From the IMG/VR virus record IMGVR_UViG_3300023213_000338: a DNA stretch of 64,000 nucleotides; one strand, given 5' to 3'. The position numbers were made by a program, and so were the translations under genes. Of this stretch, positions 1 through 64,000 are shown piece after piece (position 1 is the stretch's first letter; each line of letters begins with the position of its first letter). Source of the DNA: a virus. Lineage: Duplodnaviria > Heunggongvirae > Uroviricota > Caudoviricetes. The notes beneath the pieces are model-generated. The model was not told the DNA's origin. It searched no databases and saw nothing but the letters and a program-made list of their open reading frames with translations.

Positions 1-2
1 AC

Positions 3-182
3 AATTAAGCAAAGAGTTAGAACTTTATACTCCGTTCTTTAAAAAAGATGCTATTATTGCTTTTGATGATATTTATGAAAACAATGGCATAAAAAGCGTA
101 TGGGAAGAAGTTATTCAGAAGTATGAGCATATGGATTTGACAGAAGAATGCCATTCTTCAGGGTGGGGAATTATTAAAGTAT
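3..182 (+). CDS. 3' end of a gene that begins upstream of the window (partial); product unknown
   Basis: Frame 3 is open from the window edge to a TGA at 180-182, read ...FDDIYENNGIKSVWEEVIQKYEHMDLTEECHSSGWGIIKV. The stop overlaps the next ATG as ATGA, indicating translational coupling. Confidence 0.4.
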
Positions 183-1008
183 GAAAAAAATATTATTTAT
201 CTACGATCACTCAAAGCCTGAACGATTAATATATGATGGCTTATGGTGTGCCTTAGAGTCATTTAATGTTAGAGGATCGGATTTCCCTGTGTATAAATGT
301 AATTTAGCATTTAATGAGGAGTTACCATTAAAAGATTTTGATTTTGTTTTAGGCTGGGGTGGTTTTGATAGTAAAGTAGACAAATTTATACAACAATTTC
401 CCAAAAAAGGTCTTTGTCTTTCAGCCCCTCTTCTTGTAAACGAAACAGCTAAAAATTATGATGTTATTTTTTATGAGACCGAAGAGGTTAAGAAATGGCT
501 TATGGTTTCAGGACTAACGAAATTAGTTCATGCTTTTGGAATAAATACGGAAATATTTGAACCCATTAAATGGGTTAAGGTTGGAGAAGAAGATTCTATC
601 GAGTTATTAAAAGTTTGGGATGTTATTTCCGTAGGTTCATTTATAGAAGCTCATAGGCAAGATAAACTATATGATATCCTTGGGAATAATATAGCCGTAG
701 GAGAAATTACGCCTGAAAATATCCAAAAATCTTTTAATTATATTGCTAATTTACTTCTTAAGGGTTGGACGGTCGCGAATTGGATTCAACAGGAAAAATT
801 AGCTCAGTTGTATAATATGAGCAAGAAATTTGTTGCTACGGCAAGTTTCGGACAGGAAAGAGCGGTACTTGAAGCAAGAGCTTGCGGAATTCCTATCGAA
901 GTTCCAAGTGATAATCCTAAGCTTAAGGAACTTCTAACTTCTCCAATTTGGGATATTCCATATTATGCTTCTCAATTGAAGAAAGGAATTGAAGAATGCT
1001 TAAAATAA
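181..1008 (+). CDS. hypothetical protein, first complete gene of a glycosyltransferase-like cluster
   Basis: 275-aa ORF with an ATG start overlapping the upstream stop. Its end overlaps the next gene by 13 nt. No motif I can name with confidence. Confidence 0.6.
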   Translation: MKKILFIYDHSKPERLIYDGLWCALESFNVRGSDFPVYKCNLAFNEELPLKDFDFVLGWGGFDSKVDKFIQQFPKKGLCLSAPLLVNETAKNYDVIFYETEEVKKWLMVSGLTKLVHAFGINTEIFEPIKWVKVGEEDSIELLKVWDVISVGSFIEAHRQDKLYDILGNNIAVGEITPENIQKSFNYIANLLLKGWTVANWIQQEKLAQLYNMSKKFVATASFGQERAVLEARACGIPIEVPSDNPKLKELLTSPIWDIPYYASQLKKGIEECLK

Positions 1009-1706
1009 GCGTAATTTCTGCCAGTAATCGAGAGGATGGGTTAGATATCGTTGCTAAAAGCCTTGCTAAGCAAACATTTAGAGACTTTGAATGGATTGTT
1101 TGTGCTCCAGTAAACAAAAAGTATTTAGGGATAACTCACGGATATATTCCAGAGCCAAAAAAAGGAAAAGAAGATTTTTATAATCTTAATAAAGCTTGGA
1201 ATGCGTTAATTAACAAGTCTCAGGGAGAACTTATCGTTTCTATTGTGGATTATACGGAGTTTCTTCCAAATATTTTGGAAATATTATGGACTCATTATAT
1301 TACGAATCCTACTACTTGCATAAGTGGAGTTGGATATCAGTTCGATGGAGATAAGCTTGTTTGGCAAGACCTAAGAATTCAGCATAAAACTTTATATCCA
1401 ATTGCTCCTGTGGATATGGAACTTCGACTTGCCTCAATTCCCAAACGAGCAATTCAAGCAGTTGGCGGATTCGATGAGGAGTATGACAAGGTTGTTGCAA
1501 ATTCCGAGAAAGAGATCGCTTTTCGCATATTCTCTTTAGGATATTTGTTTTTAATCGATGAAAGGGTAACATATAAGTTTGCTAAGCATGAACCTCATGG
1601 TAAAAAGTGGGATGAGTTATATAAAAAAAGTTGTGCTTTATTAAATCATGATCTTAATGAAATTAAAGCAGGTCATAAGTTAAAGTTGGATTTTGTAGAT
1701 CAATAA
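996..1706 (+). CDS. glycosyltransferase family 2-like protein (GT-A fold)
   Basis: The N-terminus ISVISASNREDGLDIVAKSLAKQTFRDFEWIV resembles the GT2 signature (ISVI..YN...L...L.QT..DFE.IVVDD). The gene is tightly coupled to its neighbours. Confidence 0.5.
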   Translation: MLKISVISASNREDGLDIVAKSLAKQTFRDFEWIVCAPVNKKYLGITHGYIPEPKKGKEDFYNLNKAWNALINKSQGELIVSIVDYTEFLPNILEILWTHYITNPTTCISGVGYQFDGDKLVWQDLRIQHKTLYPIAPVDMELRLASIPKRAIQAVGGFDEEYDKVVANSEKEIAFRIFSLGYLFLIDERVTYKFAKHEPHGKKWDELYKKSCALLNHDLNEIKAGHKLKLDFVDQ

Positions 1707-1707
1707 T

Positions 1708-2397
1708 ATGTTATTTGGGAAAACAAATATTGGAACGTGTTCCTATTTAGGGGGCATTATGTCGATCCCTGAGCCTTTTATGCATGCTTGGCAACAGATG
1801 ATCGAATATAATAATGATTATTTGGTTGAGCAGAATCAAAAGATTTATTACACACGAGCTACAGTTTCCTACCATTCGTTTGCTAGAGATACCTTAACAG
1901 AGAGTATGCAAGGAGATTGGATTTTGATGCTCGATACGGATATAATTTTCGAACCAGACTTGGCAGCACGGATGCTTCATAAGATGAATAAACACAATAT
2001 TGATGTTTTAACCTGTATGTACCCTTATAAAAGCTATCCCCATCCTCCTGTAATGTATGGTTATGATCCAAAGAGAAAGACAAAATTTATTCTTGGTGCT
2101 TGGGATAAAAATGCAGAGATTATGCAAATATACGCTGCTGGTGCTGGATGTCTAATGATAAGAAAAAAAGTTATTGACAAAATCAAATCCAAAGGGGAAA
2201 GCCCATTTGCGATAATTGAACCTATGTCTGAAGATCATTCTTTCTTTGAAAGGTTAAGAAAATTTAAAATTAAGGCTTATTGTGCTACAGATATTAAGAT
2301 AGAACATCTTACTTATAGATATTTAAGCGTAGAAAAAGATTATCCAAAAGAAGACATGAAGATCGGAGAAAAGATTACGGTTAGAGGGTTCAAGTAA
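1708..2397 (+). CDS. glycosyltransferase-like protein (GT-A, DxD motif)
   Basis: WILMLDTDIIFEPD carries a DxD motif in a Rossmann-like context. It starts 2 nt after the previous stop. Confidence 0.45.
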   Translation: MLFGKTNIGTCSYLGGIMSIPEPFMHAWQQMIEYNNDYLVEQNQKIYYTRATVSYHSFARDTLTESMQGDWILMLDTDIIFEPDLAARMLHKMNKHNIDVLTCMYPYKSYPHPPVMYGYDPKRKTKFILGAWDKNAEIMQIYAAGAGCLMIRKKVIDKIKSKGESPFAIIEPMSEDHSFFERLRKFKIKAYCATDIKIEHLTYRYLSVEKDYPKEDMKIGEKITVRGFK

Positions 2398-2400
2398 GGC

Positions 2401-2429
2401 TTGACAAATAATTTGTAGTGTGTTTTAAT
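2401..2429 (+). promoter_or_regulatory. sigma70-type promoter TTGACA-N17-TTTAAT
   Basis: TTGACA at 2401-2406, a 17-nt spacer, then TTTAAT at 2424-2429, immediately after the upstream stop. The same architecture recurs at 8060, 12955, 15061 and 26656. Confidence 0.5.
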
Positions 2430-2466
2430 CAAGAAAACTAAGCATTAGCGAGCACCGTTATGCGAA

Positions 2467-2495
2467 GATCAATTAGAAATAATTGGTCTTTTTTT
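2467..2495 (+). terminator. leader hairpin with U7 tract between promoter and start codon (attenuator or terminator-like)
   Basis: The stem gatcaatta/taattggtc (9 bp, one GU) has a gaaa loop and is followed by TTTTTTT. It is preceded by the conserved leader box aagCATtAGCGAGcACCGTTAT at 2440-2462. Confidence 0.45.
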
Positions 2496-2506
2496 GTGCT
2501 TAAATT

Positions 2507-2935
2507 ATGGCAAAGATTAGAGATGTAAAAACAGGAAGGTTTTTAGCTACTCCTCCGCTTTTGTGCATGGATTGTCAAAACCCTAGAAGTAGGGCTTTAA
2601 GCAGTAAAAGGTGTCGCTCCTGTTCCTCGAAGTTAACGGCTAAAAATTTGGGTAAGTATGCAACTAAAGGATTTTTAATAGGAGAGAAAAATTATAAGTG
2701 GAAAGGCGATAAAGTTGGCTATTACTCTCTTCATAATTGGCTAAAAAGAGAATTGGGTAAACCTATGTTTTGTGCTAAAAATATGTCTCATGTTGCTCCT
2801 CTTTATCATTGGGCTAATATTAGCGGTGAATATCTTAGAGATTTAAGTGATTGGCATTCACTTTGTCCTAGTTGCAATAAAACAGATGGGGTTAAAAAAG
2901 CAGACAGATTTACTTTAGAAAGGATGGTAATTTAA
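2507..2935 (+). CDS. zinc-finger/HNH-like endonuclease (possible free-standing homing endonuclease)
   Basis: 142 aa with a CMDCQNP...CRSC zinc ribbon at the N-terminus and LHNW...H...WHSLCPSCNK at the C-terminus, an HNH-like histidine/asparagine/Cys arrangement. Confidence 0.4.
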   Translation: MAKIRDVKTGRFLATPPLLCMDCQNPRSRALSSKRCRSCSSKLTAKNLGKYATKGFLIGEKNYKWKGDKVGYYSLHNWLKRELGKPMFCAKNMSHVAPLYHWANISGEYLRDLSDWHSLCPSCNKTDGVKKADRFTLERMVI

Positions 2936-2936
2936 T

Positions 2937-3320
2937 TTGGCAACGACATCAACACCAGTATTAGCTTGGACAGCATCTTTAATCGGCTCCTCAACAGGAG
3001 CTAATCAATCTGCTTCTCTTACAACCACTGTTAATATTACCCAAGGATGGGAGATTCAAATTCCAGTTAAAGTCCAATTCTCGAATGTTAGTGCCGATGC
3101 GGTTATTAACGCTTATCCATCAAACGATGGAGGGAATGCTTTTGACGGAAATCCAGCCTTCTCTATTTCAGTGGCTCGTGTTTCAGGAGGAGGAGCTACT
3201 CAAACTTCTATTCGTCTTCCAGTAGGTCAGTACGCTTTACAGCTACTTAATTCAGGCCCAAGTAGTGCAACTTTCCAAGTGCTGACCCAGATGGTAATTA
3301 CTGCTATTGTAAACCAGTAA
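2937..3320 (+). CDS. small virion/tail-associated protein (hypothetical)
   Basis: 127-aa ORF with a TTG start, S/T/A-rich and beta-rich in composition. It lies directly upstream of the fibre genes. Confidence 0.45.
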   Translation: MATTSTPVLAWTASLIGSSTGANQSASLTTTVNITQGWEIQIPVKVQFSNVSADAVINAYPSNDGGNAFDGNPAFSISVARVSGGGATQTSIRLPVGQYALQLLNSGPSSATFQVLTQMVITAIVNQ

Positions 3321-3410
3321 ATCTCAGTAAATCTTATGAAATACTTAAACTATATTTTAAAAACGCTTCCAAGCCTTCTTAGTACATAGTCTTGGGAGTA
3401 ATCCAAGACT

Positions 3411-5060
3411 ATGGGTAAATTTTTAGATTTTCCACAACAAGTTACTAAAATTATTACTTCTCAAACATGGGTAGTTCCAATTGGAATAACACAAGTTACT
3501 TTTGAGGCTTGGGGGGGTGGAGGAGGAGGCGGAGGCTCTGATGGAGTAGATGGGGGTTCGGGAGGAGGTGGAGGTGCTTATTCTAGAAAATTTAATGTAA
3601 ATGTTATGCCTGGTCAAAGGTTTACGATTACTATTGGATCAGGCGGATCAGGCGGAGCGGGTGGAAGCGGAAATGATGGAACAGCAGGTCAGGATACAAC
3701 TATTACTCAAAGTTCAACAAAAACTATAGTTTTAGCAAAAGCAGGAGCATTAGGTGGAGGAGGAGGGCCTATTAATCCTGGTGGAGCAGGTGGAAGTGCA
3801 AGTAGTTGTATAGGAGATATTGCTTTTAGCGGAGGTACAGGAGCTTCAAATCCTAGCGAAGGAGGAGGAGGAGGAGGAAGTGGAGGAAACAATGGTCAAG
3901 GAGGAGATACTACTACCAGCACGGGAGGGTCAGGTGGAGCAAATAATGGAAGTAACGGTGCTAATGGAGGAAATCCTGGAGGAACAGGAATTCTACCAGG
4001 ATCAGGGGGTGGGGGAGGTAATGTATCAGGTAGTGCAACGGGAGGGAATGGTGCTTCTGGACAAGTAAATATTATTTATAGATATTCTTTTCTTCACACA
4101 ATAGGACGTTTAATTGGATCTCTAGGAGTAGTAATAGCTCAAAAAGTAGGAGAGACAGAGCGTCCTACCTCACAGATTATTATCGATAAAGTCTTTCAAG
4201 GACAAAAAGCAGCAGTAGCTTTATCCACAGTCACTTTAAATATGGATGTCAATATTCCTTCTCAAGATGCCGATCTTATTGTTACTGGAGGTTCAGTTAT
4301 AGCAACAGGAGCAGCTTGGTCTTCAGTTACTCTTAACGGTACTCCTCTTACCAAACTTGTCCAAACAGGAGTTACGGGTCAATCTGCTGAAATTTGGTGG
4401 ACTCCCAGACCAGGAGTTGGAACAAAAACTCTTAAAATAGTCTCTGGAACTGGGGGGGAAATAAATGTCAATGCCATGATAGTTCTGGGGCTGGATAATA
4501 GGGATATTAATATCATAACAGCTTCAGCAACAGATGCAGCAACAACTTCAACGATTTCAAATACCGTAACTCCAGATGCAGCAAATTGTCTTATTGTTGA
4601 CTGTTTAACATCCCTAGATGCAACAGCTACTCCTGTTCCAGATCAGCTTCAAACTCAAGTTTTTAATGCCAACCAACTTGTCGGTAGCGAATATGTGATG
4701 TCTACTTATAAAATAGGACAGGTTGGTTCTCAAAAAATGAGTTGGAATTTATCAGCCTCAGTTAACGCTTCGTTGGTTACGGCAGTTTTTAGACCAGCAC
4801 AAGCTGCTTCTATTTGGTTTCCTAATATTGATTTAAGAACTATAGATGATACAGTTACGACAGCAGGATTGGATGCTGAAGTTAATCCTGCTTTTGGTAA
4901 TTATGGGTACAAAGCTCCAACTTTTTGGAAGAATTCTTTTTTTCAGACTGTAGGTAGGATAAAAAGTGGCACTCCTTCTTTTATATGGCAACAGCTTATT
5001 GGCTCTGGGCAAGAAATTCCTAGAGAAAATCTCGATAAAACGGAGGTGATAAATTATTAA
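3411..5060 (+). CDS. glycine-rich tail fibre-like protein
   Basis: 549 aa with long Gly runs (GGGGGGGSDGVDGGSGGGGGA, GGGGGGSGGNNGQGGD) in the N-terminal half and a beta-rich C-terminal half. It is followed by a LamG protein. Confidence 0.6.
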   Translation: MGKFLDFPQQVTKIITSQTWVVPIGITQVTFEAWGGGGGGGGSDGVDGGSGGGGGAYSRKFNVNVMPGQRFTITIGSGGSGGAGGSGNDGTAGQDTTITQSSTKTIVLAKAGALGGGGGPINPGGAGGSASSCIGDIAFSGGTGASNPSEGGGGGGSGGNNGQGGDTTTSTGGSGGANNGSNGANGGNPGGTGILPGSGGGGGNVSGSATGGNGASGQVNIIYRYSFLHTIGRLIGSLGVVIAQKVGETERPTSQIIIDKVFQGQKAAVALSTVTLNMDVNIPSQDADLIVTGGSVIATGAAWSSVTLNGTPLTKLVQTGVTGQSAEIWWTPRPGVGTKTLKIVSGTGGEINVNAMIVLGLDNRDINIITASATDAATTSTISNTVTPDAANCLIVDCLTSLDATATPVPDQLQTQVFNANQLVGSEYVMSTYKIGQVGSQKMSWNLSASVNASLVTAVFRPAQAASIWFPNIDLRTIDDTVTTAGLDAEVNPAFGNYGYKAPTFWKNSFFQTVGRIKSGTPSFIWQQLIGSGQEIPRENLDKTEVINY

Positions 5061-5062
5061 AT

Positions 5063-5968
5063 ATGGCTTTAACAGATGGTTTAGTAGCTTATTATTCGTT
5101 TGATGAGAATACAGGAACATTAGTAAACGACCGTTCTAATAATGGTAATTCAGGAATGTGGACAGGAAGCTTAGGCTCTCAATGGTTAACAAAAGGTAAA
5201 ATAAATAGTGCAGGAGTTTTTAATGGAAATGATAGTTATATTAATGTGCCAGATTCTGCAAGCGTTGAATTTACCGGTGATTTTTCAATTTCTGTATGGC
5301 TTAATCCTTCATCTACCCAAAGTGCTTTTTTTGAGGTGATCCGTAAAGAAAGTTTAGCTCAGAATAATGGATATGGAATTGAGCAAAAGGGAGTAGCCAA
5401 TAGTTTAGTTCTTCAAGCTGGATGGAAAAATTCTACAGGAAATGGCGGATGGGGAACTGACCTTCTTACACTTACCGCAAGCGTATGGAATCATGTTGTT
5501 ATAACAAAATCAGGTACAACTTTAAAAGCCTATCTTAATGGCACATTGCAAACAACGGTCACAGGAACAAATGGCGCAACGATTGATACATCCACCGCAG
5601 CATTACAAATGGGAAATTGGACTCAGCAATCAAACAGAGAATATAAGGGCGTAATGGATGAGGTGGGATTTTGGAATAGAAGTCTAGTTTCTTTTGAAGT
5701 AGCGAAATTATATAATAACGGCTCTGGTTTGCCATATCCTTTTGTCTACAATCAATTTGCAGTTGGAATATATGGATATAATCCCAATTTTCAAGGACAA
5801 AATTCTTATTCTCAAGGTTTAGGTTGGCAATCATCTTTTTTACAAACTATTGGTAGATTAAGAGTAACTACTTCAGGAGTAGTTACTCCTGTATCCAACA
5901 ATGTCATATATGCGGTATCAGCACCTAATACAATTGTTGGGATAAAAGATTCTATAGTCTCTTACTAA
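5063..5968 (+). CDS. LamG/concanavalin-like lectin-fold protein (putative receptor-binding protein)
   Basis: FDENTGTLVNDRSNNGNSG...NGNDSYINVPDSASVEFTGDFSISVWLNPS has the typical LamG_3 beta-sandwich signature. It starts 3 nt after the fibre gene. Confidence 0.6.
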   Translation: MALTDGLVAYYSFDENTGTLVNDRSNNGNSGMWTGSLGSQWLTKGKINSAGVFNGNDSYINVPDSASVEFTGDFSISVWLNPSSTQSAFFEVIRKESLAQNNGYGIEQKGVANSLVLQAGWKNSTGNGGWGTDLLTLTASVWNHVVITKSGTTLKAYLNGTLQTTVTGTNGATIDTSTAALQMGNWTQQSNREYKGVMDEVGFWNRSLVSFEVAKLYNNGSGLPYPFVYNQFAVGIYGYNPNFQGQNSYSQGLGWQSSFLQTIGRLRVTTSGVVTPVSNNVIYAVSAPNTIVGIKDSIVSY

Positions 5969-5969
5969 T

Positions 5970-8063
5970 ATGGCAAAGAGGATACAGTATCAAGGACTTT
6001 CAGTTGTTCCTCCAACTTCTGGAACTCATAGTTGGTTGGAAGTTGTATCTGTTGATAGGTTTCAACCAATCGTTCCTACTCCACCTCAAAGCAATTGGCA
6101 AAAAGCTCTTCTCTATTCTGTAGCAGCAATTGCTCCTTTTTTGTTTTTTGTTGCTCCTCCAACAGGTCAATCATCTTTTCCAGAAAGCGTAACGGCTGAT
6201 CGTTGGCATCCAGCTATCGAGCAACCGATAGCGAAAATTCGTCCAATCGATCAAAGGCAATATACTTATCCAAACTTTTTTTTTACAGAAAACTCTTTTG
6301 CCGAGACTGTATCTGTAGATAGGTGGCAGGGAAGTAAGCCAGACATAATTTGGGATCTTGAACGAACACAGTATACCTATCCTAGTTTTTTTCACGATCC
6401 TATTCCAATTACCATTATTTCTCCTATTCTTGCTTCGGATGTAGCAATTACTTACCCGAGAACAACTCAATATCAAAGCCACTTTAAGCCTGTTCTTCCT
6501 CCAAGCGAAGTTATTACTTTAGATAAATGGATTGGTCAAAAACCAGATTTTGGAGGAAGACTACAAAATTTCACTTATACCTATCCATATTTCTCAATTG
6601 ACACAAAACAGCTTGCTCAACCAGAAAGAACCACTCCAGATAAATGGCTGGGATATCATCCAAATATTATTTTTGATCTAAAACGCCAACAATTCACTTA
6701 CCCATCTGAGTTTAGAACAGATATCCTTACTCCAGTGTCTGAACCGATTAATTCAGATTCCTACCATCCAGACATAATATTTGACCTGAAGCGTCAACAA
6801 TATACTTATCCGACCCTCTTCTTTACAGAAAACTCTTTTGCCGAGACTGTATCTGTAGATAGGTGGCAGGGAAGTAAGCCAGACATAATTTGGGATTTGA
6901 AAAAGACTCAATTTGATTATCCAAATAGTTTTTTCACAGAATTATCTGCAAAAACAATTACTGTTGACCAATGGCTTACTCCCACAGAGCAACCTGTAAA
7001 AACCACTCCAATAACCGTACATTTACAACAATCGCTTATTTTTACTTCTATTCCGATAACAATTATTACGCCTATAGGAAACGAGAATAATGTTAATATT
7101 GTTTATCCAAGAGTAACTCAATATCAAGGAAGCTTTAATCCTGTTCTTCCTCCAGCCGAAGTTATTACTGTTGACAAATGGAGTGGACACAAGCCCGACA
7201 TAATTTGGGATCTAAAAAGGCTACAATTTACTTATCCCAATTTCTTTTTTACAGAAATATTTTTTCCAGAAACTGTCCTTATAGACAAAACTCCTCCTCA
7301 ATATCCAGATTTTATTTTTGATCTAAAACGCCAACAATTCACTTACCCATCTGAGTTTAGAACAGATATCCTTACTCCAGTGTCTGAACCGATTAATTCA
7401 GATTCCTACCATCCAGACATAATATTTGACCTGAAGCGTCAACAATATACTTATCCATCTGAATTTAGAATAGATTTATTTCCTCCTTCAGCAGAAGTTA
7501 TCAATGCCTTTAGCTATCACCCAGATATAATTTTCGATTTAAGAAGACAACAATATACATATCCCTTCTTTGTTATCGATCCAACTCTTACATTAGAAAG
7601 AGTTTCTATTGATAAATGGCAACCACAAATTCCAGATTTAATCTTTGATCTAAAAAGACAGCAATTTATCTATCCACATTTCTTTTTCACAGAACGCTCT
7701 TTTTTGGAAACTATATTTATAGATAAATGGTATGGAAGTAAACCAGACATAATTTGGGATTTGAAAAGATTGCAATATTTGTATCCAAGTTGGATGCCAA
7801 TTGATCCTCTTCAACTTACGAAAAAAGAAAATATTACGGTTGATAAATGGTTTAAGGAGACAGAAAAACCAGTTTGGGATATTCAAAGACTACAATACAT
7901 GTATCCTTCATGGTCTCCAATTGATCCATTAGCAATGCTTCAAAAAGGACAAAAAGCAACTCCAAAGCTTATCTTGGTAGACGGGGAATTGGCACTTCTT
8001 CTTCTTGACCCCTCAACAGGTTTTAAATATTATACCCTTTTAACAGGCCTTGATATTAGTTGA
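5970..8063 (+). CDS. tail-associated protein built of ~12 degenerate tandem repeats (D+W.G.KPDIIWDLKR.QYTYP..FF)
   Basis: 697 aa with a repeating ~40-aa unit. Two exact DNA duplications lie inside the gene (6289-6363 = 6829-6903; ~6655-6800 = ~7305-7450). Confidence 0.65.
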   Translation: MAKRIQYQGLSVVPPTSGTHSWLEVVSVDRFQPIVPTPPQSNWQKALLYSVAAIAPFLFFVAPPTGQSSFPESVTADRWHPAIEQPIAKIRPIDQRQYTYPNFFFTENSFAETVSVDRWQGSKPDIIWDLERTQYTYPSFFHDPIPITIISPILASDVAITYPRTTQYQSHFKPVLPPSEVITLDKWIGQKPDFGGRLQNFTYTYPYFSIDTKQLAQPERTTPDKWLGYHPNIIFDLKRQQFTYPSEFRTDILTPVSEPINSDSYHPDIIFDLKRQQYTYPTLFFTENSFAETVSVDRWQGSKPDIIWDLKKTQFDYPNSFFTELSAKTITVDQWLTPTEQPVKTTPITVHLQQSLIFTSIPITIITPIGNENNVNIVYPRVTQYQGSFNPVLPPAEVITVDKWSGHKPDIIWDLKRLQFTYPNFFFTEIFFPETVLIDKTPPQYPDFIFDLKRQQFTYPSEFRTDILTPVSEPINSDSYHPDIIFDLKRQQYTYPSEFRIDLFPPSAEVINAFSYHPDIIFDLRRQQYTYPFFVIDPTLTLERVSIDKWQPQIPDLIFDLKRQQFIYPHFFFTERSFLETIFIDKWYGSKPDIIWDLKRLQYLYPSWMPIDPLQLTKKENITVDKWFKETEKPVWDIQRLQYMYPSWSPIDPLAMLQKGQKATPKLILVDGELALLLLDPSTGFKYYTLLTGLDIS

Positions 8064-8088
8064 CATTTAAAATGAGGTATGTTTTAAT
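8060..8088 (+). promoter_or_regulatory. sigma70-type promoter TTGACA-N17-TTTAAT
   Basis: TTGACA at 8060-8065 overlaps the stop of the upstream gene. A 17-nt spacer precedes TTTAAT at 8083-8088. Confidence 0.5.
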
Positions 8089-8129
8089 CAAATCAATTGT
8101 TACCACGAGATAAGCATTGTCCGTGGCGA

Positions 8130-8158
8130 CCCAATTACATTTGTAATTGGGTTTTTTT
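8130..8158 (+). terminator. leader hairpin with U7 tract (intrinsic terminator or attenuator)
   Basis: The 10-bp stem cccaattaca/tgtaattggg has a tt loop and is followed by TTTTTTT. It is preceded by the small hairpin ccacg-N13-cgtgg, which contains ataagcatt. Confidence 0.55.
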
Positions 8159-8183
8159 ATTGCTTGGAAGGAGGTGAATTAAA

Positions 8184-9242
8184 TTGACAAAAATTATAAA
8201 CCTTTGGGGATCAACAGGGGCAAATTATTACACAGACGATACAACAGGAGCAGCATTTACATTTACAGGTTCTGGAGTTACAGAATCTTTGCTTTTGTCT
8301 CAAGTTAGTGTAGGAGCGAATGCTACAGTTGCACCATTGAGAATAATCGCTTCGACGGCATCACAGGTTGTGTTGAGCGTTTCAGGCGTGTTCATCTCAA
8401 CAGCCTCGATTAATGTGGCTGCAAGTGCAACAGCGTTCGTTATTCCCGTATTGACGTTGCGGGCTCTATTAGTAATAATAGATGAGAAAGTTCGAGAATT
8501 CGGTGGAAAACTCTTTGAGTCAATACCGAGCCTTGCAAGAGGTGTAGAGACTATGTACGAACTAACCTTGCAAAAGGTTAAAGATATAGTCCGAACTCCA
8601 ATGCGAATTGGAGAATTAAGTAGAAATAACTTAATCCTAGTTAATAAAATGAATAAAAAGATTTGTACTGTTTGTAATAAAGAATTCTCTAAACCTAGTA
8701 GAAGAGGTTATAAACAATGGGTAAAACAAAAAACTTGTTCTTATAAATGCTATTATGGCCGAACAGTTTCAAAAGAAACAAAATTAAGAATGAGTATTGC
8801 TCATAAGGGAAAACCTAACGCAGGATACTTTACGAAAGAAAGAGTTACTACTTTGGAATGGAGACAAAAGCTTTCTAGGGCTGGAAAAGGTAAAAAAAAG
8901 ACTAAAGAACATATTAGAAAAATCTTACAGAGAAGAACATTTTCTAATTTAGAATTAAAATTTCAATCTTTTATTGACAAATATAATCTCCCTTATAAAT
9001 TTGTTGGTAACGGTAATTTTTTTATCGAAAATATTAATCCAGACTTTGTAAATACAAATGGACAGGAAAAGGCAATTGAGGTTTATTATCAAAAGCATAA
9101 AGAAATGTTTAGAAATAAATCTATTAATGAATGGAGACGAGAACGAAGTAATATTTTTCAAAGATATGGATGGGATATATTATTTATTGAAGCAAAGGAA
9201 TTATCAGAAAAATATATTCTTGAGACCTTCGTTAAAAATTAA
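8184..9242 (+). CDS. homing-endonuclease-like protein (Cys4 zinc finger + NUMOD3-like motif + DUF559/Vsr-like nuclease domain) fused in-frame to an N-terminal hydrophobic A/V/S-rich segment
   Basis: NKKICTVCNKEF...CSYKCYYG is a zinc ribbon and ETKLRMSIAHKGK is NUMOD3-like. The C-terminus FFIENINPDFVNTNGQEKAIEVYYQKHK...YGWDILFIE matches the DUF559/Vsr-like topology and is paralogous to ORF 10181-10954. The TTG start and N-terminal ~115 aa may be a separate or ancestral structural-gene segment. Confidence 0.5.
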   Translation: MTKIINLWGSTGANYYTDDTTGAAFTFTGSGVTESLLLSQVSVGANATVAPLRIIASTASQVVLSVSGVFISTASINVAASATAFVIPVLTLRALLVIIDEKVREFGGKLFESIPSLARGVETMYELTLQKVKDIVRTPMRIGELSRNNLILVNKMNKKICTVCNKEFSKPSRRGYKQWVKQKTCSYKCYYGRTVSKETKLRMSIAHKGKPNAGYFTKERVTTLEWRQKLSRAGKGKKKTKEHIRKILQRRTFSNLELKFQSFIDKYNLPYKFVGNGNFFIENINPDFVNTNGQEKAIEVYYQKHKEMFRNKSINEWRRERSNIFQRYGWDILFIEAKELSEKYILETFVKN

Positions 9243-9441
9243 TTTAACTAGAGTAACAAATTTGATATCATCAATCACAAGGAATTTACGGATTCATTAA
9301 CGTTAGTAAAGGCGTTTCATAGAGATCGGAAATACCAGTTTGTGTTTTTCTTCTGTCTCACCAGTTGGGACAGGGATAAAAACAGAAAAGTAGATATATA
9401 TATGATTCCTTGGAACAAAAATAAAAAGGAGGTAGATTAGA

Positions 9442-10143
9442 GTGGCCGCTTTTACTGTATCCGAATTAATGAGTCAAATTGGGAGTACTGTAAATCAAGA
9501 CCCAACCGCTCCTCTATCTGGATCGACAGATTACAATCTGTGGATTTCTTTTATGGAGCGTGCTCAACGCGAGTGGCAAGAAGCTCATGATTGGGAAGAT
9601 ACAAGGAAAGATTTTTTTCCTAACATCACTCAAGTAACCGCAGCCTCTCTTGTTGTACTCACAATTCCACTCCCAAGCGATTTTTATAGAGTTGCAGGTC
9701 CTCCTGTTAATTGGAGTTTAAATAATATTCAGGGAGTTCCTTGGCCTGAAGTTCTTCCTGATCAACGACAATTATATTCTGTTTACGATAAATATTTCTA
9801 TGTTCTTGGAAATATGCAAAATGGATTTAATATGATATGGAATCCTGGGTCATTATTATCGGGTGCTTCGGTACAGATTCCATACTTTTCCGTAGTTGCT
9901 TCATTAGCCTCTTCTGGGCAAGTACTCGTGATGAGAGATCCTAGCTTCGTAGTTGATAGAACAGTAGCCTATATTTTGGAGTCTAGGTATGATCCACGTT
10001 TCCAAGAGATAGAAGTTAAGGCTAGAGAACGTCTATTAAATATGGTGGCAAACCATGATGCCATAAAATATGCTTCCTATAGTAATAAGAACTATGTCTT
10101 AAATCAAACAAGATTAAGTGGGTTTCGGTGGGGGAGGGATTAG
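9442..10143 (+). CDS. hypothetical virion protein
   Basis: 233 aa with a GTG start preceded by aaaggagg. It lies in the structural module with no recognisable motif. Confidence 0.5.
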   Translation: MAAFTVSELMSQIGSTVNQDPTAPLSGSTDYNLWISFMERAQREWQEAHDWEDTRKDFFPNITQVTAASLVVLTIPLPSDFYRVAGPPVNWSLNNIQGVPWPEVLPDQRQLYSVYDKYFYVLGNMQNGFNMIWNPGSLLSGASVQIPYFSVVASLASSGQVLVMRDPSFVVDRTVAYILESRYDPRFQEIEVKARERLLNMVANHDAIKYASYSNKNYVLNQTRLSGFRWGRD

Positions 10144-10180
10144 TTTATATTGAAAATATTTTGTTTTATAAACAAAAGAT

Positions 10181-10954
10181 ATGCAGATAAAAAAAAATTG
10201 CGTAAGCTGTAATAGCGAATTTATAGTAAAATCATATAGAAAAAATATTGCTTTATACTGTTCAATAAGTTGTAGTAAAAAGGGAAAATCTGCGTGGAAT
10301 AAGGGGTTAAAGGGTTTTAGAAGTGGAATAAGAAAAATAAGAAATAAATCTTTTTGTCTAACATGCAATAAAGAAATTATACCTAATTATCCTTCGCTTA
10401 AAAATAAATTCTGCTCTATTAATTGTCATAATATGTTTATGAAAAAGCCTTTGAATGAAAAGGCTTACAATTGGAAACCGAAAAAAAAAATGATTTGTAG
10501 AGTATGTAGTAAAATTTTTTATATACAATCTTGTCATACGTCCAAAAGAAAATCTTGCTCGATGCAATGTGCTAGTAAATATCGAATTGGTAGTAGACAA
10601 AGTGCAGAAACTATTAAAAAAAGGCTTTCTCGACGAGAGATGTCTAAGTTGGAAATAAAAGTAAATACCATAATTAATAAATATCATCTTCCATATAGGT
10701 TTGTGGGAAATGGAAAATTCTTTCTCGAAAATATTAATCCAGATTTTGTTAATACTAATGGAGAAAAAAAAGCAATAGAAGTTTATTATCAAAAACATAA
10801 AAATCAATTTAGGCTAGGAGGATGTGAAGGGTGGAAAGAAAAAAGAGAGAAAATTTTTGAAAATTATGGGTGGAAAATAATTTTTATAGAAGGCAGTAAA
10901 ATAACAGAAAAAATTATTCTAGACAAATTAATAAGAGGTGAATATGTATGTTAG
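10181..10954 (+). CDS. homing-endonuclease-like protein (three CxxC...CSxxC zinc-finger modules + DUF559/Vsr-like nuclease domain)
   Basis: The module CVSCNSEF...CSISCSKKGK is repeated three times. The C-terminus YRFVGNGKFFLENINPDFVNTNGEKKAIEVYYQKHK...YGWKIIFIE is about 70% identical to the C-terminus of ORF 8184-9242. Confidence 0.55.
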   Translation: MQIKKNCVSCNSEFIVKSYRKNIALYCSISCSKKGKSAWNKGLKGFRSGIRKIRNKSFCLTCNKEIIPNYPSLKNKFCSINCHNMFMKKPLNEKAYNWKPKKKMICRVCSKIFYIQSCHTSKRKSCSMQCASKYRIGSRQSAETIKKRLSRREMSKLEIKVNTIINKYHLPYRFVGNGKFFLENINPDFVNTNGEKKAIEVYYQKHKNQFRLGGCEGWKEKREKIFENYGWKIIFIEGSKITEKIILDKLIRGEYVC

Positions 10955-12900
10955 GTCCACTTAAGCCAGCACCATGGCACACGCCTAAAGAGAATACTAT
11001 AGGTTGGAACACCTGGCGAGGCGGTCTCAATACTTTACTTCGGGAAACGGAGATTCAAGGTTCTGAACTTGTTCAGGCAACGAATCTTCTTCTTGTTGGA
11101 TCGGGCGTTCCAACAAAAAGATGGGGATCTGCAAACTATTTCCTTTCTGGAGCGACTGGCTATGGACGTTTCGTATTCCCAATAAAAGATGCAAATGACA
11201 ATATTCAAGTTCTTGCTTTAACAGATTGGGGATATTTAGTTAAGCAGAACAATGCTTCCTACACTCAAATTACAGGAGGTTCTTTTCCATCTGGCTATAA
11301 TGTGGAAGCAGCTGAATTAAATGCTAATGTTTATATTGTGAACCAGCAACAAGCTTGGTATAGATATAATTTTTCCGCTCTTGTTAATTTTCCAACTCTT
11401 GCCATCCCAACAGGTTTAACCCAAACTATGCTTTCAACTGCAACAGGACTTAATAATATTTCATGGAGAGTAACAGCCTTAGCACAATCAGGAGGAGAAA
11501 CAACTGCTTCTACAAATGTTTTAGCGAGTGGTCTTCCAGCCGACTTAACAAAAACATTAATACGCATAAATTGGACGGCAGTTTCTGCGACTTCTGGTGC
11601 TTTAGCTGGTTATAATATTTATCGTGGACCAGCAGGAGGAGAAGTTTGGGTAGGAGGTGTCAATAATAATACGCAAACATTTGACGATTATGGTTTTCCT
11701 TCCACTCAACTTTTTAGAACAACTCCTCCGACAGATACCAGTGGTGGACCTCAAGCAAAATATATTATTCGTTTTCAGGATAGATTGATTTTGGCAGGTT
11801 TTTCTGGAGATCCAACAAAAGTTCTTATTTCGGCAAGATATCCAAACCACGAGCGATTTGATTGGTTTGTTCAGGGAGGATCAATAAAGATTGAACCAGA
11901 TTCTGGAGAAGATATTACAGGAATAAGCGTTTATTACAGATCAGCTACAAGTACACAAACCATAGTTGTTTTTAAAGAAAAATCCGTTTGGGAGCTATCG
12001 CTTGATACGATTGCTTTTGGCCCATATATTCTTCTTAATCCTACTTATCGTTTATTAACTTTATCTCAAGGATGTGGATCTCACAGATCTATCCAATCGG
12101 TTGAGAACGATTTAATGTTTGTTAACCAAAGAGGAATGTATATTCTTCGCTACGAACCTCAATTATTAAATGTTATTAACGCAAATGAATTATCTGCAAA
12201 AATACGTCCTTTCTTTTTAGGATTAAGCAATACTGATATCACATCAGCAGCTGCAATCTATGCTGATAAAAAATATGTGGTTTCCTTTCCTAGTAGTAAA
12301 CAATCGATTATGTATGACAGAGAGCGTTTATGTTTTATGGGTCCTTGGACAACTCCTTTTGGGATTAACCATTGGGCAAAGTTTGTAGATGCTTCAGGAA
12401 TAGAAAGGTGGTTAACTTCTGATTCTACAGATAATTATGTCTCGGAATTTAGAACAAGCTATGTAGATGATAAAGGGACAGCAATGCGTACAACATTTAG
12501 AAGTAGAAAAGAAGATTTTGGTGTTTGGGAGGTTTTTAAAACGATTAATGAATTATATATGAATTTTAGAAACGTTCAAGGATCGGTAAATGTTAATGTT
12601 TATCTTGAGCAAAGAAGCGGAGCTACGATTCTTACCAAAGCCTTTACAATTACATCTGCGAGTGGAAAAAGTGGTTTCGGGACGGATGAATTTGGATTGG
12701 TTGAATTTGGATTATCTGGAACTAACCCAGCTGTAACTTCAACAGAGCTTCCTAAAAAATCATTTTTATATAAAGTTGCAAGAACGATGCAGATTGAGAT
12801 AATTACTACAGGGAATGTTGATAACTACGAGCTACTTGCGATCCGTGGCGTGGCAATAAATCAGAGTAGAGGAAATTCCCCATCGAGTTGGATAGTCTAA
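10948..12900 (+). CDS. large virion protein with an FN3-like domain (tail/baseplate or head-decoration candidate)
   Basis: 650 aa. LIRINWTAVSATSGALAGYNIYRGPAGGEVWVGGVNNNTQTFDDYGF fits a fibronectin type III signature (W..V.....Y.IYR.....G......TF.D.G). Its start overlaps the previous gene by 7 nt. Confidence 0.5.
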   Translation: MLGPLKPAPWHTPKENTIGWNTWRGGLNTLLRETEIQGSELVQATNLLLVGSGVPTKRWGSANYFLSGATGYGRFVFPIKDANDNIQVLALTDWGYLVKQNNASYTQITGGSFPSGYNVEAAELNANVYIVNQQQAWYRYNFSALVNFPTLAIPTGLTQTMLSTATGLNNISWRVTALAQSGGETTASTNVLASGLPADLTKTLIRINWTAVSATSGALAGYNIYRGPAGGEVWVGGVNNNTQTFDDYGFPSTQLFRTTPPTDTSGGPQAKYIIRFQDRLILAGFSGDPTKVLISARYPNHERFDWFVQGGSIKIEPDSGEDITGISVYYRSATSTQTIVVFKEKSVWELSLDTIAFGPYILLNPTYRLLTLSQGCGSHRSIQSVENDLMFVNQRGMYILRYEPQLLNVINANELSAKIRPFFLGLSNTDITSAAAIYADKKYVVSFPSSKQSIMYDRERLCFMGPWTTPFGINHWAKFVDASGIERWLTSDSTDNYVSEFRTSYVDDKGTAMRTTFRSRKEDFGVWEVFKTINELYMNFRNVQGSVNVNVYLEQRSGATILTKAFTITSASGKSGFGTDEFGLVEFGLSGTNPAVTSTELPKKSFLYKVARTMQIEIITTGNVDNYELLAIRGVAINQSRGNSPSSWIV

Positions 12901-12954
12901 TATAGACAATCTGAAATATAGATTTAGAACATTTTTTATATCCTAGTCCTATTC

Positions 12955-12983
12955 TTGACAAGCTTCTCCCTTTATGTTTTAAT
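12955..12983 (+). promoter_or_regulatory. sigma70-type promoter TTGACA-N17-TTTAAT
   Basis: TTGACA at 12955-12960, a 17-nt spacer, then TTTAAT at 12978-12983. The leader box aaCATAAGCGAGaAACGCTgTg lies at 12995-13016. Confidence 0.5.
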
Positions 12984-13021
12984 CGAAGCAACTTAACATA
13001 AGCGAGAAACGCTGTGTTTTA

Positions 13022-13052
13022 GACCAATTATTAATTTAATTGGTCTTTTTTT
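13022..13052 (+). terminator. leader hairpin with U7 tract
   Basis: The 9-bp stem gaccaatta/taattggtc has a ttaatt loop and is followed by TTTTTTT. The stem sequence is nearly the same as the hairpin at 2467. Confidence 0.55.
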
Positions 13053-13059
13053 ATAGAAT

Positions 13060-13938
13060 ATGGCATCAACATGGTGGAAAGCTAATACATCAAACGCCTA
13101 CAACTCTACATTGAATGGTTCTATCGGATCGGCCGATACCACAATTACCCTCAACTCTGTTGCGGGGCTTCAATCTCCTGGGGTTTTGGTTATTGACCGT
13201 ACCGATGGAAGCGGAAATGCCACCCCCACTCTTCGTGAATATATAAGCTTCACAGGTATCAGCAGTAATCAGCTTACAGGAGTTACAAGAGGAGTTGCAG
13301 GTTCAACAGCTCAAGCACATAATTCTGGGGCTCAAGTTGAAGAAAATATGTCAGTTACTCATTGGAATGACATGATTACTCTTGTTACTAATGAGCACGA
13401 TGTAGCTGGGCATCATGTTATTGCAACGGCTACCATCAATTATACTGAAACCAAACAATTAGTAACAACCTCTCTTGCCTCTATTCAACAACTTGTAATT
13501 GCCCAAATGCTTTCTGCATCAGGAGCATCTATCTATGGAAATATTACTGATTTATCTCAACTCCAAGTTTTATCGAATAAGATGCTTAGTTCTCCTACGC
13601 TTGTTACTCCTACAATGCGTCTTCCTATTGTAATTGATGAATACAATAATGGAACATTTAGTGCAAATGCAACAGTTAGCTGGCTTAATGGAGATAGACA
13701 AAAAGGATTATTAAATACAAATTCAACTTTTTATTTTGCTAGTATGGCATCAGGACAGGTATTGACTTTATGGATGTATCAAGATGGTACTGGAGGACGT
13801 AGCATTACCCTTCCTACCATGAGATGGCCGAGTGCATTGCCTCCTACTTTTGGTTCTTCTGCTTCCCAAGTTAATGCAATTATAGTTAAGTATGATGGAC
13901 AGACTTTTTTTGGTCAATCAGCAGTATCTTTTGGTTAA
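13060..13938 (+). CDS. hypothetical virion protein
   Basis: 292-aa ORF, S/T/N-rich, in the structural module. Confidence 0.5.
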   Translation: MASTWWKANTSNAYNSTLNGSIGSADTTITLNSVAGLQSPGVLVIDRTDGSGNATPTLREYISFTGISSNQLTGVTRGVAGSTAQAHNSGAQVEENMSVTHWNDMITLVTNEHDVAGHHVIATATINYTETKQLVTTSLASIQQLVIAQMLSASGASIYGNITDLSQLQVLSNKMLSSPTLVTPTMRLPIVIDEYNNGTFSANATVSWLNGDRQKGLLNTNSTFYFASMASGQVLTLWMYQDGTGGRSITLPTMRWPSALPPTFGSSASQVNAIIVKYDGQTFFGQSAVSFG

Positions 13939-13944
13939 TTTAAT

Positions 13945-14592
13945 ATGGCACTTGCATACGACAATTCAACAGATATGGGGTCTCCAGTCTCGGCTAGCTC
14001 TTATACTTTTTCCCATACTATAAATGGAGTTTCAAATCTAATTCTATTAGTAGGCGTACAAGTTGAGTCTGGAAGCGATTCGGTTACAGGAATCACATAT
14101 AATGGGGTTTCCATGACAAGAGCAAAGCTACAAGTAAGTGTCAATTCTGATGAAACTCTTTATCTTTATTATCTGATTGCTCCTGCAACTGGAGCTAATA
14201 ATGTAGTTATTTCTCTTAGCTCATCAATACTCGCAAAAGCAGTTGCAGCCTCTTATACAGGAGCGAAACAATCAGGTCAGCCAGACTCCTCAAGTGGGGC
14301 TACTAATGCTTCGGCTAATACTTTAACTCTTACCACAACAGTTGTTGCTGCTAACTGTTGGCTTGTTGGTTATGGGGGGTTTGCAGCAGGAGGTACGATT
14401 AGTGCAGGTGCAGGAACTACTTTAAGAGCAAGCAATGGACCTAAAGGCTGGTTTGATAGTAATGCAAGCGTAGGAGTAGGTTCTCAAAGTCTTATTTATA
14501 ATGAAAGCCAAACTAATGAAATTACAGGAGTTATAGCATCTATTCCTCCAGCATCTCCATCTGGAGGAGGATTATTTTTTGAACAATTTTGA
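13945..14592 (+). CDS. hypothetical virion protein (S/T/A/G-rich)
   Basis: 215-aa ORF, 6 nt after the previous stop, preceded by ttaatATG. Confidence 0.5.
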   Translation: MALAYDNSTDMGSPVSASSYTFSHTINGVSNLILLVGVQVESGSDSVTGITYNGVSMTRAKLQVSVNSDETLYLYYLIAPATGANNVVISLSSSILAKAVAASYTGAKQSGQPDSSSGATNASANTLTLTTTVVAANCWLVGYGGFAAGGTISAGAGTTLRASNGPKGWFDSNASVGVGSQSLIYNESQTNEITGVIASIPPASPSGGGLFFEQF

Positions 14593-14605
14593 GAGGAGGT
14601 GAATT

Positions 14606-15055
14606 ATGAATCCAACAGGACAAGGAGGAAATCCATATCTACAAGTACTTTCTCAAATGCAAGGGAATCAAGGAGGTTTTGCAGGAAGTCCAGTCGGAGC
14701 GACTGGCAATGGGGGTGGAATGCCAACAAGTGCAAGTAAGCCGAACGTCGGAGTTGCTGTTCCAGGAGGAATACCTCCTCCAACAGGTGGACAGCTAGGA
14801 GGAACGCCAGGAATGGCAGGCGGACAAGGGACAACTAAAATTCTTATTTCTGCTTTACAAGCATTGCAGCAATTCACTCAAGTTGCAGGAGATCCGCAAG
14901 AACAAGCGATTGTTAGGAGTATAATTACGCTTTTGTCTGGCTTAATCCAAAGGGATATGTCCAGAGCAGATCAAGGAGGAACACAACAACCAGGAGGAAC
15001 AACAACTCCCCAAGGAGCAGGAACGGGAATGGGAGGAGGCTTGCCTCTTCGATAA
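14606..15055 (+). CDS. Gly/Pro/Gln-rich low-complexity protein
   Basis: 149-aa ORF preceded by gagaggaggtgaattATG. Its composition is compositionally biased. Confidence 0.5.
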   Translation: MNPTGQGGNPYLQVLSQMQGNQGGFAGSPVGATGNGGGMPTSASKPNVGVAVPGGIPPPTGGQLGGTPGMAGGQGTTKILISALQALQQFTQVAGDPQEQAIVRSIITLLSGLIQRDMSRADQGGTQQPGGTTTPQGAGTGMGGGLPLR

Positions 15056-15060
15056 AAGGC

Positions 15061-15090
15061 TTGACAAAGAGAAAGCTCTTGTGATATTAA
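15061..15090 (+). promoter_or_regulatory. sigma70-type promoter TTGACA-N18-TATTAA
   Basis: TTGACA at 15061-15066, an 18-nt spacer, then TATTAA at 15085-15090. Confidence 0.45.
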
Positions 15091-15132
15091 TTAGTCAATT
15101 ATAGTTAAAATAATCCAGCACGGATATTTTAG

Positions 15133-15163
15133 ACGACCAAAGTGTAAACTAGGTCGTTTTTTT
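15133..15163 (+). terminator. leader hairpin with U7 tract upstream of the micro-ORF array
   Basis: The stem acgacc/ggtcgt has a 13-nt loop and is followed by TTTTTTT. Confidence 0.4.
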
Positions 15164-15179
15164 ATGTAGAGAAACATTT

Positions 15180-15302
15180 ATGCCTAGAGTAAAAGTTGGA
15201 AATAAGATTAAAAAATTCCCTTACACTCCAGCAGGGAAGAAAAAGGCGAGATCTTACGCCAAAAAAACTGGAGGGAAGATAACGGATAAAGGATCATATT
15301 AA
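15180..15302 (+). CDS. lysine-rich micropeptide 1 (40 aa: MPRVKVGNKIKKFPYTPAGKKKARSYAKKTGGKITDKGSY)
   Basis: ATG to TAA, first of 8 tandem small basic ORFs that are absent from the >=60-aa ORF track. Confidence 0.4.
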   Translation: MPRVKVGNKIKKFPYTPAGKKKARSYAKKTGGKITDKGSY

Positions 15303-15372
15303 GATGGAACTTATTTGGCCAGAGTCATCAGTAATAGTTTGTGGGGATGATGGAGAGGAGGACGAAATATAA

Positions 15373-15552
15373 ATGAAACCTAAAGGAGCAAAAGGCAGAG
15401 CAATGGTTGCTAAACTCGGTAGGACAAAGAAAACAGGAGGTTTTGCAAAGATTGCAGCAAAAGCAGGTAAAAAATATGGTTCTTCTCAGGCAGGGAAAAA
15501 GGTTGCAGGAGCAATTTTCTGGAAAATGGCAAAGGCAAGAGGAGGAAAATGA
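15373..15552 (+). CDS. lysine-rich micropeptide 2 (59 aa: MKPKGAKGRAMVAKLGRTKKTGGFAKIAAKAGKKYGSSQAGKKVAGAIFWKMAKARGGK)
   Basis: A GGAGAGGAGG RBS precedes the ATG. The stop overlaps the next start as ATGA. Confidence 0.5.
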   Translation: MKPKGAKGRAMVAKLGRTKKTGGFAKIAAKAGKKYGSSQAGKKVAGAIFWKMAKARGGK

Positions 15553-15665
15553 AGAAAGTTTCTAAACTTAAAAAGCGTAAGGCAAATCCTTATAAAAAAA
15601 CAGCAAAAGGATCTCCTTATGGAGCGTCAGCAAATACAGTAAGTGACAAGACACAGTATGGGTAA
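15549..15665 (+). CDS. lysine-rich micropeptide 3 (38 aa: MKKVSKLKKRKANPYKKTAKGSPYGASANTVSDKTQYG)
   Basis: ATG overlaps the previous stop. The ORF overlaps the next start. Confidence 0.45.
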   Translation: MKKVSKLKKRKANPYKKTAKGSPYGASANTVSDKTQYG

Positions 15666-15783
15666 AAGAAAGAAAGCGAAAAAAAAGAGTAGAATGTTTA
15701 AAAGGAAAGGAACTCCGATAACATTCCGAATGCCAGGAAGAGTCGCTACAGAACCAAATACGCCAACTGATATTCAATATTAA
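15658..15783 (+). CDS. lysine-rich micropeptide 4 (41 aa: MGKRKKAKKKSRMFKRKGTPITFRMPGRVATEPNTPTDIQY)
   Basis: ATG at 15658, TAA at 15781-15783. Confidence 0.45.
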   Translation: MGKRKKAKKKSRMFKRKGTPITFRMPGRVATEPNTPTDIQY

Positions 15784-15784
15784 C

Positions 15785-15907
15785 ATGAAGATTAAAGGAA
15801 AAAAGACAAAGAAAGCTAAGAAACAGGTTGTAAATATCGGTAAGTCACGGGGATTAAAGGGCTTACCGACTTGGAATGTTAACTCGGGATATTCCAGTAA
15901 GGTCTAG
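15785..15907 (+). CDS. lysine-rich micropeptide 5 (40 aa: MKIKGKKTKKAKKQVVNIGKSRGLKGLPTWNVNSGYSSKV)
   Basis: ATG 1 nt after the previous stop, ending in TAG. Confidence 0.45.
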   Translation: MKIKGKKTKKAKKQVVNIGKSRGLKGLPTWNVNSGYSSKV

Positions 15908-15909
15908 AT

Positions 15910-16035
15910 ATGGGTAAAAATAAATTAGCAAAAAAGAAAATGAAGCTTCAAGCAAAATTGAAGAAAAAATCAATTAAGCGTTCTCATAAACCTAAAGATG
16001 GAGTGTTTGGAGACGTAACTAATAGGACGTATTAA
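15910..16035 (+). CDS. lysine-rich micropeptide 6 (41 aa: MGKNKLAKKKMKLQAKLKKKSIKRSHKPKDGVFGDVTNRTY)
   Basis: ATG 2 nt after the previous stop, ending in TAA. Confidence 0.45.
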   Translation: MGKNKLAKKKMKLQAKLKKKSIKRSHKPKDGVFGDVTNRTY

Positions 16036-16036
16036 T

Positions 16037-16168
16037 ATGGCAAATAAGAATAGGCAGGGAAAAGAAAAGAAAAAGAAGTCTCAGAAAGCAAAGATGAAAC
16101 AAGTTTATAGGGGTTATGCAGGGAATCGGTTGCCAATAGTGAGAAATGAGGGAGGGAATGCAGTTTAA
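16037..16168 (+). CDS. lysine-rich micropeptide 7 (43 aa: MANKNRQGKEKKKKSQKAKMKQVYRGYAGNRLPIVRNEGGNAV)
   Basis: ATG 1 nt after the previous stop, ending in TAA. Confidence 0.45.
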   Translation: MANKNRQGKEKKKKSQKAKMKQVYRGYAGNRLPIVRNEGGNAV

Positions 16169-16170
16169 CT

Positions 16171-16305
16171 ATGAAATCTAAATCAAAAACAAAAAGCAGA
16201 AAATTGATTAATCCTAAAAAGATTAGTAACAATACCAAGCGAATGGGACAAATGCTACAAAAGGCTAGATCACAAGGAAGCATGTATCACGGAACAGGAG
16301 CATAA
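16171..16305 (+). CDS. lysine-rich micropeptide 8 (44 aa: MKSKSKTKSRKLINPKKISNNTKRMGQMLQKARSQGSMYHGTGA)
   Basis: ATG 2 nt after the previous stop. TAA at 16303-16305, 3 nt before the next gene. Confidence 0.45.
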   Translation: MKSKSKTKSRKLINPKKISNNTKRMGQMLQKARSQGSMYHGTGA

Positions 16306-16308
16306 AAT

Positions 16309-17661
16309 ATGGGACCAACAGGAGGAGGAGCAATTCCTTTACCAGGGTTAAATTTAGGATCAAATCAACCAACAGCAAGCGGATCTTTTGCTGTTCCTAC
16401 CACTCAACCGATTACTGGACAACAATTACTTAACAATGTAGCTAACGGAACTGCAAACGCTTTGCCTCAAGGCTTATGGCAAGGAACTCCTATTCGTAAT
16501 TTTCTTGGAGTAACTCCAGCTTATGCAGCTGGACCAGATGTATTAGGAGCAAATACTACTAATCAACCAAGTGCTATTGGAGCAGCTTTACAACAAGCTG
16601 GAAGACAAACAAATAATACTACTCCTGCTGGGCCTTCTGATTCAGAGCTTCAGCAACTTCAAAAAGTTGCAGCAAGTGGAGGATTAAATCCATCTCAACA
16701 AACTCAATATAATCAACTAATGGCTCAACAGCAACAAAGTCCAAGTGCCTCCGATCTACAAAATCAAGCTAATGCAGTTTATCAACCCCAACTTGATTAT
16801 CTCAATAATCTTGCTAATAATATTTTGCCACAAGGACGAAATCAAACAATTGCAAATCTTACTGGTGCTTATAATTCCCAAATTGGGCTATTGCCTGGAT
16901 TACAACAAAGTCTTATTAATCCAATTCAGCAAAACCAAAATCTTTTTGGTCAACAACAACAAAGTGCACTTTCTCAGGCAGCACAACAATATCAAGCATG
17001 GCAAAATCAAATTGCAGGACTTGGGGGAGGAACTTCAGCGGGTCCAGCAGCTCAAGAGCTTGCATACGAACAATTTTTAAGAGGACAACAAGATATCGCA
17101 AATCAAAATGCAAATGCACAATTAACCTTTGGAGGTCAACAAAATCAAGTTAATCTTTTTGTGCAACAGAAGCATGCGGATTTAGATAATTGGCTAAATG
17201 AAGCAAAAACAACAGTTCAAAATAATTTTCTCAACCAATTAGCTCAAGTTCAACAGCAACAAGGATTAACAGAGCAGGCTAGACAACAAGCTAATTTAGA
17301 TATTCTTGCAAATGTTAGAAATCAAAATGCATCAATTGAACTTGCAGATCGTAAATTTAGACAGGACTTGGAACTTTTTAGCACTCTAGCTAATCCAAAT
17401 TCAGTAGGAGGACAATTTAATCAAACAGGACAAATGGCAGCAGGGAATGCCTTAATTAATAATATGCAAAATCCACTTCCACAATACAACTTAACACCAA
17501 CTCCGCAAACAGCCCCAAACATGCCTAACTTTAGTTTCATAGGAAATTTTGGAGCTAATCCAAGAGAGCAAACACAACCAGCAAGCATCTTTGGTAATCT
17601 TCCTAATGTGACTTCTGGAGCTTTTGGAGTACAAGGTGGAGGACAAGGAGCAAACGCTTAA
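16309..17661 (+). CDS. Gln/Asn-rich virion protein (hypothetical)
   Basis: 450 aa, strongly Q/N/A-rich (QQQQSPSASDLQNQANAVYQPQ...). It is co-directional and tightly spaced with the giant protein gene. Confidence 0.55.
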   Translation: MGPTGGGAIPLPGLNLGSNQPTASGSFAVPTTQPITGQQLLNNVANGTANALPQGLWQGTPIRNFLGVTPAYAAGPDVLGANTTNQPSAIGAALQQAGRQTNNTTPAGPSDSELQQLQKVAASGGLNPSQQTQYNQLMAQQQQSPSASDLQNQANAVYQPQLDYLNNLANNILPQGRNQTIANLTGAYNSQIGLLPGLQQSLINPIQQNQNLFGQQQQSALSQAAQQYQAWQNQIAGLGGGTSAGPAAQELAYEQFLRGQQDIANQNANAQLTFGGQQNQVNLFVQQKHADLDNWLNEAKTTVQNNFLNQLAQVQQQQGLTEQARQQANLDILANVRNQNASIELADRKFRQDLELFSTLANPNSVGGQFNQTGQMAAGNALINNMQNPLPQYNLTPTPQTAPNMPNFSFIGNFGANPREQTQPASIFGNLPNVTSGAFGVQGGGQGANA

Positions 17662-17670
17662 TGCATATGT

Positions 17671-20600
17671 ATGGATCAATTCGGAAACGCTCTAAATCAG
17701 ACAGGTAAATTCTTCACAGGAATTGGTCAAGATATTGGAAATACAATTGAAAACGTAGCCTCTGGTCTTAGAGACAACCTCTCAAACGATTGGCAAGGTT
17801 TGTCTAAAAGTATACAACAGCCTCAAATTCCAAGCATCAATAACCCTGTTGCACAGGATGCAACAAGCTCGCTTTTACCCATGATTTTGCAACAAGGTCA
17901 ATATGCTCTGCAAGGAAAAAATGTCTTTGGTCAACAACAACCATGGAGTTTAAGCAATCCTTTTGCTCCTGCTCCTCGTATTAATGCCGCAAATCAAATT
18001 AATACTGGAAATCCAGTTGCAGATTTTGCACTAAAAACAGCAGTTGGTATTCCGCAAAGTATATTAAATGTCCCCTCAGATATCCAACAAGGAGTTGGAC
18101 AAACAGGACAAGATATTCAATCTGGAAAGATATTACAACCCCAAGTTGCGGTAAGCGATATCGCTTCAATCGGTTTGCCAATCGCAACTCTAGCAACTTT
18201 ACCTATGGGAGGAGAAGTTGCCGAACAAGCAATGCAACAAGGGTTCGGCCAAGCTTTGAAAGAAGGAGCTTTGACTGGAACTAAATTCGGAGCAGGTTTC
18301 GGTTTCGGAGCAGGCTTACAAAGTGGAAGAAACATTACAAATCCACAGCAATATTTGCAGAATTTAGCTACCAATGTTGGTGCTGGATCTTTAGCGGGAT
18401 TAGCAGTCGGAGGGACATTGGGAGGAGCGTCTAATCTTATTGGAAGAGGATTACAAAATATGAAAGATAATGAAGCGGTTACTCTTCCAGATGGGTTAAG
18501 GGTTACTCGAGAGGGGATAAATAAGTTTATGGACTTAAAGCCTCAAATCGATGCTAATTACGAACAATATGCAAATGATCCAAATATTTGGCAGAAGCTT
18601 TTGCCTCAAGATAATTTTAACGACTGGTATAAATCACAGGAAATGAACCATACCCCAGGAGGACCAGAAGCTCTTAAAGATGCTAATGGTTATTTCACTT
18701 TCGTTAATCCATTTGATATGCCACCAAAAGTAGCAGAGTCAGGGGATGTTATGAAAGGAGTTGCTTTCGATCAATTCGTTTCCAATAATGGAGTTTCTGA
18801 TTTACCTGTTGTAAAACAAACCTATGACGAAAATGGAAATCCAAATCCTTTAGATATTACAGATGGACATCATAGATTTCCAATTTCAAGGTCTCTTGGC
18901 CATCAATTAGTTCCAGTTGTAATGCTTGATGATAAAGCTCCTTTACTTTCTGATTCTTTCAATCAAATTAAATCAGGAACACCAATGAGAATAGGAATTA
19001 CATCAGCTCAACAAGCAAATCCGCAAGTTGCACAATTTTTGGATCAAGGAGCAAAACAGATGGAAGCTGGAGATATTAATGGAGCGATTAAAACCTTACA
19101 AAATGTTACGGACACAACCAAAGGACAATTAACCGATCTGCTTAATGATGGGGCAACCCAAGTTAGCAGACTTGAAACCAATACTCATGGATTATATTTC
19201 GGAACGCCAGAGCCTTCTTATTGGTTAGATCTTAATTCTAATAACTCAAATGAAACTCTTGCTTCTTTAGCAAAGTTCGCAAAAGACAATCAGCAAGACT
19301 CATTTATTACGGGGACAAAGAGTCAGGCAGGGCAAAATCTTGGTTTATCAATGAACTTTGGAAGACCTCTCAGTAACGAAGAGGTAGTTGCTGTTCAAAG
19401 AATTGCAAACGCAGAAGGATTGGGATTAACGATTAATCAGCGTACAGGAGAAACATATTCATATAATATTTCCCAATTTGATGGATTAAATCCAGAAGAA
19501 TTTAAAACCAAAGCGGAACAAGCGATTACTGCTTTGCAAGCTGGAGGATTCAAATTTAGTAAGTCGCTTGACAAATATAATTTAGGTGTTTACACTAAAG
19601 ATAATTATGACGGACTCATCAGTAAAAGCAACAGATTTGGACAGGTTGGTGCAGGACTTCAACCAGAAGGCACAACAGGAGGGAACATATCAGCCGAGCA
19701 ACCAAAAGGGAACGCAGGTAGCGTTCTTCCGCAAAACGCCCAATTATCCCCTCAAGAAACCTCAATCGTAAAAGGTCGAGATAAATCAATAGACATTAAG
19801 GATGCAACAGCTAAAGTTACAGAGGCTTCAAAAGATGTTCCTGTTTTACAAGATGTTGTAGATAATGCAACAAATGCCGTTAATGGAGTTTCTCAAGTTG
19901 CTTTAAAAGATCCACAATCTTTGGCTCAAAAGGTTGCAGATGATAAAGGAAGAACTTTGGAAAATAATCCAGATACTATTAGAAGCACAATTCTTGCAAT
20001 GGATAAAGATAAAGCTCAACAAGCTTTAGACATTCTTAAACAAGATCCGACAGTTCAGGTTGTAAAAGAGAAAAACAAAGTTAATCCAAAGACAGGATAT
20101 GATGCACAGCATTTACAAGTGAAACTTCCTAGTGGACAAACCGCAGAAATTCAAGCTCACACTCCTGAGTCACTTCAAACTCGTGAGATTGGACATGATC
20201 AATACAAAGGCGAGGGAACAAAAGGTGGAATTCCGCCTCCTCCAGAAAATATTCCAACAACAAACATTTTTGGATCGCCTCAGAATTATGCCGTTCTAAC
20301 AGGATTGGACAAAAACCGTCAAGAAGCTGGATTACCTATTCCTCAACAACAATGGAAGAATCCCATTGCAGGGAAAGGGGATATGGGAGATATCCCTCCT
20401 TTTGATAAGTATGGCAATCAAGGAAAAGGAGCATTCCAGCCAGGAGGAGCAATCCCAGAAACACAAACACCAAAACCCATAGGAGGAATCAAAGCTCTGG
20501 CTAAAAGTTTGTTTGTTGGGGAAAGAAAAGTTCTTGCTGATTCTCCTAGCACAAATGCGAATCTTTTTATTAAACGCTTGGAAGATGCAGCTAATAATCA

Positions 20601-23400
20601 TGAAGACATGGCTTCTTCAGCGATAACTGCTTTAGCAAATGCAAGGAAAGCTTTAAAACCAAATCAATACGCATTCGTAGTAGACTTAGCAGAAGGAAAA
20701 GTACCCATGATTGGAGATAAAGTTGATATGGGCTTAGGAGAGGCGCAGGCACAAGAAATTCCTCCAGAGATTAAGAATTGGTTACAGGCGTGGGATACGG
20801 TTCGTAAAGATATTGCTACAAAAGCAAAAGCTATCGATCTTCAGACTCTTGATCCCGAAGGAGGGATGACAGTTCCTTGGGAGGGAAGAGATAATTATTT
20901 CCCTCATTATGTAACCAAAGAGCAAATGGATCAAATTCGAGCCAATCCAGATGCGACTCTTGATGGCATTATTAGAAGCGGAAAAGCAAGTAATGCTTTT
21001 GAGGCGAGGCTGTATTTAGATAAGCAGTTAGATGCTTTGAGAGCAAGAAGGTTTGGGAATTTGGAAATGCATAGAGGAGATATTGATATTCCTTATTTAA
21101 AAGATCCTCGTATTGCCGAAGATTATGTTAATGGTGCATATAAAAGAATAGCTTATGCCAACCAATTTGGAGCTTTTAATCAAGATGGTCAACGCTTGGT
21201 TGACAACATGATTGGGGAAGGTCGTCCATATGAGTCAAATGTTGCATCTGATCTTTTAAAGCAGGTTACGGGTTATCGTCCACAAAGCCCAGAGGAACAA
21301 GGAGTTGGAATGATTGGGAGAGCTGTTCGTGCAATCGAAACCCCTATGAAGTTAGGCTTAATTTCTCTTCACCACGGAGGACAGGTCGCTTCAATTGCTG
21401 CAAGGTCAGGCCTTGGGAACATGCTCAGAACTGCTCCTCAAGCAGTTTCTTCTTTACTATTTGACAACCAATCTCCTTTTGCTAGAAATGCGGTCTTGGA
21501 GCTTCATGACCTTGATAATAAATATGATCTTTATGGAGGATCTTCTAGACTTGATCAAAAGTTTCTCGGAGTGGTTGGTTTCGACAGAGTAATTAAAACG
21601 CTTCGTGCATGGGGAGCAGACGCTGCCCAAATGCAAGCTAAACAATTCGAAACAAAACTAGACGATTCGACAACAGCAAGATTTCTTAAAGGGGCAGGAC
21701 TTGATTATGATGCAATAAGACAAAGAGGATATCTTACTCAACCAGAAGTTAATCAATATGCAAGATCAGCCTTAAAAGATACAGCCCTTCTTTTTCAGCC
21801 AGGAGATTTACCAAAGCTTTGGAATACGCCAGTTGGAAGACTCATGACTATGTTTAAAACCTTTGGCTATAATCAGGCTACAAAGTTTGTTCCATACATA
21901 TTTAGAGAAGCAAGAGCAGGAAATGTAGCTCCTGCAATCGCATTCTTGACATTGGGAACAGGAATTGGTACAGGTGAACAGGTATTTCAAAATTTAATTC
22001 AAAATAAACCTGCTCCTACGATTGGGAAAACAATTGTTCAAGGTGCACTTAGAGGAGCTAATCCTGGAATTATAGGAAGTACAATTGCAAATACAATTAT
22101 GTACCCACAATATACAGCGTCTAATTTGGTTGGTTTAGTTGGTGGACCCGTAGCCTCTGATGTCATGAATGTAGGAGGATTAGTAAATAATGCTTTAAAT
22201 CCTCCTCAAGGACAAAATCAGGTTCAAATTAAAAACAATCAAATAACTGCAAATAGAGATTTAATTAGAAATGTTCCTTTGGTTGGCTCAACTTTAGCAA
22301 ACACTCTTTTCCCATATAAAAGTTATGTTGGTAATCGTCCATCAGATGTTCTTTCGGGAATGCTTACTGGACAACCAATAACTCATGGAACTGGAGATTT
22401 TGCTTATCAAACAACACCAACAGTTGCTGATTTACTAAGACCAAATCCTACAGTTATCGCTCAAACAAAACAAGCAACAACTATTGCTAAAAATGAAAAT
22501 TCAATTAAAGCTGGATTAGATGCTAATAGACAAACCCAACTTGATACTATCAATAACCTACTTCAGCTTCCTTACAATGGGGGAAATCAGCTTGATAAAA
22601 TTCATGCTTATGGGTTGTTAGCTAATGATGGGCAATTAGCCCTAGCTAAATCACAAATGGAGGCATCTAATGCAAAGACTACAAAAGATCCAGTTAATCC
22701 TTTATGGCAAATGGGACTTGTTAATCCACAAGCACAAAATATTGTTTTGCAATATAAGGCTTTATTGCCAGCAGACCAAAAAGCTTTTAAATCAGATCCT
22801 ACAAATCTAGCTATCTTAAACTCATATAATGCAGCGGAAACAGATTATTACAACAGTCTTCCTCCAACCAAACAAACCCAACAATTTGGTATTGTAGCTC
22901 CGTCTCCTTCAAAAGATGTACAAAACTTACTAAATCAGGCTAAGTCAACAAAAAACTATTCTTTATACAATGATTCAAAAGTGCAAGCATATTTTGCTCA
23001 ACTTGATTATTATGACAATTATATTAATGGATTGGCGGGATTACCCCCTGGAGCTGGAGGGACAACCAAAGGAGGGGGTGGAGGATATGGCTCTTCCAAT
23101 GGTTATATAGGCAATTTACCTAGTAACTATTTGGAACGCGCTCAACTTAGATCCTTTATATCTCAGGCTATGATGCTTGAAAACCAACCTGTCCCAATGA
23201 GATTTAAGGGAGTAGGAGGGTTTCAGCAACAACTCAGACAAAATCCTATTAATATAAATGCATTAACAGGAAATGTAGCATTAGCTCCAAGAGAAAGAGT
23301 TTCACCTGTTTTGGGACAACCAAAAGTTGGAGGAGTACAGCTTAGGCCATATCAGCAACCTACGAGTATGCATGGGCTTGGTATGGCAGCAGTAAGATAA
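17671..23400 (+). CDS. giant virion protein (1909 aa), Q-rich, with an internal ParB/Srx-like DGHHR motif; candidate internal/ejection or tape-measure-like protein
   Basis: Uninterrupted 5.7-kb ORF. DITDGHHRFPISR at about aa 395-407 resembles the ParB/sulfiredoxin-fold signature. The N-terminus is Q/G-rich and the C-terminus has a Gly-rich GGTTKGGGGGYGSSNGY patch. Confidence 0.6.
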   Translation: MDQFGNALNQTGKFFTGIGQDIGNTIENVASGLRDNLSNDWQGLSKSIQQPQIPSINNPVAQDATSSLLPMILQQGQYALQGKNVFGQQQPWSLSNPFAPAPRINAANQINTGNPVADFALKTAVGIPQSILNVPSDIQQGVGQTGQDIQSGKILQPQVAVSDIASIGLPIATLATLPMGGEVAEQAMQQGFGQALKEGALTGTKFGAGFGFGAGLQSGRNITNPQQYLQNLATNVGAGSLAGLAVGGTLGGASNLIGRGLQNMKDNEAVTLPDGLRVTREGINKFMDLKPQIDANYEQYANDPNIWQKLLPQDNFNDWYKSQEMNHTPGGPEALKDANGYFTFVNPFDMPPKVAESGDVMKGVAFDQFVSNNGVSDLPVVKQTYDENGNPNPLDITDGHHRFPISRSLGHQLVPVVMLDDKAPLLSDSFNQIKSGTPMRIGITSAQQANPQVAQFLDQGAKQMEAGDINGAIKTLQNVTDTTKGQLTDLLNDGATQVSRLETNTHGLYFGTPEPSYWLDLNSNNSNETLASLAKFAKDNQQDSFITGTKSQAGQNLGLSMNFGRPLSNEEVVAVQRIANAEGLGLTINQRTGETYSYNISQFDGLNPEEFKTKAEQAITALQAGGFKFSKSLDKYNLGVYTKDNYDGLISKSNRFGQVGAGLQPEGTTGGNISAEQPKGNAGSVLPQNAQLSPQETSIVKGRDKSIDIKDATAKVTEASKDVPVLQDVVDNATNAVNGVSQVALKDPQSLAQKVADDKGRTLENNPDTIRSTILAMDKDKAQQALDILKQDPTVQVVKEKNKVNPKTGYDAQHLQVKLPSGQTAEIQAHTPESLQTREIGHDQYKGEGTKGGIPPPPENIPTTNIFGSPQNYAVLTGLDKNRQEAGLPIPQQQWKNPIAGKGDMGDIPPFDKYGNQGKGAFQPGGAIPETQTPKPIGGIKALAKSLFVGERKVLADSPSTNANLFIKRLEDAANNHEDMASSAITALANARKALKPNQYAFVVDLAEGKVPMIGDKVDMGLGEAQAQEIPPEIKNWLQAWDTVRKDIATKAKAIDLQTLDPEGGMTVPWEGRDNYFPHYVTKEQMDQIRANPDATLDGIIRSGKASNAFEARLYLDKQLDALRARRFGNLEMHRGDIDIPYLKDPRIAEDYVNGAYKRIAYANQFGAFNQDGQRLVDNMIGEGRPYESNVASDLLKQVTGYRPQSPEEQGVGMIGRAVRAIETPMKLGLISLHHGGQVASIAARSGLGNMLRTAPQAVSSLLFDNQSPFARNAVLELHDLDNKYDLYGGSSRLDQKFLGVVGFDRVIKTLRAWGADAAQMQAKQFETKLDDSTTARFLKGAGLDYDAIRQRGYLTQPEVNQYARSALKDTALLFQPGDLPKLWNTPVGRLMTMFKTFGYNQATKFVPYIFREARAGNVAPAIAFLTLGTGIGTGEQVFQNLIQNKPAPTIGKTIVQGALRGANPGIIGSTIANTIMYPQYTASNLVGLVGGPVASDVMNVGGLVNNALNPPQGQNQVQIKNNQITANRDLIRNVPLVGSTLANTLFPYKSYVGNRPSDVLSGMLTGQPITHGTGDFAYQTTPTVADLLRPNPTVIAQTKQATTIAKNENSIKAGLDANRQTQLDTINNLLQLPYNGGNQLDKIHAYGLLANDGQLALAKSQMEASNAKTTKDPVNPLWQMGLVNPQAQNIVLQYKALLPADQKAFKSDPTNLAILNSYNAAETDYYNSLPPTKQTQQFGIVAPSPSKDVQNLLNQAKSTKNYSLYNDSKVQAYFAQLDYYDNYINGLAGLPPGAGGTTKGGGGGYGSSNGYIGNLPSNYLERAQLRSFISQAMMLENQPVPMRFKGVGGFQQQLRQNPININALTGNVALAPRERVSPVLGQPKVGGVQLRPYQQPTSMHGLGMAAVR

Positions 23401-23401
23401 T

Positions 23402-24307
23402 ATGGGAGCATTACAACAAGCACTAGGAGCACTAGGACACTTTGGTCAACAGGCATTTCAAAATGCGTGGGGAGGTGTACAGAATTGGCTTGGAGGCGGT
23501 AGAAGACCAGGATATTCATTTTCTCCTATCCCAAAAGCAGAAAGTCCAGGAGGATATAATAGTCCTTTACAACCAGGCTTGAATTATTATTATCAAAGAG
23601 AGTATGCAAATGAGAGATTGGCTGATCAACAACTTGCTCAAAATCAACATATGCAACCATCTCCCACAAGAAACATAACTCCTATTCCCACAAGAATTCC
23701 TGTTAATAATGTTATTTCTCAACCGATGCAACAATCAAGAATTGTAGCTAGAACAACTCCTACTCCTAATCCTAGCCACACAGTTAACTATCAACAAAAC
23801 ATTACCATTCCCTATAGCCAGACAGGACAACCATATCGTTTACAACCTCAACTTGCTCAAACTTTAATGAATGCATTTGGAAATATTAATCAAGCTACAA
23901 ATGCAGCTCAAGTTCTTAACCATCCTTTACAACAAACCTATACTCAGGCAGAGATCAGGCAAATGGGACATCCTTCGTATAATTATGGAGAAAATGCAGG
24001 TTTTGGTTTAACCAATAATGATGCTCCTAATCCAAATGGATCAATAGACAGGGGTTTATTTAGGATAAATAGCAATACATTTAATGGCATTATGAATGAT
24101 CCTAAATATGGCTTCTGGAAACAAGCTGCAAATAAATTTGGGATTAGAAAATGGGATGACATGAATGATCCGCAAAAGAATGCTTATATGGCAAGAATTA
24201 TCTATGAGATGGGTGGATGGGGTAGATGGTTTGCTGCCCCACCTCAATTAAGAGGACAAGGAGCACCAGACTTACAACAATTAGCTCAGTTAATTGCAAG
24301 GAGGTAA
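23402..24307 (+). CDS. virion-associated lysozyme-like peptidoglycan hydrolase (C-terminal GH22/GH23-like domain)
   Basis: C-terminal GENAGFGL...NGSIDRGLFRINSNTFNG matches the lysozyme/transglycosylase G(L/I)FQINS signature. It starts 1 nt after the giant-protein stop. Confidence 0.5.
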   Translation: MGALQQALGALGHFGQQAFQNAWGGVQNWLGGGRRPGYSFSPIPKAESPGGYNSPLQPGLNYYYQREYANERLADQQLAQNQHMQPSPTRNITPIPTRIPVNNVISQPMQQSRIVARTTPTPNPSHTVNYQQNITIPYSQTGQPYRLQPQLAQTLMNAFGNINQATNAAQVLNHPLQQTYTQAEIRQMGHPSYNYGENAGFGLTNNDAPNPNGSIDRGLFRINSNTFNGIMNDPKYGFWKQAANKFGIRKWDDMNDPQKNAYMARIIYEMGGWGRWFAAPPQLRGQGAPDLQQLAQLIARR

Positions 24308-24833
24308 AAATAATATGGCAATACTAATGGGATCACCAATGCCAGGAAGAGGAGTTCCAACGAGAACTCCAATAACAAATATACCAAGTTTAGATACAAG
24401 TGCTTTTAGACAGCAACTTTTAAATGAGTATCAATCCTTTAGGCAGGGTAATGGAATGGTTGCTAATGGAGCAACACCTTTTGCTAGTCAATTTCTACAA
24501 GGATTACCCGCCCAATTAGGTGGGCAGACTCCTCAACCGATCGTAGCTCAACCAAGTGGATTGCAATTAGCTTTACAACAAATTGCTCAATTATATGCGA
24601 AGAATCGAATGAACCAACCTAATTTTTCTCCATTTATTGCAACAGGAATAGGTAAGGCTATGCAAAGAGTTCCAAATTTTAATCCTAAGTTTCAACAACC
24701 AGTTAATTCTTTAGGGACACTTAATGCCCAAAATAAAAACGTTTCGCCAGAAACAGTTCAACAAGGTAGACAATCAGCTAGAAATGGAGATTTTGCCAGT
24801 CCTTTAAGCACGGGCTATTCTGGAGTTTTCTAA
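24294..24833 (+). CDS. hypothetical protein (Q/N-rich)
   Basis: 179-aa ORF overlapping the previous gene end by 14 nt. Confidence 0.45.
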   Translation: MQGGKNNMAILMGSPMPGRGVPTRTPITNIPSLDTSAFRQQLLNEYQSFRQGNGMVANGATPFASQFLQGLPAQLGGQTPQPIVAQPSGLQLALQQIAQLYAKNRMNQPNFSPFIATGIGKAMQRVPNFNPKFQQPVNSLGTLNAQNKNVSPETVQQGRQSARNGDFASPLSTGYSGVF

Positions 24834-24910
24834 AAACTTGACTTTTTAAGAGAAAGTAGATAGTGTAAAAGACATATATACTTTCAACATAACGAGTACC
24901 GTTTATTGAA

Positions 24911-24943
24911 AGCCACCTGTAAAGAATAAGGGTGGCTTTTTAG
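24911..24943 (+). terminator. hairpin with U tract, preceded by a conserved leader box
   Basis: The 8-bp stem aagccacc/ggtggctt has a 13-nt loop and is followed by tttt. The leader box caaCATAAcGAGtACCGTTtAT lies at 24885-24908. A weak TTGACT...TAGTGT promoter-like element sits at 24839-24867. Confidence 0.4.
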
Positions 24944-24975
24944 TTTAAAGAAGGTAAAAGGGGTAGCATATAGCG

Positions 24976-25284
24976 ATGAATGGATTTTGGCAATTTTTTA
25001 AAACAGCTATTCAACACCAAGCGGTTCAATTTTTCATTGTCATTGGAACAGTGGCGATTGCTCTTGCTAATATTTGGATTGGTCTTAGGACTGCTCCTTT
25101 GGCAGATCATATTTCAACCATAGCAACTCAAGTAGATGCAGATAATCGACGCATAACAAACCTTGAAGACCTTACTCCACAATTTATTAAACTTCAACAA
25201 CAACTTCAAGATATAAGTCCTAGACTTGACAGGATTGAAAATAAGGTAGATTCAATAGACAACTTTTTAAGAGGATATAAGTAA
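24976..25284 (+). CDS. XhlA-like membrane protein (single TM + coiled coil), lysis-associated
   Basis: 102 aa. A transmembrane helix FFIVIGTVAIALANIWIGL is followed by a coiled-coil tail. It sits immediately upstream of the M23 peptidase gene. Confidence 0.4.
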   Translation: MNGFWQFFKTAIQHQAVQFFIVIGTVAIALANIWIGLRTAPLADHISTIATQVDADNRRITNLEDLTPQFIKLQQQLQDISPRLDRIENKVDSIDNFLRGYK

Positions 25285-25287
25285 TAT

Positions 25288-26154
25288 ATGACATATATTT
25301 TAGGAGATGTATACATTGGTAATTATCCTGAAACACAAGGATTTGGAGATAATCCCCAAAATTATGCTCAATTTGGTTTAAAAGGCCACGACGGTATTGA
25401 TATTGGAGCTCCAACAAATACACAAGTTATTGCTAGTAATGATGGGTGGATTAAAGAAGTCGGATCTGACCCAACAGGCTATGGTAATTATGTTAAGGTT
25501 ATCCATAATGGATATTTAACACTCTCAGCTCATTTGGATCATGCTACAGTGAGTGTGGGAGATAAAGTGATTCGTGGACAACTTATTGGATATTCAGATA
25601 ATACAGGTAATTCAACAGGTGCTCATATTCATTTTGGAGTAGCTCCTTGTGATAGCAATGGAGCAAAAACGGAAATAAATAATGGCTATGCTGGATATAT
25701 TGATCCTAATGGAAATAGATGTAGTTGGGATATTAAGAATCCTACTCAACCAGTTTCTGTTCCAAGTCAACCCACTACTGATTTACAGAGTCAATTAGAT
25801 CAATGCAGGACAGATCGAGATAAAAATTGGAGATTATATCAAGCAGATGAAGCAACTATTGCAAACCTTAATCAACAAATTAATGATAGAAATAATGATA
25901 TAACTCAATTAAATGCTCAAATTAAAACATTACAAACCCAACTTGAAGCCTCTAATCAACAAGTTATAACTCTCCAACCAATAGCGTCAAAAGTTCCAGA
26001 CTTGACTGCCAACCTAGCACAATGTGAGCAAGATCGCCAAAGTATCCTAGATGCACAATCAAAACAAAATGTTCTTATTGGGAACTTGAAGTCTCAACTA
26101 GCAAACGTCAAGCCTAAAACATTTTGGGCGAAATTACAATTTTTATTTTCGTAG
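25288..26154 (+). CDS. peptidase M23 (LytM-type) endolysin with C-terminal coiled coil
   Basis: Contains GLKGHDGIDIGAP (HxxxD), HLDH, and NTGNSTGAHIHFGV (HxH), the canonical M23 zinc ligands. Confidence 0.75.
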   Translation: MTYILGDVYIGNYPETQGFGDNPQNYAQFGLKGHDGIDIGAPTNTQVIASNDGWIKEVGSDPTGYGNYVKVIHNGYLTLSAHLDHATVSVGDKVIRGQLIGYSDNTGNSTGAHIHFGVAPCDSNGAKTEINNGYAGYIDPNGNRCSWDIKNPTQPVSVPSQPTTDLQSQLDQCRTDRDKNWRLYQADEATIANLNQQINDRNNDITQLNAQIKTLQTQLEASNQQVITLQPIASKVPDLTANLAQCEQDRQSILDAQSKQNVLIGNLKSQLANVKPKTFWAKLQFLFS

Positions 26155-26167
26155 AAGGAGGTGAATT

Positions 26168-26428
26168 ATGTTTACACAAGCAGCATTTGAACGAGGACTT
26201 AGGAATTTTGGAGCTACTATCATAAGTTTACTAGCTATTGCTTTAATTCAAGCACTTACAGGTTTACAAGCTGTACCAATCAATTTTTCTGACATTCAAC
26301 AAACAACAAAAGCACTTGTAGTCGCTTTTGTTATCGGATTTATTACATATTTAGGGAAAGCTATTCGCGATAAATATGGGAGTCCGACAAATAGTACAGC
26401 AGGAGTTATCAACAAACTTCCTATTTAA
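26168..26428 (+). CDS. holin-like protein (two TM helices)
   Basis: 86 aa with two hydrophobic helices (GATIISLLAIALIQALTGL and ALVVAFVIGFITYLG). A GGAGG RBS precedes it, directly downstream of the peptidase. Confidence 0.5.
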   Translation: MFTQAAFERGLRNFGATIISLLAIALIQALTGLQAVPINFSDIQQTTKALVVAFVIGFITYLGKAIRDKYGSPTNSTAGVINKLPI

Positions 26429-26443
26429 AGGAAAGGTTAGCCT

Positions 26444-26647
26444 ATGCCAACTTCAGAAGATAAAGGCGTGCCGTTAGCAGAGATGTTTACTCGAGCGGAG
26501 AGAAATCGTCTTGGATTCTTTCGTTGGTTTTTCAGACAAAGACCAGAAATTCGTTTTCCTACACAATCTCTTCCCCCTCCGAATCCTCCAAATGTTACAG
26601 GCGTAGGTGAATTCTTTGCTCGTCGAGCTCAAAGAGGGAAGAAATAA
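26444..26647 (+). CDS. hypothetical small protein
   Basis: 67-aa ORF; arginine/phenylalanine-rich. Confidence 0.35.
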   Translation: MPTSEDKGVPLAEMFTRAERNRLGFFRWFFRQRPEIRFPTQSLPPPNPPNVTGVGEFFARRAQRGKK

Positions 26648-26655
26648 TCGCTTGT

Positions 26656-26685
26656 TGACAATTAATTTTTATCGCAGTATTATTC
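26656..26685 (+). promoter_or_regulatory. sigma70-type promoter TTGACA-N17-TATTAT
   Basis: TTGACA at 26656-26661, then attaatttttatcgcag, then TATTAT. It lies upstream of ORF 26701. Confidence 0.4.
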
Positions 26686-26700
26686 AAATATATATAATAT

Positions 26701-27327
26701 ATGCCATCGGATCTTGTAACTTCTAATTCCCAAATATTTCTCCAACCAGATATTATAAATAAATTAAACTCTTGGGAAGATTTTGTAGGATTTTATACCC
26801 AACTTGAAGAAGTTTCCTCTCTTTCCTCTTGGCTTAAGGCAGATCTTATCAAAAGGCTTGTTGAAAAATTCCCCGACAAAAATTCTTTACTGGAGTTTAG
26901 TAAGTCTGTTAATCAAAAATATAGTACGATCGTTAATTATCTCCGAATAGCAAAAGCATTCCCAATGGAGAAAAGGATTCCAGAAGCTTCTTTTACCCTT
27001 CATTTTCAGGCCAGTTTTATAGACTCATTTGATAACGAAAAACAAGAGTTTATAACAGACGACAGGTTTAAGTGGCTTGGGATTGCAATTGATCAACATT
27101 GGTCAACAAGAGCTTTACAGAGTGAAATCAGAAGAGATAAAAAAACAAAAGCTTTAAACTCAGAGGTTATTCCTTGCGATTTATGTGGAAGTTCGGAAGA
27201 AGAAACATTTGAATATATATTCTATTCTCCAATCCTTCATCAAGTAGCTACGCATAAGGATCTTCATGTTACCTGCTTCCAGTCTATAATAGATAAGATT
27301 GGACAGGAAGCTCCAAATGGTATTTGA
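26701..27327 (+). CDS. hypothetical protein
   Basis: 208-aa ORF. Confidence 0.5.
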   Translation: MPSDLVTSNSQIFLQPDIINKLNSWEDFVGFYTQLEEVSSLSSWLKADLIKRLVEKFPDKNSLLEFSKSVNQKYSTIVNYLRIAKAFPMEKRIPEASFTLHFQASFIDSFDNEKQEFITDDRFKWLGIAIDQHWSTRALQSEIRRDKKTKALNSEVIPCDLCGSSEEETFEYIFYSPILHQVATHKDLHVTCFQSIIDKIGQEAPNGI

Positions 27328-27493
27328 GCAAACTTTAAAAAAGGGCGTTTCTGATTGTTGGACAAGGAAAGCCCATGATTGGAAAAGAATAGACGAGTAT
27401 ACGTTAAAGTGCCAAACTTGTGGGGAAGAAGCTGATAATGAACGTTATATTAGAATGAAAGAAGCTACAAAACAGAAAGGTTTTTTCAGATAA
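27299..27493 (+). CDS. hypothetical small protein with CxxC
   Basis: 64-aa ORF overlapping the previous gene. It carries CQTCGEEAD. Confidence 0.3.
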   Translation: MDRKLQMVFEQTLKKGVSDCWTRKAHDWKRIDEYTLKCQTCGEEADNERYIRMKEATKQKGFFR

Positions 27494-27667
27494 AAAAAGA
27501 AAGCCAAGGGGGAAATAAAAAAGAACTAACCTGATGAAGGATTAGAAGTTTTTTAACCCTTAACTTTCTTTACTTTATATTTTACCACTTTTTTACTCTT
27601 TTGTCTATACTTTCTTCTTCTGCGAGACGTTTCTGGACTAAAGGATTGTGTTCAAGTCGTTTCTTTT

Positions 27668-27967
27668 TCATTTATATTTGATATTTCCCTTATAATTAAA
27701 ATCTACTAATTCAAGTTGAGTATCAGAATAATTTATTTTGTATAGCCCTCTTACAGGTGGAACTTTATACTCATGAATATCTTTTAGTTGACCTTTCAAT
27801 TTTTTAACATGGGGATTTGCTGTAGTAGGTTCTTCTGTAACTGATTGTTCAAATTTATCAAATTTCTTCTTAAGAATTGCATCTGACTTATGATCCTTAA
27901 GCCATTCATCTTTGTGTTCTTTATTTATTACCCAAACTGGTTTAGTTGAAGAAGTTGCACTACCCAC
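27668..27967 (-). CDS. RelE/ParE-family toxin-like protein
   Basis: 99 aa. The C-terminal half KLKGQLKDIHEYKVPPVRGLYKINYSDTQLELVDFNYKG resembles RelE/ParE (..L.G....E.R.G.YRIIY.....V.VL.I.HR). It lies 3 nt downstream of a small partner ORF. Confidence 0.4.
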   Translation of the reverse strand: MGSATSSTKPVWVINKEHKDEWLKDHKSDAILKKKFDKFEQSVTEEPTTANPHVKKLKGQLKDIHEYKVPPVRGLYKINYSDTQLELVDFNYKGNIKYK

Positions 27968-27970
27968 AGG

Positions 27971-28225
27971 TTAATTTGATTTGGCAGTCCGACTTCTTAT
28001 CTCTTTTATCCTCTCCATTAGACGGTTATCGTTGAAAACTTCAATTGTATCTTCCCACGTATCTAATTCATTCTCTACCTTTTTTATCCCTCCAATAAAG
28101 AAAGCGAGTAATAAATCTTTTACAAGCTCAAATTTTTCCAGAAACTTTGTCTCTTGCCACAATTTTACTATTCTTTGCTTCTTTGATACCTTCTTGGTAT
28201 TTATCATACTGTTCTTTGAGAGCAT
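27971..28225 (-). CDS. putative antitoxin partner
   Basis: 84-aa ORF immediately upstream of, and co-oriented with, the toxin-like gene. Confidence 0.35.
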   Translation of the reverse strand: MLSKNSMINTKKVSKKQRIVKLWQETKFLEKFELVKDLLLAFFIGGIKKVENELDTWEDTIEVFNDNRLMERIKEIRSRTAKSN

Positions 28226-28282
28226 TTATTAGTGCTGGGATTAAGTCATTTGGCACTACTACCTCACATTGTAGTGGGATAT

Positions 28283-28666
28283 TTATTTCCTTCTTACCGT
28301 ATTTGTTCTTTTAGAACTTTTCCCAACTTGGTTCGTCTGTCGATTGTTTCTTTTTTTGTTTTTTTGACCCTTGGCCATGTTACGATTGACTGCATAAGAC
28401 CAAAATTCTACATTTGCCAACCATCCAGCAGGCGTTTCTTGTACTTTAATGGTTTTTCTATCTTTTTTAATATTGTACCCTGTCTTTATCTGTACAAATT
28501 TTACTTCATAATGCTCTCCGTGTCCACAGCTAGCTGGACGCACCGCTAAAACGTCAGCAACACCATGACTACCAGAGGCTCTAGTGCAGTAAAACCCCTC
28601 TTTTTCTAGCTGACGTTTCGCTTCGTATTCCCTTTGCCTACTTCTAACGTAGCCTGTATTGGGCAT
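28283..28666 (-). CDS. Hjc-like Holliday junction resolvase (PD-(D/E)xK)
   Basis: REYEAKRQLEKEGFYCTRASGSHGVADVLAVRPA...HYEVKFVQIK matches the archaeal Hjc pattern (ERELV..L...G..V.RA.GS....DI.A......IEVK). Confidence 0.5.
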   Translation of the reverse strand: MPNTGYVRSRQREYEAKRQLEKEGFYCTRASGSHGVADVLAVRPASCGHGEHYEVKFVQIKTGYNIKKDRKTIKVQETPAGWLANVEFWSYAVNRNMAKGQKNKKRNNRQTNQVGKSSKRTNTVRRK

Positions 28667-28707
28667 AGATATATTTTATATATCATGGAGAACACAGATT
28701 TGCAAGC

Positions 28708-29238
28708 TTAACGAGTTAATCTTTTCTCAACTTCTTTTACAGCTTCTTGGTCAATAACTTTTACCAACTCACTAAGTTGTTTATACTTTCTTTCCCAATA
28801 TTTAAGTTCTTGTAAGGCTGTTTCAAGAACTTGTCTCTTTAGTTCCTCATCGGAAAAAACTTTCTCTGCTGAAAAGTATGCTTTTATAGGTTCATTGTTA
28901 ATGATAACATTTGCACTAAAATAGGCATCTGTTTTTTTACCAACAAAGGTTACAGAAATCGTATTTATTACCGATCGAGCTTGAAACAAACGATGTTTAT
29001 TTGCTGCTACGGTATCATTCCAATCAAATAGAGGATGCAAGATGCTATCTTCAGCTCTTGCAGCTTGAACAACCATTAAGGGGGTTAAAATCCCATTGTT
29101 TTCTTGTTCTATCCTCTTTAATTCTTTTTTGATATCAGATTTTTTTACATATTGGCCATCTTCTCTAGTAAATCGATTTGCCAAAAATTCTTCTGAATAT
29201 TTTTGTTCTTTATTTTTTACTCTTTTTTGTTTTCTCAT
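28708..29238 (-). CDS. hypothetical protein
   Basis: 176-aa ORF. Confidence 0.5.
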   Translation of the reverse strand: MRKQKRVKNKEQKYSEEFLANRFTREDGQYVKKSDIKKELKRIEQENNGILTPLMVVQAARAEDSILHPLFDWNDTVAANKHRLFQARSVINTISVTFVGKKTDAYFSANVIINNEPIKAYFSAEKVFSDEELKRQVLETALQELKYWERKYKQLSELVKVIDQEAVKEVEKRLTR

Positions 29239-29279
29239 ATTATTTCACCTCCTTTTAACCTATTATCTCATCCATACCT

Positions 29280-29650
29280 ATTCCCTCCAGATCCTTCGCT
29301 ACGAATCCACTCCTATACTGCCTATCCTGATCCCTCCATACCTCAACTGAACGCTCTATAACGTAACAAACCCTACCTGTACTGCCAATCCCTACTGGAA
29401 CTCGCCACACCCCATCTGTCCCAACGCCCCACACCAGAACTTAACTGCCAATTCCTACCTAAACCGTTAATGCCAGAATACTCCCTCTCTACCCCTCCCT
29501 TATCCATGCAACCTGTTCAATCCTCACAGTTCCATACTACAACGGAACGTATCCATTTCCCACCAACCCTTACTGCCTTACCTATCCATTCCCTACGTTC
29601 CTGTCCATACCTGTCCCCTACAGCCAAAGTTTATAGATCAGGGGATGTTT
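29280..29650. repeat. G-depleted, C-rich noncoding island with four copies of an 'actgccNatNcctac' iteron-like motif
   Basis: About 370 bp with roughly 8% G on the + strand. The repeated copies are tatactgcctatcctg, ctgtactgccaatccctac, ttaactgccaattcctac and cttactgccttacctatcc. No ORF is present. Confidence 0.5.
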
Positions 29651-29675
29651 TTAAACACCCCCCAATCTATTTTTT

Positions 29676-30416
29676 TTAACGCGTAACTGTTTTTGCATTC
29701 GTTGCAATTTCAAACGTTCCATAGTCACCATTCTTCTCTGGTCTCCATTCTCCAAGTCCGCAAGAAAATCCTGCGGTTTGAAGCAAATTGAGTACCTGAC
29801 TGGCACTTAGAACATCTGCATTGAAGCGTACCAAAAACTCCATTGTCCAATCTTTAACTTGTCCTCTAAAACGTACGTCTGCTCCTCCTCCCATAACGCG
29901 TACCATATCTTCCCTAATTTCTACGATTCCAGGAAAGGCTGGATCAGTTCCGATAATAATATCGGATTTTGATTCTCCGTTATACATTTTAAGTTTTTTG
30001 GAAAGTTTGATTGGTTTTCTTTTATAAAGAAGCTTAATTAAGCCTTCTTCATCTCCTAACGTGAATACAGCACCTCTAATCAGAGTCATTGTAACCCCTT
30101 CAAGGTTTCTAACCGCACCAACCATCGCCTGTTTAATGTTTCCCGATGGAAATGCCAATTCTTCGTCTTTATCGTAATAAAAACTTGCTCGGAATTCTCC
30201 TTCTGGATCTCGAGGCGTTCTTTTATTAGCTTCAGGATCTTTCATCTGTTTTTTAAGAATCATTTCCTTAGCTTTTTGTGTCCACTTGTGGTAAATAATT
30301 GGACTTGTTCCAATAATCTCAACTTTCATAGTTTTGATATTTGGAGCTGGAATCTCAACTTTTACCTCCTTTTCTATTGGAGCTTTTTTCTTTGTAATAG
30401 CCATATTTTTATTCAC
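29676..30416 (-). CDS. hypothetical protein
   Basis: 246-aa ORF preceded by a GGAGG RBS. Confidence 0.55.
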   Translation of the reverse strand: MNKNMAITKKKAPIEKEVKVEIPAPNIKTMKVEIIGTSPIIYHKWTQKAKEMILKKQMKDPEANKRTPRDPEGEFRASFYYDKDEELAFPSGNIKQAMVGAVRNLEGVTMTLIRGAVFTLGDEEGLIKLLYKRKPIKLSKKLKMYNGESKSDIIIGTDPAFPGIVEIREDMVRVMGGGADVRFRGQVKDWTMEFLVRFNADVLSASQVLNLLQTAGFSCGLGEWRPEKNGDYGTFEIATNAKTVTR

Positions 30417-30460
30417 CTCCCTTCATCATCTTCTGTTTTCTCAATTTTTAAATAAAAATA

Positions 30461-30763
30461 TTAATTAATTTGTGATTTTTTTAAATCAGACCAACGATAT
30501 TCCCTTTTGATTAACTTTTTAATCTCTTCAGCTTCTTTTCTGGAATATTTTCTCCATCCTCCTTTTGGACTTCTCTCCCCCATCGGAAAATTTAATTCAT
30601 ACGATTTGCGATAGAATGTTGGTCTACTAATTGTATTGCCAGTTTCTAAAAGCAATTCTTCAATTATTTGTCCTGGCCCGATAAATGGCAACTTTCTTTT
30701 CATATCATCTCTCACCTCCATAACTTTGTTTTGGGGCAAATTTACTCTCATTCGGAGCGTCAA
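30461..30763 (-). CDS. small DNA-binding-like protein (putative HTH)
   Basis: 100-aa ORF, basic, with a helix-turn-helix-like segment GNTISRPTFYRKSYELNFP. Confidence 0.35.
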   Translation of the reverse strand: MTLRMRVNLPQNKVMEVRDDMKRKLPFIGPGQIIEELLLETGNTISRPTFYRKSYELNFPMGERSPKGGWRKYSRKEAEEIKKLIKREYRWSDLKKSQIN

Positions 30764-31091
30764 GTTTTGTTGTCTTATTGGTAGTCTTATCGAATTTTTC
30801 CCACTGTTTCCAATAATAAGCTTCTGATCCAGAAGTTGTAGCTCCTAATTGGGAATAGGCACTACAATCCTTACAACGGATCTTAATATATAAAAAGTTC
30901 TTTTCTTTCGTTCGGTAAGAGGTTAATAGAAGACTCTTACTTGCACAGAAACCACAAGCCTCTGGAAGATTACCTTTTTTTGAGGAATCGGTAAACCTAC
31001 TTGCTTTTTCTAATGCATCTCTTTCATCCGATCCCTCAACTTCAAATTGAAGCATGCTATCTCCTACTCGTCTTGAAACAATAATTTTCAT
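30705..31091 (-). CDS. zinc-ribbon protein
   Basis: 128 aa with CGFCASK...CKDCSAY cysteine pairs. Confidence 0.4.
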   Translation of the reverse strand: MKIIVSRRVGDSMLQFEVEGSDERDALEKASRFTDSSKKGNLPEACGFCASKSLLLTSYRTKEKNFLYIKIRCKDCSAYSQLGATTSGSEAYYWKQWEKFDKTTNKTTKLDAPNESKFAPKQSYGGER

Positions 31092-31095
31092 ATTT

Positions 31096-31302
31096 CTATC
31101 TATTAATTAAATAATGAATCTTTTCATCGTCGCACGGACAACGTTGAAGCCAAGTGCGACAATAACAACACCTAACGCACCCTTTACAACAACCTCTAGG
31201 CAAACAAAAACAACATCTACTGCCCTTTTTACCTAAGCACTTAATTTTAACTTTTGTTATTGGCTTGGGTCTTTTTTTGATAATTTTTTTCATAGAAAAC
31301 AA
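31096..31302 (-). CDS. cysteine-rich microprotein (about 15 Cys in 68 aa)
   Basis: CLGKKGSRCCFCLPRGCCKGCVRCCYCRTWLQRCPCDDEK. Confidence 0.4.
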   Translation of the reverse strand: MFSMKKIIKKRPKPITKVKIKCLGKKGSRCCFCLPRGCCKGCVRCCYCRTWLQRCPCDDEKIHYLINR

Positions 31303-31522
31303 TATTCTAATTTTATCTCATCAAAATTTACGCTTGCATATTGATACCACGTTTCATCTATTTCAAAATTATGTTGGATATGTCTAAAAGCAAACCAATC
31401 CATTAGCTTTGTTTTTTTTCTATGGCATTTCATGCATAAAGTTTGCCCATTAGAGATTTCATATCTTAATTAAGGATTTTCTCCAAAATTCCTTACTACA
31501 GCTTTTATTATTACAAATATAT

Positions 31523-32242
31523 TTATTTACCATATTTTTTTAAAACTTTATATGCTTCAAAAAATGTTAAAAAATCATTAAAGTCTGCTTTTGCTTCTAC
31601 GACAGAATAACCTCCATCATCCCTAAAATGAACTAAATAAGCGGTATCAAACTTAGGCATTTCTACTATAGTTCTATTGGGTAAAACAATGTGAGTACAA
31701 TTCAAATAAGCAATTTGTTGTAGATGATGATCGAAATATAAGTCTTTACCTGTTTTCCAGTCATAAATACTATCGGATGCAAAATCACAAGTACCAGCAT
31801 ATCCATATTTAAGATTAAAAACTGTAAATTCTACTAATGGAAATTCGTTTATGATTTTAGGTTTTATTTTTTCTTTATTAAGAAAATTACGAGCTGATTC
31901 TAAAAATGGAGCATCTATGTCTAATAAGCTAACAGGAGCAGAGCCAGTTTTTAAATAAGATTCAATTAAAGAGTGGATTCTTTTACCCTTATCAGTTGCT
32001 ATATCTCTTTTTCTATAAGGAGCACGTAATGCTTCTTCCATATTAATTCCATCTTCTATCCTTTCAAAAATAGCTTTTGCCGTTTCTCTTTGAGCCCAAT
32101 AAATTAATTCTTTTTTTGGAATTGCTGTCCCTAAAATACTGGTTACAGAAGGAAGAATTAATTTTTCTCCCTCCATCTCAATGTAGTAGTTTGTGTCTCT
32201 TTTTACTGGAATTGATTTAGCTCTAGCTATAGGAGTAGGCAT
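31523..32242 (-). CDS. PD-(D/E)xK nuclease (RecB/Cas4-like exonuclease fold)
   Basis: N-terminal LPSVTSILG is followed by GTCDFASDSIYDWKTGKD (D...D/ExK) and QIAYL, which resembles the RecB-family QxxxY motif. Confidence 0.45.
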   Translation of the reverse strand: MPTPIARAKSIPVKRDTNYYIEMEGEKLILPSVTSILGTAIPKKELIYWAQRETAKAIFERIEDGINMEEALRAPYRKRDIATDKGKRIHSLIESYLKTGSAPVSLLDIDAPFLESARNFLNKEKIKPKIINEFPLVEFTVFNLKYGYAGTCDFASDSIYDWKTGKDLYFDHHLQQIAYLNCTHIVLPNRTIVEMPKFDTAYLVHFRDDGGYSVVEAKADFNDFLTFFEAYKVLKKYGK

Positions 32243-32253
32243 AATTTATCTAT

Positions 32254-32282
32254 ATTATATCATATATATCAATATCTTTCAA
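32254..32282 (-). promoter_or_regulatory. minus-strand sigma70-type promoter (TTGAAA-N17-TATAAT)
   Basis: Reverse complement reads TTGAAAgatattgatatatatgaTATAAT. It lies upstream of gene 31523-32242. Confidence 0.45.
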
Positions 32283-32967
32283 CACTAGCCTTGATCTGAG
32301 CTTTAATAAGTTGGTTAATAACATTTTTACACTCTTTAACAACCTCTTCTTTTGTCCACCGATGGGGTTCTTCTCCAAATATATTAGATATACGTCGCAT
32401 GCTTAAGAATAAATCAGATTCTATTTTATAAAGATCGGGATCAGTAAGTTTTAATTCTTCCAAAGCTTCTAGGTCGCATATCTGATCTGTTCCATGTCCA
32501 TAGTCCCATCCAATCCATGAGCCTTCTGCAAATCCTTGACGATCAGCAACTCTTATAACATCTTTTTTACCAACAATCTTTGAGAAAGTTAATTCTCCGT
32601 GAACCTGAATTGGTATTTCCTCATAGCCATTATGTATATACCATCGGTTGGATTTGGGTTTTGGCTTAGTAAAAAGTTCACCTTTTTTTTCAGCCTCCTT
32701 TTTCTCTTGTTTCCATACAGATAAACCTAAATCATGCCATCTGAGTTTTTTCATAAATATTTGGTAAGGATGATTGTCTGGAAGCCTAACATAGCCACAA
32801 TAAAAAGCTACTCCACTTTTTCTTTTCCTACCCCGTTGTTCTTCTACTATTTGATGGTAATAGGCAATATAAGGAATTCCTTTATAAACTCCATGAACGG
32901 TTTTAGTTGTCTTTTTCCTCAACTTTGGATGAGGTATCCTCTTTTGGTTTATCATCAAAATATGCAC
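32269..32967 (-). CDS. hypothetical protein
   Basis: 232-aa ORF. Confidence 0.5.
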   Translation of the reverse strand: MHILMINQKRIPHPKLRKKTTKTVHGVYKGIPYIAYYHQIVEEQRGRKRKSGVAFYCGYVRLPDNHPYQIFMKKLRWHDLGLSVWKQEKKEAEKKGELFTKPKPKSNRWYIHNGYEEIPIQVHGELTFSKIVGKKDVIRVADRQGFAEGSWIGWDYGHGTDQICDLEALEELKLTDPDLYKIESDLFLSMRRISNIFGEEPHRWTKEEVVKECKNVINQLIKAQIKASVERY

Positions 32968-33619
32968 TTGCGTACCCTACGAAAAAAAGCTCTAAAATAT
33001 TATTATTCAAAGTTGTATCTTTGGATAAGGCTGAACCTTTTTGCTTTCGTCCTGCATATATAAAATAAGGGTTAAGACCTAGAATTATTTTTTTGTTTGG
33101 AGTTCGCGTAACCTTAAATATCGCCTGATTGAATCTTTTATCTATTGTAGTTCCACAGATTGCCATAATTTCTTCTTTGTTTTTAAGATCATGTACAGCC
33201 ATGTTGGGATTATTAAGAAATTCTTTTTCTTCTTGAGTCCCCTTCTGAACAGAAGCCATCCATGCTTCAGCTGCCATAAAACACATTGTAGGAAGAAAAT
33301 CTTTCTTTTCTGTAGCCATTTTTTTACCAATTGTAAAAATAATTTTATTTTTTGCTATTGCAAAGTTTTTCTCTCCCCTAGAAGCTTCTGCTAAATCAAT
33401 AGCGTATCCAACATCTTTCTTATTTTCTATACCACATATCAGAAGCATAGGATTGAATCCATTCACTTCATTTTCATTAAAATAAGCTTGAAGAGCTTTT
33501 GCTTGAACATCAAGTTCTTTATCAAATTTTTTACTTGAAAGAATTCCTTCGGCTGCACTTTTAATCTCTTTTTTTATTGTTAGTTGATTAAGTTTAACTT
33601 TGTAGGGCTTAATTTTCAT
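32903..33619 (-). CDS. hypothetical protein
   Basis: 238-aa ORF overlapping the previous gene by 65 nt. The true start may be internal. Confidence 0.45.
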   Translation of the reverse strand: MKIKPYKVKLNQLTIKKEIKSAAEGILSSKKFDKELDVQAKALQAYFNENEVNGFNPMLLICGIENKKDVGYAIDLAEASRGEKNFAIAKNKIIFTIGKKMATEKKDFLPTMCFMAAEAWMASVQKGTQEEKEFLNNPNMAVHDLKNKEEIMAICGTTIDKRFNQAIFKVTRTPNKKIILGLNPYFIYAGRKQKGSALSKDTTLNNNILELFFVGYASAYFDDKPKEDTSSKVEEKDN

Positions 33620-33630
33620 TTGTTATCTAT

Positions 33631-33659
33631 ATTATACAATATTTATCAGTGAAAGTCAA
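33631..33659 (-). promoter_or_regulatory. minus-strand sigma70-type promoter (TTGACT-N17-TATAAT)
   Basis: Reverse complement reads cacTTGACTttcactgataaatattgTATAATa. Confidence 0.55.
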
Positions 33660-33696
33660 GTGTTTATGTGCGTTGCAGACGCACCCCTGAGACAGA

Positions 33697-34506
33697 TTAT
33701 TTTGTTAAATTCAAGAACGGTATCGGAGTTCCTGCTCCCAAATAAGTTGGTAGCTCTCCATTCCATTTTTCTATAGAGAGTTTTTGTAAAATCTCTGAAG
33801 TAAGCGTCTGTTGCAAAAGCTTTTGGGCATCTGCTTGACCCTGAGCTGTAGCAACTGTTGCTTGAGCGTTTGCTTGGGCTGTTTTAACTTCATTTTCAGC
33901 TGCAATAGCATGCTGGTTTGCAACTTGAGCGTCCTCAATCGCTTGATTAAATTTATCTGAGAAATTAATATTTGTTATTGACAGATTGTCTATCACAACA
34001 TAATATTGTTTCATTTTTGTTTGTAAAACATTTAAAGCCGTAGTTGCAACATTATCTCTGTTTTTTTGAACATCTAAAGCTACATATTTTGAGACGGCAG
34101 CTTTAATAGAGTCTTTTGTATTATTATCTAAAACATTTGTTGCAATTGCATCTATATCTCCTACCCGTTGATAGATTTTATTAACTTCTCCTGCGTTTAG
34201 ATGCCAATTAACAGAAACTTTAATATCAACCTGTTGGGAATCTGAAGTTCCTGCACTATCTGCTCCTGTTTCAGCGTAGGTGCTGATTTGAGTTCTGACT
34301 GGCATGATAACAACATTTTCTATAAGAGGAACTCTAAAATGAACTCCTTCTCCCAAGATTCTGTTTTCAACTCCTGTAGTATTATTAAATACAACTCCTC
34401 TTTCACCTGCTCCTACAACTACAATTGGGAAAAAGGCTATAATAATTATTATTGCTATAAAAAGAGCAATTCCTACGATAATTAATCGCTGTTTGTTTTG
34501 ATTCAT
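33697..34506 (-). CDS. SPFH/band-7 (stomatin/prohibitin/HflK-C-like) membrane protein
   Basis: An N-terminal TM helix precedes VVVGAGERGVVFNNTTGV...HFRVPLIENVVIMPVRTQ (the SPFH core). The C-terminus is an Ala/Gln-rich coiled coil. Confidence 0.7.
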   Translation of the reverse strand: MNQNKQRLIIVGIALFIAIIIIIAFFPIVVVGAGERGVVFNNTTGVENRILGEGVHFRVPLIENVVIMPVRTQISTYAETGADSAGTSDSQQVDIKVSVNWHLNAGEVNKIYQRVGDIDAIATNVLDNNTKDSIKAAVSKYVALDVQKNRDNVATTALNVLQTKMKQYYVVIDNLSITNINFSDKFNQAIEDAQVANQHAIAAENEVKTAQANAQATVATAQGQADAQKLLQQTLTSEILQKLSIEKWNGELPTYLGAGTPIPFLNLTK

Positions 34507-34646
34507 TTATTTTCTCACCTCCCTCTTTTTTTTCTATGTTTAGGTTTTTTAATTTGAAAATCGTTGAGTGCGATAATTATAATTACAACACAGGCTACCA
34601 ACACAAGAAATAAGAAAAAATCTAGAGTGTAAAATCTTATCATTTT

Positions 34647-34958
34647 TTATTTTAATTTTATAAATTCATCCATTGCAGCTTTTTGCAAAGATTCATCTAC
34701 GAGAAACTCCATGCTATAAACAACAACATTTTCTGGGTGGATTAGATTAAATAATCGCTTAGTGGAAATAAAACATTTCTTTTTATAGCTATATTTAATA
34801 GGAATAATTTTAATTTCATCTTTTATTACGCTTGAAACCATAGCAAAGGTCATATTTGCAGAATTGCCTTCTCTGATAGCTCTCAAAAGAAAATCTCCTT
34901 TTTTAATTTTGTTTCCTACACAATCATTTGCCATGTTCTTTAAATTCTCCTTCATCAT
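34647..34958 (-). CDS. hypothetical protein
   Basis: 103-aa ORF. Confidence 0.4.
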   Translation of the reverse strand: MMKENLKNMANDCVGNKIKKGDFLLRAIREGNSANMTFAMVSSVIKDEIKIIPIKYSYKKKCFISTKRLFNLIHPENVVVYSMEFLVDESLQKAAMDEFIKLK

Positions 34959-35115
34959 ATTGAGAAACAGCTCTTATAAGTTGTTTCTGCATATTTTTAT
35001 GATTTCTATAAGATAAAGTTCTATGAATAATTGTAATATTATAAGGATATTTTGTTGCAAACCATGCATCCCTAACGAATAAAGGAAGACTCAGTAAGAA
35101 GCGAACTATCCTCAT
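34924..35115 (-). CDS. hypothetical small protein
   Basis: 63-aa ORF. Confidence 0.3.
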   Translation of the reverse strand: MRIVRFLLSLPLFVRDAWFATKYPYNITIIHRTLSYRNHKNMQKQLIRAVSQYDEGEFKEHGK

Positions 35116-35192
35116 ATTCTGTTTCCTAGAACTTCTTTAAGCTCGTAAAGCCTGTCCAACCTTACGAGCTTGACAAATTTCTAAAAAAAAGT

Positions 35193-35840
35193 TCATATGA
35201 TTTTGTCAACCAAATTCAATTCCAAAGCCTCTTTTGCGGTTAACCAACAATCCTTTTTTTTAATAAGAGATAGAATTTTAGCTTTACTCATTCCAGACCG
35301 TAGAGCCAAAATGCTAACCAATTGTTCATTAAGCTTTTTAAGTTCTATGGTCTTATCTTCCGCATCCGAGGCAGTATCGATTCCAAAGTTAAAATTTGAA
35401 ACCTCGTGGATAAGAATTTTCGCATTTTGAGCTATATGTCTTTCATCTCCAGCTTGAAGAATAATCGCTCCCATTGAAGCTGCATAACCCTTAGTCTCAA
35501 TGGTAATATAGCCTCCCTGTTTTTTATATTCTGACAATGCATCATAAACAGCAAGGCCATCAAAAACATTTCCTCCTGGAGAGGTTAAAATAAGCCTAAG
35601 TTTTTTAATTTCTCTATTTAGAAGCTCATATATCTGAAGAAAAACTTCTTCTCCTGAACCTTGTCCTATTTCATCGTCAAGATAAATAATTCCCCTAGAC
35701 AGAAGTTGCATTCTCAGAAATCCAAAATAATCTAGTTGAAGATTGGGAATAGTTTGAATAGAACGAATTGAGGGACGATTCCTTTTAAGTATTTTACTAT
35801 GAATGATTTTGTCTGCATCTGAGTGTATTCCTTTTCTCAT
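35193..35840 (-). CDS. ClpP-family (S14) serine peptidase
   Basis: LILTSPGGNVFDGLAVYDAL, GYAASMGAIIL (catalytic Ser) and AKILIHEVS (catalytic His) align with ClpP. Confidence 0.75.
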   Translation of the reverse strand: MRKGIHSDADKIIHSKILKRNRPSIRSIQTIPNLQLDYFGFLRMQLLSRGIIYLDDEIGQGSGEEVFLQIYELLNREIKKLRLILTSPGGNVFDGLAVYDALSEYKKQGGYITIETKGYAASMGAIILQAGDERHIAQNAKILIHEVSNFNFGIDTASDAEDKTIELKKLNEQLVSILALRSGMSKAKILSLIKKKDCWLTAKEALELNLVDKII

Positions 35841-35844
35841 TAAC

Positions 35845-36441
35845 TTAATTAAACCTCTTTCTTAAAAATTCTGCAACTGTATTATTTTTCAACTTATCAT
35901 TTTCTACTTTCAAAGCTTCATTTTCCACTTTAAGTCTATTAATAACTTCTTGTAATTCTAAATTTTTTTCGTTCACTTTTTTTACAGCACTATCAAGAAG
36001 CTGTTGCGAACCTTTTCCAATAAGCTTACCTAAAGAATACATAAATTCTTTCTGAAATTCTACAAATGGATCTTCTTCTTTTTCAGTAGAAGCAATAGGA
36101 GTTTCTGGTTCATGTACAATAGCTTCTCCAGAGGATGCTTGGGATTCACGAGGATGCTCTACGGAAGGTAAAGACTCTTTAGTTGGATCAATTCCTTTTG
36201 CTATATATTCTTTAACAATTGGAATAGCTTTTGAATAAACGTTTCTTTGTCGCTTTTTACTGCGATTTTCAAGCGGAATATCCCAATAATACCTATTAAT
36301 ACTCCAAATGCAATAATATACAGCACGCTTCTCTAAAGATAGTTTTTGTGCAATCTGATTTCCTGATAATGATGAGGTTTTATGAAGATATAGAATTTTA
36401 ATAATTTCTTCGAGGGTAAAAAGATTATGGGTAATTTTCAT
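35845..36441 (-). CDS. hypothetical protein with C-terminal coiled coil (start trimmed to the internal Met downstream of the promoter)
   Basis: The ORF extends to 36519, but a consensus promoter at 36461-36489 lies inside that extension. MKITHNL at 36441 is the likely start. Confidence 0.45.
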   Translation of the reverse strand: MKITHNLFTLEEIIKILYLHKTSSLSGNQIAQKLSLEKRAVYYCIWSINRYYWDIPLENRSKKRQRNVYSKAIPIVKEYIAKGIDPTKESLPSVEHPRESQASSGEAIVHEPETPIASTEKEEDPFVEFQKEFMYSLGKLIGKGSQQLLDSAVKKVNEKNLELQEVINRLKVENEALKVENDKLKNNTVAEFLRKRFN

Positions 36442-36460
36442 TTCTGTTTTCTTGAGTTTA

Positions 36461-36489
36461 ATTATACAATATTTATTGATAATTGTCAA
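36461..36489 (-). promoter_or_regulatory. minus-strand sigma70-type promoter (TTGACA-N17-TATAAT)
   Basis: Reverse complement reads cTTGACAattatcaataaatattgTATAATt. Confidence 0.5.
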
Positions 36490-36503
36490 GATAGAAATTA
36501 GAT

Positions 36504-37286
36504 TTATTGGGGGGAACAAATAGAATTTGGATCATTTTTTAGTTGTAAATAACAAGCATACCAATTGTTAAGAAATATGTTTTGTCCTTGTTTTAGTGTT
36601 AATTCTTTTGAACAGATAAATCTATTTACCGCATTTTCTACAAAATCTTTTTCATTAGGAGAACCTCCTGGTTCTGCCCACAAGTTTCTTACATCAGTAG
36701 GATTTCCTCCTGTCTCAAGTGGAACTACGTGATCAAACTCTAGGTCTCTTGGATTTTTATCAATATATCCATAATCTGCGATAGATTTAATTTTTAAAGG
36801 TTCTGTATAGCCTACAGGGGGTCTAATTTGTCTTGTATAGCCATGGATGCAAATCGTTGTGCTAATTGTATCTTGAGTAACGTCTAGATTCAAAGCTCCT
36901 GGAGTGCATTTAGGATCTGGAATCCAAGATTCTGGATCATTAGGGTTTAGTTGGGTTGCATGACAAATGCCGTTGGAGATTATTTGCGCACTTGGAGCTC
37001 CTGATGTTGGAGAAATAGAAATCGTTGGAAGAGGAGCTATGGCGTGAGAACTTGGTCTTGTAGCAACATATCCTGTCCCTCCGAATAAAGCCAAAACAAT
37101 AATTAAAATTCCTGCCTTTACCGAGGTTCGTAGCGATCTTTTTGGAGGAGCTGTTTTTCTGCTAAAAGTTCTTTTTTGTTTTGGCATTGGATTTCCAAGA
37201 GGAGTTGTTTCTGAAGGAGGATTTACAACAACAGGAGTAGTTGCTTCGGGTACTGGAGTCGGATTTGTATTAAGCTCATCAGTCAT
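36504..37286 (-). CDS. membrane-anchored HNH nuclease-like protein (Pro-rich N-terminus, TM helix, C-terminal HNH)
   Basis: A TM helix ILIIVLALFGGTGYV precedes DLEFDHVVPLETGGNPTDVRNLW (HNH D-H...N motif). Confidence 0.45.
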   Translation of the reverse strand: MTDELNTNPTPVPEATTPVVVNPPSETTPLGNPMPKQKRTFSRKTAPPKRSLRTSVKAGILIIVLALFGGTGYVATRPSSHAIAPLPTISISPTSGAPSAQIISNGICHATQLNPNDPESWIPDPKCTPGALNLDVTQDTISTTICIHGYTRQIRPPVGYTEPLKIKSIADYGYIDKNPRDLEFDHVVPLETGGNPTDVRNLWAEPGGSPNEKDFVENAVNRFICSKELTLKQGQNIFLNNWYACYLQLKNDPNSICSPQ

Positions 37287-37475
37287 AGCGAGTAAGAATC
37301 AACATGTTATAGATCAGCTCAAACAATCAACTCGAAAAGAACAGATCCTTGCATATTGATTCTGATCCGCTAGGAAAACCTAACGAAAAACTGAAAAACA
37401 GTGTCGAGTTTCATTATTCACTAACAAGACAGAGTATATATTTTATACATCATTATCACTGTTTTGTCAAGAGTG

Positions 37476-37706
37476 CTAGTAAGAATTATTTATCAAGTGG
37501 TAAGTCCACGCATTTTGGGGCGTACCATAGCCATGATTTTTTATATAATTTATTGTCCAATCTATTTGACAAGAAACATTACTTAATGATCCACATATAT
37601 TTATTAACTTTTGGCATGGGTATGCTTGTGGCAATCCGCATGCTCCAGAAAACCTATTTCTAGCATATGGATTAAATCCACTTTCCTCTTCAATTAGAGT
37701 ATACAT
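37476..37706 (-). CDS. hypothetical small protein
   Basis: 76-aa ORF. Confidence 0.3.
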   Translation of the reverse strand: MYTLIEEESGFNPYARNRFSGACGLPQAYPCQKLINICGSLSNVSCQIDWTINYIKNHGYGTPQNAWTYHLINNSY

Positions 37707-37834
37707 TGCAGGCCATTGACTTATTCCCCATTCAGAAACCGTAGCTTCTGCAAGTTTTGCCGTTACATCGTTTTTAACGACTTGTCTTACCGTAGGAGAA
37801 GTTTTGCCATATTTTTCTCTCGCATAAGCAAGTT

Positions 37835-38170
37835 CTACTTTAAAGACGATTCAACAGACTTTTGGATATTCGTAATTGCTTGAATTTCAGGCGGTTGAGC
37901 CTGATTAATAAATTGGGCATCAAGCTTTGATTTTTGGTCTTCATATCTTAATCTTACAGCTTGAACAACTTTGGGGTTCTGGATGGCAAAAAGAACCTCT
38001 TTTCTGTCATTCCAAAGCTGGTTGCCAAAAGCATATATTTTCCAACCAATTAAAAGACCAATCGCTACCCAAAGAACAAAAAAGATTGATTTTTTAATCC
38101 ATTCATTAGAATATTCTTTTTGTTCTTGTGGGAAGACATGGCTTTTGGGGAGATTCGTAAACATATTCAT
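37835..38170 (-). CDS. small membrane protein
   Basis: 111 aa with one TM helix IFFVLWVAIGLLIGWKIYAF. Confidence 0.45.
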   Translation of the reverse strand: MNMFTNLPKSHVFPQEQKEYSNEWIKKSIFFVLWVAIGLLIGWKIYAFGNQLWNDRKEVLFAIQNPKVVQAVRLRYEDQKSKLDAQFINQAQPPEIQAITNIQKSVESSLK

Positions 38171-38197
38171 GTTTTTTCACCTCCTTCATGATTAATA

Positions 38198-38226
38198 TAT
38201 TATACAATACTAAACAATATTTGTCA
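38198..38226 (-). promoter_or_regulatory. minus-strand sigma70-type promoter (TTGACA-N17-TATAAT)
   Basis: Reverse complement reads aacTTGACAaatattgtttagtattgTATAATa. Confidence 0.55.
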
Positions 38227-38279
38227 AGTTGAGGCTAAAAATTTATGCAAGCATTATGGAAATTTAGTACATGTGATAT

Positions 38280-38530
38280 ATATCATGTGGCTTCCGTAGG
38301 ATAGGGCATCAGTTCTGTTTTCTCATTTCCTCCCTAAAAATCCTACTGAAGCCAATTTCATAAAAAGCGTCCCTAAAAAGAGAGGCTTCATGTTCCGCCA
38401 AACTTAACCATTCCATTCCCCAACTAGAAATACCTCGCTACAACAAATTTTTCCACACCCCTGCTGCCACTCCATTCTGCTCTGAAACCAACCTCAACAC
38501 TCAACCCCAACCCATACTGCCAAAACAAGC
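38280..38530. repeat. second G-depleted, C-rich noncoding island immediately downstream of parB; candidate parS/centromere-like region
   Basis: About 250 bp, C-rich on the + strand. It shares actgcc-containing motifs (ctgctgccactcc, catactgccaaaac) with the island at 29280-29650. Confidence 0.4.
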
Positions 38531-38532
38531 GA

Positions 38533-39405
38533 TTATTTATCCAAAAGATATCCTTGGATTTCCGTCAGGAGCCACTGAAGCTGAGCTTCTACAATCTTCC
38601 GCTCTTGGAGGTTAATATTTGTGAGCGGATGATCTTCTAGGGCTAAGGCAAGCTTAGCAATCTGATTTAGTATCCGATTCGTAGATTTTGATTCCTTACT
38701 TCTTTTTCTTTCAATTTCCAACGTTGCTAAATCAGGCAACTTTCTTGCAATTTGTGCTTCCGTCTCAATTTCATCTCTTGACTGATAATCTCCGACAAGG
38801 ATTTTATCTTTAATTTTATCTCTCATTTCTTCAGGAGCTGAATTAGCTTCACGGATATAGGTTCTTGGAATTTGACCCACATGAATAGCATCTTGGATCA
38901 GCTCTGGTTCGTCTAAGAGCTTAAGTAACTCAAAGACAGTTTCTTTATCGGCGGATATTTCTTCTGCAATTTCCAAGAATGGTCCCTTGATTCCCCTGCC
39001 AGTTCCTTTTCCTCCAAAACTGTAAGCCGTATTATAGTTTTTCCCCGTTTTAAGCTCATAAAGCCTAACCCATCCCCGAGCGGTATCGATCGGGTTCATG
39101 GATGCTCCATTTCTTGCGGCTGATTGGTGAAGATTTTCACTCATTTGTCTCTTTAGCCTATCATAAGGAGTAAGTTGTTTATGGTTCACAATGGCCTTAA
39201 TCTTATCCCAACCTAAAGATTTTATTGCTCTATAACGCCTTTCCCCAACGACAATTATTCCGCTTTCATCAATTTCAATGGGATGGATTTGTCCTACGTT
39301 TTTAATGTTTTCGGCTAAAGATTCTACGTCTGAAAAGCTCTTTCTCGGTTGGTGAGGATCTGGAGTTACGGAGTTAATATCAACATATAAAGAATTATTT
39401 TCCAT
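38533..39405 (-). CDS. parB: ParB-like protein (ParB/Srx N-terminal domain)
   Basis: IHPIEIDESGIIVVGERRYRAIKSLGWDKIKAIV contains the ParB GERRxRA box. No parA gene is adjacent. Confidence 0.7.
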   Translation of the reverse strand: MENNSLYVDINSVTPDPHQPRKSFSDVESLAENIKNVGQIHPIEIDESGIIVVGERRYRAIKSLGWDKIKAIVNHKQLTPYDRLKRQMSENLHQSAARNGASMNPIDTARGWVRLYELKTGKNYNTAYSFGGKGTGRGIKGPFLEIAEEISADKETVFELLKLLDEPELIQDAIHVGQIPRTYIREANSAPEEMRDKIKDKILVGDYQSRDEIETEAQIARKLPDLATLEIERKRSKESKSTNRILNQIAKLALALEDHPLTNINLQERKIVEAQLQWLLTEIQGYLLDK

Positions 39406-39865
39406 TTTTCAGGTGAGGCAGTAAAACTTTTTCTTCTTCGATCGAACCCCTTAAGAATCCGTTGCTAACAGCTTCTTTCATATATTTCTGGGTTCTGTCT
39501 AATATTCCTTTTGTGAATGTATATCTCGTTGTCCCAATATATCTATATTCAGCCTCATTTTGTGCAAGTCCATATTGTCCGAGATTGTTTACGCAACCAA
39601 ACATTACTCCATGCTTGCGGTACATGGAATCTTTAAGCGTATGTATCCATCCCCTAACTTTTCTTTCTGCTACCAAGGCATTAACTACAGTTTTAAGATT
39701 GAAAAAGCGTACTAAAAGCTGTTGAATGGAATATTTTTCTCCGTCCAAAAATTCCTGTTCCAAGATGGAAATAATAGCTTTTGTTTGTTTTCTGGAAGTT
39801 GGATTCATAGAGGCTGAAATCTGAATTTCTTTTGGCTTTATATTGTCTTTGACTCGTTTTCTCAT
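39395..39865 (-). CDS. hypothetical protein (start trimmed to the Met downstream of the promoter)
   Basis: The ORF runs to 39880, but the consensus promoter at 39880-39908 overlaps it. MRKRVKDN at 39865 is the likely start. The stop overlaps the parB start. Confidence 0.45.
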   Translation of the reverse strand: MRKRVKDNIKPKEIQISASMNPTSRKQTKAIISILEQEFLDGEKYSIQQLLVRFFNLKTVVNALVAERKVRGWIHTLKDSMYRKHGVMFGCVNNLGQYGLAQNEAEYRYIGTTRYTFTKGILDRTQKYMKEAVSNGFLRGSIEEEKVLLPHLKNGK

Positions 39866-39879
39866 GTGAATATGTATCA

Positions 39880-39908
39880 AGTATATACTATTTTTCTCAA
39901 TTTGTCAA
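39880..39908 (-). promoter_or_regulatory. minus-strand sigma70-type promoter (TTGACA-N17-TATACT)
   Basis: Reverse complement reads cTTGACAaattgagaaaaatagtaTATACTt. Confidence 0.45.
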
Positions 39909-39994
39909 GAGGATTGACAGAAAATCTAAAAGAGAGTATGGTAAAAATGTTTTGGTAAAGTTCCAAAACCAACGTTTAAATTAGAGATAAAACT

Positions 39995-40112
39995 AATTTA
40001 AGAATCCCTACGCCAAGCGGGGTACTTGTAGCTTAACAGAATATCTGTTTAGTTCGGCCAAGTATGCTTGGCAAAGCTACAGGGCTTGGTCGAACCGAAC
40101 AGATATTTTTTT
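39995..40112 (+). other. highly structured intergenic element (8-bp closing stem, two internal hairpins, U7 tract)
   Basis: cttgtagc...gctacagg closes on aacagAATATctgtt and ccaagTATGcttgg hairpins. ccgaaccgaacagatat can alternatively pair with atatctgtttagttcgg. A TTTTTTT tract follows. It sits in the divergent region between the minus-strand block and gene 40124. Confidence 0.4.
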
Positions 40113-40123
40113 ATGATTAATTT

Positions 40124-40942
40124 ATGACAACCCTACCTGATTTTTTAATTATTCCAACTATTCTTCTAACAGACGAGAACATCCAACCCCTTGACAGAGA
40201 GGTTTTTGGTATTATTTATTGGACAACTAAATTAAAAAATGAAAAATGTACGATGACCAATCGTACAATAGCAGATCTTTTAAGAGCTAAGCCATCGAGC
40301 GTCTCTCATGCAGTTAATCGATTGGTGTTGGGGAAATATGTTTCTTCGGTAATTAATCCTAAAACCCACCAAAGGAAAGAACTCCGTCCACTTATATCCT
40401 TTAGTGCTATTTCAGAAAATAATGAAAACTATAACCCTAGCTCAAAAAAGCAAGGGTTTGAAGATGAGGTGCTAACCCTAGCTCAAAAAAGCTATCCCCT
40501 AGCTCAAAAAAGCGAGGGGGTTAGCTCTGTAGAGCATGATACTACTAATAAGAATATAAATAAGAATAATAAAGAAGATAAATATATAAATATATTTGCA
40601 AATAAAAAAGAGAACGCTGGGGCAGAAAAAACTACAGGTTCTTCCTTATTTGATCAGCAAATAGACAAGCAAATAATCGCCTATTGCCAACGCGAGCAAA
40701 AATTAGACAAGGGGTTTGTTAATTATGCGTCCCAACTTGTTGCACTCAAAAAAATCCGTAGTGCAAGATATACAACCGACGACATATATTTTGTCATCAA
40801 CGAAATGGTAGCTGATCCATATTGGAGTACTCGTCCATTTGATCTATTTAAGGTTTCTAACCAAATGCACTATTTTCTGAACCGAACCGTATATTTTGAC
40901 CAAAAGAAAGGAGGCGGATCACGGAATGGGAGACTTTTTTAG
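40124..40942 (+). CDS. wHTH DNA-binding protein with internal LAQKS repeats (possible replication-initiation or regulatory protein)
   Basis: N-terminal MTNRTIADLLRAKPSSVSHAVNRLV is helix-turn-helix-like. The internal repeat is LAQKSYPLAQKSEG, from a DNA repeat at 40470-40510. Confidence 0.4.
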   Translation: MTTLPDFLIIPTILLTDENIQPLDREVFGIIYWTTKLKNEKCTMTNRTIADLLRAKPSSVSHAVNRLVLGKYVSSVINPKTHQRKELRPLISFSAISENNENYNPSSKKQGFEDEVLTLAQKSYPLAQKSEGVSSVEHDTTNKNINKNNKEDKYINIFANKKENAGAEKTTGSSLFDQQIDKQIIAYCQREQKLDKGFVNYASQLVALKKIRSARYTTDDIYFVINEMVADPYWSTRPFDLFKVSNQMHYFLNRTVYFDQKKGGGSRNGRLF

Positions 40943-41549
40943 CATAAGGGATATATTAAAAAAAATGATTGAAGAAAAAGATTATGAGGGGGTTACTAAA
41001 AAGGTGGAGGAATGGTTTAAATCTAGGGGTTTAGTTGAATTACCCGAGGGTTCTTATTGGAAGTGGATGTATAAAGATTGGTTTGAGAAAGCTATTAAAG
41101 AAAAATACTTAACAAAGAATAAAGACGGCCAATATGTGCCTCTAATTTATGAGACCACTATAGAAAAACCCATTGGTAAAAGAGGAAAGGATATTGTTTA
41201 CGAAAAAAATACCAAATTAGATTCTGCTCGTTTTTTTAAGTTTGCACAAGAATATGGCGCATATGAATACATGAGGGAACGTGAGCAAGAAGCTGAAGAT
41301 CAGTTTATTCAATGGGAAGAGAAAAAGAAGGTTTTGGAAAACCAAATTGCCCATTTAAGGGTGCAATATTCACAGGCTGAAGACCAAGCGGTAAAAGAAA
41401 AAATCGTTGTAGAAGGGACAAAATTAAAGAATGAGCTTCTTTCTTTGGAGGGAGAAAAACCAAGAATTACAGAAGAAGAATTGACCCATGTGGCTGTTCG
41501 GACAGGAGAAGGGGTTTACGACGACGTAGATTTTGAAAATCCATCTTGA
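40896..41549 (+). CDS. hypothetical protein with coiled coil
   Basis: 217-aa ORF overlapping the previous gene. Confidence 0.45.
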   Translation: MTKRKEADHGMGDFFSIRDILKKMIEEKDYEGVTKKVEEWFKSRGLVELPEGSYWKWMYKDWFEKAIKEKYLTKNKDGQYVPLIYETTIEKPIGKRGKDIVYEKNTKLDSARFFKFAQEYGAYEYMREREQEAEDQFIQWEEKKKVLENQIAHLRVQYSQAEDQAVKEKIVVEGTKLKNELLSLEGEKPRITEEELTHVAVRTGEGVYDDVDFENPS

Positions 41550-42016
41550 AAAATCGTTCAATATTTGTTATAATATTAACACTAGGCATAGGGGCGAAAG
41601 CCTTTCTTCGATCCTAAGCATGCGTCGGATTGGGAACTAGCCTAGAACAGGGGCATGAATTGATTCGAGGAGAAGCGTACTTTAAAATTGCAAGCCGACT
41701 CTTCGTCATTGTCGTAAAACAGACGAAATAAAATAAATGCTGAAAAGAAAACAGCACTACTTGCTGAAAAGCGAGCTATTGAAGAAGAGCTTGCCTCAAG
41801 CATGTATCAACCTCTTTTCGCTTAAAACTAAGCGATTAGTGGAAGACGTTTCAAAATAATTTGCTTGTCGATTGTTTGAGGCGTAAAAACAGACAGGCCT
41901 GGCAGGAGGAAAGACTCCGTAAATAAGATAATTTTTAACATACCAAAAAAAGCTTGTAAACAATTTTTGAGAAACTTTTTCGACGGGAAGTCACTCTTCC
42001 CCATGTCCACTAAGAC

Positions 42017-42087
42017 TGCCGAGTCGACTAACGGTAAGTCAATTGCCCTTGGAGCAGTTTATCTACGTTCGAGTCGTAGCGCGGCAA
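42017..42087 (+). tRNA. tRNA-Gln (anticodon UUG), CCA not encoded
   Basis: Manual cloverleaf: acceptor tgccgag/cgcggca (one A-G mismatch), U8, D arm gact-aacggta-agtc, anticodon arm attgc-ccTTGga-gcagt, variable loop ttat, T arm ctacg-TTCGAGT-cgtag, discriminator A. Position 33 is C rather than U. Confidence 0.5.
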
Positions 42088-42095
42088 CTTAAAAT

Positions 42096-42242
42096 ATGCC
42101 ATATAAATCTAAAGCCCAACAGAAATTTTTCCACGCAAATAGGGCGAAGTTAGAATCCCAAGGAGTAAACGTTTCGGAATGGGATCAAGCTTCTAAAGGG
42201 AAAAAACTTCCACGTAGAGTTAAGAAAAAGGGTAAAAAATAA
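42096..42242 (+). CDS. small basic protein (48 aa: MPYKSKAQQKFFHANRAKLESQGVNVSEWDQASKGKKLPRRVKKKGKK)
   Basis: ATG-to-TAA ORF that exactly fills the gap between the two tRNAs. It is lysine-rich like the micro-ORF array. Confidence 0.35.
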   Translation: MPYKSKAQQKFFHANRAKLESQGVNVSEWDQASKGKKLPRRVKKKGKK

Positions 42243-42316
42243 GCGACTGTAGTTAATTGGCTTAACGTTTCCCTTCCAAGGAAAGGAAGAGAGTCCGATT
42301 CTCTCTAGTCGCTCCA
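42243..42316 (+). tRNA. tRNA-Gly (anticodon UCC) with encoded CCA
   Basis: Manual cloverleaf: acceptor gcgactg/tagtcgc (one GU), D arm gtta-attggct-taac, anticodon arm tttcc-cTTCCaa-ggaaa (perfect stem, U33, A37), variable loop ggaa, T arm gagag-tccgatt-ctctc, discriminator T, CCA. Confidence 0.55.
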
Positions 42317-42416
42317 ATACGGTTGAAGGAGACTGTCGACAAATAAGGCAGTTGGATTCTTTTAAGTGACTTTTTAAGAATCTTATTGTTTGCTCCAGTC
42401 AACCGTATTTTAAAAG

Positions 42417-42749
42417 ATGCGTATTGGAATAGATTATTGGCAAACCCTCTCTCAAGCTCCAGATAAATACAGGCAGATAGCTCAAGCCTTTGAAGATTCA
42501 GGAATTGGAGTTTATATCGTTTCTGCCGTTGGAGAAAGCGACGTAGAGCGAATAATTGCAGAAATCCAATCTTTAAATATTCCCCACACTGTGATTTCGA
42601 TTATCATTTGTTCAGGGGAAGAAGTTCCCCAAGAAAAGCTTGGATATGCGATAGAGAATAAATTGGATTTTTTTATCGATGACAGAATGGATGTTTGTGA
42701 GCTCTTAAGGAAAAATGGGATAATTACGCTTAATGCTATAAATTTATAA
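42417..42749 (+). CDS. hypothetical protein
   Basis: 110-aa ORF following an 11-bp long-range stem (aatacggttga...tcaaccgtatt at 42313-42408) that encloses a hairpin. Confidence 0.45.
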   Translation: MRIGIDYWQTLSQAPDKYRQIAQAFEDSGIGVYIVSAVGESDVERIIAEIQSLNIPHTVISIIICSGEEVPQEKLGYAIENKLDFFIDDRMDVCELLRKNGIITLNAINL

Positions 42750-42753
42750 AACC

Positions 42754-42966
42754 ATGCGTTTGGAAGAAATGGGATTTGATAGATTAAGGGAAGGCGAGAA
42801 GAAAATCTTTTGGTCTAAAGAGATTATGGAGATGTTTGGACTCAGACCTAAAGAAGTTTATTGGTTAGGACAGATGCTCGGAGTTCGCAAGGATACGAGT
42901 CGTATGTATAACTTTACGAAAGAAGATGTTGATAAGATTGCTCGGTTGATTAAACAAGGGAATTGA
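42754..42966 (+). CDS. hypothetical small protein
   Basis: 70-aa ORF. Confidence 0.35.
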   Translation: MRLEEMGFDRLREGEKKIFWSKEIMEMFGLRPKEVYWLGQMLGVRKDTSRMYNFTKEDVDKIARLIKQGN

Positions 42967-42991
42967 TATTATCTCCTCCCTTGTGACAGAT

Positions 42992-43486
42992 CTACTGTTT
43001 AGAGATCAGTTGTTCGTAGGCTAGCTTGGCCTTTTCTTTGTAGGAAAATTCATTTTGTTTGCGTTTTTCCAACTCCGCCTGTGTGAGGAAACGGAAATAC
43101 AAACTCCAAGCTTTACGCCAAAAGATCATATCATGATGGTGTCCGCTTCTAACCAGCCAATGTGCCAGTTCGTGAAGCAAGAGTCCTTTTTCTACGGCTC
43201 CCTCTTCTATTCTCATGATAATATTGGGTTTTCTGCCGTAGGCTCGTGACCAAAATATTGATCGGTTTCTAAGAGAACTCTTCCAGTTGCTTGCTCTATA
43301 AGTTGTCCCCGAGGCTTTATATCGAACGCCTCTCCATTTGATCTTAGGAGCTTTGCTTCTTTTTTCAGAAGCAAGAACCTCAGCGATCAGTTTAGTTGCC
43401 CATTCTGGTTGATTCATGTCGTCTCCGATACTGTTTGCCCCTCCACCAAGATCTTCTTTTCCTATAGCAATATGCTTCGCAAACAT
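42992..43486 (-). CDS. HExxH zinc metallopeptidase-like protein (SprT/YgjP-like)
   Basis: LLLHELAHWLVRSGHHHD carries the HExxH motif with a downstream His cluster. Confidence 0.35.
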   Translation of the reverse strand: MFAKHIAIGKEDLGGGANSIGDDMNQPEWATKLIAEVLASEKRSKAPKIKWRGVRYKASGTTYRASNWKSSLRNRSIFWSRAYGRKPNIIMRIEEGAVEKGLLLHELAHWLVRSGHHHDMIFWRKAWSLYFRFLTQAELEKRKQNEFSYKEKAKLAYEQLISKQ

Positions 43487-43883
43487 AAAAGCTTCTATAT
43501 TGCTTGCATTTGCGGTATTGCCAACAGGATTGACAAACGTGCATCATATTTTTCACCTCCTCTCTTTTTAAAGTGCGAGCTGATTTGCTCTACATTAATT
43601 ATATCATCCCAAAAATCGAGTTTTAATTGTCCCTGCGTGTTAAACTCAGGTTTTGAGGTCACACTTTTCGACTTGACAGAGGCTACATAAAATGTCTATG
43701 GGAGGCTGTGGTAAAAAATAGGAGGTTGTCAGGATAATCTAAATTGATGATAAGTTGCTCCAAAATTCAAAAGGGGATTTAGTGTATCAAAACAAATCCT
43801 TAAAAATAACATCTTAATTATTTTCTACGATATATCTGTAAGCCCCTAAAATGCCCCAGGACGAGTTTTTAAAGACTTAATGG

Positions 43884-44300
43884 CTATGTCCTTTCACTTA
43901 TGGCTAACTTAGGAAACTTTTTCCTGAATTTATTCCAAAAGCGTCTATCAAATGGAAGTTCCTCGTTGGTATACATGGCTCGGATCGTGCTTTGGAGAAA
44001 TAGTGGCATAACGGCTATATAGCGTCTTTCATGCTCTTTTCCTCCTTGAGTTTGTCCAAACTTTTTGTCTTGGAGATTTGATTTATCTAATTTCACGTTA
44101 TATAAAATATCTTGAACTTCTTCTGGATATCTTCTTGCCCACTCCTGAGCCAAGAGTTCAATTGTGCCTCCTTCTTCCCATGGGTCTTTTTCCTTTCTCG
44201 CCCACATAACTTTAGTTGCAAAACTTGAATCTTCCATGTTAACAACCATAGGGACATTTCCAACTTTACTTTCTATAACTTTGAGTTGCTGAGGCTTCAT
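43884..44300 (-). CDS. hypothetical protein
   Basis: 138-aa ORF. Confidence 0.45.
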   Translation of the reverse strand: MKPQQLKVIESKVGNVPMVVNMEDSSFATKVMWARKEKDPWEEGGTIELLAQEWARRYPEEVQDILYNVKLDKSNLQDKKFGQTQGGKEHERRYIAVMPLFLQSTIRAMYTNEELPFDRRFWNKFRKKFPKLAISERT

Positions 44301-44321
44301 GTTCTGTATTTTATTTTAATT

Positions 44322-44534
44322 TTATTTATTAAGATTAGATATTCTCCATTTGGGTAATGGTTTCTTTAATTTTCCATCTTCACAAGCCCAACATAAAAAA
44401 TTACCCTTATCTTCTATTTGGTATAATCCGCAAAAAGGACAAGTAAAATATCTAACTTTCCCTATCAGTTTGCCACCTAGATTTATTATAGCTTCATTTT
44501 TGAACTTATATTTTTCTTTTTTCTTTTTTATCAT
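44322..44534 (-). CDS. zinc-ribbon microprotein
   Basis: CPFCGLYQ...CWACEDG. Confidence 0.4.
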   Translation of the reverse strand: MIKKKKEKYKFKNEAIINLGGKLIGKVRYFTCPFCGLYQIEDKGNFLCWACEDGKLKKPLPKWRISNLNK

Positions 44535-44833
44535 TATTCAAGATTCAAGTTATTTAAATATTCTTTTAGCTTGTCTTTGGTTACAATTTTTCCCTTAGTC
44601 CATTTTCTAATGTCGTGAATAAGTTCTTGTTTTTGAGAAGATAGAAGATTGGAAATAAATATCCTAACTGTGGAGGGAGTAACTAGCCAACGAGAAGAAC
44701 CACCTACTTCATTGTTGTCATAAAATTTTTTAAATGTTTCTTCCCAACCTATGGGCTTTTGTTCGCAATGACTACAGGTCTTATCAGAATTTTCTTCGCA
44801 AGTTGTTTTATAGTGACATTTACATTTATTCAT
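44534..44833 (-). CDS. zinc-finger small protein
   Basis: CKCHYKTTC...CSHCEQK. Confidence 0.4.
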   Translation of the reverse strand: MNKCKCHYKTTCEENSDKTCSHCEQKPIGWEETFKKFYDNNEVGGSSRWLVTPSTVRIFISNLLSSQKQELIHDIRKWTKGKIVTKDKLKEYLNNLNLE

Positions 44834-44999
44834 TTATTTTCTCCCTCTAATATAAATTTATCTCTATCTTTCCAGCTTCTTATAATTGTTTTGCCTGTTG
44901 ATTTTTCTTGATATTCTATTTTTAACTCATGTAAGTCGTCATGGATTTTACAAATTTCATGAAATAACTCATCCCAATGTTTGTCTATAAGTTGCTCGA

Positions 45000-45194
45000 T
45001 CATTTTTTATATCCTTCTATTCTCTTAAATTTTTTAAGAAAAGATAAAATCCTTATAGGATCACTCCAAGTATCTTTACAAGAAAGACAATGTAAACAAG
45101 GATAAGGATTTTTTCTATGCTTTCTTATTTTTAGTTTTAAATGTAAACATTTCATACTAGTCATACTAGCAACTGGGGGTAAGTTCGGATACAT
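45000..45194 (-). CDS. zinc-finger microprotein
   Basis: CLH...CLHCLSCKD. Confidence 0.3.
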   Translation of the reverse strand: MYPNLPPVASMTSMKCLHLKLKIRKHRKNPYPCLHCLSCKDTWSDPIRILSFLKKFKRIEGYKK

Positions 45195-45199
45195 ACGGT

Positions 45200-45480
45200 C
45201 TACTTCTCCTACGCATGAATTATCCTTGGATTACATAGAAGCCTTTGAAATCCTACTTTTATCCCATACCCCCATGTGCTAGTAAGTCTACTTTAGCTAT
45301 CCTAAGAAGTGTGAACTTCACACGTATCGCCAAGTAGACTTGCTAGTAGGCTATTGATTAGCCAATTCCTTAACTCAGGAAGCTCGATTGTTTTATACTT
45401 GCTCGATTAGCCTTAAAGTTGGTTCCAGCATACAAGTAATTGGCTTTTGTTGTATGTTCTGGCATACTAGCCTTAAAGTT
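45200..45480. repeat. noncoding region with nested palindromes and direct repeats
   Basis: A central palindrome gtgtgaacttcacac is flanked by the inverted repeat gctagtaagtctactt / aagtagacttgctagtagg. Direct repeats of ctagccttaaagtt (2 copies) and ttgctcgattagcc are also present. Confidence 0.45.
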
Positions 45481-45482
45481 AA

Positions 45483-45686
45483 TCATAAATCAGTTTCAGA
45501 AACTTCCTTATCCCACTTATCTTCTAAATCCTTAGTAATTTGACTATTAACAATCTCAGAATAACGTGTCTCTCTAATTGCAAACCCACAACCACATTCA
45601 ATATAACCTGCTCTTAGAAAACTGGAGTAACTAAACTTCTTATTACACTGTGGACAAATATTTTGTTTTAAATTAGACCATTTCAT
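45483..45686 (-). CDS. zinc-ribbon microprotein
   Basis: CPQCNKKF...CGCGF. Confidence 0.4.
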   Translation of the reverse strand: MKWSNLKQNICPQCNKKFSYSSFLRAGYIECGCGFAIRETRYSEIVNSQITKDLEDKWDKEVSETDL

Positions 45687-45979
45687 AAATTAAACTTTTT
45701 TCTTAATTCTCTAATACAAGTATTGTAACCTTCTTTAAAGCTAACTTTGATAGCACCATCCATTTTAAATACATCATCCATAATCGGCTCAAGTTCACTT
45801 ACACTTTTTCTTTCTAAAAGTTTTCCTATAAGGGATTTGATTTGAGAAAGCTTAAATCCTACAGGTTTTGGCAAATAAACTATATTGTTTTTCCCATCAT
45901 TGCAACCTGTTTCATAAAGGCTTTTTAATATTTCCTCTAAATTTTTATCAAACGTTACATCCTTCATAATTTGTTTCAT
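45683..45979 (-). CDS. hypothetical small protein
   Basis: 98-aa ORF overlapping its neighbour by 4 nt. Confidence 0.4.
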   Translation of the reverse strand: MKQIMKDVTFDKNLEEILKSLYETGCNDGKNNIVYLPKPVGFKLSQIKSLIGKLLERKSVSELEPIMDDVFKMDGAIKVSFKEGYNTCIRELRKKFNL

Positions 45980-46146
45980 TTTATAGTCTTATTTGTTACA
46001 TCTTTCCTTTTAATTATTTTTTTAGGATGTTCCTCGTCTTCATTATGCCAATTTAAACATTGAGAACAAAACCACTTTTTAATAGTTTTACCTGATCTAG
46101 TATCTTCAAAGGATATTTTATGTTCTTTAGCTTTCATTCTTTCCTT

Positions 46147-46413
46147 TCAAGATACCTTTATTTTTTTATCTTTGTTTTTATTGAAAGAGTCTTTTATATC
46201 AGTTAGCCATTTATCTTTTTCAAGAGAATCTAAAAATTGAGAACCATTTTGGTTGTACCACAACTTTTGATTAAAAAATGCGTCTACGATTGCTACTAAT
46301 ACTGATTGGTAAATTAAATCATCTTTCATTTCTTTCGTCCTCTCTGCCTCTTTTATAGACATAAGAGAGGAAATCAATAATTGAATCAAAATCTTCTGCT
46401 CTAATAGGAGCAC
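46147..46413 (-). CDS. hypothetical small protein
   Basis: 88-aa ORF. Confidence 0.3.
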   Translation of the reverse strand: MLLLEQKILIQLLISSLMSIKEAERTKEMKDDLIYQSVLVAIVDAFFNQKLWYNQNGSQFLDSLEKDKWLTDIKDSFNKNKDKKIKVS

Positions 46414-46534
46414 TAAATCTTGCTCGAGCTAAACAATTTTTGTGAATATTACATTTTTCTCTTTGTAAATCAAAAACTTTCTCAAAATTCTCTTTAAACT
46501 TCTTTTCTATAGCTTTAGGTAAAGTGTTTTTCAT
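46319..46534 (-). CDS. hypothetical small protein
   Basis: 71-aa ORF whose stop overlaps the next gene. Confidence 0.3.
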   Translation of the reverse strand: MKNTLPKAIEKKFKENFEKVFDLQREKCNIHKNCLARARFSAPIRAEDFDSIIDFLSYVYKRGREDERNER

Positions 46535-47133
46535 TTATTTGGAAATATACTTTTTCCGTTCCAAGGACAATCTTTTAAACATTCTTTTTTGTGTAGCTTT
46601 TTCCAACCATCCTCTGTTGTAGGAATATCACCTAAGACTGGTTTTAAAAGTTTTAAACGAATTCCTACTTCTTCCTTTGGTTTATTTTTCTTTATATAAT
46701 TTATTCTTGCCCTGATTGGTTCAGTAAGCCATTCATATAAAATTGTCTCGTGAATATGCCACCAATAATCAGTTTGATCTGAGTCAATATTTTTTGCACT
46801 TGCAAGATCTATTTGACGAAAAACCATTCCTTGAACATTTGTTCCTGAAAAATCTGTTCTCTCAAGATGTGTTCCCCAAAAAATAACATCTCTAAGATCT
46901 GCTCCTGAAAAATCTACTCCTTCCATGTTTGCTCCTCGAAAATTTGCTCCTCTAAGATTTGCTTTTTGAAGATTTGCTCCCATAAGATCTGTTGCTACAA
47001 GATTTGCTCTCCAAAGTTTTACTCCTCTTTTAACTGCTTCTTCAAGAGTATCTTTGATAGTATTGTTTTCTTTTTCATATTCAAACAATATTTCTCTCGT
47101 TATCCATTCTTTGATTTGTATTTTACTTTTCAT
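46531..47133 (-). CDS. pentapeptide-repeat protein (Qnr/MfpA-like DNA-mimic fold)
   Basis: ANLVATDLMGANLQKANLRGANFRGANMEGVDFSGADLRDVIFWGTHLERTDFSGTNVQGMVF forms tandem A(D/N)LxX pentapeptides. Confidence 0.65.
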   Translation of the reverse strand: MKSKIQIKEWITREILFEYEKENNTIKDTLEEAVKRGVKLWRANLVATDLMGANLQKANLRGANFRGANMEGVDFSGADLRDVIFWGTHLERTDFSGTNVQGMVFRQIDLASAKNIDSDQTDYWWHIHETILYEWLTEPIRARINYIKKNKPKEEVGIRLKLLKPVLGDIPTTEDGWKKLHKKECLKDCPWNGKSIFPNK

Positions 47134-47458
47134 TTAATCTTTCATCCTTTTCAGGATCATTTGCCAATAATTCTCCACTACCTTCTTTTACGTCAATAAG
47201 TTCCAATAAATGAATCACTATTCCTGATTCTGCAATTATACGCGAACCATAAGATTTAACTATTTTCCAAGGTATCTCTTGTCCTGTAAATGCGAGGACA
47301 AATACCCTTTTTTCTATTTCTTTTTTCGTGTCTACCAAAGCCCAAATAAAAACTTGTTTGTTTTTAACTCCATAATCTACGATTGTTGCTCCTAATGGTA
47401 GTCTAATTATTTCTGGAACGTTTGTATAATTAAGTTTGTATTTATAAATCGTTTTCAT
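47123..47458 (-). CDS. hypothetical protein
   Basis: 111-aa ORF. Confidence 0.4.
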   Translation of the reverse strand: MKTIYKYKLNYTNVPEIIRLPLGATIVDYGVKNKQVFIWALVDTKKEIEKRVFVLAFTGQEIPWKIVKSYGSRIIAESGIVIHLLELIDVKEGSGELLANDPEKDERLNEK

Positions 47459-47522
47459 AAGTTTTCAATTAAATATTAAATCCATTCCTATAATTTTATC
47501 AGTAATCAATCCATGTTTTTCT

Positions 47523-47720
47523 TTACCATTTCTCAAGTTTTCCTTTTTCTTTTTTAACAAATCTTTCTAAGTAAATCTTTGATTTTAAGAAATAATCAGC
47601 TAATCTTTCACAGATTTTTATTAAAATAATAAGCCACCATGCTCCAATGCCGTATTCTGTTCTATAACCTTTTATTTTCTTTTTACCAATAACCGTTGTG
47701 TAATAAAGTATTGTTTTCAT
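47523..47720 (-). CDS. small membrane protein
   Basis: 65 aa with a hydrophobic segment GIGAWWLIILI. Confidence 0.3.
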   Translation of the reverse strand: MKTILYYTTVIGKKKIKGYRTEYGIGAWWLIILIKICERLADYFLKSKIYLERFVKKEKGKLEKW

Positions 47721-48056
47721 AAAATTAATAAAAAAATCCCATATTATTCAATCCACCAGTCTAAAAAATCTATTACTGAGTCTCCTTTTCCTATGAGTGT
47801 AAATAATCCTCCAATAATAAAGAGATGGGGTAGAAAAATAGGCAATGTTAAAATCTTAAATAATATTTTCATAAATGACTTTCTCCTTTACAAAACACAT
47901 TTTCTGATTCTCCTTTTGCTAATTCTTTATTACACCATCTGCCAAATTTTTTATCTTCAGTTTTGCACCAAATCTCAGAAATCCCATCATAGTGTTTTAG
48001 ATGATCCCAAGAATACTCTATTAAAATTATTTCATGGATTTTATTGTTTGGGCAAT

Positions 48057-48311
48057 TCATATCTTTTTGTTTTTTATACTTTCTTTTTTAGATTCAGATT
48101 TAAATTTTTTTATTACACATTGAATATCGATAAATACAGAATCATCAGGAAATTCATCTACATAATATACTTTTTCTCCACAAACCACGCAATGGTGAGT
48201 AAATTTTGATATTGAACTTTTTTCTTTTAAGCCAACAACATAATCAATTTTTGAATAATCCAATTTTTTAGGATCTATAAATTCGATTTTAAGTTTTTTC
48301 TTATTTTTCAT
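48057..48311 (-). CDS. zinc-ribbon small protein
   Basis: CVVCGEK...CVIKK. Confidence 0.35.
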   Translation of the reverse strand: MKNKKKLKIEFIDPKKLDYSKIDYVVGLKEKSSISKFTHHCVVCGEKVYYVDEFPDDSVFIDIQCVIKKFKSESKKESIKNKKI

Positions 48312-48531
48312 TGAATATAGTTCTTAATTCTTCTGCTGATGGAGTAAAATTCCACAACCCCCTTTGTGTACCTACGTCTCTAAGTATAAACCATTTGTGG
48401 TAAAGTTTTTCATAAAGAAAACGGTTTTTTTCTATTTCTCTTGCAGAAAGAGATTGTATTTTTTTTACATACGAATCATGGACAGCTTTTAGTTGCTTAT
48501 TGTCCATTTGACTGATTTTTACCATATTCAA
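48301..48531 (-). CDS. hypothetical small protein
   Basis: 76-aa ORF. Confidence 0.35.
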   Translation of the reverse strand: MNMVKISQMDNKQLKAVHDSYVKKIQSLSAREIEKNRFLYEKLYHKWFILRDVGTQRGLWNFTPSAEELRTIFNEK

Positions 48532-48701
48532 TAATCTTCTTTGTGTCGTTCGTATCGTTCGTCTAGAGCAGAAAGTATGGCTTTTCCTATTTGTAGGGCA
48601 ATATTATTATTTTCTAAAGTTATACTTACTCCCATCTCATAGCCTTTTCTCCAAGCCTTATCCATTGGAGATGGTTCTTTTTCTTTCTTTTTAATCATAT
48701 T

Positions 48702-49001
48702 TTATTTAAACAATTGTCCATATCGTTTTTCAATCTTATCTTTAATCATATCAACCGCACGCTCAACATATAATTGATTTTTTGGGTCTTGAGAGGATTT
48801 ATTAAAGAAAAGCTGAGGAAACATATTCCAACTGGTACAGATTGTGTCTTCAATTGCAAGTTTCAAAACCTTCTTTCGCATAAATCCCATTATTCCAGCA
48901 GGATCGTTTATATGGTCTTTAACAAAGTCTAATATATCCTTGTCAGGAGAGGCAGATGCTACGGCAAGAAGTTTTTTTTGTTTCTCTTCTGTTTCATTCA
49001 T
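48702..49001 (-). CDS. hypothetical protein
   Basis: 99-aa ORF with its own promoter directly upstream. Confidence 0.4.
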   Translation of the reverse strand: MNETEEKQKKLLAVASASPDKDILDFVKDHINDPAGIMGFMRKKVLKLAIEDTICTSWNMFPQLFFNKSSQDPKNQLYVERAVDMIKDKIEKRYGQLFK

Positions 49002-49011
49002 ATTTATCTAT

Positions 49012-49040
49012 ATTATACAACAATTAATATTTTTTGTCAA
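49012..49040 (-). promoter_or_regulatory. minus-strand sigma70-type promoter (TTGACA-N17-TATAAT)
   Basis: Reverse complement reads aTTGACAaaaaatattaattgttgTATAATa. Confidence 0.5.
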
Positions 49041-49143
49041 TATAAAATTTGCTTTTTTTAAACAAAAGTATTATTCTTTTTATACCTATTATCTGTTTTA
49101 ATAGGAGACGAGGCGGAATTTGAATGCCACCTCGTATCCTAGA

Positions 49144-50625
49144 TTATCTGTGAATTAACGATCGCATCATTTCGATCATTTTTAAAGGTAACTGTTCAAT
49201 TTTAGGAACTGCGATATATGTGGGATAAAATTGCTTCAAATAATCGCTTGTTAGCCCTACTCCAATTGCAATAAGAGTCGCGTTTTTTTCTTTTTCAATT
49301 TTGTGGATTAGGGTTCGCATTGTGCTTGAATTAACTCCTATTCCGCCATCAGTCATCATAAGAACAATGTTATCATCGTATTTATTAATATTTTTATAAG
49401 TTACATCTAAGGCAAGAAACTCATTGTTTCCCCCCCCACGCATTTTACGATAAACAGAAAGATCGGAAATTACTTGTGTCGTATGGTTGAATCTGATATA
49501 TTTTATTTCAAACTTTAATCTTTTCATAGCTTCGTTAATTAAAAAAGATGCAATATATGTTTGAGCATGAAAATATCCTTCCATGCTTCCGCTTTCATCC
49601 AGAACAAAAGTTATTGAGTAATGAGGCGTATCTGGATTTGTGCGTTTGCTAAAAAGCCTAGTTTCATCAGAAACTGTAACTTTGTATGCGTTTTTAGATA
49701 GTAACCTTCCCTTTTTATGTGCTCCTGTGTAACGAACTGAAGCTTTTTCTTTAAGAATATCTGCTAGGCGTTGTGTTAGGGTATGAATATATCCTCCCAA
49801 AAGAGACCTTAATTCTTCATCTGAGGGAATGTCTGTTAAATATTCTTCCATTTTTCCCTCAAACGACCTATCGGGTTTTCCCTCCCTGAGTTCTTCTTCA
49901 ATGGATTTATTACCATCCGCTTTGCCCTCTCTTTGTTCTTTCTCTAATTGTTTATCGGCTTCGTCTAGGAAGGGTTTTGCGTGTCTATAGATATATTGGT
50001 CAACCAATTGTTTAAGAACTTCTGTTGAAGAGGCATTGAGTATCTTCCCAACACAGGCTTGAATATCTGAATCTGCGGAACTTAAAGCTTTTTTAACTTC
50101 TGTAGAGTTATAGTCTCGTAGATCTCTGGCTAGATAATAAAGATTATTTCTACTCCACTCAACTATTTTCCCAGAATAAAATCTTTGTAAATTTGTGCTA
50201 TCCAGAAATTCCATTAATTTAGTTCGTTCTAACATTTTAAGTTTAGCCAAAGAGATTCTTCCTATTAAGCCCCAAGTAGAACAATGAGCCAGAGCTTGTA
50301 TTGCAAAACCTCTATATTGTTGCATAAGCAAATATTCAATTCTCATATCTTCAAATTGGTTATAAACATATTGCATCGAGGGATGTTTTATTAAGTTTGG
50401 GGTATCTTTTTGAATTTTATCTGTGAATAAAATATGTCCAACTTCATGGATAATGATTCCTTTTGCTACCAATGCGGGCGCAAAGACGAGATCGGTGGGA
50501 TTATATGTAACTTCCCTTTTGGCGACGTTCGTAACCCACTTTTTCCCTTCTTTGAATGTAATTTTATTCTCGTTGGATAAAGCTGTAATAAGAGCTTCAA
50601 GATAAGATCGAGTTGTCCTAAACAT
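49144..50625 (-). CDS. von Willebrand factor A (vWA) domain protein with N-terminal HExxH metallopeptidase-like motif; last gene of the Ubl/AAA operon
   Basis: TFVLDESGSMEG is the MIDAS DxSxS motif. IIHEVGHILF is an N-terminal HExxH. It is co-oriented with the MoxR gene with a 15-nt gap. Confidence 0.65.
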   Translation of the reverse strand: MFRTTRSYLEALITALSNENKITFKEGKKWVTNVAKREVTYNPTDLVFAPALVAKGIIIHEVGHILFTDKIQKDTPNLIKHPSMQYVYNQFEDMRIEYLLMQQYRGFAIQALAHCSTWGLIGRISLAKLKMLERTKLMEFLDSTNLQRFYSGKIVEWSRNNLYYLARDLRDYNSTEVKKALSSADSDIQACVGKILNASSTEVLKQLVDQYIYRHAKPFLDEADKQLEKEQREGKADGNKSIEEELREGKPDRSFEGKMEEYLTDIPSDEELRSLLGGYIHTLTQRLADILKEKASVRYTGAHKKGRLLSKNAYKVTVSDETRLFSKRTNPDTPHYSITFVLDESGSMEGYFHAQTYIASFLINEAMKRLKFEIKYIRFNHTTQVISDLSVYRKMRGGGNNEFLALDVTYKNINKYDDNIVLMMTDGGIGVNSSTMRTLIHKIEKEKNATLIAIGVGLTSDYLKQFYPTYIAVPKIEQLPLKMIEMMRSLIHR

Positions 50626-50640
50626 CTGTCAGTTCCTCCA

Positions 50641-51939
50641 TTAAAGTGATTTTTTTTGTGTTGGATTAGAAGTTTTTTTATTAGAGGTAGTAATTTTTTT
50701 GGATGCTTTTTGGATGATTTTTTCGATTTGTTGATATTCTTTGATTTGGTCTTGGAGTTCTTCATTTTTTTTTCTTTCGGCTTCGATTTCTGTTTTCTGA
50801 CCTTCAATTACCTTCTTTATCTCGTCTGCCGTTAAATTAAGCTTCTCCAAAGTTTTTTCTAATTCGTCTATAGCTTTTAATTGCGTAGCCAATTCTCTTT
50901 CTTTATCTAAAATCAATCCTTCTGCTTTTTCTGCACGATGTTTCAATGTCTCAAATTCTTTTTTGGTAGTAATTATAGGAGTTGTTCCTTTATCTTCAGC
51001 TTCAGCTTGTTTATTAATGGCTAAGAAAAAATCTAATAAGGCTTTTTGTTCGTCTTTGTTATTGGTTTTTTTAACAACAGTTGTACTCCAAGCATTTTGT
51101 GGCTTCATGCCAGAGGAGATAAGTTTAGCCGTATTAAGGAGGCTACGAGTGGAGACATATAGGAATATCTTTTGTTCCAAATAGTCTTTTCTAGCCATCG
51201 TAGCTGTTATTACCAATATATTTGCCATCTCCTCAGAGATTTTTGTACGGCTAACCAACAATTCCTTTTCTTTGTCTGGAGCTAACGTATCAACTGATAT
51301 TATGATTGGGAAACGATCCAAAAAAGCCTTATTCATTGATTTTGTGCCTTCATAATCGGGGTTACAAGTTGCAAAAACTCTAAAATTTGGATGAGGATAA
51401 ATAACTTCTCCGTTAGGAAGCGTTATTCTCCTATCTTCGTCTAAAAGTCCATGAAGAATAAACAAGCAATCTGGGGTGGTTGCATTAATCTCATCTATAA
51501 CCAAAATTGCTCCGCGTTGCATGGCATTGGTAATAACTCCGTGTTCGTAATATGTCTCATTGCCTTTATCGGTCGCTCGGACGGACTTGCTCCCTATGAG
51601 CTCATCTGGGGTCGAAAACCCATGCATGTTTACACGCACATAGGGTTGTTGTCTGAGATATGCCAATCGTCTAACGGCTGAAGTTTTGGCTACCCCCGTC
51701 TCTCCAATTAATAAAACAGGTAGATTCTCCTTTATCCCCAAAGCAATTGCATCTTTGTCGTTTATTGGTAGAATAACCTCAAGTGCTTCTTTTGGAACTA
51801 ACGGATCGTTTTGCTCGTTGATTTTTTCCAACTCAATAGAACCAAATAGGAAAGAGTTTTCTTTTACTACCGCCAACGCTTTTGGAGCTTCTGGTTCTGG
51901 AGTAATAGAATCTGTTTTTTTAATTTTAGTTTTTTTCAT
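50641..51939 (-). CDS. MoxR-family AAA+ ATPase with C-terminal coiled coil
   Basis: LLIGETGVAKT is Walker A, AILVIDEIN is Walker B, FATCNP is sensor 1, and FLDRF carries the arginine finger. This is the MoxR/RavA arrangement paired with a vWA protein. Confidence 0.8.
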   Translation of the reverse strand: MKKTKIKKTDSITPEPEAPKALAVVKENSFLFGSIELEKINEQNDPLVPKEALEVILPINDKDAIALGIKENLPVLLIGETGVAKTSAVRRLAYLRQQPYVRVNMHGFSTPDELIGSKSVRATDKGNETYYEHGVITNAMQRGAILVIDEINATTPDCLFILHGLLDEDRRITLPNGEVIYPHPNFRVFATCNPDYEGTKSMNKAFLDRFPIIISVDTLAPDKEKELLVSRTKISEEMANILVITATMARKDYLEQKIFLYVSTRSLLNTAKLISSGMKPQNAWSTTVVKKTNNKDEQKALLDFFLAINKQAEAEDKGTTPIITTKKEFETLKHRAEKAEGLILDKERELATQLKAIDELEKTLEKLNLTADEIKKVIEGQKTEIEAERKKNEELQDQIKEYQQIEKIIQKASKKITTSNKKTSNPTQKKSL

Positions 51940-53060
51940 TTTTTATCTCCAATAACTTTATCGATGTTGATTTCCCTATCTTCATCTAAGAGTGAGTAGT
52001 CTTGCTTCATTGAAGTCCCATTACTAACAGAAGAACTTGGTTTATCAGATAAAGCAGAGAAGCTTTCTTTTTCTTGTTTCTCTTTTTTAATTGCATCGAC
52101 AAAATATTTCATTGAGATTGTTTTAGCCTTATCATAAGCACATTTTCTTGCAGCCATTAAGATTGTATTTTTAATATTGCCACCACTCAAAGGAATTTTA
52201 GCAAGTATTTCAAAGTCAACGTCTTTTCCAATAGGAGCTTTCTTAGGTATTAGACGTTCCCAGATTAGCTTTCTTTCAGACTCATTTGGAAAAGGAAATT
52301 CGATTTTGGTTGTGATACGACGTTCTAAAGCAGGATCAAGTTTGCCTAAGCGATTAGTGGTAAGAATAACGATTCCTTCATAGCGTTCAATTTCGGAAAG
52401 CAAGATATTAACTTGAGAAGATACGATTGGTCCAACAGCATCTCGATTGTACAAAAGCGAATCACACTCGTCAATCAAGATTACATCTTTCTTGTTTTCA
52501 GGTGAGCTTTCGGCACTTATAAAAGCCTTAGTAATATTCTTTTCAGTTTCTCCCCAAAGGTAGGAACTCATTGTATTCATGTCCAGTTTCTTAAGACCTA
52601 GCCCTAATTCATTAGCAATCGCTTCAGCCATAAGACTTTTCCCCGTTCCCGAAGACCCATAGAAAAGAAGCGTCATTCCCATTCCCTTTTCCAAAACTTC
52701 ATTGAAGCCCCATTCCTCAAAGATCAGTTGCTTGTTTTGTTCCTGAGCAATTGTAGCTTGAATCTCCTTTTTCTTTTCTGGGCTAAGTACTACGCTTTCA
52801 ATGTTAAGGTTCTTGATAGGATTTTCTTTAATAAAAACAATTGACTTATCTTTTTCAATTCTCATTTTATATCCCATTGGAGAAACAATTTCTTCAACCG
52901 CTTCTTTTGCCAATTCAACATTGAAGTATGGATAAAGATCAGTTAGCTTAAATTCTTTCGGGTGGGTATGAATAATTTCTTGAATTGCACTTTTTAAAGT
53001 AGTCTGATTAAGATGGGTAAAAACTGGAAGTGGCTTAGGTTGATTAATATTATTTGGCAT
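51936..53060 (-). CDS. classical-clade AAA ATPase (Cdc48/FtsH/proteasomal-ATPase-like unfoldase module)
   Basis: LLFYGSSGTGKSLMA is Walker A, VILIDECDSL is Walker B, and VILTTNRLGKLDPALERR is the second region of homology. Confidence 0.8.
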   Translation of the reverse strand: MPNNINQPKPLPVFTHLNQTTLKSAIQEIIHTHPKEFKLTDLYPYFNVELAKEAVEEIVSPMGYKMRIEKDKSIVFIKENPIKNLNIESVVLSPEKKKEIQATIAQEQNKQLIFEEWGFNEVLEKGMGMTLLFYGSSGTGKSLMAEAIANELGLGLKKLDMNTMSSYLWGETEKNITKAFISAESSPENKKDVILIDECDSLLYNRDAVGPIVSSQVNILLSEIERYEGIVILTTNRLGKLDPALERRITTKIEFPFPNESERKLIWERLIPKKAPIGKDVDFEILAKIPLSGGNIKNTILMAARKCAYDKAKTISMKYFVDAIKKEKQEKESFSALSDKPSSSVSNGTSMKQDYSLLDEDREINIDKVIGDKK

Positions 53061-53061
53061 G

Positions 53062-53388
53062 TTAGTTAACTATCCTTTCTTTTTTCTTTTCCTGTTTTTC
53101 TTTTAACGCCTGCTCGATATCAAATTCAGGCTCTTTCGGTTCTGGAGTTGGATTGGTTTTTGGTTTTACTCCCATTGCCTTATATATTTCATTCATAATA
53201 TCTTTAATATCGATTCCCATTTTGGCCAATTCATCGCCAGCTGCAATATATAGAGCTTGAGATAGGATTTGCTGAAACTCTTTACTTTCTCTTAAACCCT
53301 CGACTAATAAATCTATAATTTCAATTTCTTTACCTTGTAATTCAAACCTAACTCCTTTTGCCTCATGCTCCAAATATAGTTTTGCCAT
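53062..53388 (-). CDS. small acidic/helical protein of unknown function within the Ubl operon
   Basis: 108-aa ORF lying 1 nt from the AAA gene start. Confidence 0.45.
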   Translation of the reverse strand: MAKLYLEHEAKGVRFELQGKEIEIIDLLVEGLRESKEFQQILSQALYIAAGDELAKMGIDIKDIMNEIYKAMGVKPKTNPTPEPKEPEFDIEQALKEKQEKKKERIVN

Positions 53389-53400
53389 AGTGTGTGGGTT

Positions 53401-54000
53401 TTATCCCTCTTCTCCTATAAAAAGGTCTTTTAAACCCTTCTTAATCGCCCTACCAACGTCTTTTATGTCCTCGCTGGTAAATAATTCGTCGCCTCGGACT
53501 TTTTCTTTGATTTCTTTTATAATCTCTTCTTTCATTTCTTTGTCTCCAAGATCAACTTCGAATTCAACTTGATCAAACTCATATCGGAAAGGAGCGAATA
53601 AATCTACCCTACATAAATTATCACCCTTATGGTTTGTAACAAGAGAGATTATATAATTATGCGAATCCATTTCTGAATCCCATTCTTCAATTGTTGCAGT
53701 ATCTATGCCAGAAAAGAAAGCTCCCATTCTGTTATGTGAATGCCACCAAAGCTTCCAATCACTCATTTTTTCTCCCTTGGACAATAAATCGCTAAAGAAT
53801 TTTCCAAGATCAGTTCTGTTTAAAACAGTGTTTGCTCCGCTAACTTTTTGTTTAAAGATTCGTATATCCTCAACATAAAAGATTGTTTCCCCATTGATAT
53901 ATTCCGATCTGACTTTGCCAAGCCCAGAGATTTCAAGTTCCGTGTTCTCAACGTAGTGTCTGAGTTTCTGGTACAGTTTGATTGGGATAATAACTTTCAT
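53401..54000 (-). CDS. JAB/MPN (JAMM) metallopeptidase, predicted Ubl-processing/deconjugating enzyme
   Basis: WWHSHNRMGAFFSGID is an exact H-x-H-x7-S-x2-D JAMM motif. An upstream conserved Glu is present in TELEISGLG. Confidence 0.8.
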   Translation of the reverse strand: MKVIIPIKLYQKLRHYVENTELEISGLGKVRSEYINGETIFYVEDIRIFKQKVSGANTVLNRTDLGKFFSDLLSKGEKMSDWKLWWHSHNRMGAFFSGIDTATIEEWDSEMDSHNYIISLVTNHKGDNLCRVDLFAPFRYEFDQVEFEVDLGDKEMKEEIIKEIKEKVRGDELFTSEDIKDVGRAIKKGLKDLFIGEEG

Positions 54001-54003
54001 AAT

Positions 54004-54804
54004 TTAAGATTGCCTAGCTTCTAACGATCGGATAGCGTCTTCTAAGGCTTGTAATCTTTGATGAATTGCATTTGTAAAATTAATATCTCTAGTATAAGGA
54101 TAAGGAACATTAAGTTCAGCAAGAAGCATATTTCTTTTCGCTCTCATCGTGTCTAATCCATTTAATTGATTTTGATAGGTTGCTTGTGTGTATTGAGCTT
54201 CCTGTATCCCAGAAGGAGCTGTTTGTGTTCTTGGTTGTGGTTGATAAGATGCTTGTCTTATTCCCCGATCGTACTGATCAAAATCAAATCCTCTTGGGCA
54301 TGGAGTTGCTCCTTTTAACCATTCATCCCAATTTGTATAACCAGCATCCTCGCTTTTTACGCTTGCAATATAATATAAACAAGTGTCAACGAGTTTTTGA
54401 AGATTTTGAGCTACCCATAATTTCTCAATCTCTAACTTTATTCCATATTTTCCACTCCCCCAACAAGGTTTTGTGTCACTAATTGTCGGATTATCTAAAT
54501 TATAGTAGCGTTGTGAAATATTTAAAATTCTTATCATTTCAGTTGAGTTTTTAAAATTTATTCTTATTTGGTATTGACCAGCAACTTTGTTTCTTCTATT
54601 TACTTTAATATATATCGGTTGGGTTGTAATCGTGATTCTATTCTGACTGTCTACAGAAACATTTTTTATCATGTATTGTTTTTTAATCTTTATTAGTAAG
54701 TCCCTGTCTTTCCAAGGAATGATTTTCTGTTTGAGGTTATTAATCCCTCGCTCAATGGTTGCGAGGGGATTAAGTAACATTAATTTTCTTAAAGAAAGTG
54801 CCAT
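54004..54804 (-). CDS. candidate E2-like (UBC-fold) conjugating protein; unknown fold otherwise
   Basis: 266-aa ORF located between the Ubl and JAB genes. YYNLDNPTISDTKPCWGSG places a Cys about 9 residues after an NP, reminiscent of HPN...C. A helix (WVAQNLQKLVDTCLYYIAS) follows. This is a contextual inference only. Confidence 0.35.
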   Translation of the reverse strand: MALSLRKLMLLNPLATIERGINNLKQKIIPWKDRDLLIKIKKQYMIKNVSVDSQNRITITTQPIYIKVNRRNKVAGQYQIRINFKNSTEMIRILNISQRYYNLDNPTISDTKPCWGSGKYGIKLEIEKLWVAQNLQKLVDTCLYYIASVKSEDAGYTNWDEWLKGATPCPRGFDFDQYDRGIRQASYQPQPRTQTAPSGIQEAQYTQATYQNQLNGLDTMRAKRNMLLAELNVPYPYTRDINFTNAIHQRLQALEDAIRSLEARQS

Positions 54805-55044
54805 TTATTTTTCCCCTCCTTCGATTTGTCTTGTCAGGATAACCTGATCCCCATCTTTAAGTTTATGTTCCAAAACATTACCTGTTAATTCAGACCCATT
54901 AAGCTGAACGGTCTCATTTGATTTTCTACTTATTCCCATTGCTATTAATGCTTCACCCACTGTTTGTGCTCCAGTAAGAGGAATTTGTTTTGCATCGCCT
55001 CCCATTTTTCCAACTGTGACAAATATATTTTTCTTTCTAGCCAT
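54805..55044 (-). CDS. ThiS/MoaD-like ubiquitin-like beta-grasp protein with C-terminal GG followed by an EK tail
   Basis: 79 aa ending ...LKDGDQVILTRQIEGGEK. It aligns with ThiS ...VQDGDQILLFQVIAGG. The two extra residues after GG imply peptidase processing. Confidence 0.65.
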   Translation of the reverse strand: MARKKNIFVTVGKMGGDAKQIPLTGAQTVGEALIAMGISRKSNETVQLNGSELTGNVLEHKLKDGDQVILTRQIEGGEK

Positions 55045-55058
55045 ATATCCTCCTTTCT

Positions 55059-55748
55059 TTAGATTAATGAATAACTTGGAATATCAAGCGTAATCTCGCT
55101 TCTTATTTTCTCTTTTGTGGCAAAACGTTTGATAATGTTTGTTACAAGACCAGCACAAATTAGAGTGTTATAGGCAATTGCCCGAGCCGTGCATTTTTCA
55201 CCACTTGGCTTAATTTTAGAAAACAGTTTATTATGATAATTTTCCATTTGTTCAAAATCTTGTGTATTGATAGTATAGATTCTAATAAGCTCAGCTCCCA
55301 TACGAGCATCAATATAAAGCTTTAATGTTTTTAACGTTTCTTTGCTTCTAACAATCTGTCCCCAGATTTCCTTGCGTTGCAAGATTGAATCTACGGCAGA
55401 GATAATTACGGTTGGAGCTTTATATTCTTTAGATAAGATGTATTCTTGAAAAGAGGTTATAACTCCAGTAATTGAAGCTCCAGAGAGGGAATGAATGATG
55501 TGTTTTAAAGAATTGACTTTTAAATCCTCTATCTGGGGGGAATACAATTGAGAGGGGGCATTGTGTTTTTCTGTTTTATCATAGTCTATAGCTGTTAAAT
55601 TGGAGCATCCCATTTTTGAAAGAGATAAAGCTGTCCAAGAACCTATTCCGCCTACGCCTATTAATGTTATTGGAAAGTTTAATTGTGAAGGTTTGACAAT
55701 ATCCAATTGCCTAAGAAAAACTTGTCGGTCATCAATGTTCTGTCTCAT
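55059..55748 (-). CDS. minimal E1-like adenylyltransferase (ThiF/MoeB/UBA fold)
   Basis: LDIVKPSQLNFPITLIGVGGIGSWTALSLSKMGCSNLTAIDYDKTEKHNAPSQL has the Rossmann GxGxxG and the D.D.VE.SN..RQ signature. ISAVDS is the Mg/ATP Asp. It is 229 aa with no rhodanese domain. Confidence 0.65.
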   Translation of the reverse strand: MRQNIDDRQVFLRQLDIVKPSQLNFPITLIGVGGIGSWTALSLSKMGCSNLTAIDYDKTEKHNAPSQLYSPQIEDLKVNSLKHIIHSLSGASITGVITSFQEYILSKEYKAPTVIISAVDSILQRKEIWGQIVRSKETLKTLKLYIDARMGAELIRIYTINTQDFEQMENYHNKLFSKIKPSGEKCTARAIAYNTLICAGLVTNIIKRFATKEKIRSEITLDIPSYSLI

Positions 55749-55759
55749 TTCTTGTTATT

Positions 55760-55788
55760 ATTATACAATATTGTAGAGGAAAAATCAA
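55760..55788 (-). promoter_or_regulatory. minus-strand sigma70-type promoter (TTGATT-N17-TATAAT) driving the E1-Ubl-JAB-AAA operon
   Basis: Reverse complement reads cTTGATTtttcctctacaatattgTATAATa, 12 nt upstream of the E1 start codon. Confidence 0.55.
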
Positions 55789-56003
55789 GAGGTATTTTAA
55801 AAAGAAAATATAAATAATCGCTTATTTATTCCCAAATACGCTCGTCAGCTTTCTTTGGAGTATTGTAGTTTTTATAATTTACCCATGTTCCAGCCTTTTT
55901 AACATAAGTTCGGCCTGTGAATACACCTTGGTTTTTACTCATGGGTCGTGAAACTCTTTCATGAGAGATATCTCCTTTGTTGTGTCTAGCTCCTTTTGAC
56001 ATA

Positions 56004-56321
56004 TTAAATATTTAATTCTTTTTTGATTATATCAAATTTATTTTGTGTGGAGTTAATAATCTCTTGTTGTTTCTCAGTTAAAGAAAAAGCTTTCGTTATA
56101 ATCTTTGCACCTTTACTAAAATACCATCCATGTTGGTGTTGTAACCCACACGCCTTACACATTTGATCTCCGCTCATGTTGCTTCCCTTTTGGCTATCAT
56201 TTGTATATACGCCATAGTTTTTCTGCTCATTCCAACAAATAACTATTCCAATCGGTTCTATCATAACTCCTCCCTGTAAGTTTCCTTGAATTTCATCTCC
56301 AATCTCAAAACTCTCTTTCAT
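56004..56321 (-). CDS. hypothetical protein
   Basis: 105-aa ORF. Confidence 0.4.
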   Translation of the reverse strand: MKESFEIGDEIQGNLQGGVMIEPIGIVICWNEQKNYGVYTNDSQKGSNMSGDQMCKACGLQHQHGWYFSKGAKIITKAFSLTEKQQEIINSTQNKFDIIKKELNI

Positions 56322-56411
56322 AAAACCTACCTTTCAATTTGATGCTTCAAGTTCGCAAAAGTCTGTGTGAGCGAATCAATTATTTGTTTAGTTTTTTTAG
56401 GAATTATTCCA

Positions 56412-56726
56412 TCAATCAATAGGTAGAAGCGTACAATGTGACCAAGCATACATAAAATCTTTTCTTCCTGCTAGATTTATAAAATAGTCTTCTGAAAGAT
56501 AATAGAGAGGATTTGCTATGCGTTCTTCAGAGTTTAAGATGAGTATTTTATGAATTGTTAAAGGCTCTTTTCTTTTAATAAAAGGTAAGTCTCGAGGAAT
56601 TAATTTATTACATCCTTTCTTTTGACAGCGACCCCCGAAACCAAATTCTGTGTCTTGACTAATTATGTGCATAGGGTTCACAAAAACCTTAGTGCTAACC
56701 TTAAAAGGGATAACTATATCATTCAT
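56412..56726 (-). CDS. hypothetical protein
   Basis: 104-aa ORF. Confidence 0.4.
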   Translation of the reverse strand: MNDIVIPFKVSTKVFVNPMHIISQDTEFGFGGRCQKKGCNKLIPRDLPFIKRKEPLTIHKILILNSEERIANPLYYLSEDYFINLAGRKDFMYAWSHCTLLPID

Positions 56727-57039
56727 TTGGAGTAATCTTATTAATCATTTTCACTAACATGAATAAGAGTTCAACAAACAACCAAATTAAAAGATTAATA
56801 AAAATTGCCATAGCTATCGGAAAGCCCAAAGCCCATTTCTTAGGATTAAGAACAAAATCTATAAAGTTTCCAAAGGCTAAAATCCAACACACTGCAAATA
56901 TTAGTCCTTTAAATAGAGTAAGCATAGAATCAAAGTATTTTAATTGACGAGATAATTTTGTTGTGACAAAAGAAGTTGATAAGCCAACAGTAAATGCTAT
57001 TCCAAGGCGAAAGATAAGCTCTAAAATGTTTTTTAACAT
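56719..57039 (-). CDS. small membrane protein (3 TM)
   Basis: 106 aa with hydrophobic helices. Confidence 0.45.
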   Translation of the reverse strand: MLKNILELIFRLGIAFTVGLSTSFVTTKLSRQLKYFDSMLTLFKGLIFAVCWILAFGNFIDFVLNPKKWALGFPIAMAIFINLLIWLFVELLFMLVKMINKITPNE

Positions 57040-57450
57040 ATTTCATATTAATCTATTGGCTCAAGTTCTTGGTGGAGGTTGAAGAGTTGCACTCCGATAG
57101 AATACATGGTACACATTCTATCCTACTGTAGCCTCCTTGTTGCCAGAGGGAGGTGATGATCCTCAAGTTGGCGTACGCTGTAACTTACTTCCTCTAGCAT
57201 GTATCTTTCAGACAGGGCGTAAAAGCTGTGACTGAATGCTTGTTTTTCTTTCACGCCCTTATCTGAAACTGTTTTTCAATTCTTTCTCTCTTACCCTAAT
57301 TGTTTTGGTGTAATTGAGATTGAAACTATTAAATGTGTTTGCTCTGCCTCAAACAAGACAGGTTTTAATAGCAAATAGCAATAAAATAGTTTCGCGGATA
57401 ATAGGAAAACTCCAAATTCTGTTTCTCATAGTTCTTATTTATTTCTCTAC
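57040..57450 (-). ncRNA. candidate structured leader or ncRNA (GC-richer ~400-nt transcribed noncoding region)
   Basis: It lies between the promoter at 57455-57483 and the first ORF. It has locally higher GC and several stable hairpins (cctcc..ggagg, gggcgtaaaag..ctttcacgccc) but no ORF. Confidence 0.35.
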
Positions 57451-57454
57451 ACGT

Positions 57455-57483
57455 ATTATACAATAATGATCAATTATTGTCAA
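57455..57483 (-). promoter_or_regulatory. minus-strand sigma70-type promoter (TTGACA-N17-TATAAT)
   Basis: Reverse complement reads aTTGACAataattgatcattattgTATAATa. Confidence 0.5.
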
Positions 57484-57661
57484 TATATACCAACTGTATC
57501 AAATCGGCTTTTATTTAATGATCTGGATTGTATTGTGAAAATATATAACAAAGCCTATGCAAAGGGTTTTGTGAATGTTCTAGATCGTATTGTAGCAATA
57601 TACAACTGCCCAGAAAATGGCCTACAAATAATGATCTGGATCGTATTGTGAGAAGACGTGG

Positions 57662-57847
57662 CTATGAGATAACTTGCTCCATAAGATGTTTAAGATATTT
57701 TAGATACATACTTTTAATACCCTTGGCGCATGGACTGTTAGAGGCTTCAAGTGCTTTAATCAGATCAATAGCGTTGCAATAGATAATTCGTTTGACTGTT
57801 ATAAAGTTAATGCCAACTTCAACTTTTTTTGTTTCATTCATAATCAA
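57662..57847 (-). CDS. hypothetical small protein
   Basis: 61-aa ORF. Confidence 0.3.
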   Translation of the reverse strand: MIMNETKKVEVGINFITVKRIIYCNAIDLIKALEASNSPCAKGIKSMYLKYLKHLMEQVIS

Positions 57848-57890
57848 GCTTGCTAAACTTTTGCCTGCTTAGCAAGCTTTCATCATGAGG

Positions 57891-58160
57891 CTATCTTGTA
57901 CAATAACCGCTTTCTATTAAAGAGGTTGCCGTTCGACCGTACCAGCCTTGTAAATGCCAAACCTTGCCCGTATCTATAAGGTATTGGAATGCGTCAATTC
58001 TTTCTTCATCAGTCGCATTTTCTCCTTCGCAAAACCCTTCCGCATATGCACACGCTAGATATGGAGTCCACGCCTTAAGATATGTTTTTTTACTCATATT
58101 TCTCCTCCTTTCTTTAAGATTTAAGCTTGCATGAGTCCTGTAATCACTTACAGAACTCAA
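57891..58160 (-). CDS. hypothetical protein
   Basis: 89-aa ORF preceded by an aggagg RBS. Confidence 0.4.
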   Translation of the reverse strand: MSSVSDYRTHASLNLKERRRNMSKKTYLKAWTPYLACAYAEGFCEGENATDEERIDAFQYLIDTGKVWHLQGWYGRTATSLIESGYCTR

Positions 58161-58166
58161 ACAAGG

Positions 58167-58712
58167 TTAAGAATATATAACTATTCCCTCTTTGAACTCT
58201 TGATTTAATCTCTTACCCAAAACCTCATTATAGATGTACCAGTTCCAGTTTTTTTGATATACGCCCATGCCGTTAGGCAGATATTTATTAATCCATTTTT
58301 TAGTCGTAACAGTGGCGTAGCCTCCATTAAACAATTGATATTCATGGTTTTTGATTTTAACAATATCAGTGTCATAGAGTCTAACAACCTTGTACCCGTT
58401 TTCAAACCGCTCAAAAACGTTTTGACTTATTCTTTTAACTAAACCACGTTTCACTCTTTTAAATAGGCCAATGTAAATTTGAAATTGACCTATGTTAGTA
58501 AGTTTTGCGGTTAACATTCCATGCGTAGAAAGCAAGGCCTCAAGTTTTGTTAAAAATTGAGCTCTTGTTAACGCTGGCTCGTCCTCCAAGCCAAACCCTG
58601 AACTATCAACGAAAAACTCTTTAATAAGCTCAAACCCTTGCAACTGCATTGTTTCTACACTACACGGGCTAGCTCTAAAAACTTTCTCAATTGTTGATGA
58701 TGTAATTCTCAT
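58167..58712 (-). CDS. hypothetical protein
   Basis: 181-aa ORF preceded by a ggaggtg RBS. Confidence 0.5.
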   Translation of the reverse strand: MRITSSTIEKVFRASPCSVETMQLQGFELIKEFFVDSSGFGLEDEPALTRAQFLTKLEALLSTHGMLTAKLTNIGQFQIYIGLFKRVKRGLVKRISQNVFERFENGYKVVRLYDTDIVKIKNHEYQLFNGGYATVTTKKWINKYLPNGMGVYQKNWNWYIYNEVLGKRLNQEFKEGIVIYS

Positions 58713-58918
58713 ATTTTCACCTCCGATCTTTTTAAATTTAAGTTATTTTGCTTATAAATATTTACATACTTATAAGCAATAAACTTAGGCAACAATTTGG
58801 ATTACGCTGTTGTTAACGAGCTCTGTTGCTTGGTGTTTAACTTTGAAGCTTGCCTTTTTAAGAGCTTCAAGTACGCTCTTAGCTTCAACTTCAATAGGAT
58901 CAAGATTGATTTTAACCT

Positions 58919-59122
58919 TCATGCTAATTGAGCAATAAAGCTTAAAGCTTCTTGAATATCCGTTGTGTAACGCGTATCAACAATGTTTTTGCTATACGTT
59001 TTATTAATTTGATATTCTTTTGCGATTAAATAAACTGTAATATCTGATCTTAGTTTGGAATTGATATATACGCTAAAAGATTTCAGATTTTTTATGTTTA
59101 ATTTTTTTAATCTTATTCTCAT
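58919..59122 (-). CDS. hypothetical small protein
   Basis: 67-aa ORF preceded by an aggagg RBS. Confidence 0.35.
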   Translation of the reverse strand: MRIRLKKLNIKNLKSFSVYINSKLRSDITVYLIAKEYQINKTYSKNIVDTRYTTDIQEALSFIAQLA

Positions 59123-59579
59123 TTTTTCACCTCCTTCCTAACAAGCGATTGTTTTTAAATGCTTCAGGTTCTTAACCCTCTAAACAGTCTATATAAAGCG
59201 GTATTGACTCTTTTAGTTGAACTAAATAGTTCTTAACCTGCTTATTGATCTATTGTTACATTTGCTTGCTATCCCGTCTTTAATTGCGTCTGCAATTAAA
59301 ATGTAATCTTTCTTTGTCATGTTACTCTAAAACGTCATAATCTCTTATCTCATAATCTTTGCCTTCTACAAGAGTAATTTGTTTTTCAGAATTATCTGCC
59401 TGTCTTTCTGTTTGGTAGACAGCGGTGACAACGCCTCCCTTAACTTCGATAATTAACATAATATTATTCACCTCTTTCCTCCGCCTTACTCAAGCGGTGA
59501 GGCTTTATATAGACTATTTAGATTATTAAAGAGCGAATGCTTCAGGTTCTTTATGATAGTTGCCTACTTACTATCGCCT

Positions 59580-60160
59580 AGCTAATTATTAATCTTTTCT
59601 GCCTTTATGGAGTAAAAATGTATAAAGGGTTTTTTAAAAATTAAGCTTTATTCTTTTTTACTTCCAAACCTAGCATAGCAAATATATCATGTTTTGTCAA
59701 TACATATCCATATTGAATAATATAACTTTAATATAACAATCTATAGCAAAATTACTATATTAAAATAGGAATATTAAACTAAAGCTAATTTTATCCATAG
59801 GCTAGTTTTAAATCTTATAAACAATCTATTTATTAAGATTTAATAAGGGGCGGTTATAGGTGTTATCGGCTTACATAAAATAAGGTCAATAAGTAAGCTA
59901 CTGGGTTTACAACATACGTATAGGGTACTTGTTGGCTTCAAGTTCACGTAGGCTTGATTGCTTCGTGTTCGCCAATATGCCCGTGGTGTTGCTACGGGTG
60001 CTTTTTTGGGGTTGGTTTGTTGTTGCTACGAGTTCTTTGCTGGCATGTCTTTATTGTGTGTTGCTACAGATGCCCTGGCGTGCGTAAATAGACTACATCC
60101 CTTTTATATACCTGTGGCGTTTTTATCGTCGTGTACCTGTAGCAACCGTTCATAAACAAT
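59580..60160. other. candidate replication origin: AT-rich unwinding region (59580-59830) plus GTTGCTACR iterons (three direct at 59998, 60032 and 60071; one inverted at 60148)
   Basis: An approximately 80% AT stretch is followed by the repeats tgttgctacgggtg, tgttgctacgagtt, tgttgctacagatg and inverted cctgtagcaacc. The region is noncoding. Confidence 0.4.
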
Positions 60161-60313
60161 CCTATAATCGTTTTTTTATACCCTAAAACGCGGGTTCTAG
60201 CTTTTATTTTCGAGGCTAGTAGCCTCAAGGTATTATAGTATATAGAAGCTTCAAAAATAAACTATAATACGGCTTACAGTTTTGTAGCTAGAGGGATGGG
60301 GGCTTCGGGTTCA

Positions 60314-60745
60314 TTATTGGGAAGGGAAGCGATTATTGAGGCTTTTACCTTGATTACATTCATGACATAATACTTGCAAATTTTCAATGGTATTATTTGA
60401 GGGATTTTCGTCTTTATGATCTATTTCAAGGTTTATATTACTTCCACATAATTGGCAAATTTTATCGCGAATTAAAACTTGATAACGTAATTTTGGGGAT
60501 AGTGTTTTTCTTTTTTTATGTTCTTTTTGTTTTTTAAAATAAAATTCTATGCGTCCTCTTCGCATTGCATTTCTGAAAGCTTCTTTTACGGTTCTAACCA
60601 GTCCGATTTTTTTCATTCGTCTTTGAATTGAGCGCACGGTTTGTTTAAGTACCAATGTATCTTTGATCTCTTGAGCAGATAAACCTTCTCTATATAGGTT
60701 TTCCATTAGTTGTAGTTCTTTTGAAGTGAAAGTGTATTGAGTCAT
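60314..60745 (-). CDS. HNH endonuclease with N-terminal HTH (homing-endonuclease-like)
   Basis: CQLCGSNINLEIDHKDENPSNNTIENLQVLCHECNQGK is a canonical HNH. The N-terminal sigma-70 region 4-like HTH is LSAQEIKDTL. Confidence 0.7.
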   Translation of the reverse strand: MTQYTFTSKELQLMENLYREGLSAQEIKDTLVLKQTVRSIQRRMKKIGLVRTVKEAFRNAMRRGRIEFYFKKQKEHKKRKTLSPKLRYQVLIRDKICQLCGSNINLEIDHKDENPSNNTIENLQVLCHECNQGKSLNNRFPSQ

Positions 60746-60752
60746 TTATTGT

Positions 60753-60781
60753 ATTATACGACTTTTAGCTATAAATGTCAA
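60753..60781 (-). promoter_or_regulatory. minus-strand sigma70-type promoter (TTGACA-N17-TATAAT)
   Basis: Reverse complement reads cTTGACAtttatagctaaaagtcgTATAATa. Confidence 0.5.
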
Positions 60782-61279
60782 GCGTAGTACTATACGACCT
60801 AGTGGGTACATTCTATGTTGTGCGACGCGGGGTATAGCTTCAATTAAATACTATAATACTTAGCTTTTAAGCTGTAGATCGGGGAATAGGCTACATATTC
60901 AATACTATAAGGCACTCGAGTCCCCTATCTGCTATATATAATACTTTTAGGAATTCTTTTTTTTATTTTATTATTTTATTTTTTGACGCTTCAAGTTCTG
61001 GGGCGTGCGGAAAGTCGATGCCCGATTTTTGGAACAAGCCTTAAAGGGATTGACTTGATATACAGTATGACATCGGTCTCCTAGCATCCTGTAGCCTCTA
61101 TTTTCCATAATTCATATATATATTATATATCTCTCTCCCATCTCGAAGCGTCTTTTCTCAATATATATTTTCCATCCTGAAGCTCCTTTTTTATATATAC
61201 TTTGTGTACCTGTAGCCTTTGTTATGGTTGTGTTAGTTGTACCTTGACAACCGATTGTAATTATTGTATCATTTGTACC

Positions 61280-61564
61280 ATGCGTAGAGTTACACTATTT
61301 CTTCAAGAAGAAATTTATCGAGCACTTCGGATAATGGCAGCTACTGAAGGTACAAGCATGACTAATATTGTGGAGGAATTAATTATGGGAAAAAGACAAA
61401 ATATTAGCAATTCTAAAGAACAAAAGAAATTAACAAAAGGATACACAATGGATAAAAGTAAAGAAAAGGTTTTTAAGAAAGATGATCCAATTTTCAAAGA
61501 AGCCAATTCAGAAGAAGCTCCTATTTCTAATGGCAAGAATAAAGATCTAAATATTCCTTTTTAG
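61280..61564 (+). CDS. ribbon-helix-helix (CopG/ParD-like) DNA-binding protein
   Basis: MRRVTLFLQEEIYRALRIMAATEGTSMTNIVEELI is the classic RHH N-terminus. The start is trimmed from the track ORF (61202), whose Cys-rich N-terminus reads through noncoding sequence. Confidence 0.55.
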   Translation: MRRVTLFLQEEIYRALRIMAATEGTSMTNIVEELIMGKRQNISNSKEQKKLTKGYTMDKSKEKVFKKDDPIFKEANSEEAPISNGKNKDLNIPF

Positions 61565-61694
61565 AGATACCTATCCCCCTTTTCTACAAAAACAGGTATC
61601 CCTAAATTTTCACTTCCCATATATTTTCCCAAAAATTTACTTGACTTTTATATATATTTAGTATATACTATATGGGTAGAAAGAAGGTGAATAT

Positions 61695-62015
61695 ATGGCA
61701 TATAGCATGTTAGCTTATACAACTGAAAACTTCAAAAGAGGAAGGGTTAAGAATCTTTCTGTCAAAATTACCAGAGCAGAAAATGGGTATATGTTTGAGC
61801 TAGAAGGGTCAAAGGAGCTTCCGATTACAAAGGATAATCTTTATTCCTCTTGGGAAACTTTTGATGCAACGTTTGTTTATTCTACGTTAGAGGATGGATT
61901 AAAAGAAGTCAAAGGATTTTTTGACGTTCTAGAAAAAATATTGGATAAAAAGGTTAAAGCACAAGTTAAGGCAAATAAAGAATACAATAAGGGTAAGGAA
62001 AAGGGAAAGAAATAA
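61695..62015 (+). CDS. hypothetical protein
   Basis: 106-aa ORF preceded by an aaggtg RBS. Confidence 0.45.
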   Translation: MAYSMLAYTTENFKRGRVKNLSVKITRAENGYMFELEGSKELPITKDNLYSSWETFDATFVYSTLEDGLKEVKGFFDVLEKILDKKVKAQVKANKEYNKGKEKGKK

Positions 62016-62020
62016 TTTTT

Positions 62021-62236
62021 ATGAACTTGTATCACCTGACTTCTATGGATACTCCTATTGCTGGGATTAGTGCAACTCTTCAACCTATTGCTTTGAATTC
62101 TCAGGCAGGAATCCATATGCTTGGGATAGGCGTTATTTTGATATTTGTATTTGTATTTATTATTGTCTGGTTGGCATTGTTAGGATATATTATTTACATA
62201 TTACATAATACATGGTTTAATAAAAGGCTTCACTAA
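62021..62236 (+). CDS. small membrane protein
   Basis: 71 aa with two hydrophobic helices. Confidence 0.4.
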   Translation: MNLYHLTSMDTPIAGISATLQPIALNSQAGIHMLGIGVILIFVFVFIIVWLALLGYIIYILHNTWFNKRLH

Positions 62237-62259
62237 AAATCTACGTTAATTTAATAAGG

Positions 62260-63399
62260 TTGAGAGGAGGTGAGATTATGAAGAAAATAATATTTTTTGT
62301 TTTTTTGCTTTTAGCAATCCCAGCATTTCTTTATGCAATTAGACCACAACCTGTAAGTGCAGGAAATGGATGGAGTGTGTGTATTTCTACTGATTCCCAA
62401 TGTGGAACAGATAATGGAACACAAGAGGAAACCGTAATGACTGATTTTATTGGTATTTGTCCTGAAGGATATGAATATCAGAATAATGGCAATTACAATC
62501 AGGGATGCCATAGAGTGGAAAGCTGTGGCGATAATGATAATGATAATGATGATACAGATTGTCCAGAAGAGCATGTAGCTCCAACTGGAACAGTTTGTCC
62601 TCAAGGGTATACGAAAAGCGAAGATGGAAAAGATACGGTTTGTAGCAAAGAAATTTCTCAATCTTGTCATACAGGAAAAATAGATTTCTCAGCGTGTACT
62701 CCAGCTCAAGAATGTCCTACAGCTTGCGGGCATGAGGCTAGTGATGTTTCTAATGGAGAGGGTGGTTTTACAGACTGCAAGGCCACTCCAGCGTGCGAAG
62801 TTGATCAATGTATTAACTTAAGTGGAATTCAGGAAAAAGTCCCGCCCAATATGCAAACAAATGAAGATCACTTTTGTTCTTGCTTAAAAGGGTTTCATGA
62901 AGTTTTTATAGGTGATCAGAAACAGGATTTTACCTGTCAACCTGATCCAACGGTTACGCCAAATGAACCCACTCCAACGCCTCAACAGACTACAAGTAAT
63001 GGAGGAAGCGGAGGAGGAACGCCAGATGCTCCAAGTTGCACAACGCCAAATACCAATAGTTTGCCAGCAAATGTTTTTGTTGTGAGAAATGGAACTGAGG
63101 TAACCGTTAATGGTTTTATAACTCAGGGAGATAGTGCTAATATCTACTGGAGAGAATCTAGTCAAGCACCATCTTGGCCATACAGTAGTGCGGGTACTGA
63201 CCCTAATGGGGTAAAGCCAAATGGAGATGGTTTTGTTTCATACCACATTGGAAGTTTGAAAAAAGGAGTCGATTATGACTTTGGATTTCAACAAAAATGG
63301 GGTTGTGGATCAGGAGAAATATGGGTAAAAGCTATCATTCATGACAGCGATACCAAAGGAACGATTTGGAGAATAACTTCTTGGGAAGTTTCCAATTAG
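62260..63399 (+). CDS. secreted cysteine-rich protein with Asp-rich linker
   Basis: Signal peptide MKKIIFFVFLLLAIPAFLYA. The mature part has about 26 Cys and a DNDNDNDDTDC stretch. A strong RBS gagaggaggtgag precedes it. Confidence 0.55.
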   Translation: MRGGEIMKKIIFFVFLLLAIPAFLYAIRPQPVSAGNGWSVCISTDSQCGTDNGTQEETVMTDFIGICPEGYEYQNNGNYNQGCHRVESCGDNDNDNDDTDCPEEHVAPTGTVCPQGYTKSEDGKDTVCSKEISQSCHTGKIDFSACTPAQECPTACGHEASDVSNGEGGFTDCKATPACEVDQCINLSGIQEKVPPNMQTNEDHFCSCLKGFHEVFIGDQKQDFTCQPDPTVTPNEPTPTPQQTTSNGGSGGGTPDAPSCTTPNTNSLPANVFVVRNGTEVTVNGFITQGDSANIYWRESSQAPSWPYSSAGTDPNGVKPNGDGFVSYHIGSLKKGVDYDFGFQQKWGCGSGEIWVKAIIHDSDTKGTIWRITSWEVSN

Positions 63400-63500
63400 T
63401 CCTTAGTTTGTCCATGAGGAGAAGATTAGTTAGCGTTTAATTTATATAGGCCTTTTAAATACCAACGTCTCCTCATCAACAAGCTAGAAATATATTAGAG

Positions 63501-64000
63501 ATGCAAATTAAAAAACATTATATGAGAGATTATTCATTAGAAACCGAACAATTAATGGATAGAATGTGTCGTTATATAGAAAGGGAAAATTTTGTTTTAA
63601 ATAAAAAAAAGGCAGAAGAATGTCTTTTGAAAACATACGATCTTTTTAAGCTAAAACGGCCTCAAAAAATTGTCTGGTGTATAGATATTTTCGATAAAAA
63701 ATTTCAAAGGAGTACAAGGAGCGCATGGAGCGCAAGGAACGCAGGGAGCGCATGGAACGCATGGAGCGCAGGGAGCGCATGGAGCGCATGGAGCGCAGGG
63801 AGCGCATGGAGTGCAGGGGGCGCAGGGAGCGCAAGGAACGCAGGGAGCGCATGGAGCGCATGGAGCGCAGGGAGCGCATGGAGTGCAGGGGGCGCAGGGA
63901 GCGCAAGGAACGCAGGGAGCGCATGGAGCGCATGGAGCGCAGGGAGCGCATGGAGTGCAGGGGATACATGTGTAGATTGGACTGCACTAGACGAAGATTT
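63501..64000 (+). CDS. partial ORF (runs off the window) encoding an N-terminal domain followed by (SAW/SAG)n repeats
   Basis: ATG at 63501 with no stop to the window end. From aa ~70 it reads [27 protein letters not shown]..., encoded by the 9-bp tandem repeat. Confidence 0.35.
63724..63965. repeat. 9-bp tandem repeat GGAGCGCAK, ~27 units, with a ~90-bp higher-order duplication
   Basis: Direct reading shows ggagcgcat, ggagcgcag and ggaacgcag units repeated head to tail. GC is much higher than the surroundings. Confidence 0.8.

What the first reader, a model, noticed from the sequence alone, without database searches (positions are those of the whole stretch)
2401..24943. Recurrent promoter, conserved leader box and hairpin with U tract ahead of + strand operons
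At 2401, 8060, 12955, 15061 and more weakly 24839, a near-consensus TTGACA-N17-TTTAAT promoter is followed about 10-50 nt downstream by a strong hairpin with a U7 tract (stems share caatta/taattgg). The start codon of the next gene comes only after the hairpin. Three leaders (2440, 12995, 24885) share a conserved box CAT(A/T)AGCGAG-ACCGTT. A terminator placed after the promoter but before the gene suggests late-gene control by attenuation or antitermination, or an RNA processing or stability element.
Basis: seen in the sequence. Interest (0 to 1): 0.55.

Follow-up and report, generated by a model that had tools for sequence, protein, structure and literature searches.

The report
Promoter-hairpin-terminator leaders before phage late operons
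Five late-gene operons of this uncultivated phage each begin with the same compact unit (a promoter, a small conserved RNA hairpin, then a terminator placed before the gene), and the unit recurs in dozens of related phages with compensatory base changes, so it is most likely an undescribed RNA switch that decides whether late genes are transcribed.

Summary
At 2401, 8060, 12955, 15061 and 24838 the upstream gene's stop codon is followed by TTGACA/T-N17 and a -10. Next comes a roughly 65-nt leader with two hairpins, HP1 and HP2, then U5-7, and only then the start codon.

The 650-aa protein encoded next to site 3 led to a large uncultivated family of ~100-kb phages. A covariance model found 59 units in 415 kb of family DNA. 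All 59 lie on the late-gene strand. None was found in 619 kb of unrelated viral DNA.

HP1 is a 4-bp stem with strong covariation and an A-R-M-A-M pentaloop. It sits 46-52 nt from TTGACA and 3-4 nt from HP2. A third helix (P0) pairs the RNA's 5' end with the first three bases of HP2, so P0 and the base of the terminator exclude each other.

Best reading: a default-off leader terminator, opened when an unidentified factor binds and stabilises P0-HP1. This resembles RAT/BglG in logic and lambda PR'-tR' in purpose. There is no Rfam match, and no known antiterminator was found in the window. Function is inferred, not shown.

The parts
2401..2429 (+). Module 1 promoter: -35 TTGACA 2401-2406, TG-extended -10 TGTTTTAAT 2421-2429. 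The stop codon of the upstream gene is at 2395-2397.
2442..2463 (+). Module 1 HP1: GCAUUAGCG-AGCAC-CGUUAUGC.
   Evidence: z -4.8; scored by model R1 (33 bits)
2464..2495 (+). Module 1 HP2 terminator-like hairpin (GNRA loop GAAA) plus U7 at 2489-2495
2507..2509 (+). ATG of the first gene after module 1 (142 aa, no SD)
8060..8088 (+). Module 2 promoter TTGACA-N17-TTTAAT. The upstream gene's TGA stop (8061-8063) lies inside the -35.
8103..8126 (+). Module 2 HP1, divergent: CCACG/CGUGG stem with a 14-nt loop that can fold further
   Evidence: z -5.8; weak R1 score, 18.9 bits
8128..8158 (+). Module 2 HP2 (11 bp) plus U7
8184..8186 (+). TTG start (with GGAGGTG SD) of the 352-aa gene after module 2
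12955..12983 (+). Module 3 promoter TTGACA-N17-TTTAAT
12995..13018 (+). Module 3 HP1: AACAUAAGCG-AGAAA-CGCUGUGUU
   Evidence: z -5.3; R1 34.6 bits
13021..13052 (+). Module 3 HP2 (10 bp) plus U7
13060..13062 (+). ATG of the tail-fibre-like gene (292 aa), 7 nt after the U tract, no SD
15061..15089 (+). Module 4 promoter TTGACA-N17-ATATTA (TG upstream)
15106..15131 (+). Module 4 HP1 (AUCC-AGCAC-GGAU) extended by the A/U helix UUAAAAU/AUUUUA. The family 5' box AUAGUUA lies at 15101-15107. This is the copy closest to the family consensus.
   Evidence: (42.2 bits)
15132..15163 (+). Module 4 HP2 plus U7
15180..15182 (+). ATG of the first of eight K/R-rich mini-ORFs after module 4
24838..24866 (+). 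Module 5 promoter TTGACT-N17-TAGTGT (TAnnnT)
24883..24910 (+). Module 5 HP1: UUUCAA..AACG-AGUAC-CGUU..UUGAAAG. Its 3' AAG can alternatively open HP2 (AAGCCACC).
   Evidence: (25.1 bits)
24911..24941 (+). Module 5 HP2 plus U5
24976..24978 (+). ATG of the holin-like gene (102 aa) that precedes the M23 endolysin

Best explanation
Each unit is a conditional, default-off intrinsic terminator built into the 5' leader of a late operon (tail and lysis genes).

Proposed sequence of events:
1. A sigma-70-type promoter with a perfect -35 fires without an activator.
2. The transcript starts at about AUAGUUA.
3. HP1 forms: a 4-bp stem with an A-R-M-A-M pentaloop.
4. The 5' end (GUUA) pairs with the linker U and the first three bases of HP2. 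This gives a long, weak hairpin, P0-HP1.
5. Unaided, the much stronger HP2 displaces P0 and, with its U6-8 tract, releases a ~70-nt RNA. The downstream genes stay silent, and read-through from the operon upstream is stopped at the same place.
6. When a factor made earlier in infection binds the HP1 loop and the conserved A/R mismatch at its base, P0-HP1 is locked. The bottom three pairs of HP2 then cannot form next to the U tract, and RNA polymerase reads on.

What is shown: the anatomy, the conservation, covariation of HP1, HP2 and P0, and the fixed spacing.
What is inferred: that HP2 terminates, that a factor exists, and the timing.
For: In the window:
- Five units have the same order of parts.
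- They are the only clean intergenic terminators of the late module.
- The consensus TTGACA-N17-TATAAT promoters, mostly on the - strand, have short hairpin-free leaders.

Across the family:
- The same architecture, with different stem sequences, occurs in L032, whose large protein is 45% identical.
- One L032 site has an extra terminator upstream of the promoter, so HP2 is not there only to end the upstream operon.
- Model R1 finds 59 units in 415 kb of family loci, all on the late-gene strand.
- R1 finds none in 619 kb of unrelated viral contigs.

Structure:
- HP1 is 93.5% paired, and each of its 4 pairs shows GC, CG, AU and UA.
- HP2 is 90% paired. The covariation score is 0.78 against 0.22 in shuffles (0 of 500 reach it; slid controls 0.06-0.16).
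- A plain MAFFT alignment and RNAalifold agree.
- Loop: A 48/59, R 51/59, C or A 48/59, A 55/59, A or C 51/59. It is exactly 5 nt in 52/59.

P0:
- 82% paired against 69% in shuffles, with 28 double changes against 9.8 (0 of 500 for both); slid controls 22-58%.
- GCU boxes go with AGC/GGC at the start of HP2 (Fisher p = 0.002). The alignment was not fitted to P0.
- In folds of the nascent RNA lacking the 3' arm of HP2, the first 3 nt of HP2 are paired upstream in 50/59.

Spacing and coupling:
- TTGACA to HP1 is 46-52 nt in 49/53 units.
- HP1 to HP2 is 3-4 nt.
- Almost every intergenic late-strand terminator has its own HP1, which argues for local action.
Against: - No transcript or biochemical data exist, and the host is unknown. 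The CPR/Patescibacteria assignment is only hinted at by one record label and by the sample types.
- No Q, N, NusG/KOW, CAT-RBD, ANTAR or other RNA-binding domain was found among ~70 window proteins. About 36 kb of the source contig is outside the window.
- In this window's own copies HP1 is lengthened to 8-10 bp and abuts HP2. The overlap with HP2 is only 1-3 nt, so the switch is less evident here than in the family consensus.
- P0 is short and A/U-rich, and its statistics are not corrected for relatedness.
- At the orthologous tail-fibre site some relatives keep the promoter but have no hairpins (L043, L045, L070).
- The start codon often lies 0-12 nt after the U tract with no SD, so a role in translation or stability could also explain part of the conservation.
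Confidence: 0.45

Rival explanations
1. Processive antitermination (nut/N, LoaP or Q style). HP1, with the 5' box, is a loading site for a factor that rides on RNA polymerase and makes it terminator-resistant. HP2 is simply the first terminator met.
For: - The layout 5' box, spacer, then small hairpin with an A-rich pentaloop is the layout of boxA-boxB.
- A small hairpin plus a leader terminator is also the LoaP arrangement (PMC12691694).
- The initial transcribed sequence TAAGTT/TAGTTA is -10-like. It could give a sigma-dependent pause, as at lambda PR' (own knowledge).
Against: - Every terminator has its own HP1 at 3-4 nt and its own promoter. That would be redundant for a processive system.
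- The P0 overlap with HP2 has no role in this model.
- There is no boxA sequence, no G-first GNRA-like loop and no UNCG loop.
- No N, Q or NusG paralogue was found.
Confidence: 0.2
2. Constitutive element. HP2 is an ordinary, partly leaky terminator that ends the upstream operon. In a very compact genome it is shared with the next operon's 5' UTR. HP1/P0 is a 5'-terminal stabiliser or a folding insulator, and the U tract serves as an SD-independent ribosome landing site.
For: - The upstream stop codon abuts or overlaps the -35.
- P0 starts ~3 nt from the inferred 5' end, as 5' stabilisers do (own knowledge).
- The ATG is often 0-12 nt after the U tract, and only 19/55 units have an SD.
Against: - A strong U6-8 terminator after every late promoter would waste most initiations.
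- The conserved loop bases A1 and A4 and the conserved purine mismatch point to recognition, not just stability.
- L032 has a separate terminator before the promoter.
- In the full-length RNA HP2 wins over P0, which would leave the 5' end single-stranded.
Confidence: 0.2
3. The terminated ~70-nt RNAs are themselves the products: a multi-copy family of small RNAs, for example decoys for a host RNA-binding protein. Downstream genes are then expressed by incidental read-through.
For: Promoter plus ~70 nt plus terminator is the anatomy of an sRNA gene. There are several copies per genome.
Against: - Loops and stems differ between copies within one genome, so there is no common antisense target.
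- Every unit sits immediately before a start codon on the coding strand.
- There is no Rfam match.
Confidence: 0.07
4. DNA-level element. The inverted repeats are operators or recombination sites for a dimeric DNA-binding protein.
For: Three HP2 stems in the window share the palindrome CCAATTA..TAATTGG.
Against: - Across the family the arms covary with no conserved arm sequence.
- G-U pairs are tolerated.
- All 59 units are on one strand and are followed by a U tract.
Confidence: 0.02

Closest known systems
Lambda PR'-tR' late control by Q (own knowledge; see also PMC7171158)
   Same: An activator-independent sigma-70 promoter is followed within ~100-200 nt by an intrinsic terminator, ahead of structural and lysis genes. 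A short terminated RNA is made by default, and late genes need antitermination.
   Different: Lambda has one such site per genome; here there are at least 5 per 27 kb. Q is recruited by a DNA site and a sigma-dependent pause and acts processively. Here a covarying RNA hairpin sits 3-4 nt from each terminator. No Q homologue was found.
Lambda/P22 nut site (boxA-spacer-boxB) with N protein (own knowledge)
   Same: A conserved single-stranded box, an A/U spacer, then a 4-5-bp hairpin with an A-rich pentaloop, just downstream of a promoter.
   Different: The box is AUAGUUA, not CGCUCUUA. The loop starts with A (A-R-M-A-M), not G (GAAAA/GACAA). The hairpin is glued to a terminator and overlaps it through P0. 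There are many copies. No N-like protein was recognised.
RAT antiterminators bound by BglG/SacY/LicT (own knowledge)
   Same: A weak leader hairpin shares a few bases with the 5' arm of the terminator. Protein binding to the hairpin would prevent the terminator from forming. The action is local, one site per terminator.
   Different: There is no sequence resemblance to RAT. The element is smaller. No CAT-RBD/PRD protein is present. The context is a phage, with the promoter integrated at a fixed distance.
LoaP-dependent dfn/mln leaders of Bacillus velezensis (PMC12691694)
   Same: The leader holds a small hairpin required for antitermination, plus an intrinsic terminator.
   Different: The LoaP hairpin has a UNCG tetraloop. 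The factor is a NusG paralogue that antagonises NusA and also acts at distant terminators. No NusG-like protein was found here.
ANTAR-regulated leaders (own knowledge)
   Same: Small hairpins with conserved loop positions 1 and 4, overlapping a terminator.
   Different: ANTAR needs two tandem hexaloop hairpins with A1 and G4. Here there is one pentaloop hairpin with A1 and A4. No ANTAR domain was found.
HK022 put RNA (own knowledge)
   Same: A two-hairpin RNA of ~70 nt directly after a phage promoter that governs terminator read-through.
   Different: Both put hairpins act on the polymerase without a protein, and neither is a terminator. Here the second hairpin is the terminator itself.

Membership tests
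Lambda Q / PR'-tR' system | Constitutive sigma-70 promoter followed by an intrinsic terminator upstream of late genes | tested here: met
   promoter, then hairpin+U5-7, then start codon at all five sites
Lambda Q / PR'-tR' system | Q protein (Pfam antitermination Q families) | tested here: not met
   No such Pfam or PHROG hit among ~70 window proteins. The rest of the contig was not seen.
Lambda Q / PR'-tR' system | -10-like pause element in the initial transcribed region, and a DNA Q-binding element | tested here: inconclusive
   TAAGTT/TAGTTA lies at about +2 to +7 and a conserved TTAGT in the spacer. The resemblance is suggestive only.
Lambdoid nut / N | boxA CGCUCUU(U)A upstream of boxB | tested here: not met
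   The 5' box consensus is AUA(A)GUUA
Lambdoid nut / N | boxB: 5-bp stem with a G-first, GNRA-like pentaloop | tested here: not met
   The size is similar (4 bp + 5 nt), but loop position 1 is A in 48/59 and G in 3/59
Lambdoid nut / N | Action at a distance over several terminators | not testable with these tools
   Needs transcription assays. The one-HP1-per-terminator layout argues against it.
BglG/SacY RAT attenuators | Antiterminator hairpin overlapping the 5' arm of the terminator | tested here: met
   P0 shares 3 nt with HP2, and both helices are supported. The overlap is weaker in the window's own copies.
BglG/SacY RAT attenuators | RAT consensus sequence and a CAT-RBD/PRD protein | tested here: not met
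   There is no sequence similarity and no such domain in the window
LoaP leaders | UNCG tetraloop hairpin and a NusG paralogue | tested here: not met
   The loop is an A-R-M-A-M pentaloop. No NusG/KOW hit was found (Pfam calls above). Features taken from PMC12691694.
ANTAR targets | Two tandem hexaloop hairpins with A1/G4 | tested here: not met
   There is one pentaloop hairpin, and position 4 is A in 55/59
Any Rfam 15 family | Match to a curated covariance model | tested here: not met
   The gathering search of the window gave only tmRNA and tRNA. E-value searches over modules gave only chance-level hits far below gathering.

The most novel reading that the evidence does not exclude
The unit is a self-contained, protein-free 'origin-selective' terminator. 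P0 lies within ~3 nt of the transcript's own 5' end, at a fixed distance from the promoter. It would therefore fold fast and hold only in RNAs that start at the unit's own promoter, letting those polymerases pass HP2. RNAs arriving from the upstream operon would fold differently and terminate. Each unit would then reset transcription between late operons: a terminator for incoming polymerases and a pass for its own.
Probability: 0.1. Interest if true: 0.8.

Novelty: new variant of a known kind. Interest (0 to 1): 0.6.

Why it matters
If the reading is right, a large, uncultivated family of ~100-kb phages from groundwater and sediment times its structural and lysis genes with many copies of one miniature RNA switch. 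The host is possibly a Candidate Phyla Radiation bacterium. This differs from the single late switch of lambda and from a late sigma factor or activator.

The unit is only ~110 bp and combines promoter, sensor hairpin and terminator, so it can be tested directly in vitro. The conserved pentaloop gives a bait for finding a new RNA-binding antiterminator. The unit is also a practical marker for late operons and transcript boundaries in these otherwise unannotatable genomes. It is a candidate new family for RNA databases.

Tried and rejected
- Close phage relatives: a megablast search of the late module against INPHARED found nothing. A protein search found only remote hits.
- IMG/VR: the exact promoter pattern gave 31 single hits at chance level. 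Three protein-seeded scans gave no relatives. A promoter-plus-box pattern gave 72 single hits, none of which scored with the RNA model. These were used as a negative control.
- The first metagenome scan, seeded with the Q/N-rich 450-aa protein, found nothing. It also showed that the source contig is not in that collection.
- The more distant relatives L033 and L034 (integrase-bearing contigs; the 35.7-kb and 40.6-kb contigs that encode P0003 and P0004) lack the units.
- The genome scan returned only a contig labelled as a Nitrososphaeraceae archaeon MAG, which is probably mis-binned. It gave no host information.
- The search for the trans-acting factor with Pfam and PHROGs on ~70 window proteins found nothing relevant.
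- Riboswitch reading rejected. The conserved core is a 4-bp stem and 5-nt loop, with variable internal-loop sequence.
- Common antisense or kissing partner rejected. The loops differ between copies within one genome.
- DNA palindrome or operator reading rejected on covariation and strand bias.
- Literature searches for CPR phage antitermination found nothing pertinent.
Full report
**1. Context**

The window is part of a phage genome with ~35% G+C. The + strand from 1 to about 27.5 kb carries tail-fibre, minor-tail and baseplate-like genes, and then a holin-like gene with an M23 endolysin. This is a late module. The rest of the window, mostly on the - strand, holds replication and accessory genes. 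These include ParB, a DnaD-like protein, ClpP, MoxR/VWA and ThiF/JAB, plus a tmRNA and two tRNAs.

**2. The observation**

All five sites are as described. The order of parts is always the same:
- the stop codon of the upstream gene, which at 8061-8063 lies inside the -35;
- TTGACA (TTGACT at 24838);
- a 17-nt spacer;
- a -10: TTTAAT with TG upstream at three sites, ATATTA at 15084, TAGTGT at 24861;
- a leader;
- a hairpin followed by U7 (U5 at the last site);
- the start codon.

TTGACA-N17-TWTAAT with at most one mismatch is six-fold enriched in the window: 16 matches against 2.6 expected, and 0 of 100 shuffles reach 16. The other members of this set form a second class, TTGACA-N14-TTGTATAAT. 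They are mostly on the - strand, and the start codon follows within 10-20 nt with no hairpin.

My own scan for a hairpin followed by T5 or more found seven candidates on the + strand of the late module. Five are these sites. The other two lie inside ORFs.

Each leader folds into two hairpins, not one, with z-scores of -3.5 to -5.8 and no shuffle of 200 folding as well. All five leaders have an HP1.

**3. Relatives**

No relative exists in INPHARED or IMG/VR.

The 1909-aa protein has one 45%-identical homologue, on contig L032. At three syntenic sites L032 shows promoter, HP1, then HP2+U7, with unrelated stem sequences. One of these sites also has a terminator upstream of the promoter.

The 650-aa protein encoded just before site 3 has 543 homologues at 54-79% identity. 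Many are on contigs of 90-103 kb. One is labelled Candidatus Dojkabacteria, and many come from 0.1-um groundwater fractions. A metagenome scan with an alignment of these proteins gave 57 loci.

The unit is everywhere in these loci. Of 84 distinct + strand terminators, 63 have TTGAC or TTTACA within 110 nt upstream.

**4. The RNA element**

I aligned 56 leaders, built covariance model R1 and searched with it.
- In the window only the five sites score.
- In 415 kb of family DNA there are 59 hits at E <= 0.1, all on the late-gene strand.
- In 619 kb of unrelated viral contigs there are none.

HP1:
- It is a 4-bp stem that is 93.5% paired, and every pair uses GC, CG, AU and UA.
- Together with HP2 (90% paired) the covariation score is 0.78 against 0.22 in shuffles, and 0.06-0.16 when partners are slid.
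- The sequence-only alignment and RNAalifold agree.
- The loop is exactly 5 nt in 52 of 59 units, with consensus A-R-M-A-M. Position 1 is A in 48 units and position 4 is A in 55.
- HP1 is flanked by a conserved A on the 5' side and a purine on the 3' side.
- It is followed after 3-4 nt (AUUU) by HP2.

5' box and P0:
- Upstream lies the box AUA(A)GUUA.
- Relatives with a consensus TATAAT (L058, L066) place that box 7 nt after the -10. I therefore infer that it is the 5' end of the RNA.
- The box can pair with the last linker U and the first three bases of HP2. I call this helix P0.
- P0 is 82% paired against 69% in shuffles, with 28 double changes against 9.8 (0 of 500 for both). Slid controls give 22-58%.
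- GCU boxes go with AGC or GGC at the start of HP2 (p = 0.002), and the same HP2 bases covary with their partners in the 3' arm (p = 2e-10).
- These counts are not corrected for relatedness. However, the alignment was not fitted to P0.
- P0 and the bottom of HP2 are mutually exclusive.
- In minimum-energy folds of the nascent RNA before the 3' arm of HP2 exists, the first three bases of HP2 are paired upstream in 50 of 59 units.
- In the full RNA HP2 wins by about 10 kcal/mol.

**5. Promoter coupling**

The distance from TTGACA to the first base of HP1 is 46-52 nt in 49 of 53 units. Across the family the -35 is invariant. The -10 is only TAnnnT, after an 18-nt spacer, and a TTAGT motif sits in the spacer.

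Of 51 such promoter-like sites on the + strand, 36 are followed by a scored unit. Several more are followed by variants the model missed. Three are promoter-only.

The start codon follows the U tract at a median of about 15 nt. It often follows at 0-12 nt, and an SD is present in only 19 of 55 units.

**6. Mechanism**

Shown: a promoter-linked leader with three covarying helices, two of which compete for the base of a canonical intrinsic terminator, and a conserved loop.

Established knowledge: a terminator hairpin must reach the U tract to release the transcript, so blocking its bottom pairs abolishes termination.

Inferred: termination is the default, because P0 is weak. A factor that recognises the HP1 loop and junction stabilises P0-HP1 and allows read-through. 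This turns on tail and lysis operons and also lets polymerases from upstream continue.

The perfect -35 suggests that no activator is needed, as at lambda PR'. The one-HP1-per-terminator layout and the 3-4-nt spacing favour local, RAT-like action over a processive nut-, Q- or LoaP-like system (PMC12691694). The latter remains the main rival.

A constitutive reading (shared terminator, 5' stabiliser, U-rich ribosome site) is not excluded. In the window's own copies HP1 is longer and merely abuts HP2, so the competition is weaker here than in the consensus.

No candidate factor was found among ~70 proteins scanned.

**7. Comparison and novelty**

The unit works like known leader attenuators and serves the purpose of lambda PR'-tR'. 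It fails the sequence or protein criteria of nut/N, Q, RAT, LoaP and ANTAR, and it matches no Rfam family.

I rate it a new variant of a known kind: a new cis-regulatory RNA motif, multi-copy, with an integrated promoter, in an unstudied phage family.

Interest is 0.6. The structural evidence is strong and the system is directly testable, but the class of mechanism is familiar and function is unproven.

Noticed in passing
window 41546-42316: The phage carries a tmRNA gene (41651-42012, Rfam 80.8 bits) behind its own TTGAAA-N17-TATAAT promoter. tRNA-Gln and tRNA-Gly follow directly.
   Followed up: no
window 15180-16300; L032 2338-4201: Eight tandem mini-ORFs (35-60 aa), extremely rich in K and R, lie right after module 4 and before the Q/N-rich 450-aa and 1909-aa proteins. 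The cluster is conserved in L032. They may be packaged DNA-binding proteins. As arginine/lysine-rich peptides they are also an untested lead for the HP1-binding factor.
   Followed up: no
window 32254-32282, 33631-33659, 36461-36489, 38199-38227, 49012-49040, 57455-57483, 60753-60781 (- strand): A second promoter class: TTGACA-N14-TTGTATAAT followed by ATAGATAA and an ATG within 10-20 nt, with no SD and no hairpin. These are presumably early genes.
   Followed up: partly
window 39914-40123 (+): A promoter (TTGACA-N17-TATGGT) is followed by a 175-nt highly structured leader (MFE -55.7 kcal/mol, z -5.8). It ends in a ~25-bp hairpin plus U7, immediately before the DnaD-like gene at 40124. This is a different, larger promoter-hairpin-U-tract leader, or possibly an origin-like inverted repeat.
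   Followed up: partly
L049 2079-2200, L051, L052 3313-3430, L057 1576-1700: A different leader lies after the same promoter type, ahead of a Zn-ribbon/HNH-like ORF. It has two hairpins whose loops are complementary and covary (GUUGCU/AGCAAC, GUAUG/CAUAC, GUUGAU/AUCAAC, GUUGAG/CUCAAC), and no U tract. This is a possible kissing-loop RNA.
   Followed up: no
window 63718-63963: A tandem array of 27 copies of the 9-bp unit GGAGCGCAT, with a 72-bp super-period. Read on the - strand it gives an MRSLRS-repeat ORF.
   Followed up: no
window 33697-34506, 35193-35840, 49144-51939, 53401-55748: An unusual accessory gene set for a phage: SPFH/Band 7, ClpP, MoxR-type AAA+ with a VWA partner, and a ThiF-like E1 next to a JAB-like protein and a small ubiquitin-like ORF.
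   Followed up: no
relatives, between U tract and ATG of the 'MARLTV' gene (e.g. L045 7016-7032, L084 346-366): A conserved palindromic box GCTAAKCGATTATT lies in the short 5' UTR after the unit. It is seen in at least 6 loci.
   Followed up: no
L033/L035 (JAICVW010000001.1): A contig with phage tail genes and an integrase is deposited as part of a Nitrososphaeraceae archaeon MAG. This is probably a mis-binned bacterial prophage or phage contig.
   Followed up: no
window 8184-9242, 10181-10954, 60314-60745; relatives L036, L044, L047, L048 after the 650-aa gene: HNH or Zn-ribbon endonuclease-like ORFs are inserted next to the units at varying positions. This suggests mobile genes that land between late operons.
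   Followed up: no

What the first reader, a model, noticed from the sequence alone, without database searches (positions are those of the whole stretch)
15180..16305. Tandem array of eight micro-ORFs (38-59 aa) encoding extremely lysine-rich peptides inside the virion module
Between 15180 and 16305 there are eight back-to-back ATG-initiated ORFs, separated by -4 to +2 nt except for a 70-nt gap between the first two that holds a 22-aa acidic micro-ORF (MELIWPESSVIVCGDDGEEDEI). Each encodes a peptide of roughly 25-35% Lys/Arg, for example MGKRKKAKKKSRMFKRKG... and MANKNRQGKEKKKKSQKAKMKQ.... They follow their own promoter and leader hairpin and precede the Q-rich and giant virion proteins. All fall below the 60-aa ORF-track threshold. 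The packing and shared composition argue they are real and paralogous. Candidates include packaged DNA-condensing or internal proteins, or ejected effectors.
Basis: seen in the sequence. Interest (0 to 1): 0.7.

Follow-up and report, generated by a model that had tools for sequence, protein, structure and literature searches.

The report
Eight conserved polybasic phage micro-proteins
A previously undescribed large phage carries a tightly packed, evolutionarily conserved row of eight genes for tiny, strongly positively charged proteins that most likely bind nucleic acid inside the virus particle, which tailed phages are not thought to depend on.

Summary
Window 15180-16305 (+) contains eight ATG-initiated ORFs of 38-59 aa. 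They are 27-37% Lys+Arg, with net charge +10 to +18. A 22-aa acidic ORF lies between #1 and #2. Junctions run from -8 to +2 nt, and composition-matched resampling never gives such a chain. The ORFs are real genes. Two related phage contigs keep the same ORFs in the same order with the same stop/start junctions. Pooled dN/dS is about 0.22, and substitutions concentrate at third codon positions. They are not detectable paralogues: no pair within the window is more similar than composition predicts. Six share an architecture of a polybasic N-half and a distinct conserved C-terminal motif. #2 is different. It is a confidently predicted 3-helix domain from a widespread unannotated phage family with 45 representative clusters. 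That family recurs in head-assembly clusters. In T4-like contigs it lies between the portal and the prohead protease, fused to a gp67-like prohead-core protein. In Mx8-like contigs it lies just before scaffold and capsid genes. In T7-like contigs it lies just before TerL. Best reading, at moderate confidence: these are translationally coupled, virion-internal nucleic-acid-binding proteins. Function is untested, no known family matches, and the host is unknown.

The parts
15061..15088 (+). Sigma-70-type promoter-like site: TTGACA, 16-nt spacer, GATATT, with TG upstream of the -10 box.
   Evidence: It is the best-scoring site in 13000-18000, matching 10 of 12 positions. The -35 box and flanking bases are conserved in L018. 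Promoter-like sites overall are not enriched in the region.
15106..15131 (+). Leader hairpin 1, with loop AGCAC.
   Evidence: RNAfold predicts it. L018 folds into the same hairpin with the same loop and a different stem sequence, UCC/GGA in the window versus GUU/AAC in L018.
15132..15163 (+). Leader hairpin 2. It is terminator-like and followed by a run of seven T, 17 nt before the #1 start codon.
   Evidence: Folding gives -11.6 kcal/mol with z = -3.1. An equivalent hairpin plus U7 is present in L018 with z = -3.5. The terminator scan missed it because of its large interrupted loop.
15180..15302 (+). #1, 40 aa, net +12, with charge spread along the whole peptide. Conserved core: FPYTPAGKKKA..AKKTGGK.TD..GSY.
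   Evidence: The L018 ortholog (621-752) is 78% identical, with phmmer E = 2.7e-15. A homolog occurs in the unrelated IMG/VR contig L040 (121-276, minus strand), E = 7e-8.
15304..15372 (+). 22-aa acidic micro-ORF, net -8. It is in frame with #2 across a single TAA codon, and its 3' end carries the GAGGAGGA Shine-Dalgarno sequence of #2.
   Evidence: L018 keeps a 22-aa ORF at the same place (752-820, MELILHQWLLECDPMGDNEDEE). Fused #2 homologs have an acidic run directly before (M/L)KPKG.
15373..15552 (+). #2, 59 aa, net +18. It is a folded 3-helix basic domain with the motif KPKG..G.A.VKRLGRT.KTGGF.KIA.KA.K.YGS.EAGKRVAGAI[FY]WK.
   Evidence: There are 45 representative clusters at E <= 1e-3 and 23 at E <= 1e-10, up to 80% identical. 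The AF2 model has mean pLDDT 88.6 with helices at 5-14, 23-35 and 38-56. No Pfam, PHROG or PDB match was found.
15549..15665 (+). #3, 38 aa. N-half net +9, C-half net +1. C-terminal motif NPY..(5-6)..PYG..(9)..YG.
   Evidence: Orthologs are L018 804-953 and the C-terminus of L001 3249-3515, with shuffle z = 6.9 and phmmer E = 2e-3 and 1e-7.
15658..15783 (+). #4, 41 aa. N-half net +11, C-half net 0. Motif SRMF..K.TPI[TS][FY]RMPG.V..EP.
   Evidence: Orthologs are L018 946-1068 (E = 2.8e-10) and L001 3508-3624 (E = 1.4e-6). The 8-nt overlap with #3 is conserved in all three genomes. The ORF listing gives an upstream GTG at 15643 as an alternative start.
15785..15907 (+). #5, 40 aa. N-half net +9. 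C-terminal GYSSKV.
   Evidence: The L018 ortholog (1065-1178) is 65% identical, E = 6e-9. The positional counterpart in L001 (3621-3728) is not significantly similar.
15910..16035 (+). #6, 41 aa. N-half net +10. C-terminal PKDGVFGDVTNRTY.
   Evidence: The L018 ortholog (1180-1326) has an identical 14-aa C-terminus and a longer KKAIKAK-repeat N-terminus, E = 1.9e-11. For L001 3725-3865, z = 5.5.
16037..16168 (+). #7, 43 aa. N-half net +9. C-terminal LPI[VI]RNEGG.
   Evidence: It was called as a gene in the source JGI assembly (P0005). Orthologs are P0006 in L018 and L001 3868-3996, with z = 12.
16171..16305 (+). #8, 44 aa, net +12. C-terminal ..HGTG.
   Evidence: The L001 ortholog (4001/4031-4201) has z = 5.7 and E = 9e-3. 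In L018 an HNH endonuclease gene follows #7 and the contig ends there.
16309..23400 (+). Context, same transcription unit. The Q/N-rich 450-aa protein (16309-17661) and the 1909-aa giant protein (17671-23400) follow #8 with 3-nt and 9-nt gaps.
   Evidence: This gene pair is conserved in L001, L002 and L003. No + strand terminator-like site lies between the array and these genes.

Best explanation
The region is a conserved cassette of eight separate genes, plus one acidic micro-ORF, for very small polybasic proteins. It is transcribed with the downstream virion genes. Expression is largely by translational coupling, since stops and starts overlap or abut and most internal ORFs lack a Shine-Dalgarno sequence.

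Six peptides (#3-#8) have the same two-part design. A Lys-rich N-terminal half of +8 to +11 would bind a polyanion non-specifically. A short, non-basic, family-specific C-terminal motif would dock to a specific partner. #2 is a compact, basic 3-helix domain with a weakly HTH-like fold.

The most likely function is as virion-internal ('core') proteins. They would be made late, incorporated into the head with or before the DNA, bound to the genome by their basic parts, and probably released with it at infection.

Shown: the ORFs are real, conserved and under purifying selection. Their architecture is as described. The #2 family recurs in head-assembly gene clusters and is fused to a gp67-like prohead-core protein.

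Inferred: nucleic-acid binding, packaging into virions, ejection, and stoichiometry.
For: Real genes:
- ORF chain statistics are far beyond chance.
- Order, frames and even the 8-nt #3/#4 overlap are kept in L018 and L001.
- Pooled pN is 0.27 against pS 0.65, giving dN/dS of about 0.22. Substitutions at codon positions 1/2/3 number 64/58/114.
- Antisense ORFs are not conserved.
- #7 and the L018 copies of #4 and #7 were called independently by other pipelines.

Architecture:
- Charge is polarised to the N-half in #3-#8 and is conserved between orthologs, for example +11/+10 in #4.
- The C-terminal motifs are conserved.

Late or virion context:
- The cassette is co-oriented and contiguous with the Q-rich and giant proteins. 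Tail-fibre-like genes lie upstream and a cell-wall hydrolase downstream, in the window and in relatives.

Head link for #2:
- In T4-like contigs L039 and L025 the homolog lies between a gp20-type portal (PDB E about 1e-110) and a gp21-type prohead protease (E = 2e-15).
- There it lies next to, or fused with, a gp67-like protein (E = 1e-4). T4 gp67 is annotated 'prohead core protein, precursor to internal peptides'.
- In L038 it directly precedes an acidic coiled-coil protein and an Mx8-type major capsid protein.
- In L020 it lies between the presumed portal ORF (677 aa, assigned by position and size only, not tested) and the capsid gene, which has a Pfam capsid match.
- In five T7-like contigs it lies just upstream of TerL, followed by another polybasic micro-ORF of about 40 aa.

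Precedent:
- T4 packs about 360 copies each of IPI-III through the scaffolding core (PMC9958956).

The neighbouring proteins are not acidic enough to be the polyanion partner, which leaves nucleic acid as the candidate.
Against: - No experimental data exist for any of the eight proteins.
- The head-module link exists only for #2, which is absent from L018 and has no detectable ortholog in L001.
- In the window the cassette sits next to tail-fibre-like and presumed ejection-protein genes, not next to portal, protease or capsid genes. None of those head genes was identified in the window.
- #2 homologs also occur outside head modules. L019 has one near a Prim-Pol gene. L034 and L037 have one among unannotated genes that I judged enzyme-like by eye only, without a test. 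L021 has one several genes before the terminase.
- Conventional knowledge holds that basic proteins contribute little to neutralising tailed-phage DNA, and that dense packing leaves little room for them (PMC3281028).
- No capsid-targeting or protease-cleavage signal was identified.
Confidence: 0.4

Rival explanations
1. The peptides are intracellular nucleic-acid binders that are not packaged. They might condense or chaperone replicated phage DNA for the packaging motor as terminase accessories. Alternatively they might coat host DNA, RNA or ribosomes late in infection.
For: - The extreme positive charge and lack of acidic protein partners point to nucleic acid.
- In T7-like contigs the #2 homolog sits directly upstream of TerL, where packaging accessory genes lie.
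- Some #2 homologs lie in non-structural neighbourhoods.
Against: - The fusion of the #2 domain to a gp67-like prohead-core protein, between portal and prohead protease, argues for incorporation into the head.
- The cassette is co-transcribed with large presumed virion proteins.
- There is no similarity to any known terminase small subunit, nucleoid protein or ribosomal protein family.
Confidence: 0.25
2. The peptides are assembly cofactors or structural 'glue' for the tail or ejection apparatus. Each conserved C-terminal motif would bind a specific virion protein such as the Q-rich or giant protein. The basic tails would serve solubility or transient interactions, without a role on DNA.
For: - The cassette is placed immediately upstream of the Q-rich and giant proteins in the window and in the same interval in L001. 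One small basic ORF with the SRMF motif lies in that position in the more distant L003.
- In L040 the #1 homolog also follows Gly-rich fibre-like genes.
- Eight different C-terminal motifs suggest eight specific partners.
Against: - The Q-rich and giant proteins are near neutral, net -5 and -4, so there is no obvious electrostatic partner for about +99 of charge.
- L002 has the Q-rich/giant gene pair but no basic ORF in the short stretch of contig held upstream of it (about 570 bases, so the absence is weak).
- The #2 family associates with head genes, not tail genes.
Confidence: 0.15
3. The peptides are envelope-active cationic peptides. They would be analogous to phage 'disruptin'-type lysis peptides or antimicrobial peptides, and would help breach the cell envelope at entry or lysis.
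For: - Their size and charge resemble cationic antimicrobial peptides.
- Cell-wall hydrolases are encoded a few genes downstream: M23 in the window, glucosaminidase in L001 and CHAP in L003.
- The #6 orthologs contain KKAIKA-type repeats, and one (L001) has a borderline hydrophobic moment.
Against: - The maximal helical hydrophobic moment is not above shuffled controls for 12 of 15 peptides tested. Magainin and cecropin controls are clearly above.
- The peptides are very hydrophilic, with few hydrophobic residues.
- They do not lie in a lysis cassette with a holin.
- #2 is a folded soluble domain.
Confidence: 0.1
4. The region does not encode eight real proteins. It would be either chance ORFs in an A-rich spacer or the frameshifted remains of a single larger lysine-rich gene, caused by assembly errors in poly-A runs or by pseudogenisation.
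For: - The region is A-rich with many homopolymer runs, which are prone to indel errors.
- Frames alternate between successive ORFs.
- Most internal ORFs lack a clear Shine-Dalgarno sequence.
Against: - Every ORF begins with ATG within -8 to +2 nt of the preceding stop. The same boundaries recur in two independently assembled, diverged genomes, 45-78% amino-acid identity with synonymous sites near saturation.
- Third-position substitution excess and dN/dS of about 0.22.
- Chains of this kind do not arise in 3000 resamples.
- #2 has 45 homolog clusters and a confident fold.
Confidence: 0.03

Closest known systems
Bacteriophage T4 prohead-core and internal proteins: gp67, gp68, IPI, IPII, IPIII
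   Same: These are small proteins built into the prohead core. After protease processing they remain in the head with the DNA, at about 240-370 copies each. IPI is injected with the genome (PMC9958956; T4 annotation). In T4-like contigs the #2 domain occupies the gp67/gp68 slot between portal and protease, and in L025 it is fused to a gp67-like N-terminus.
   Different: - None of the eight peptides shows sequence similarity to T4 proteins. hhalign of the #2 family against gp68 gives probability 0.2%.
- This phage is not T4-like.
- The cassette is not next to portal or protease genes.
- The peptides are far smaller than the IPs and number eight in one array.
- No capsid-targeting sequence or cleavage site was identified.
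Microviridae DNA-binding protein J (phiX174) and gokushovirus VP8 (comparison from established knowledge)
   Same: These are peptides of about 25-40 aa with a polybasic N-terminal part that binds the genome. A short specific C-terminal part anchors to the inner capsid surface. #3-#8 have the same two-part design.
   Different: - They belong to ssDNA viruses, with one gene rather than eight.
- They contain Arg as well as Lys.
- No sequence similarity was found. PDB sequence searches with #1, #2 and #4 found nothing relevant.
Protamine-like core proteins of eukaryotic dsDNA viruses: adenovirus VII, V and mu, baculovirus P6.9, and chlorovirus basic virion proteins
   Same: These are small, highly basic, virion-packaged proteins that condense and neutralise dsDNA (PMC6163548; PMC3281028).
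   Different: They are mostly Arg-rich, belong to eukaryotic viruses and are not homologous to the peptides here. Tailed phages are generally considered not to use this strategy (PMC3281028).
Pfam DUF5872 and DUF6321: small basic proteins of phages and giant viruses, function unknown
   Same: In IMG/VR contig L040 the #1 homolog ends a run of small basic ORFs. That run includes DUF6321 (E = 3e-11) and two ORFs matching the halves of DUF5872, below the family's gathering score. This is the same kind of 'guild' of co-located small basic genes.
   Different: None of the eight window peptides matches these or any other Pfam or PHROG family. No functional literature exists on either DUF.
Cationic lysis and antimicrobial peptides (phage 'disruptin' type, magainin, cecropin)
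   Same: Similar size and strong positive charge.
   Different: The peptides have no significant amphipathic helix and very low hydrophobicity. They do not lie in a lysis cassette.

Membership tests
T4-type prohead core / internal head proteins | Gene located in the head-morphogenesis cluster, between the portal and the prohead protease or scaffold. | tested here: inconclusive
   Met for #2 homologs in L039, L025 and L038. In L020 the homolog precedes a Pfam-matched capsid gene, but the 'portal' there is assigned by position only. Not met for the window cassette itself, which lies between tail-fibre-like genes and the giant protein.
T4-type prohead core / internal head proteins | Sequence homology to gp67, gp68 or IPI-III. 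| tested here: not met
   hhalign of the #2 family against T4 gp68 gives probability 0.2%. The eight peptides have no PHROG or Pfam hit. Only the partner domain fused to #2 in L025 resembles gp67.
T4-type prohead core / internal head proteins | Physical presence inside the capsid, and processing by the prohead protease at a targeting or cleavage signal. | not testable with these tools
   This needs virion proteomics or cryo-EM. No cleavage motif was sought systematically.
Microviridae J / VP8 DNA-binding peptides | Polybasic N-terminus plus a short specific C-terminal anchor, in a peptide of about 40 aa or less. | tested here: met
   For #3-#8 the N-half is net +8 to +11 and the C-half is 0 to +4, with conserved C-terminal motifs. 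This is an architectural resemblance only.
Microviridae J / VP8 DNA-binding peptides | Sequence homology, and a Microviridae genome context. | tested here: not met
   No match to any PDB chain sequence for #1, #2 or #4. The genome is a large dsDNA tailed-phage-like element of about 100 kb.
Any curated protein family (Pfam-A, PHROGs) | Profile match at or near the family threshold. | tested here: not met
   Zero families at E <= 1 for all nine ORFs. The same holds for the L001 orthologs and for 10 members of the #2 family. Among 42 #2-family members, one matched tape-measure PHROGs, which I consider spurious.
   All 28 pairs have z <= 1.9 against shuffles that preserve each half's composition. 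Tandem Repeats Finder finds only a 15-nt GAAAA run. One hint of shared ancestry: the L001 l3 protein contains a #4-like SRMF segment.
Cationic amphipathic antimicrobial or lysis peptides | Amphipathic helix, meaning a hydrophobic moment clearly above that of sequence-shuffled controls. | tested here: not met
   Only 3 of 15 peptides reach p < 0.05. Six of the eight window peptides are indistinguishable from shuffles, while magainin and cecropin controls pass.
Helix-turn-helix DNA-binding domains (for #2) | Tri-helical fold superposable on known HTH domains with a significant score. | tested here: inconclusive

The most novel reading that the evidence does not exclude
A tailed dsDNA phage lineage packages its genome together with a dedicated set of about eight protamine- or H1-like polycationic micro-proteins. 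Each would be anchored by its own C-terminal motif. Together they would neutralise a substantial fraction of DNA charge inside the head and enter the cell with the DNA, for example shielding it or priming infection.

Illustration only: at T4-IP-like copy numbers of about 360 each, +99 per set would offset roughly 18% of the phosphates of a 100-kb genome.

The widespread #2 domain, together with the co-occurring small basic families (the #1 family, the MPFKS-motif family, DUF5872 and DUF6321), would then mark a general and overlooked class of phage 'core' proteins. Such proteins would be largely invisible to tryptic virion proteomics, because trypsin cuts them into very short fragments.
Probability: 0.2. 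Interest if true: 0.85.

Novelty: new variant of a known kind. Interest (0 to 1): 0.6.

Why it matters
If these peptides are packaged, the result challenges the accepted view that tailed phages neutralise and condense their DNA with ions and polyamines rather than proteins. It would give a genetically compact system of eight genes in 1.1 kb for studying protein-assisted DNA packing and co-ejection.

Whatever the function, the work defines several conserved micro-protein families that annotation pipelines call only erratically. In L001 two of the eight were not called, and the window's #4 is not in the protein database. It also links one of them, the KPKG-KTGGF 3-helix domain, to head-assembly modules in T4-like, Mx8-like and T7-like phages. 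That gives a concrete, testable hypothesis for at least 45 unannotated protein clusters.

There is also a methodological warning. Proteins with about 30% Lys/Arg yield almost no usable tryptic peptides, so standard virion proteomes would miss them.

Tried and rejected
- Pfam and PHROG scans of all nine ORFs and of the L001 orthologs found nothing.
- PDB sequence searches with #1, #2, #4, the #2-family profile, and the Q-rich and giant protein profiles found nothing useful. The only hit was a weak small-alarmone-synthetase match for the giant protein.
- blastn and tblastn against 50,697 phage records found no relatives. This covered the 5-kb region, the giant protein, #1, #2 and the L025 fusion protein. 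The one exception was a partial #2-domain match in three unannotated huge-phage genomes.
- IMG/VR and JGI metagenome scans with the giant protein, the Q-rich alignment and the #7 alignment or motif gave no further arrays. The 12 metagenome motif hits were all chance matches.
- The genome collection returned only a contig filed under a Nitrososphaeraceae MAG, which is probably mis-binned.
- Profile searches of the 5.8-billion-protein database with #7 and #4 found only the L018 copies.
- Paralogy was rejected.
- The antimicrobial-peptide-like amphipathicity idea was rejected.
- The antisense F/L-rich ORFs of 72-109 aa are by-products of Lys codons and are not conserved.
- An RNA element or tandem DNA repeat was rejected.
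- An acidic protein partner among the neighbouring genes was rejected.
- Ribosomal-protein mimicry was considered, because #1 starts like bL35. No Pfam ribosomal family matches at E <= 1.
- Fold searches for #2 gave no specific neighbour.
Full report
**1. The observation.**
A 22-aa acidic ORF lies in the 70-nt interval between #1 and #2.

- Composition: Lys+Arg is 27-37%, net charge +10 to +18, pI 10.3-11.8. Together they make 346 residues with net charge +99.
- Junctions: -4, -8, +1, +2, +1 and +2 nt.
- The acidic ORF starts 1 nt after the #1 stop and ends immediately before the #2 ATG. It is in the same frame as #2 across a single TAA.

The arrangement is far beyond chance.
- In 3000 composition-matched (first-order Markov) resamples, the longest chain of abutting ORFs of at least 38 aa was 0-1 in 2979 cases and never exceeded 3. 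The observed chain is 7, or 9 when shorter ORFs are allowed.
- Of 181 ATG ORFs of 30-90 aa in all six frames of the window, 15 are comparably basic, and 8 of those are this array.
- There is no tandem DNA repeat and no Rfam family in the region.

**2. The element.**
The window is part of a large, uncharacterised phage-like genome.
- The identical giant protein is on record from a 99,862-bp JGI contig.
- The cassette lies in a block of + strand genes running from 181 to about 27.3 kb.
- Upstream genes give weak to moderate matches: a glycine-rich domain (with a weak 'tail fiber assembly' PHROG match), Laminin_G_3, tail fibre and 'minor tail protein'.
- Downstream, after gaps of 3 and 9 nt, come a Q/N-rich 450-aa protein and a 1909-aa protein, then an M23 peptidase.
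- Neither the DNA nor the giant protein matches anything among 50,697 deposited phage genomes.

**3. Relatives and conservation.**
The giant protein has only three relatives among 5.8 billion proteins.

L001 (Logan, 45% identity in the giant protein):
- It carries a row of small basic ORFs between an upstream 155-aa gene and the Q-rich/giant pair. A minus-strand CAP-domain gene lies between the row and that pair.
- Recognisable orthologs of #3, #4, #6, #7 and #8 are in the same order.
- Shuffle z-scores are 5.5-12. Local phmmer E-values are about 1e-2 for #8 and #6, 1.4e-6 for #4, 2.7e-7 for #7, and 1.4e-7 between the L001 l3 protein and the L018 copy of #3.

L018 (2.1-kb Logan contig, found by a profile search with #7):
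- It is a closer relative.
- It keeps the end of the upstream gene, the promoter-like site and the leader hairpins.
- It keeps #1 (78% identity), the acidic ORF (again 22 aa, MELI... with an acidic tail), and #3, #4, #5, #6 and #7.
- It lacks #2, has one extra 73-aa basic ORF, and has an HNH/NUMOD endonuclease gene after #7.

Evidence for coding on the sense strand:
- The start/stop junctions, including the 8-nt #3/#4 overlap, are the same in all three genomes.
- Between the window and L018, pooled pN is 0.27 and pS is 0.65. dN/dS is about 0.22, with synonymous sites near saturation.
- Differences at codon positions 1/2/3 number 64/58/114.
- The long F/L-rich antisense ORFs are not conserved, with z about 0.

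I conclude with high confidence that these are real, separately translated genes.

Only the first ORFs and a few others have good Shine-Dalgarno sequences, and the rest abut or overlap the preceding stop. Translational coupling is therefore the likely mode of expression. This is an inference.

**4. Not paralogues.**
- No pair among the eight is more similar than expected from composition and N-terminal charge bias. All 28 pairs have z <= 1.9.
- Six of them (#3-#8) share a design rather than a sequence: the N-half is net +8 to +11 and the C-half is 0 to +4.
- Each has its own conserved non-basic C-terminal motif:
  - #3: NPY..PYG..YG
  - #4: TPI[TS][FY]RMPG.V..EP
  - #5: GYSSKV
  - #6: PKDGVFGDVTNRTY
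  - #7: LPI[VI]RNEGG
  - #8: HGTG
- The charge of each half is conserved between orthologs, even where the basic part has indels or repeat expansions, for example the KKAIKAK repeats in #6.
- Overall identity is about the same in the N-halves and C-halves (56% each), so I do not claim that the C-termini evolve more slowly.
- The L001 l3 protein combines an MPFKS-type N-terminal motif, a #4-like SRMF segment and a #3-like C-terminus. This suggests that modules have been shuffled.

**5. #2 is a folded domain of a widespread family.**
- An exhaustive phmmer search of 1.84 billion representatives found 45 clusters at E <= 1e-3 and 23 at E <= 1e-10, up to 80% identical.
- The shared motif is KPKG..G.A.VKRLGRT.KTGGF.KIA.KA.K.YGS.EAGKRVAGAI[FY]WK. 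It often lies at the C-terminus of proteins with Lys/His-rich or acidic N-terminal extensions.
- Of the ten clusters whose source names I looked up, every one that carries a name is called hypothetical. The ten members scanned against Pfam have no Pfam domain covering the shared motif.
- AlphaFold2 with this alignment gives a confident 3-helix bundle, mean pLDDT 88.6.
- Foldseek against the PDB finds nothing at E <= 0.001.

**6. Genomic contexts of the #2 family.**
A motif scan of IMG/VR gave 17 contigs. These were confirmed by local phmmer and their neighbourhoods inspected.

(a) T4-like contigs L039 and L025:
- A gp20-type portal, PDB E about 1e-110.
- A gp67-like protein, BLASTP against T4 gp67 E = 1e-4.
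- The #2 homolog.
- A gp21-type prohead protease, E = 2e-15.
- A strongly acidic protein, net -72, in the position of the gp22 scaffold.
- This matches the T4 gene order 20-67-68-21-22-23.
- In L025 the gp67-like N-terminus, an acidic linker and the #2 domain form one 177-aa protein.
- T4 gp67 is annotated as 'prohead core protein, precursor to internal peptides'. Core and internal proteins are present at about 240-370 copies per prohead (PMC9958956).

(b) Mx8- or P22-like contigs:
- In L038 the #2 homolog directly precedes an acidic coiled-coil protein and an Mx8-type major capsid protein.
- In L020 it lies downstream of the Pfam-matched small-terminase gene and a 677-aa ORF that I take to be the portal from position and size only, and upstream of the Pfam-matched capsid gene.

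(c) Five T7-like contigs:
- The #2 homolog follows two membrane proteins.
- It is overlapped by another polybasic ORF of 39-42 aa.
- It lies upstream of TerL, which is 37-40% identical to annotated terminase large subunits.

(d) Other settings:
- Some homologs lie elsewhere: L019 near a Prim-Pol gene, L034 and L037 among unannotated genes, and L021 several genes before the terminase.

In the window, the acidic ORF abutting #2 in frame resembles the acidic run that precedes (M/L)KPKG in the fused homologs. Examples are EEVEEVEEAMMKPKG in L025 and EEIEEEEVPHMEPKG in P0026.

**7. Context of #1.**
- Its only homolog outside the lineage is in IMG/VR contig L040 (E = 7e-8).
- There it ends a run of small basic ORFs that includes DUF6321 and a split DUF5872.
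- That run lies downstream of Gly-rich ORFs that look fibre-like by composition (not tested against family libraries) and two membrane/coiled-coil proteins.
- No functional literature exists for these DUFs.
- Clusters of unrelated small basic genes are therefore a recurring feature in phages, not something unique to this one.

**8. Mechanism.**
*Shown:* the genes are real, conserved and highly basic. Most have a bipartite charge layout. #2 is a folded domain that recurs in head-assembly modules and is fused to a prohead-core protein.

*Inferred:*
- The polyanion they bind is nucleic acid. The neighbouring proteins are near neutral, with net charges of -15 to +16 for non-HNH neighbours, and -5 and -4 for the Q-rich and giant proteins.
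- They are made late, together with the virion proteins.
- They are incorporated into the particle and leave with the DNA.

I put this reading at about 0.4.

The rivals are:
- Non-packaged nucleic-acid binders or packaging accessories (0.25).
- Assembly cofactors for the tail or ejection proteins (0.15).
- Envelope-active cationic peptides (0.1). This is weakened because hydrophobic moments are not above shuffled controls for most peptides, while magainin and cecropin controls are.
- Non-coding or frameshift artefact (0.03).

The main argument against the leading reading is the established view that basic proteins play little part in neutralising tailed-phage DNA, and that the packed head leaves little room (PMC3281028). 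In addition, only #2 carries a head link.

**9. The leader.**
- The TTGACA-16-GATATT site (15061-15088) is the best promoter-like match in 13-18 kb, and its -35 region is conserved in L018.
- Two hairpins follow and are preserved in L018. The first keeps its AGCAC loop with changed stem bases. The second is terminator-like with U7 (z about -3 in both genomes) and ends 17 nt before the #1 ATG.
- I could not determine whether this structure is the terminator of the upstream operon, an attenuation or antitermination site, or a 5' stabiliser.
- L001 has neither element: its first basic ORF follows the upstream gene by 14 nt with a strong Shine-Dalgarno sequence.

**10. Comparison with known systems, and novelty.**
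- In function, the closest known systems are the T4 prohead-core and internal proteins, the Microviridae J/VP8 peptides, and the protamine-like core proteins of eukaryotic dsDNA viruses.
- Membership in any of these by homology was tested and not met.
- I found no description of an array of translationally coupled polybasic micro-proteins in a tailed phage in the literature searches run. This is absence of evidence within a limited library.
- I rate the finding a new variant of a known kind (small basic phage or viral core proteins), with unknown function and a rare host lineage. Interest is about 0.6.
- The practical hurdle is that peptides with about 30% Lys/Arg are nearly invisible to tryptic proteomics. 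The decisive experiment therefore needs top-down MS or an alternative protease.

Noticed in passing
window 42096-42242 (+): A 48-aa basic ORF (MPYKSKAQQKFF...KKLPRRVKKKGKK) exactly fills the gap between tRNA-Gln (42017-42088) and tRNA-Gly (42243-42316). It shares the motif MP[FY]KS..Q...[FW]...KKLP.[KR]VK with two others: the N-terminus of the L001 array protein l3, and the ORF that directly follows the #2 homolog in L034.
   Followed up: partly
window 17671-23400 (+): The 1909-aa giant protein contains a ParB/sulfiredoxin-like 'LDITDGHHRF' motif. It also has a stretch resembling RelA/SpoT small alarmone synthetases (weak PDB hit 8vx3, E = 0.4). It looks like a multidomain 'polyvalent' protein that is probably injected.
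   Followed up: partly
window 15061-15163 (+); L018 290-397: A promoter-like site is followed within about 100 nt by two hairpins conserved between the window and L018. The second is terminator-like with U7. The layout recalls promoter-proximal terminators that are controlled by antitermination.
   Followed up: partly
L018 1471-2109; window 8184-9242 and 10181-10954: An HNH/NUMOD3 homing-endonuclease gene sits directly after #7 in L018, where #8 would be expected. The window has two HNH-like ORFs inside its tail-gene block.
   Followed up: no
L002 / L017 (JAICVW010000001.1): A 35.7-kb contig filed in GenBank as a Nitrososphaeraceae archaeon MAG carries the Q-rich/giant gene pair and a phage integrase. 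It is probably a mis-binned phage or prophage contig.
   Followed up: no
L024, L028, L029, L032, L036 (e.g. L024 1345-1464): In T7-like contigs a further polybasic ORF of 39-42 aa (MGNGKEKERFKMKNMKSKKMMSKEMPVKKK...) overlaps the 3' end of the #2 homolog, upstream of TerL. This shows that pairs of small basic genes recur in unrelated phages.
   Followed up: partly
L022 5815-6354 (LR756511.1, 595-kb uncultured huge phage): A partial #2-type domain (GGGKNFEKIEKSASKRYGSEEAGKRVAGAIMWKK) is embedded in a 179-aa protein of an unannotated huge phage genome. Two 735-kb huge phage records also match weakly.
   Followed up: partly
window 31096-31293 (-): A 65-aa ORF that is both basic and very Cys-rich (MKKIIKKRPKPITKVKIKCLGKKGSRCCFCLPRGCCKGCVRCCYCRTWLQRCPCDDEK...). 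It appeared in the screen for small basic ORFs.
   Followed up: no
window 49144-53060 and 55059-55748 (-): A CobT-like VWA protein, a MoxR/CbbQ-type AAA+ ATPase and a second AAA ATPase lie next to one another. A ThiF-family protein lies nearby. These are auxiliary genes typical of large phages.
   Followed up: no
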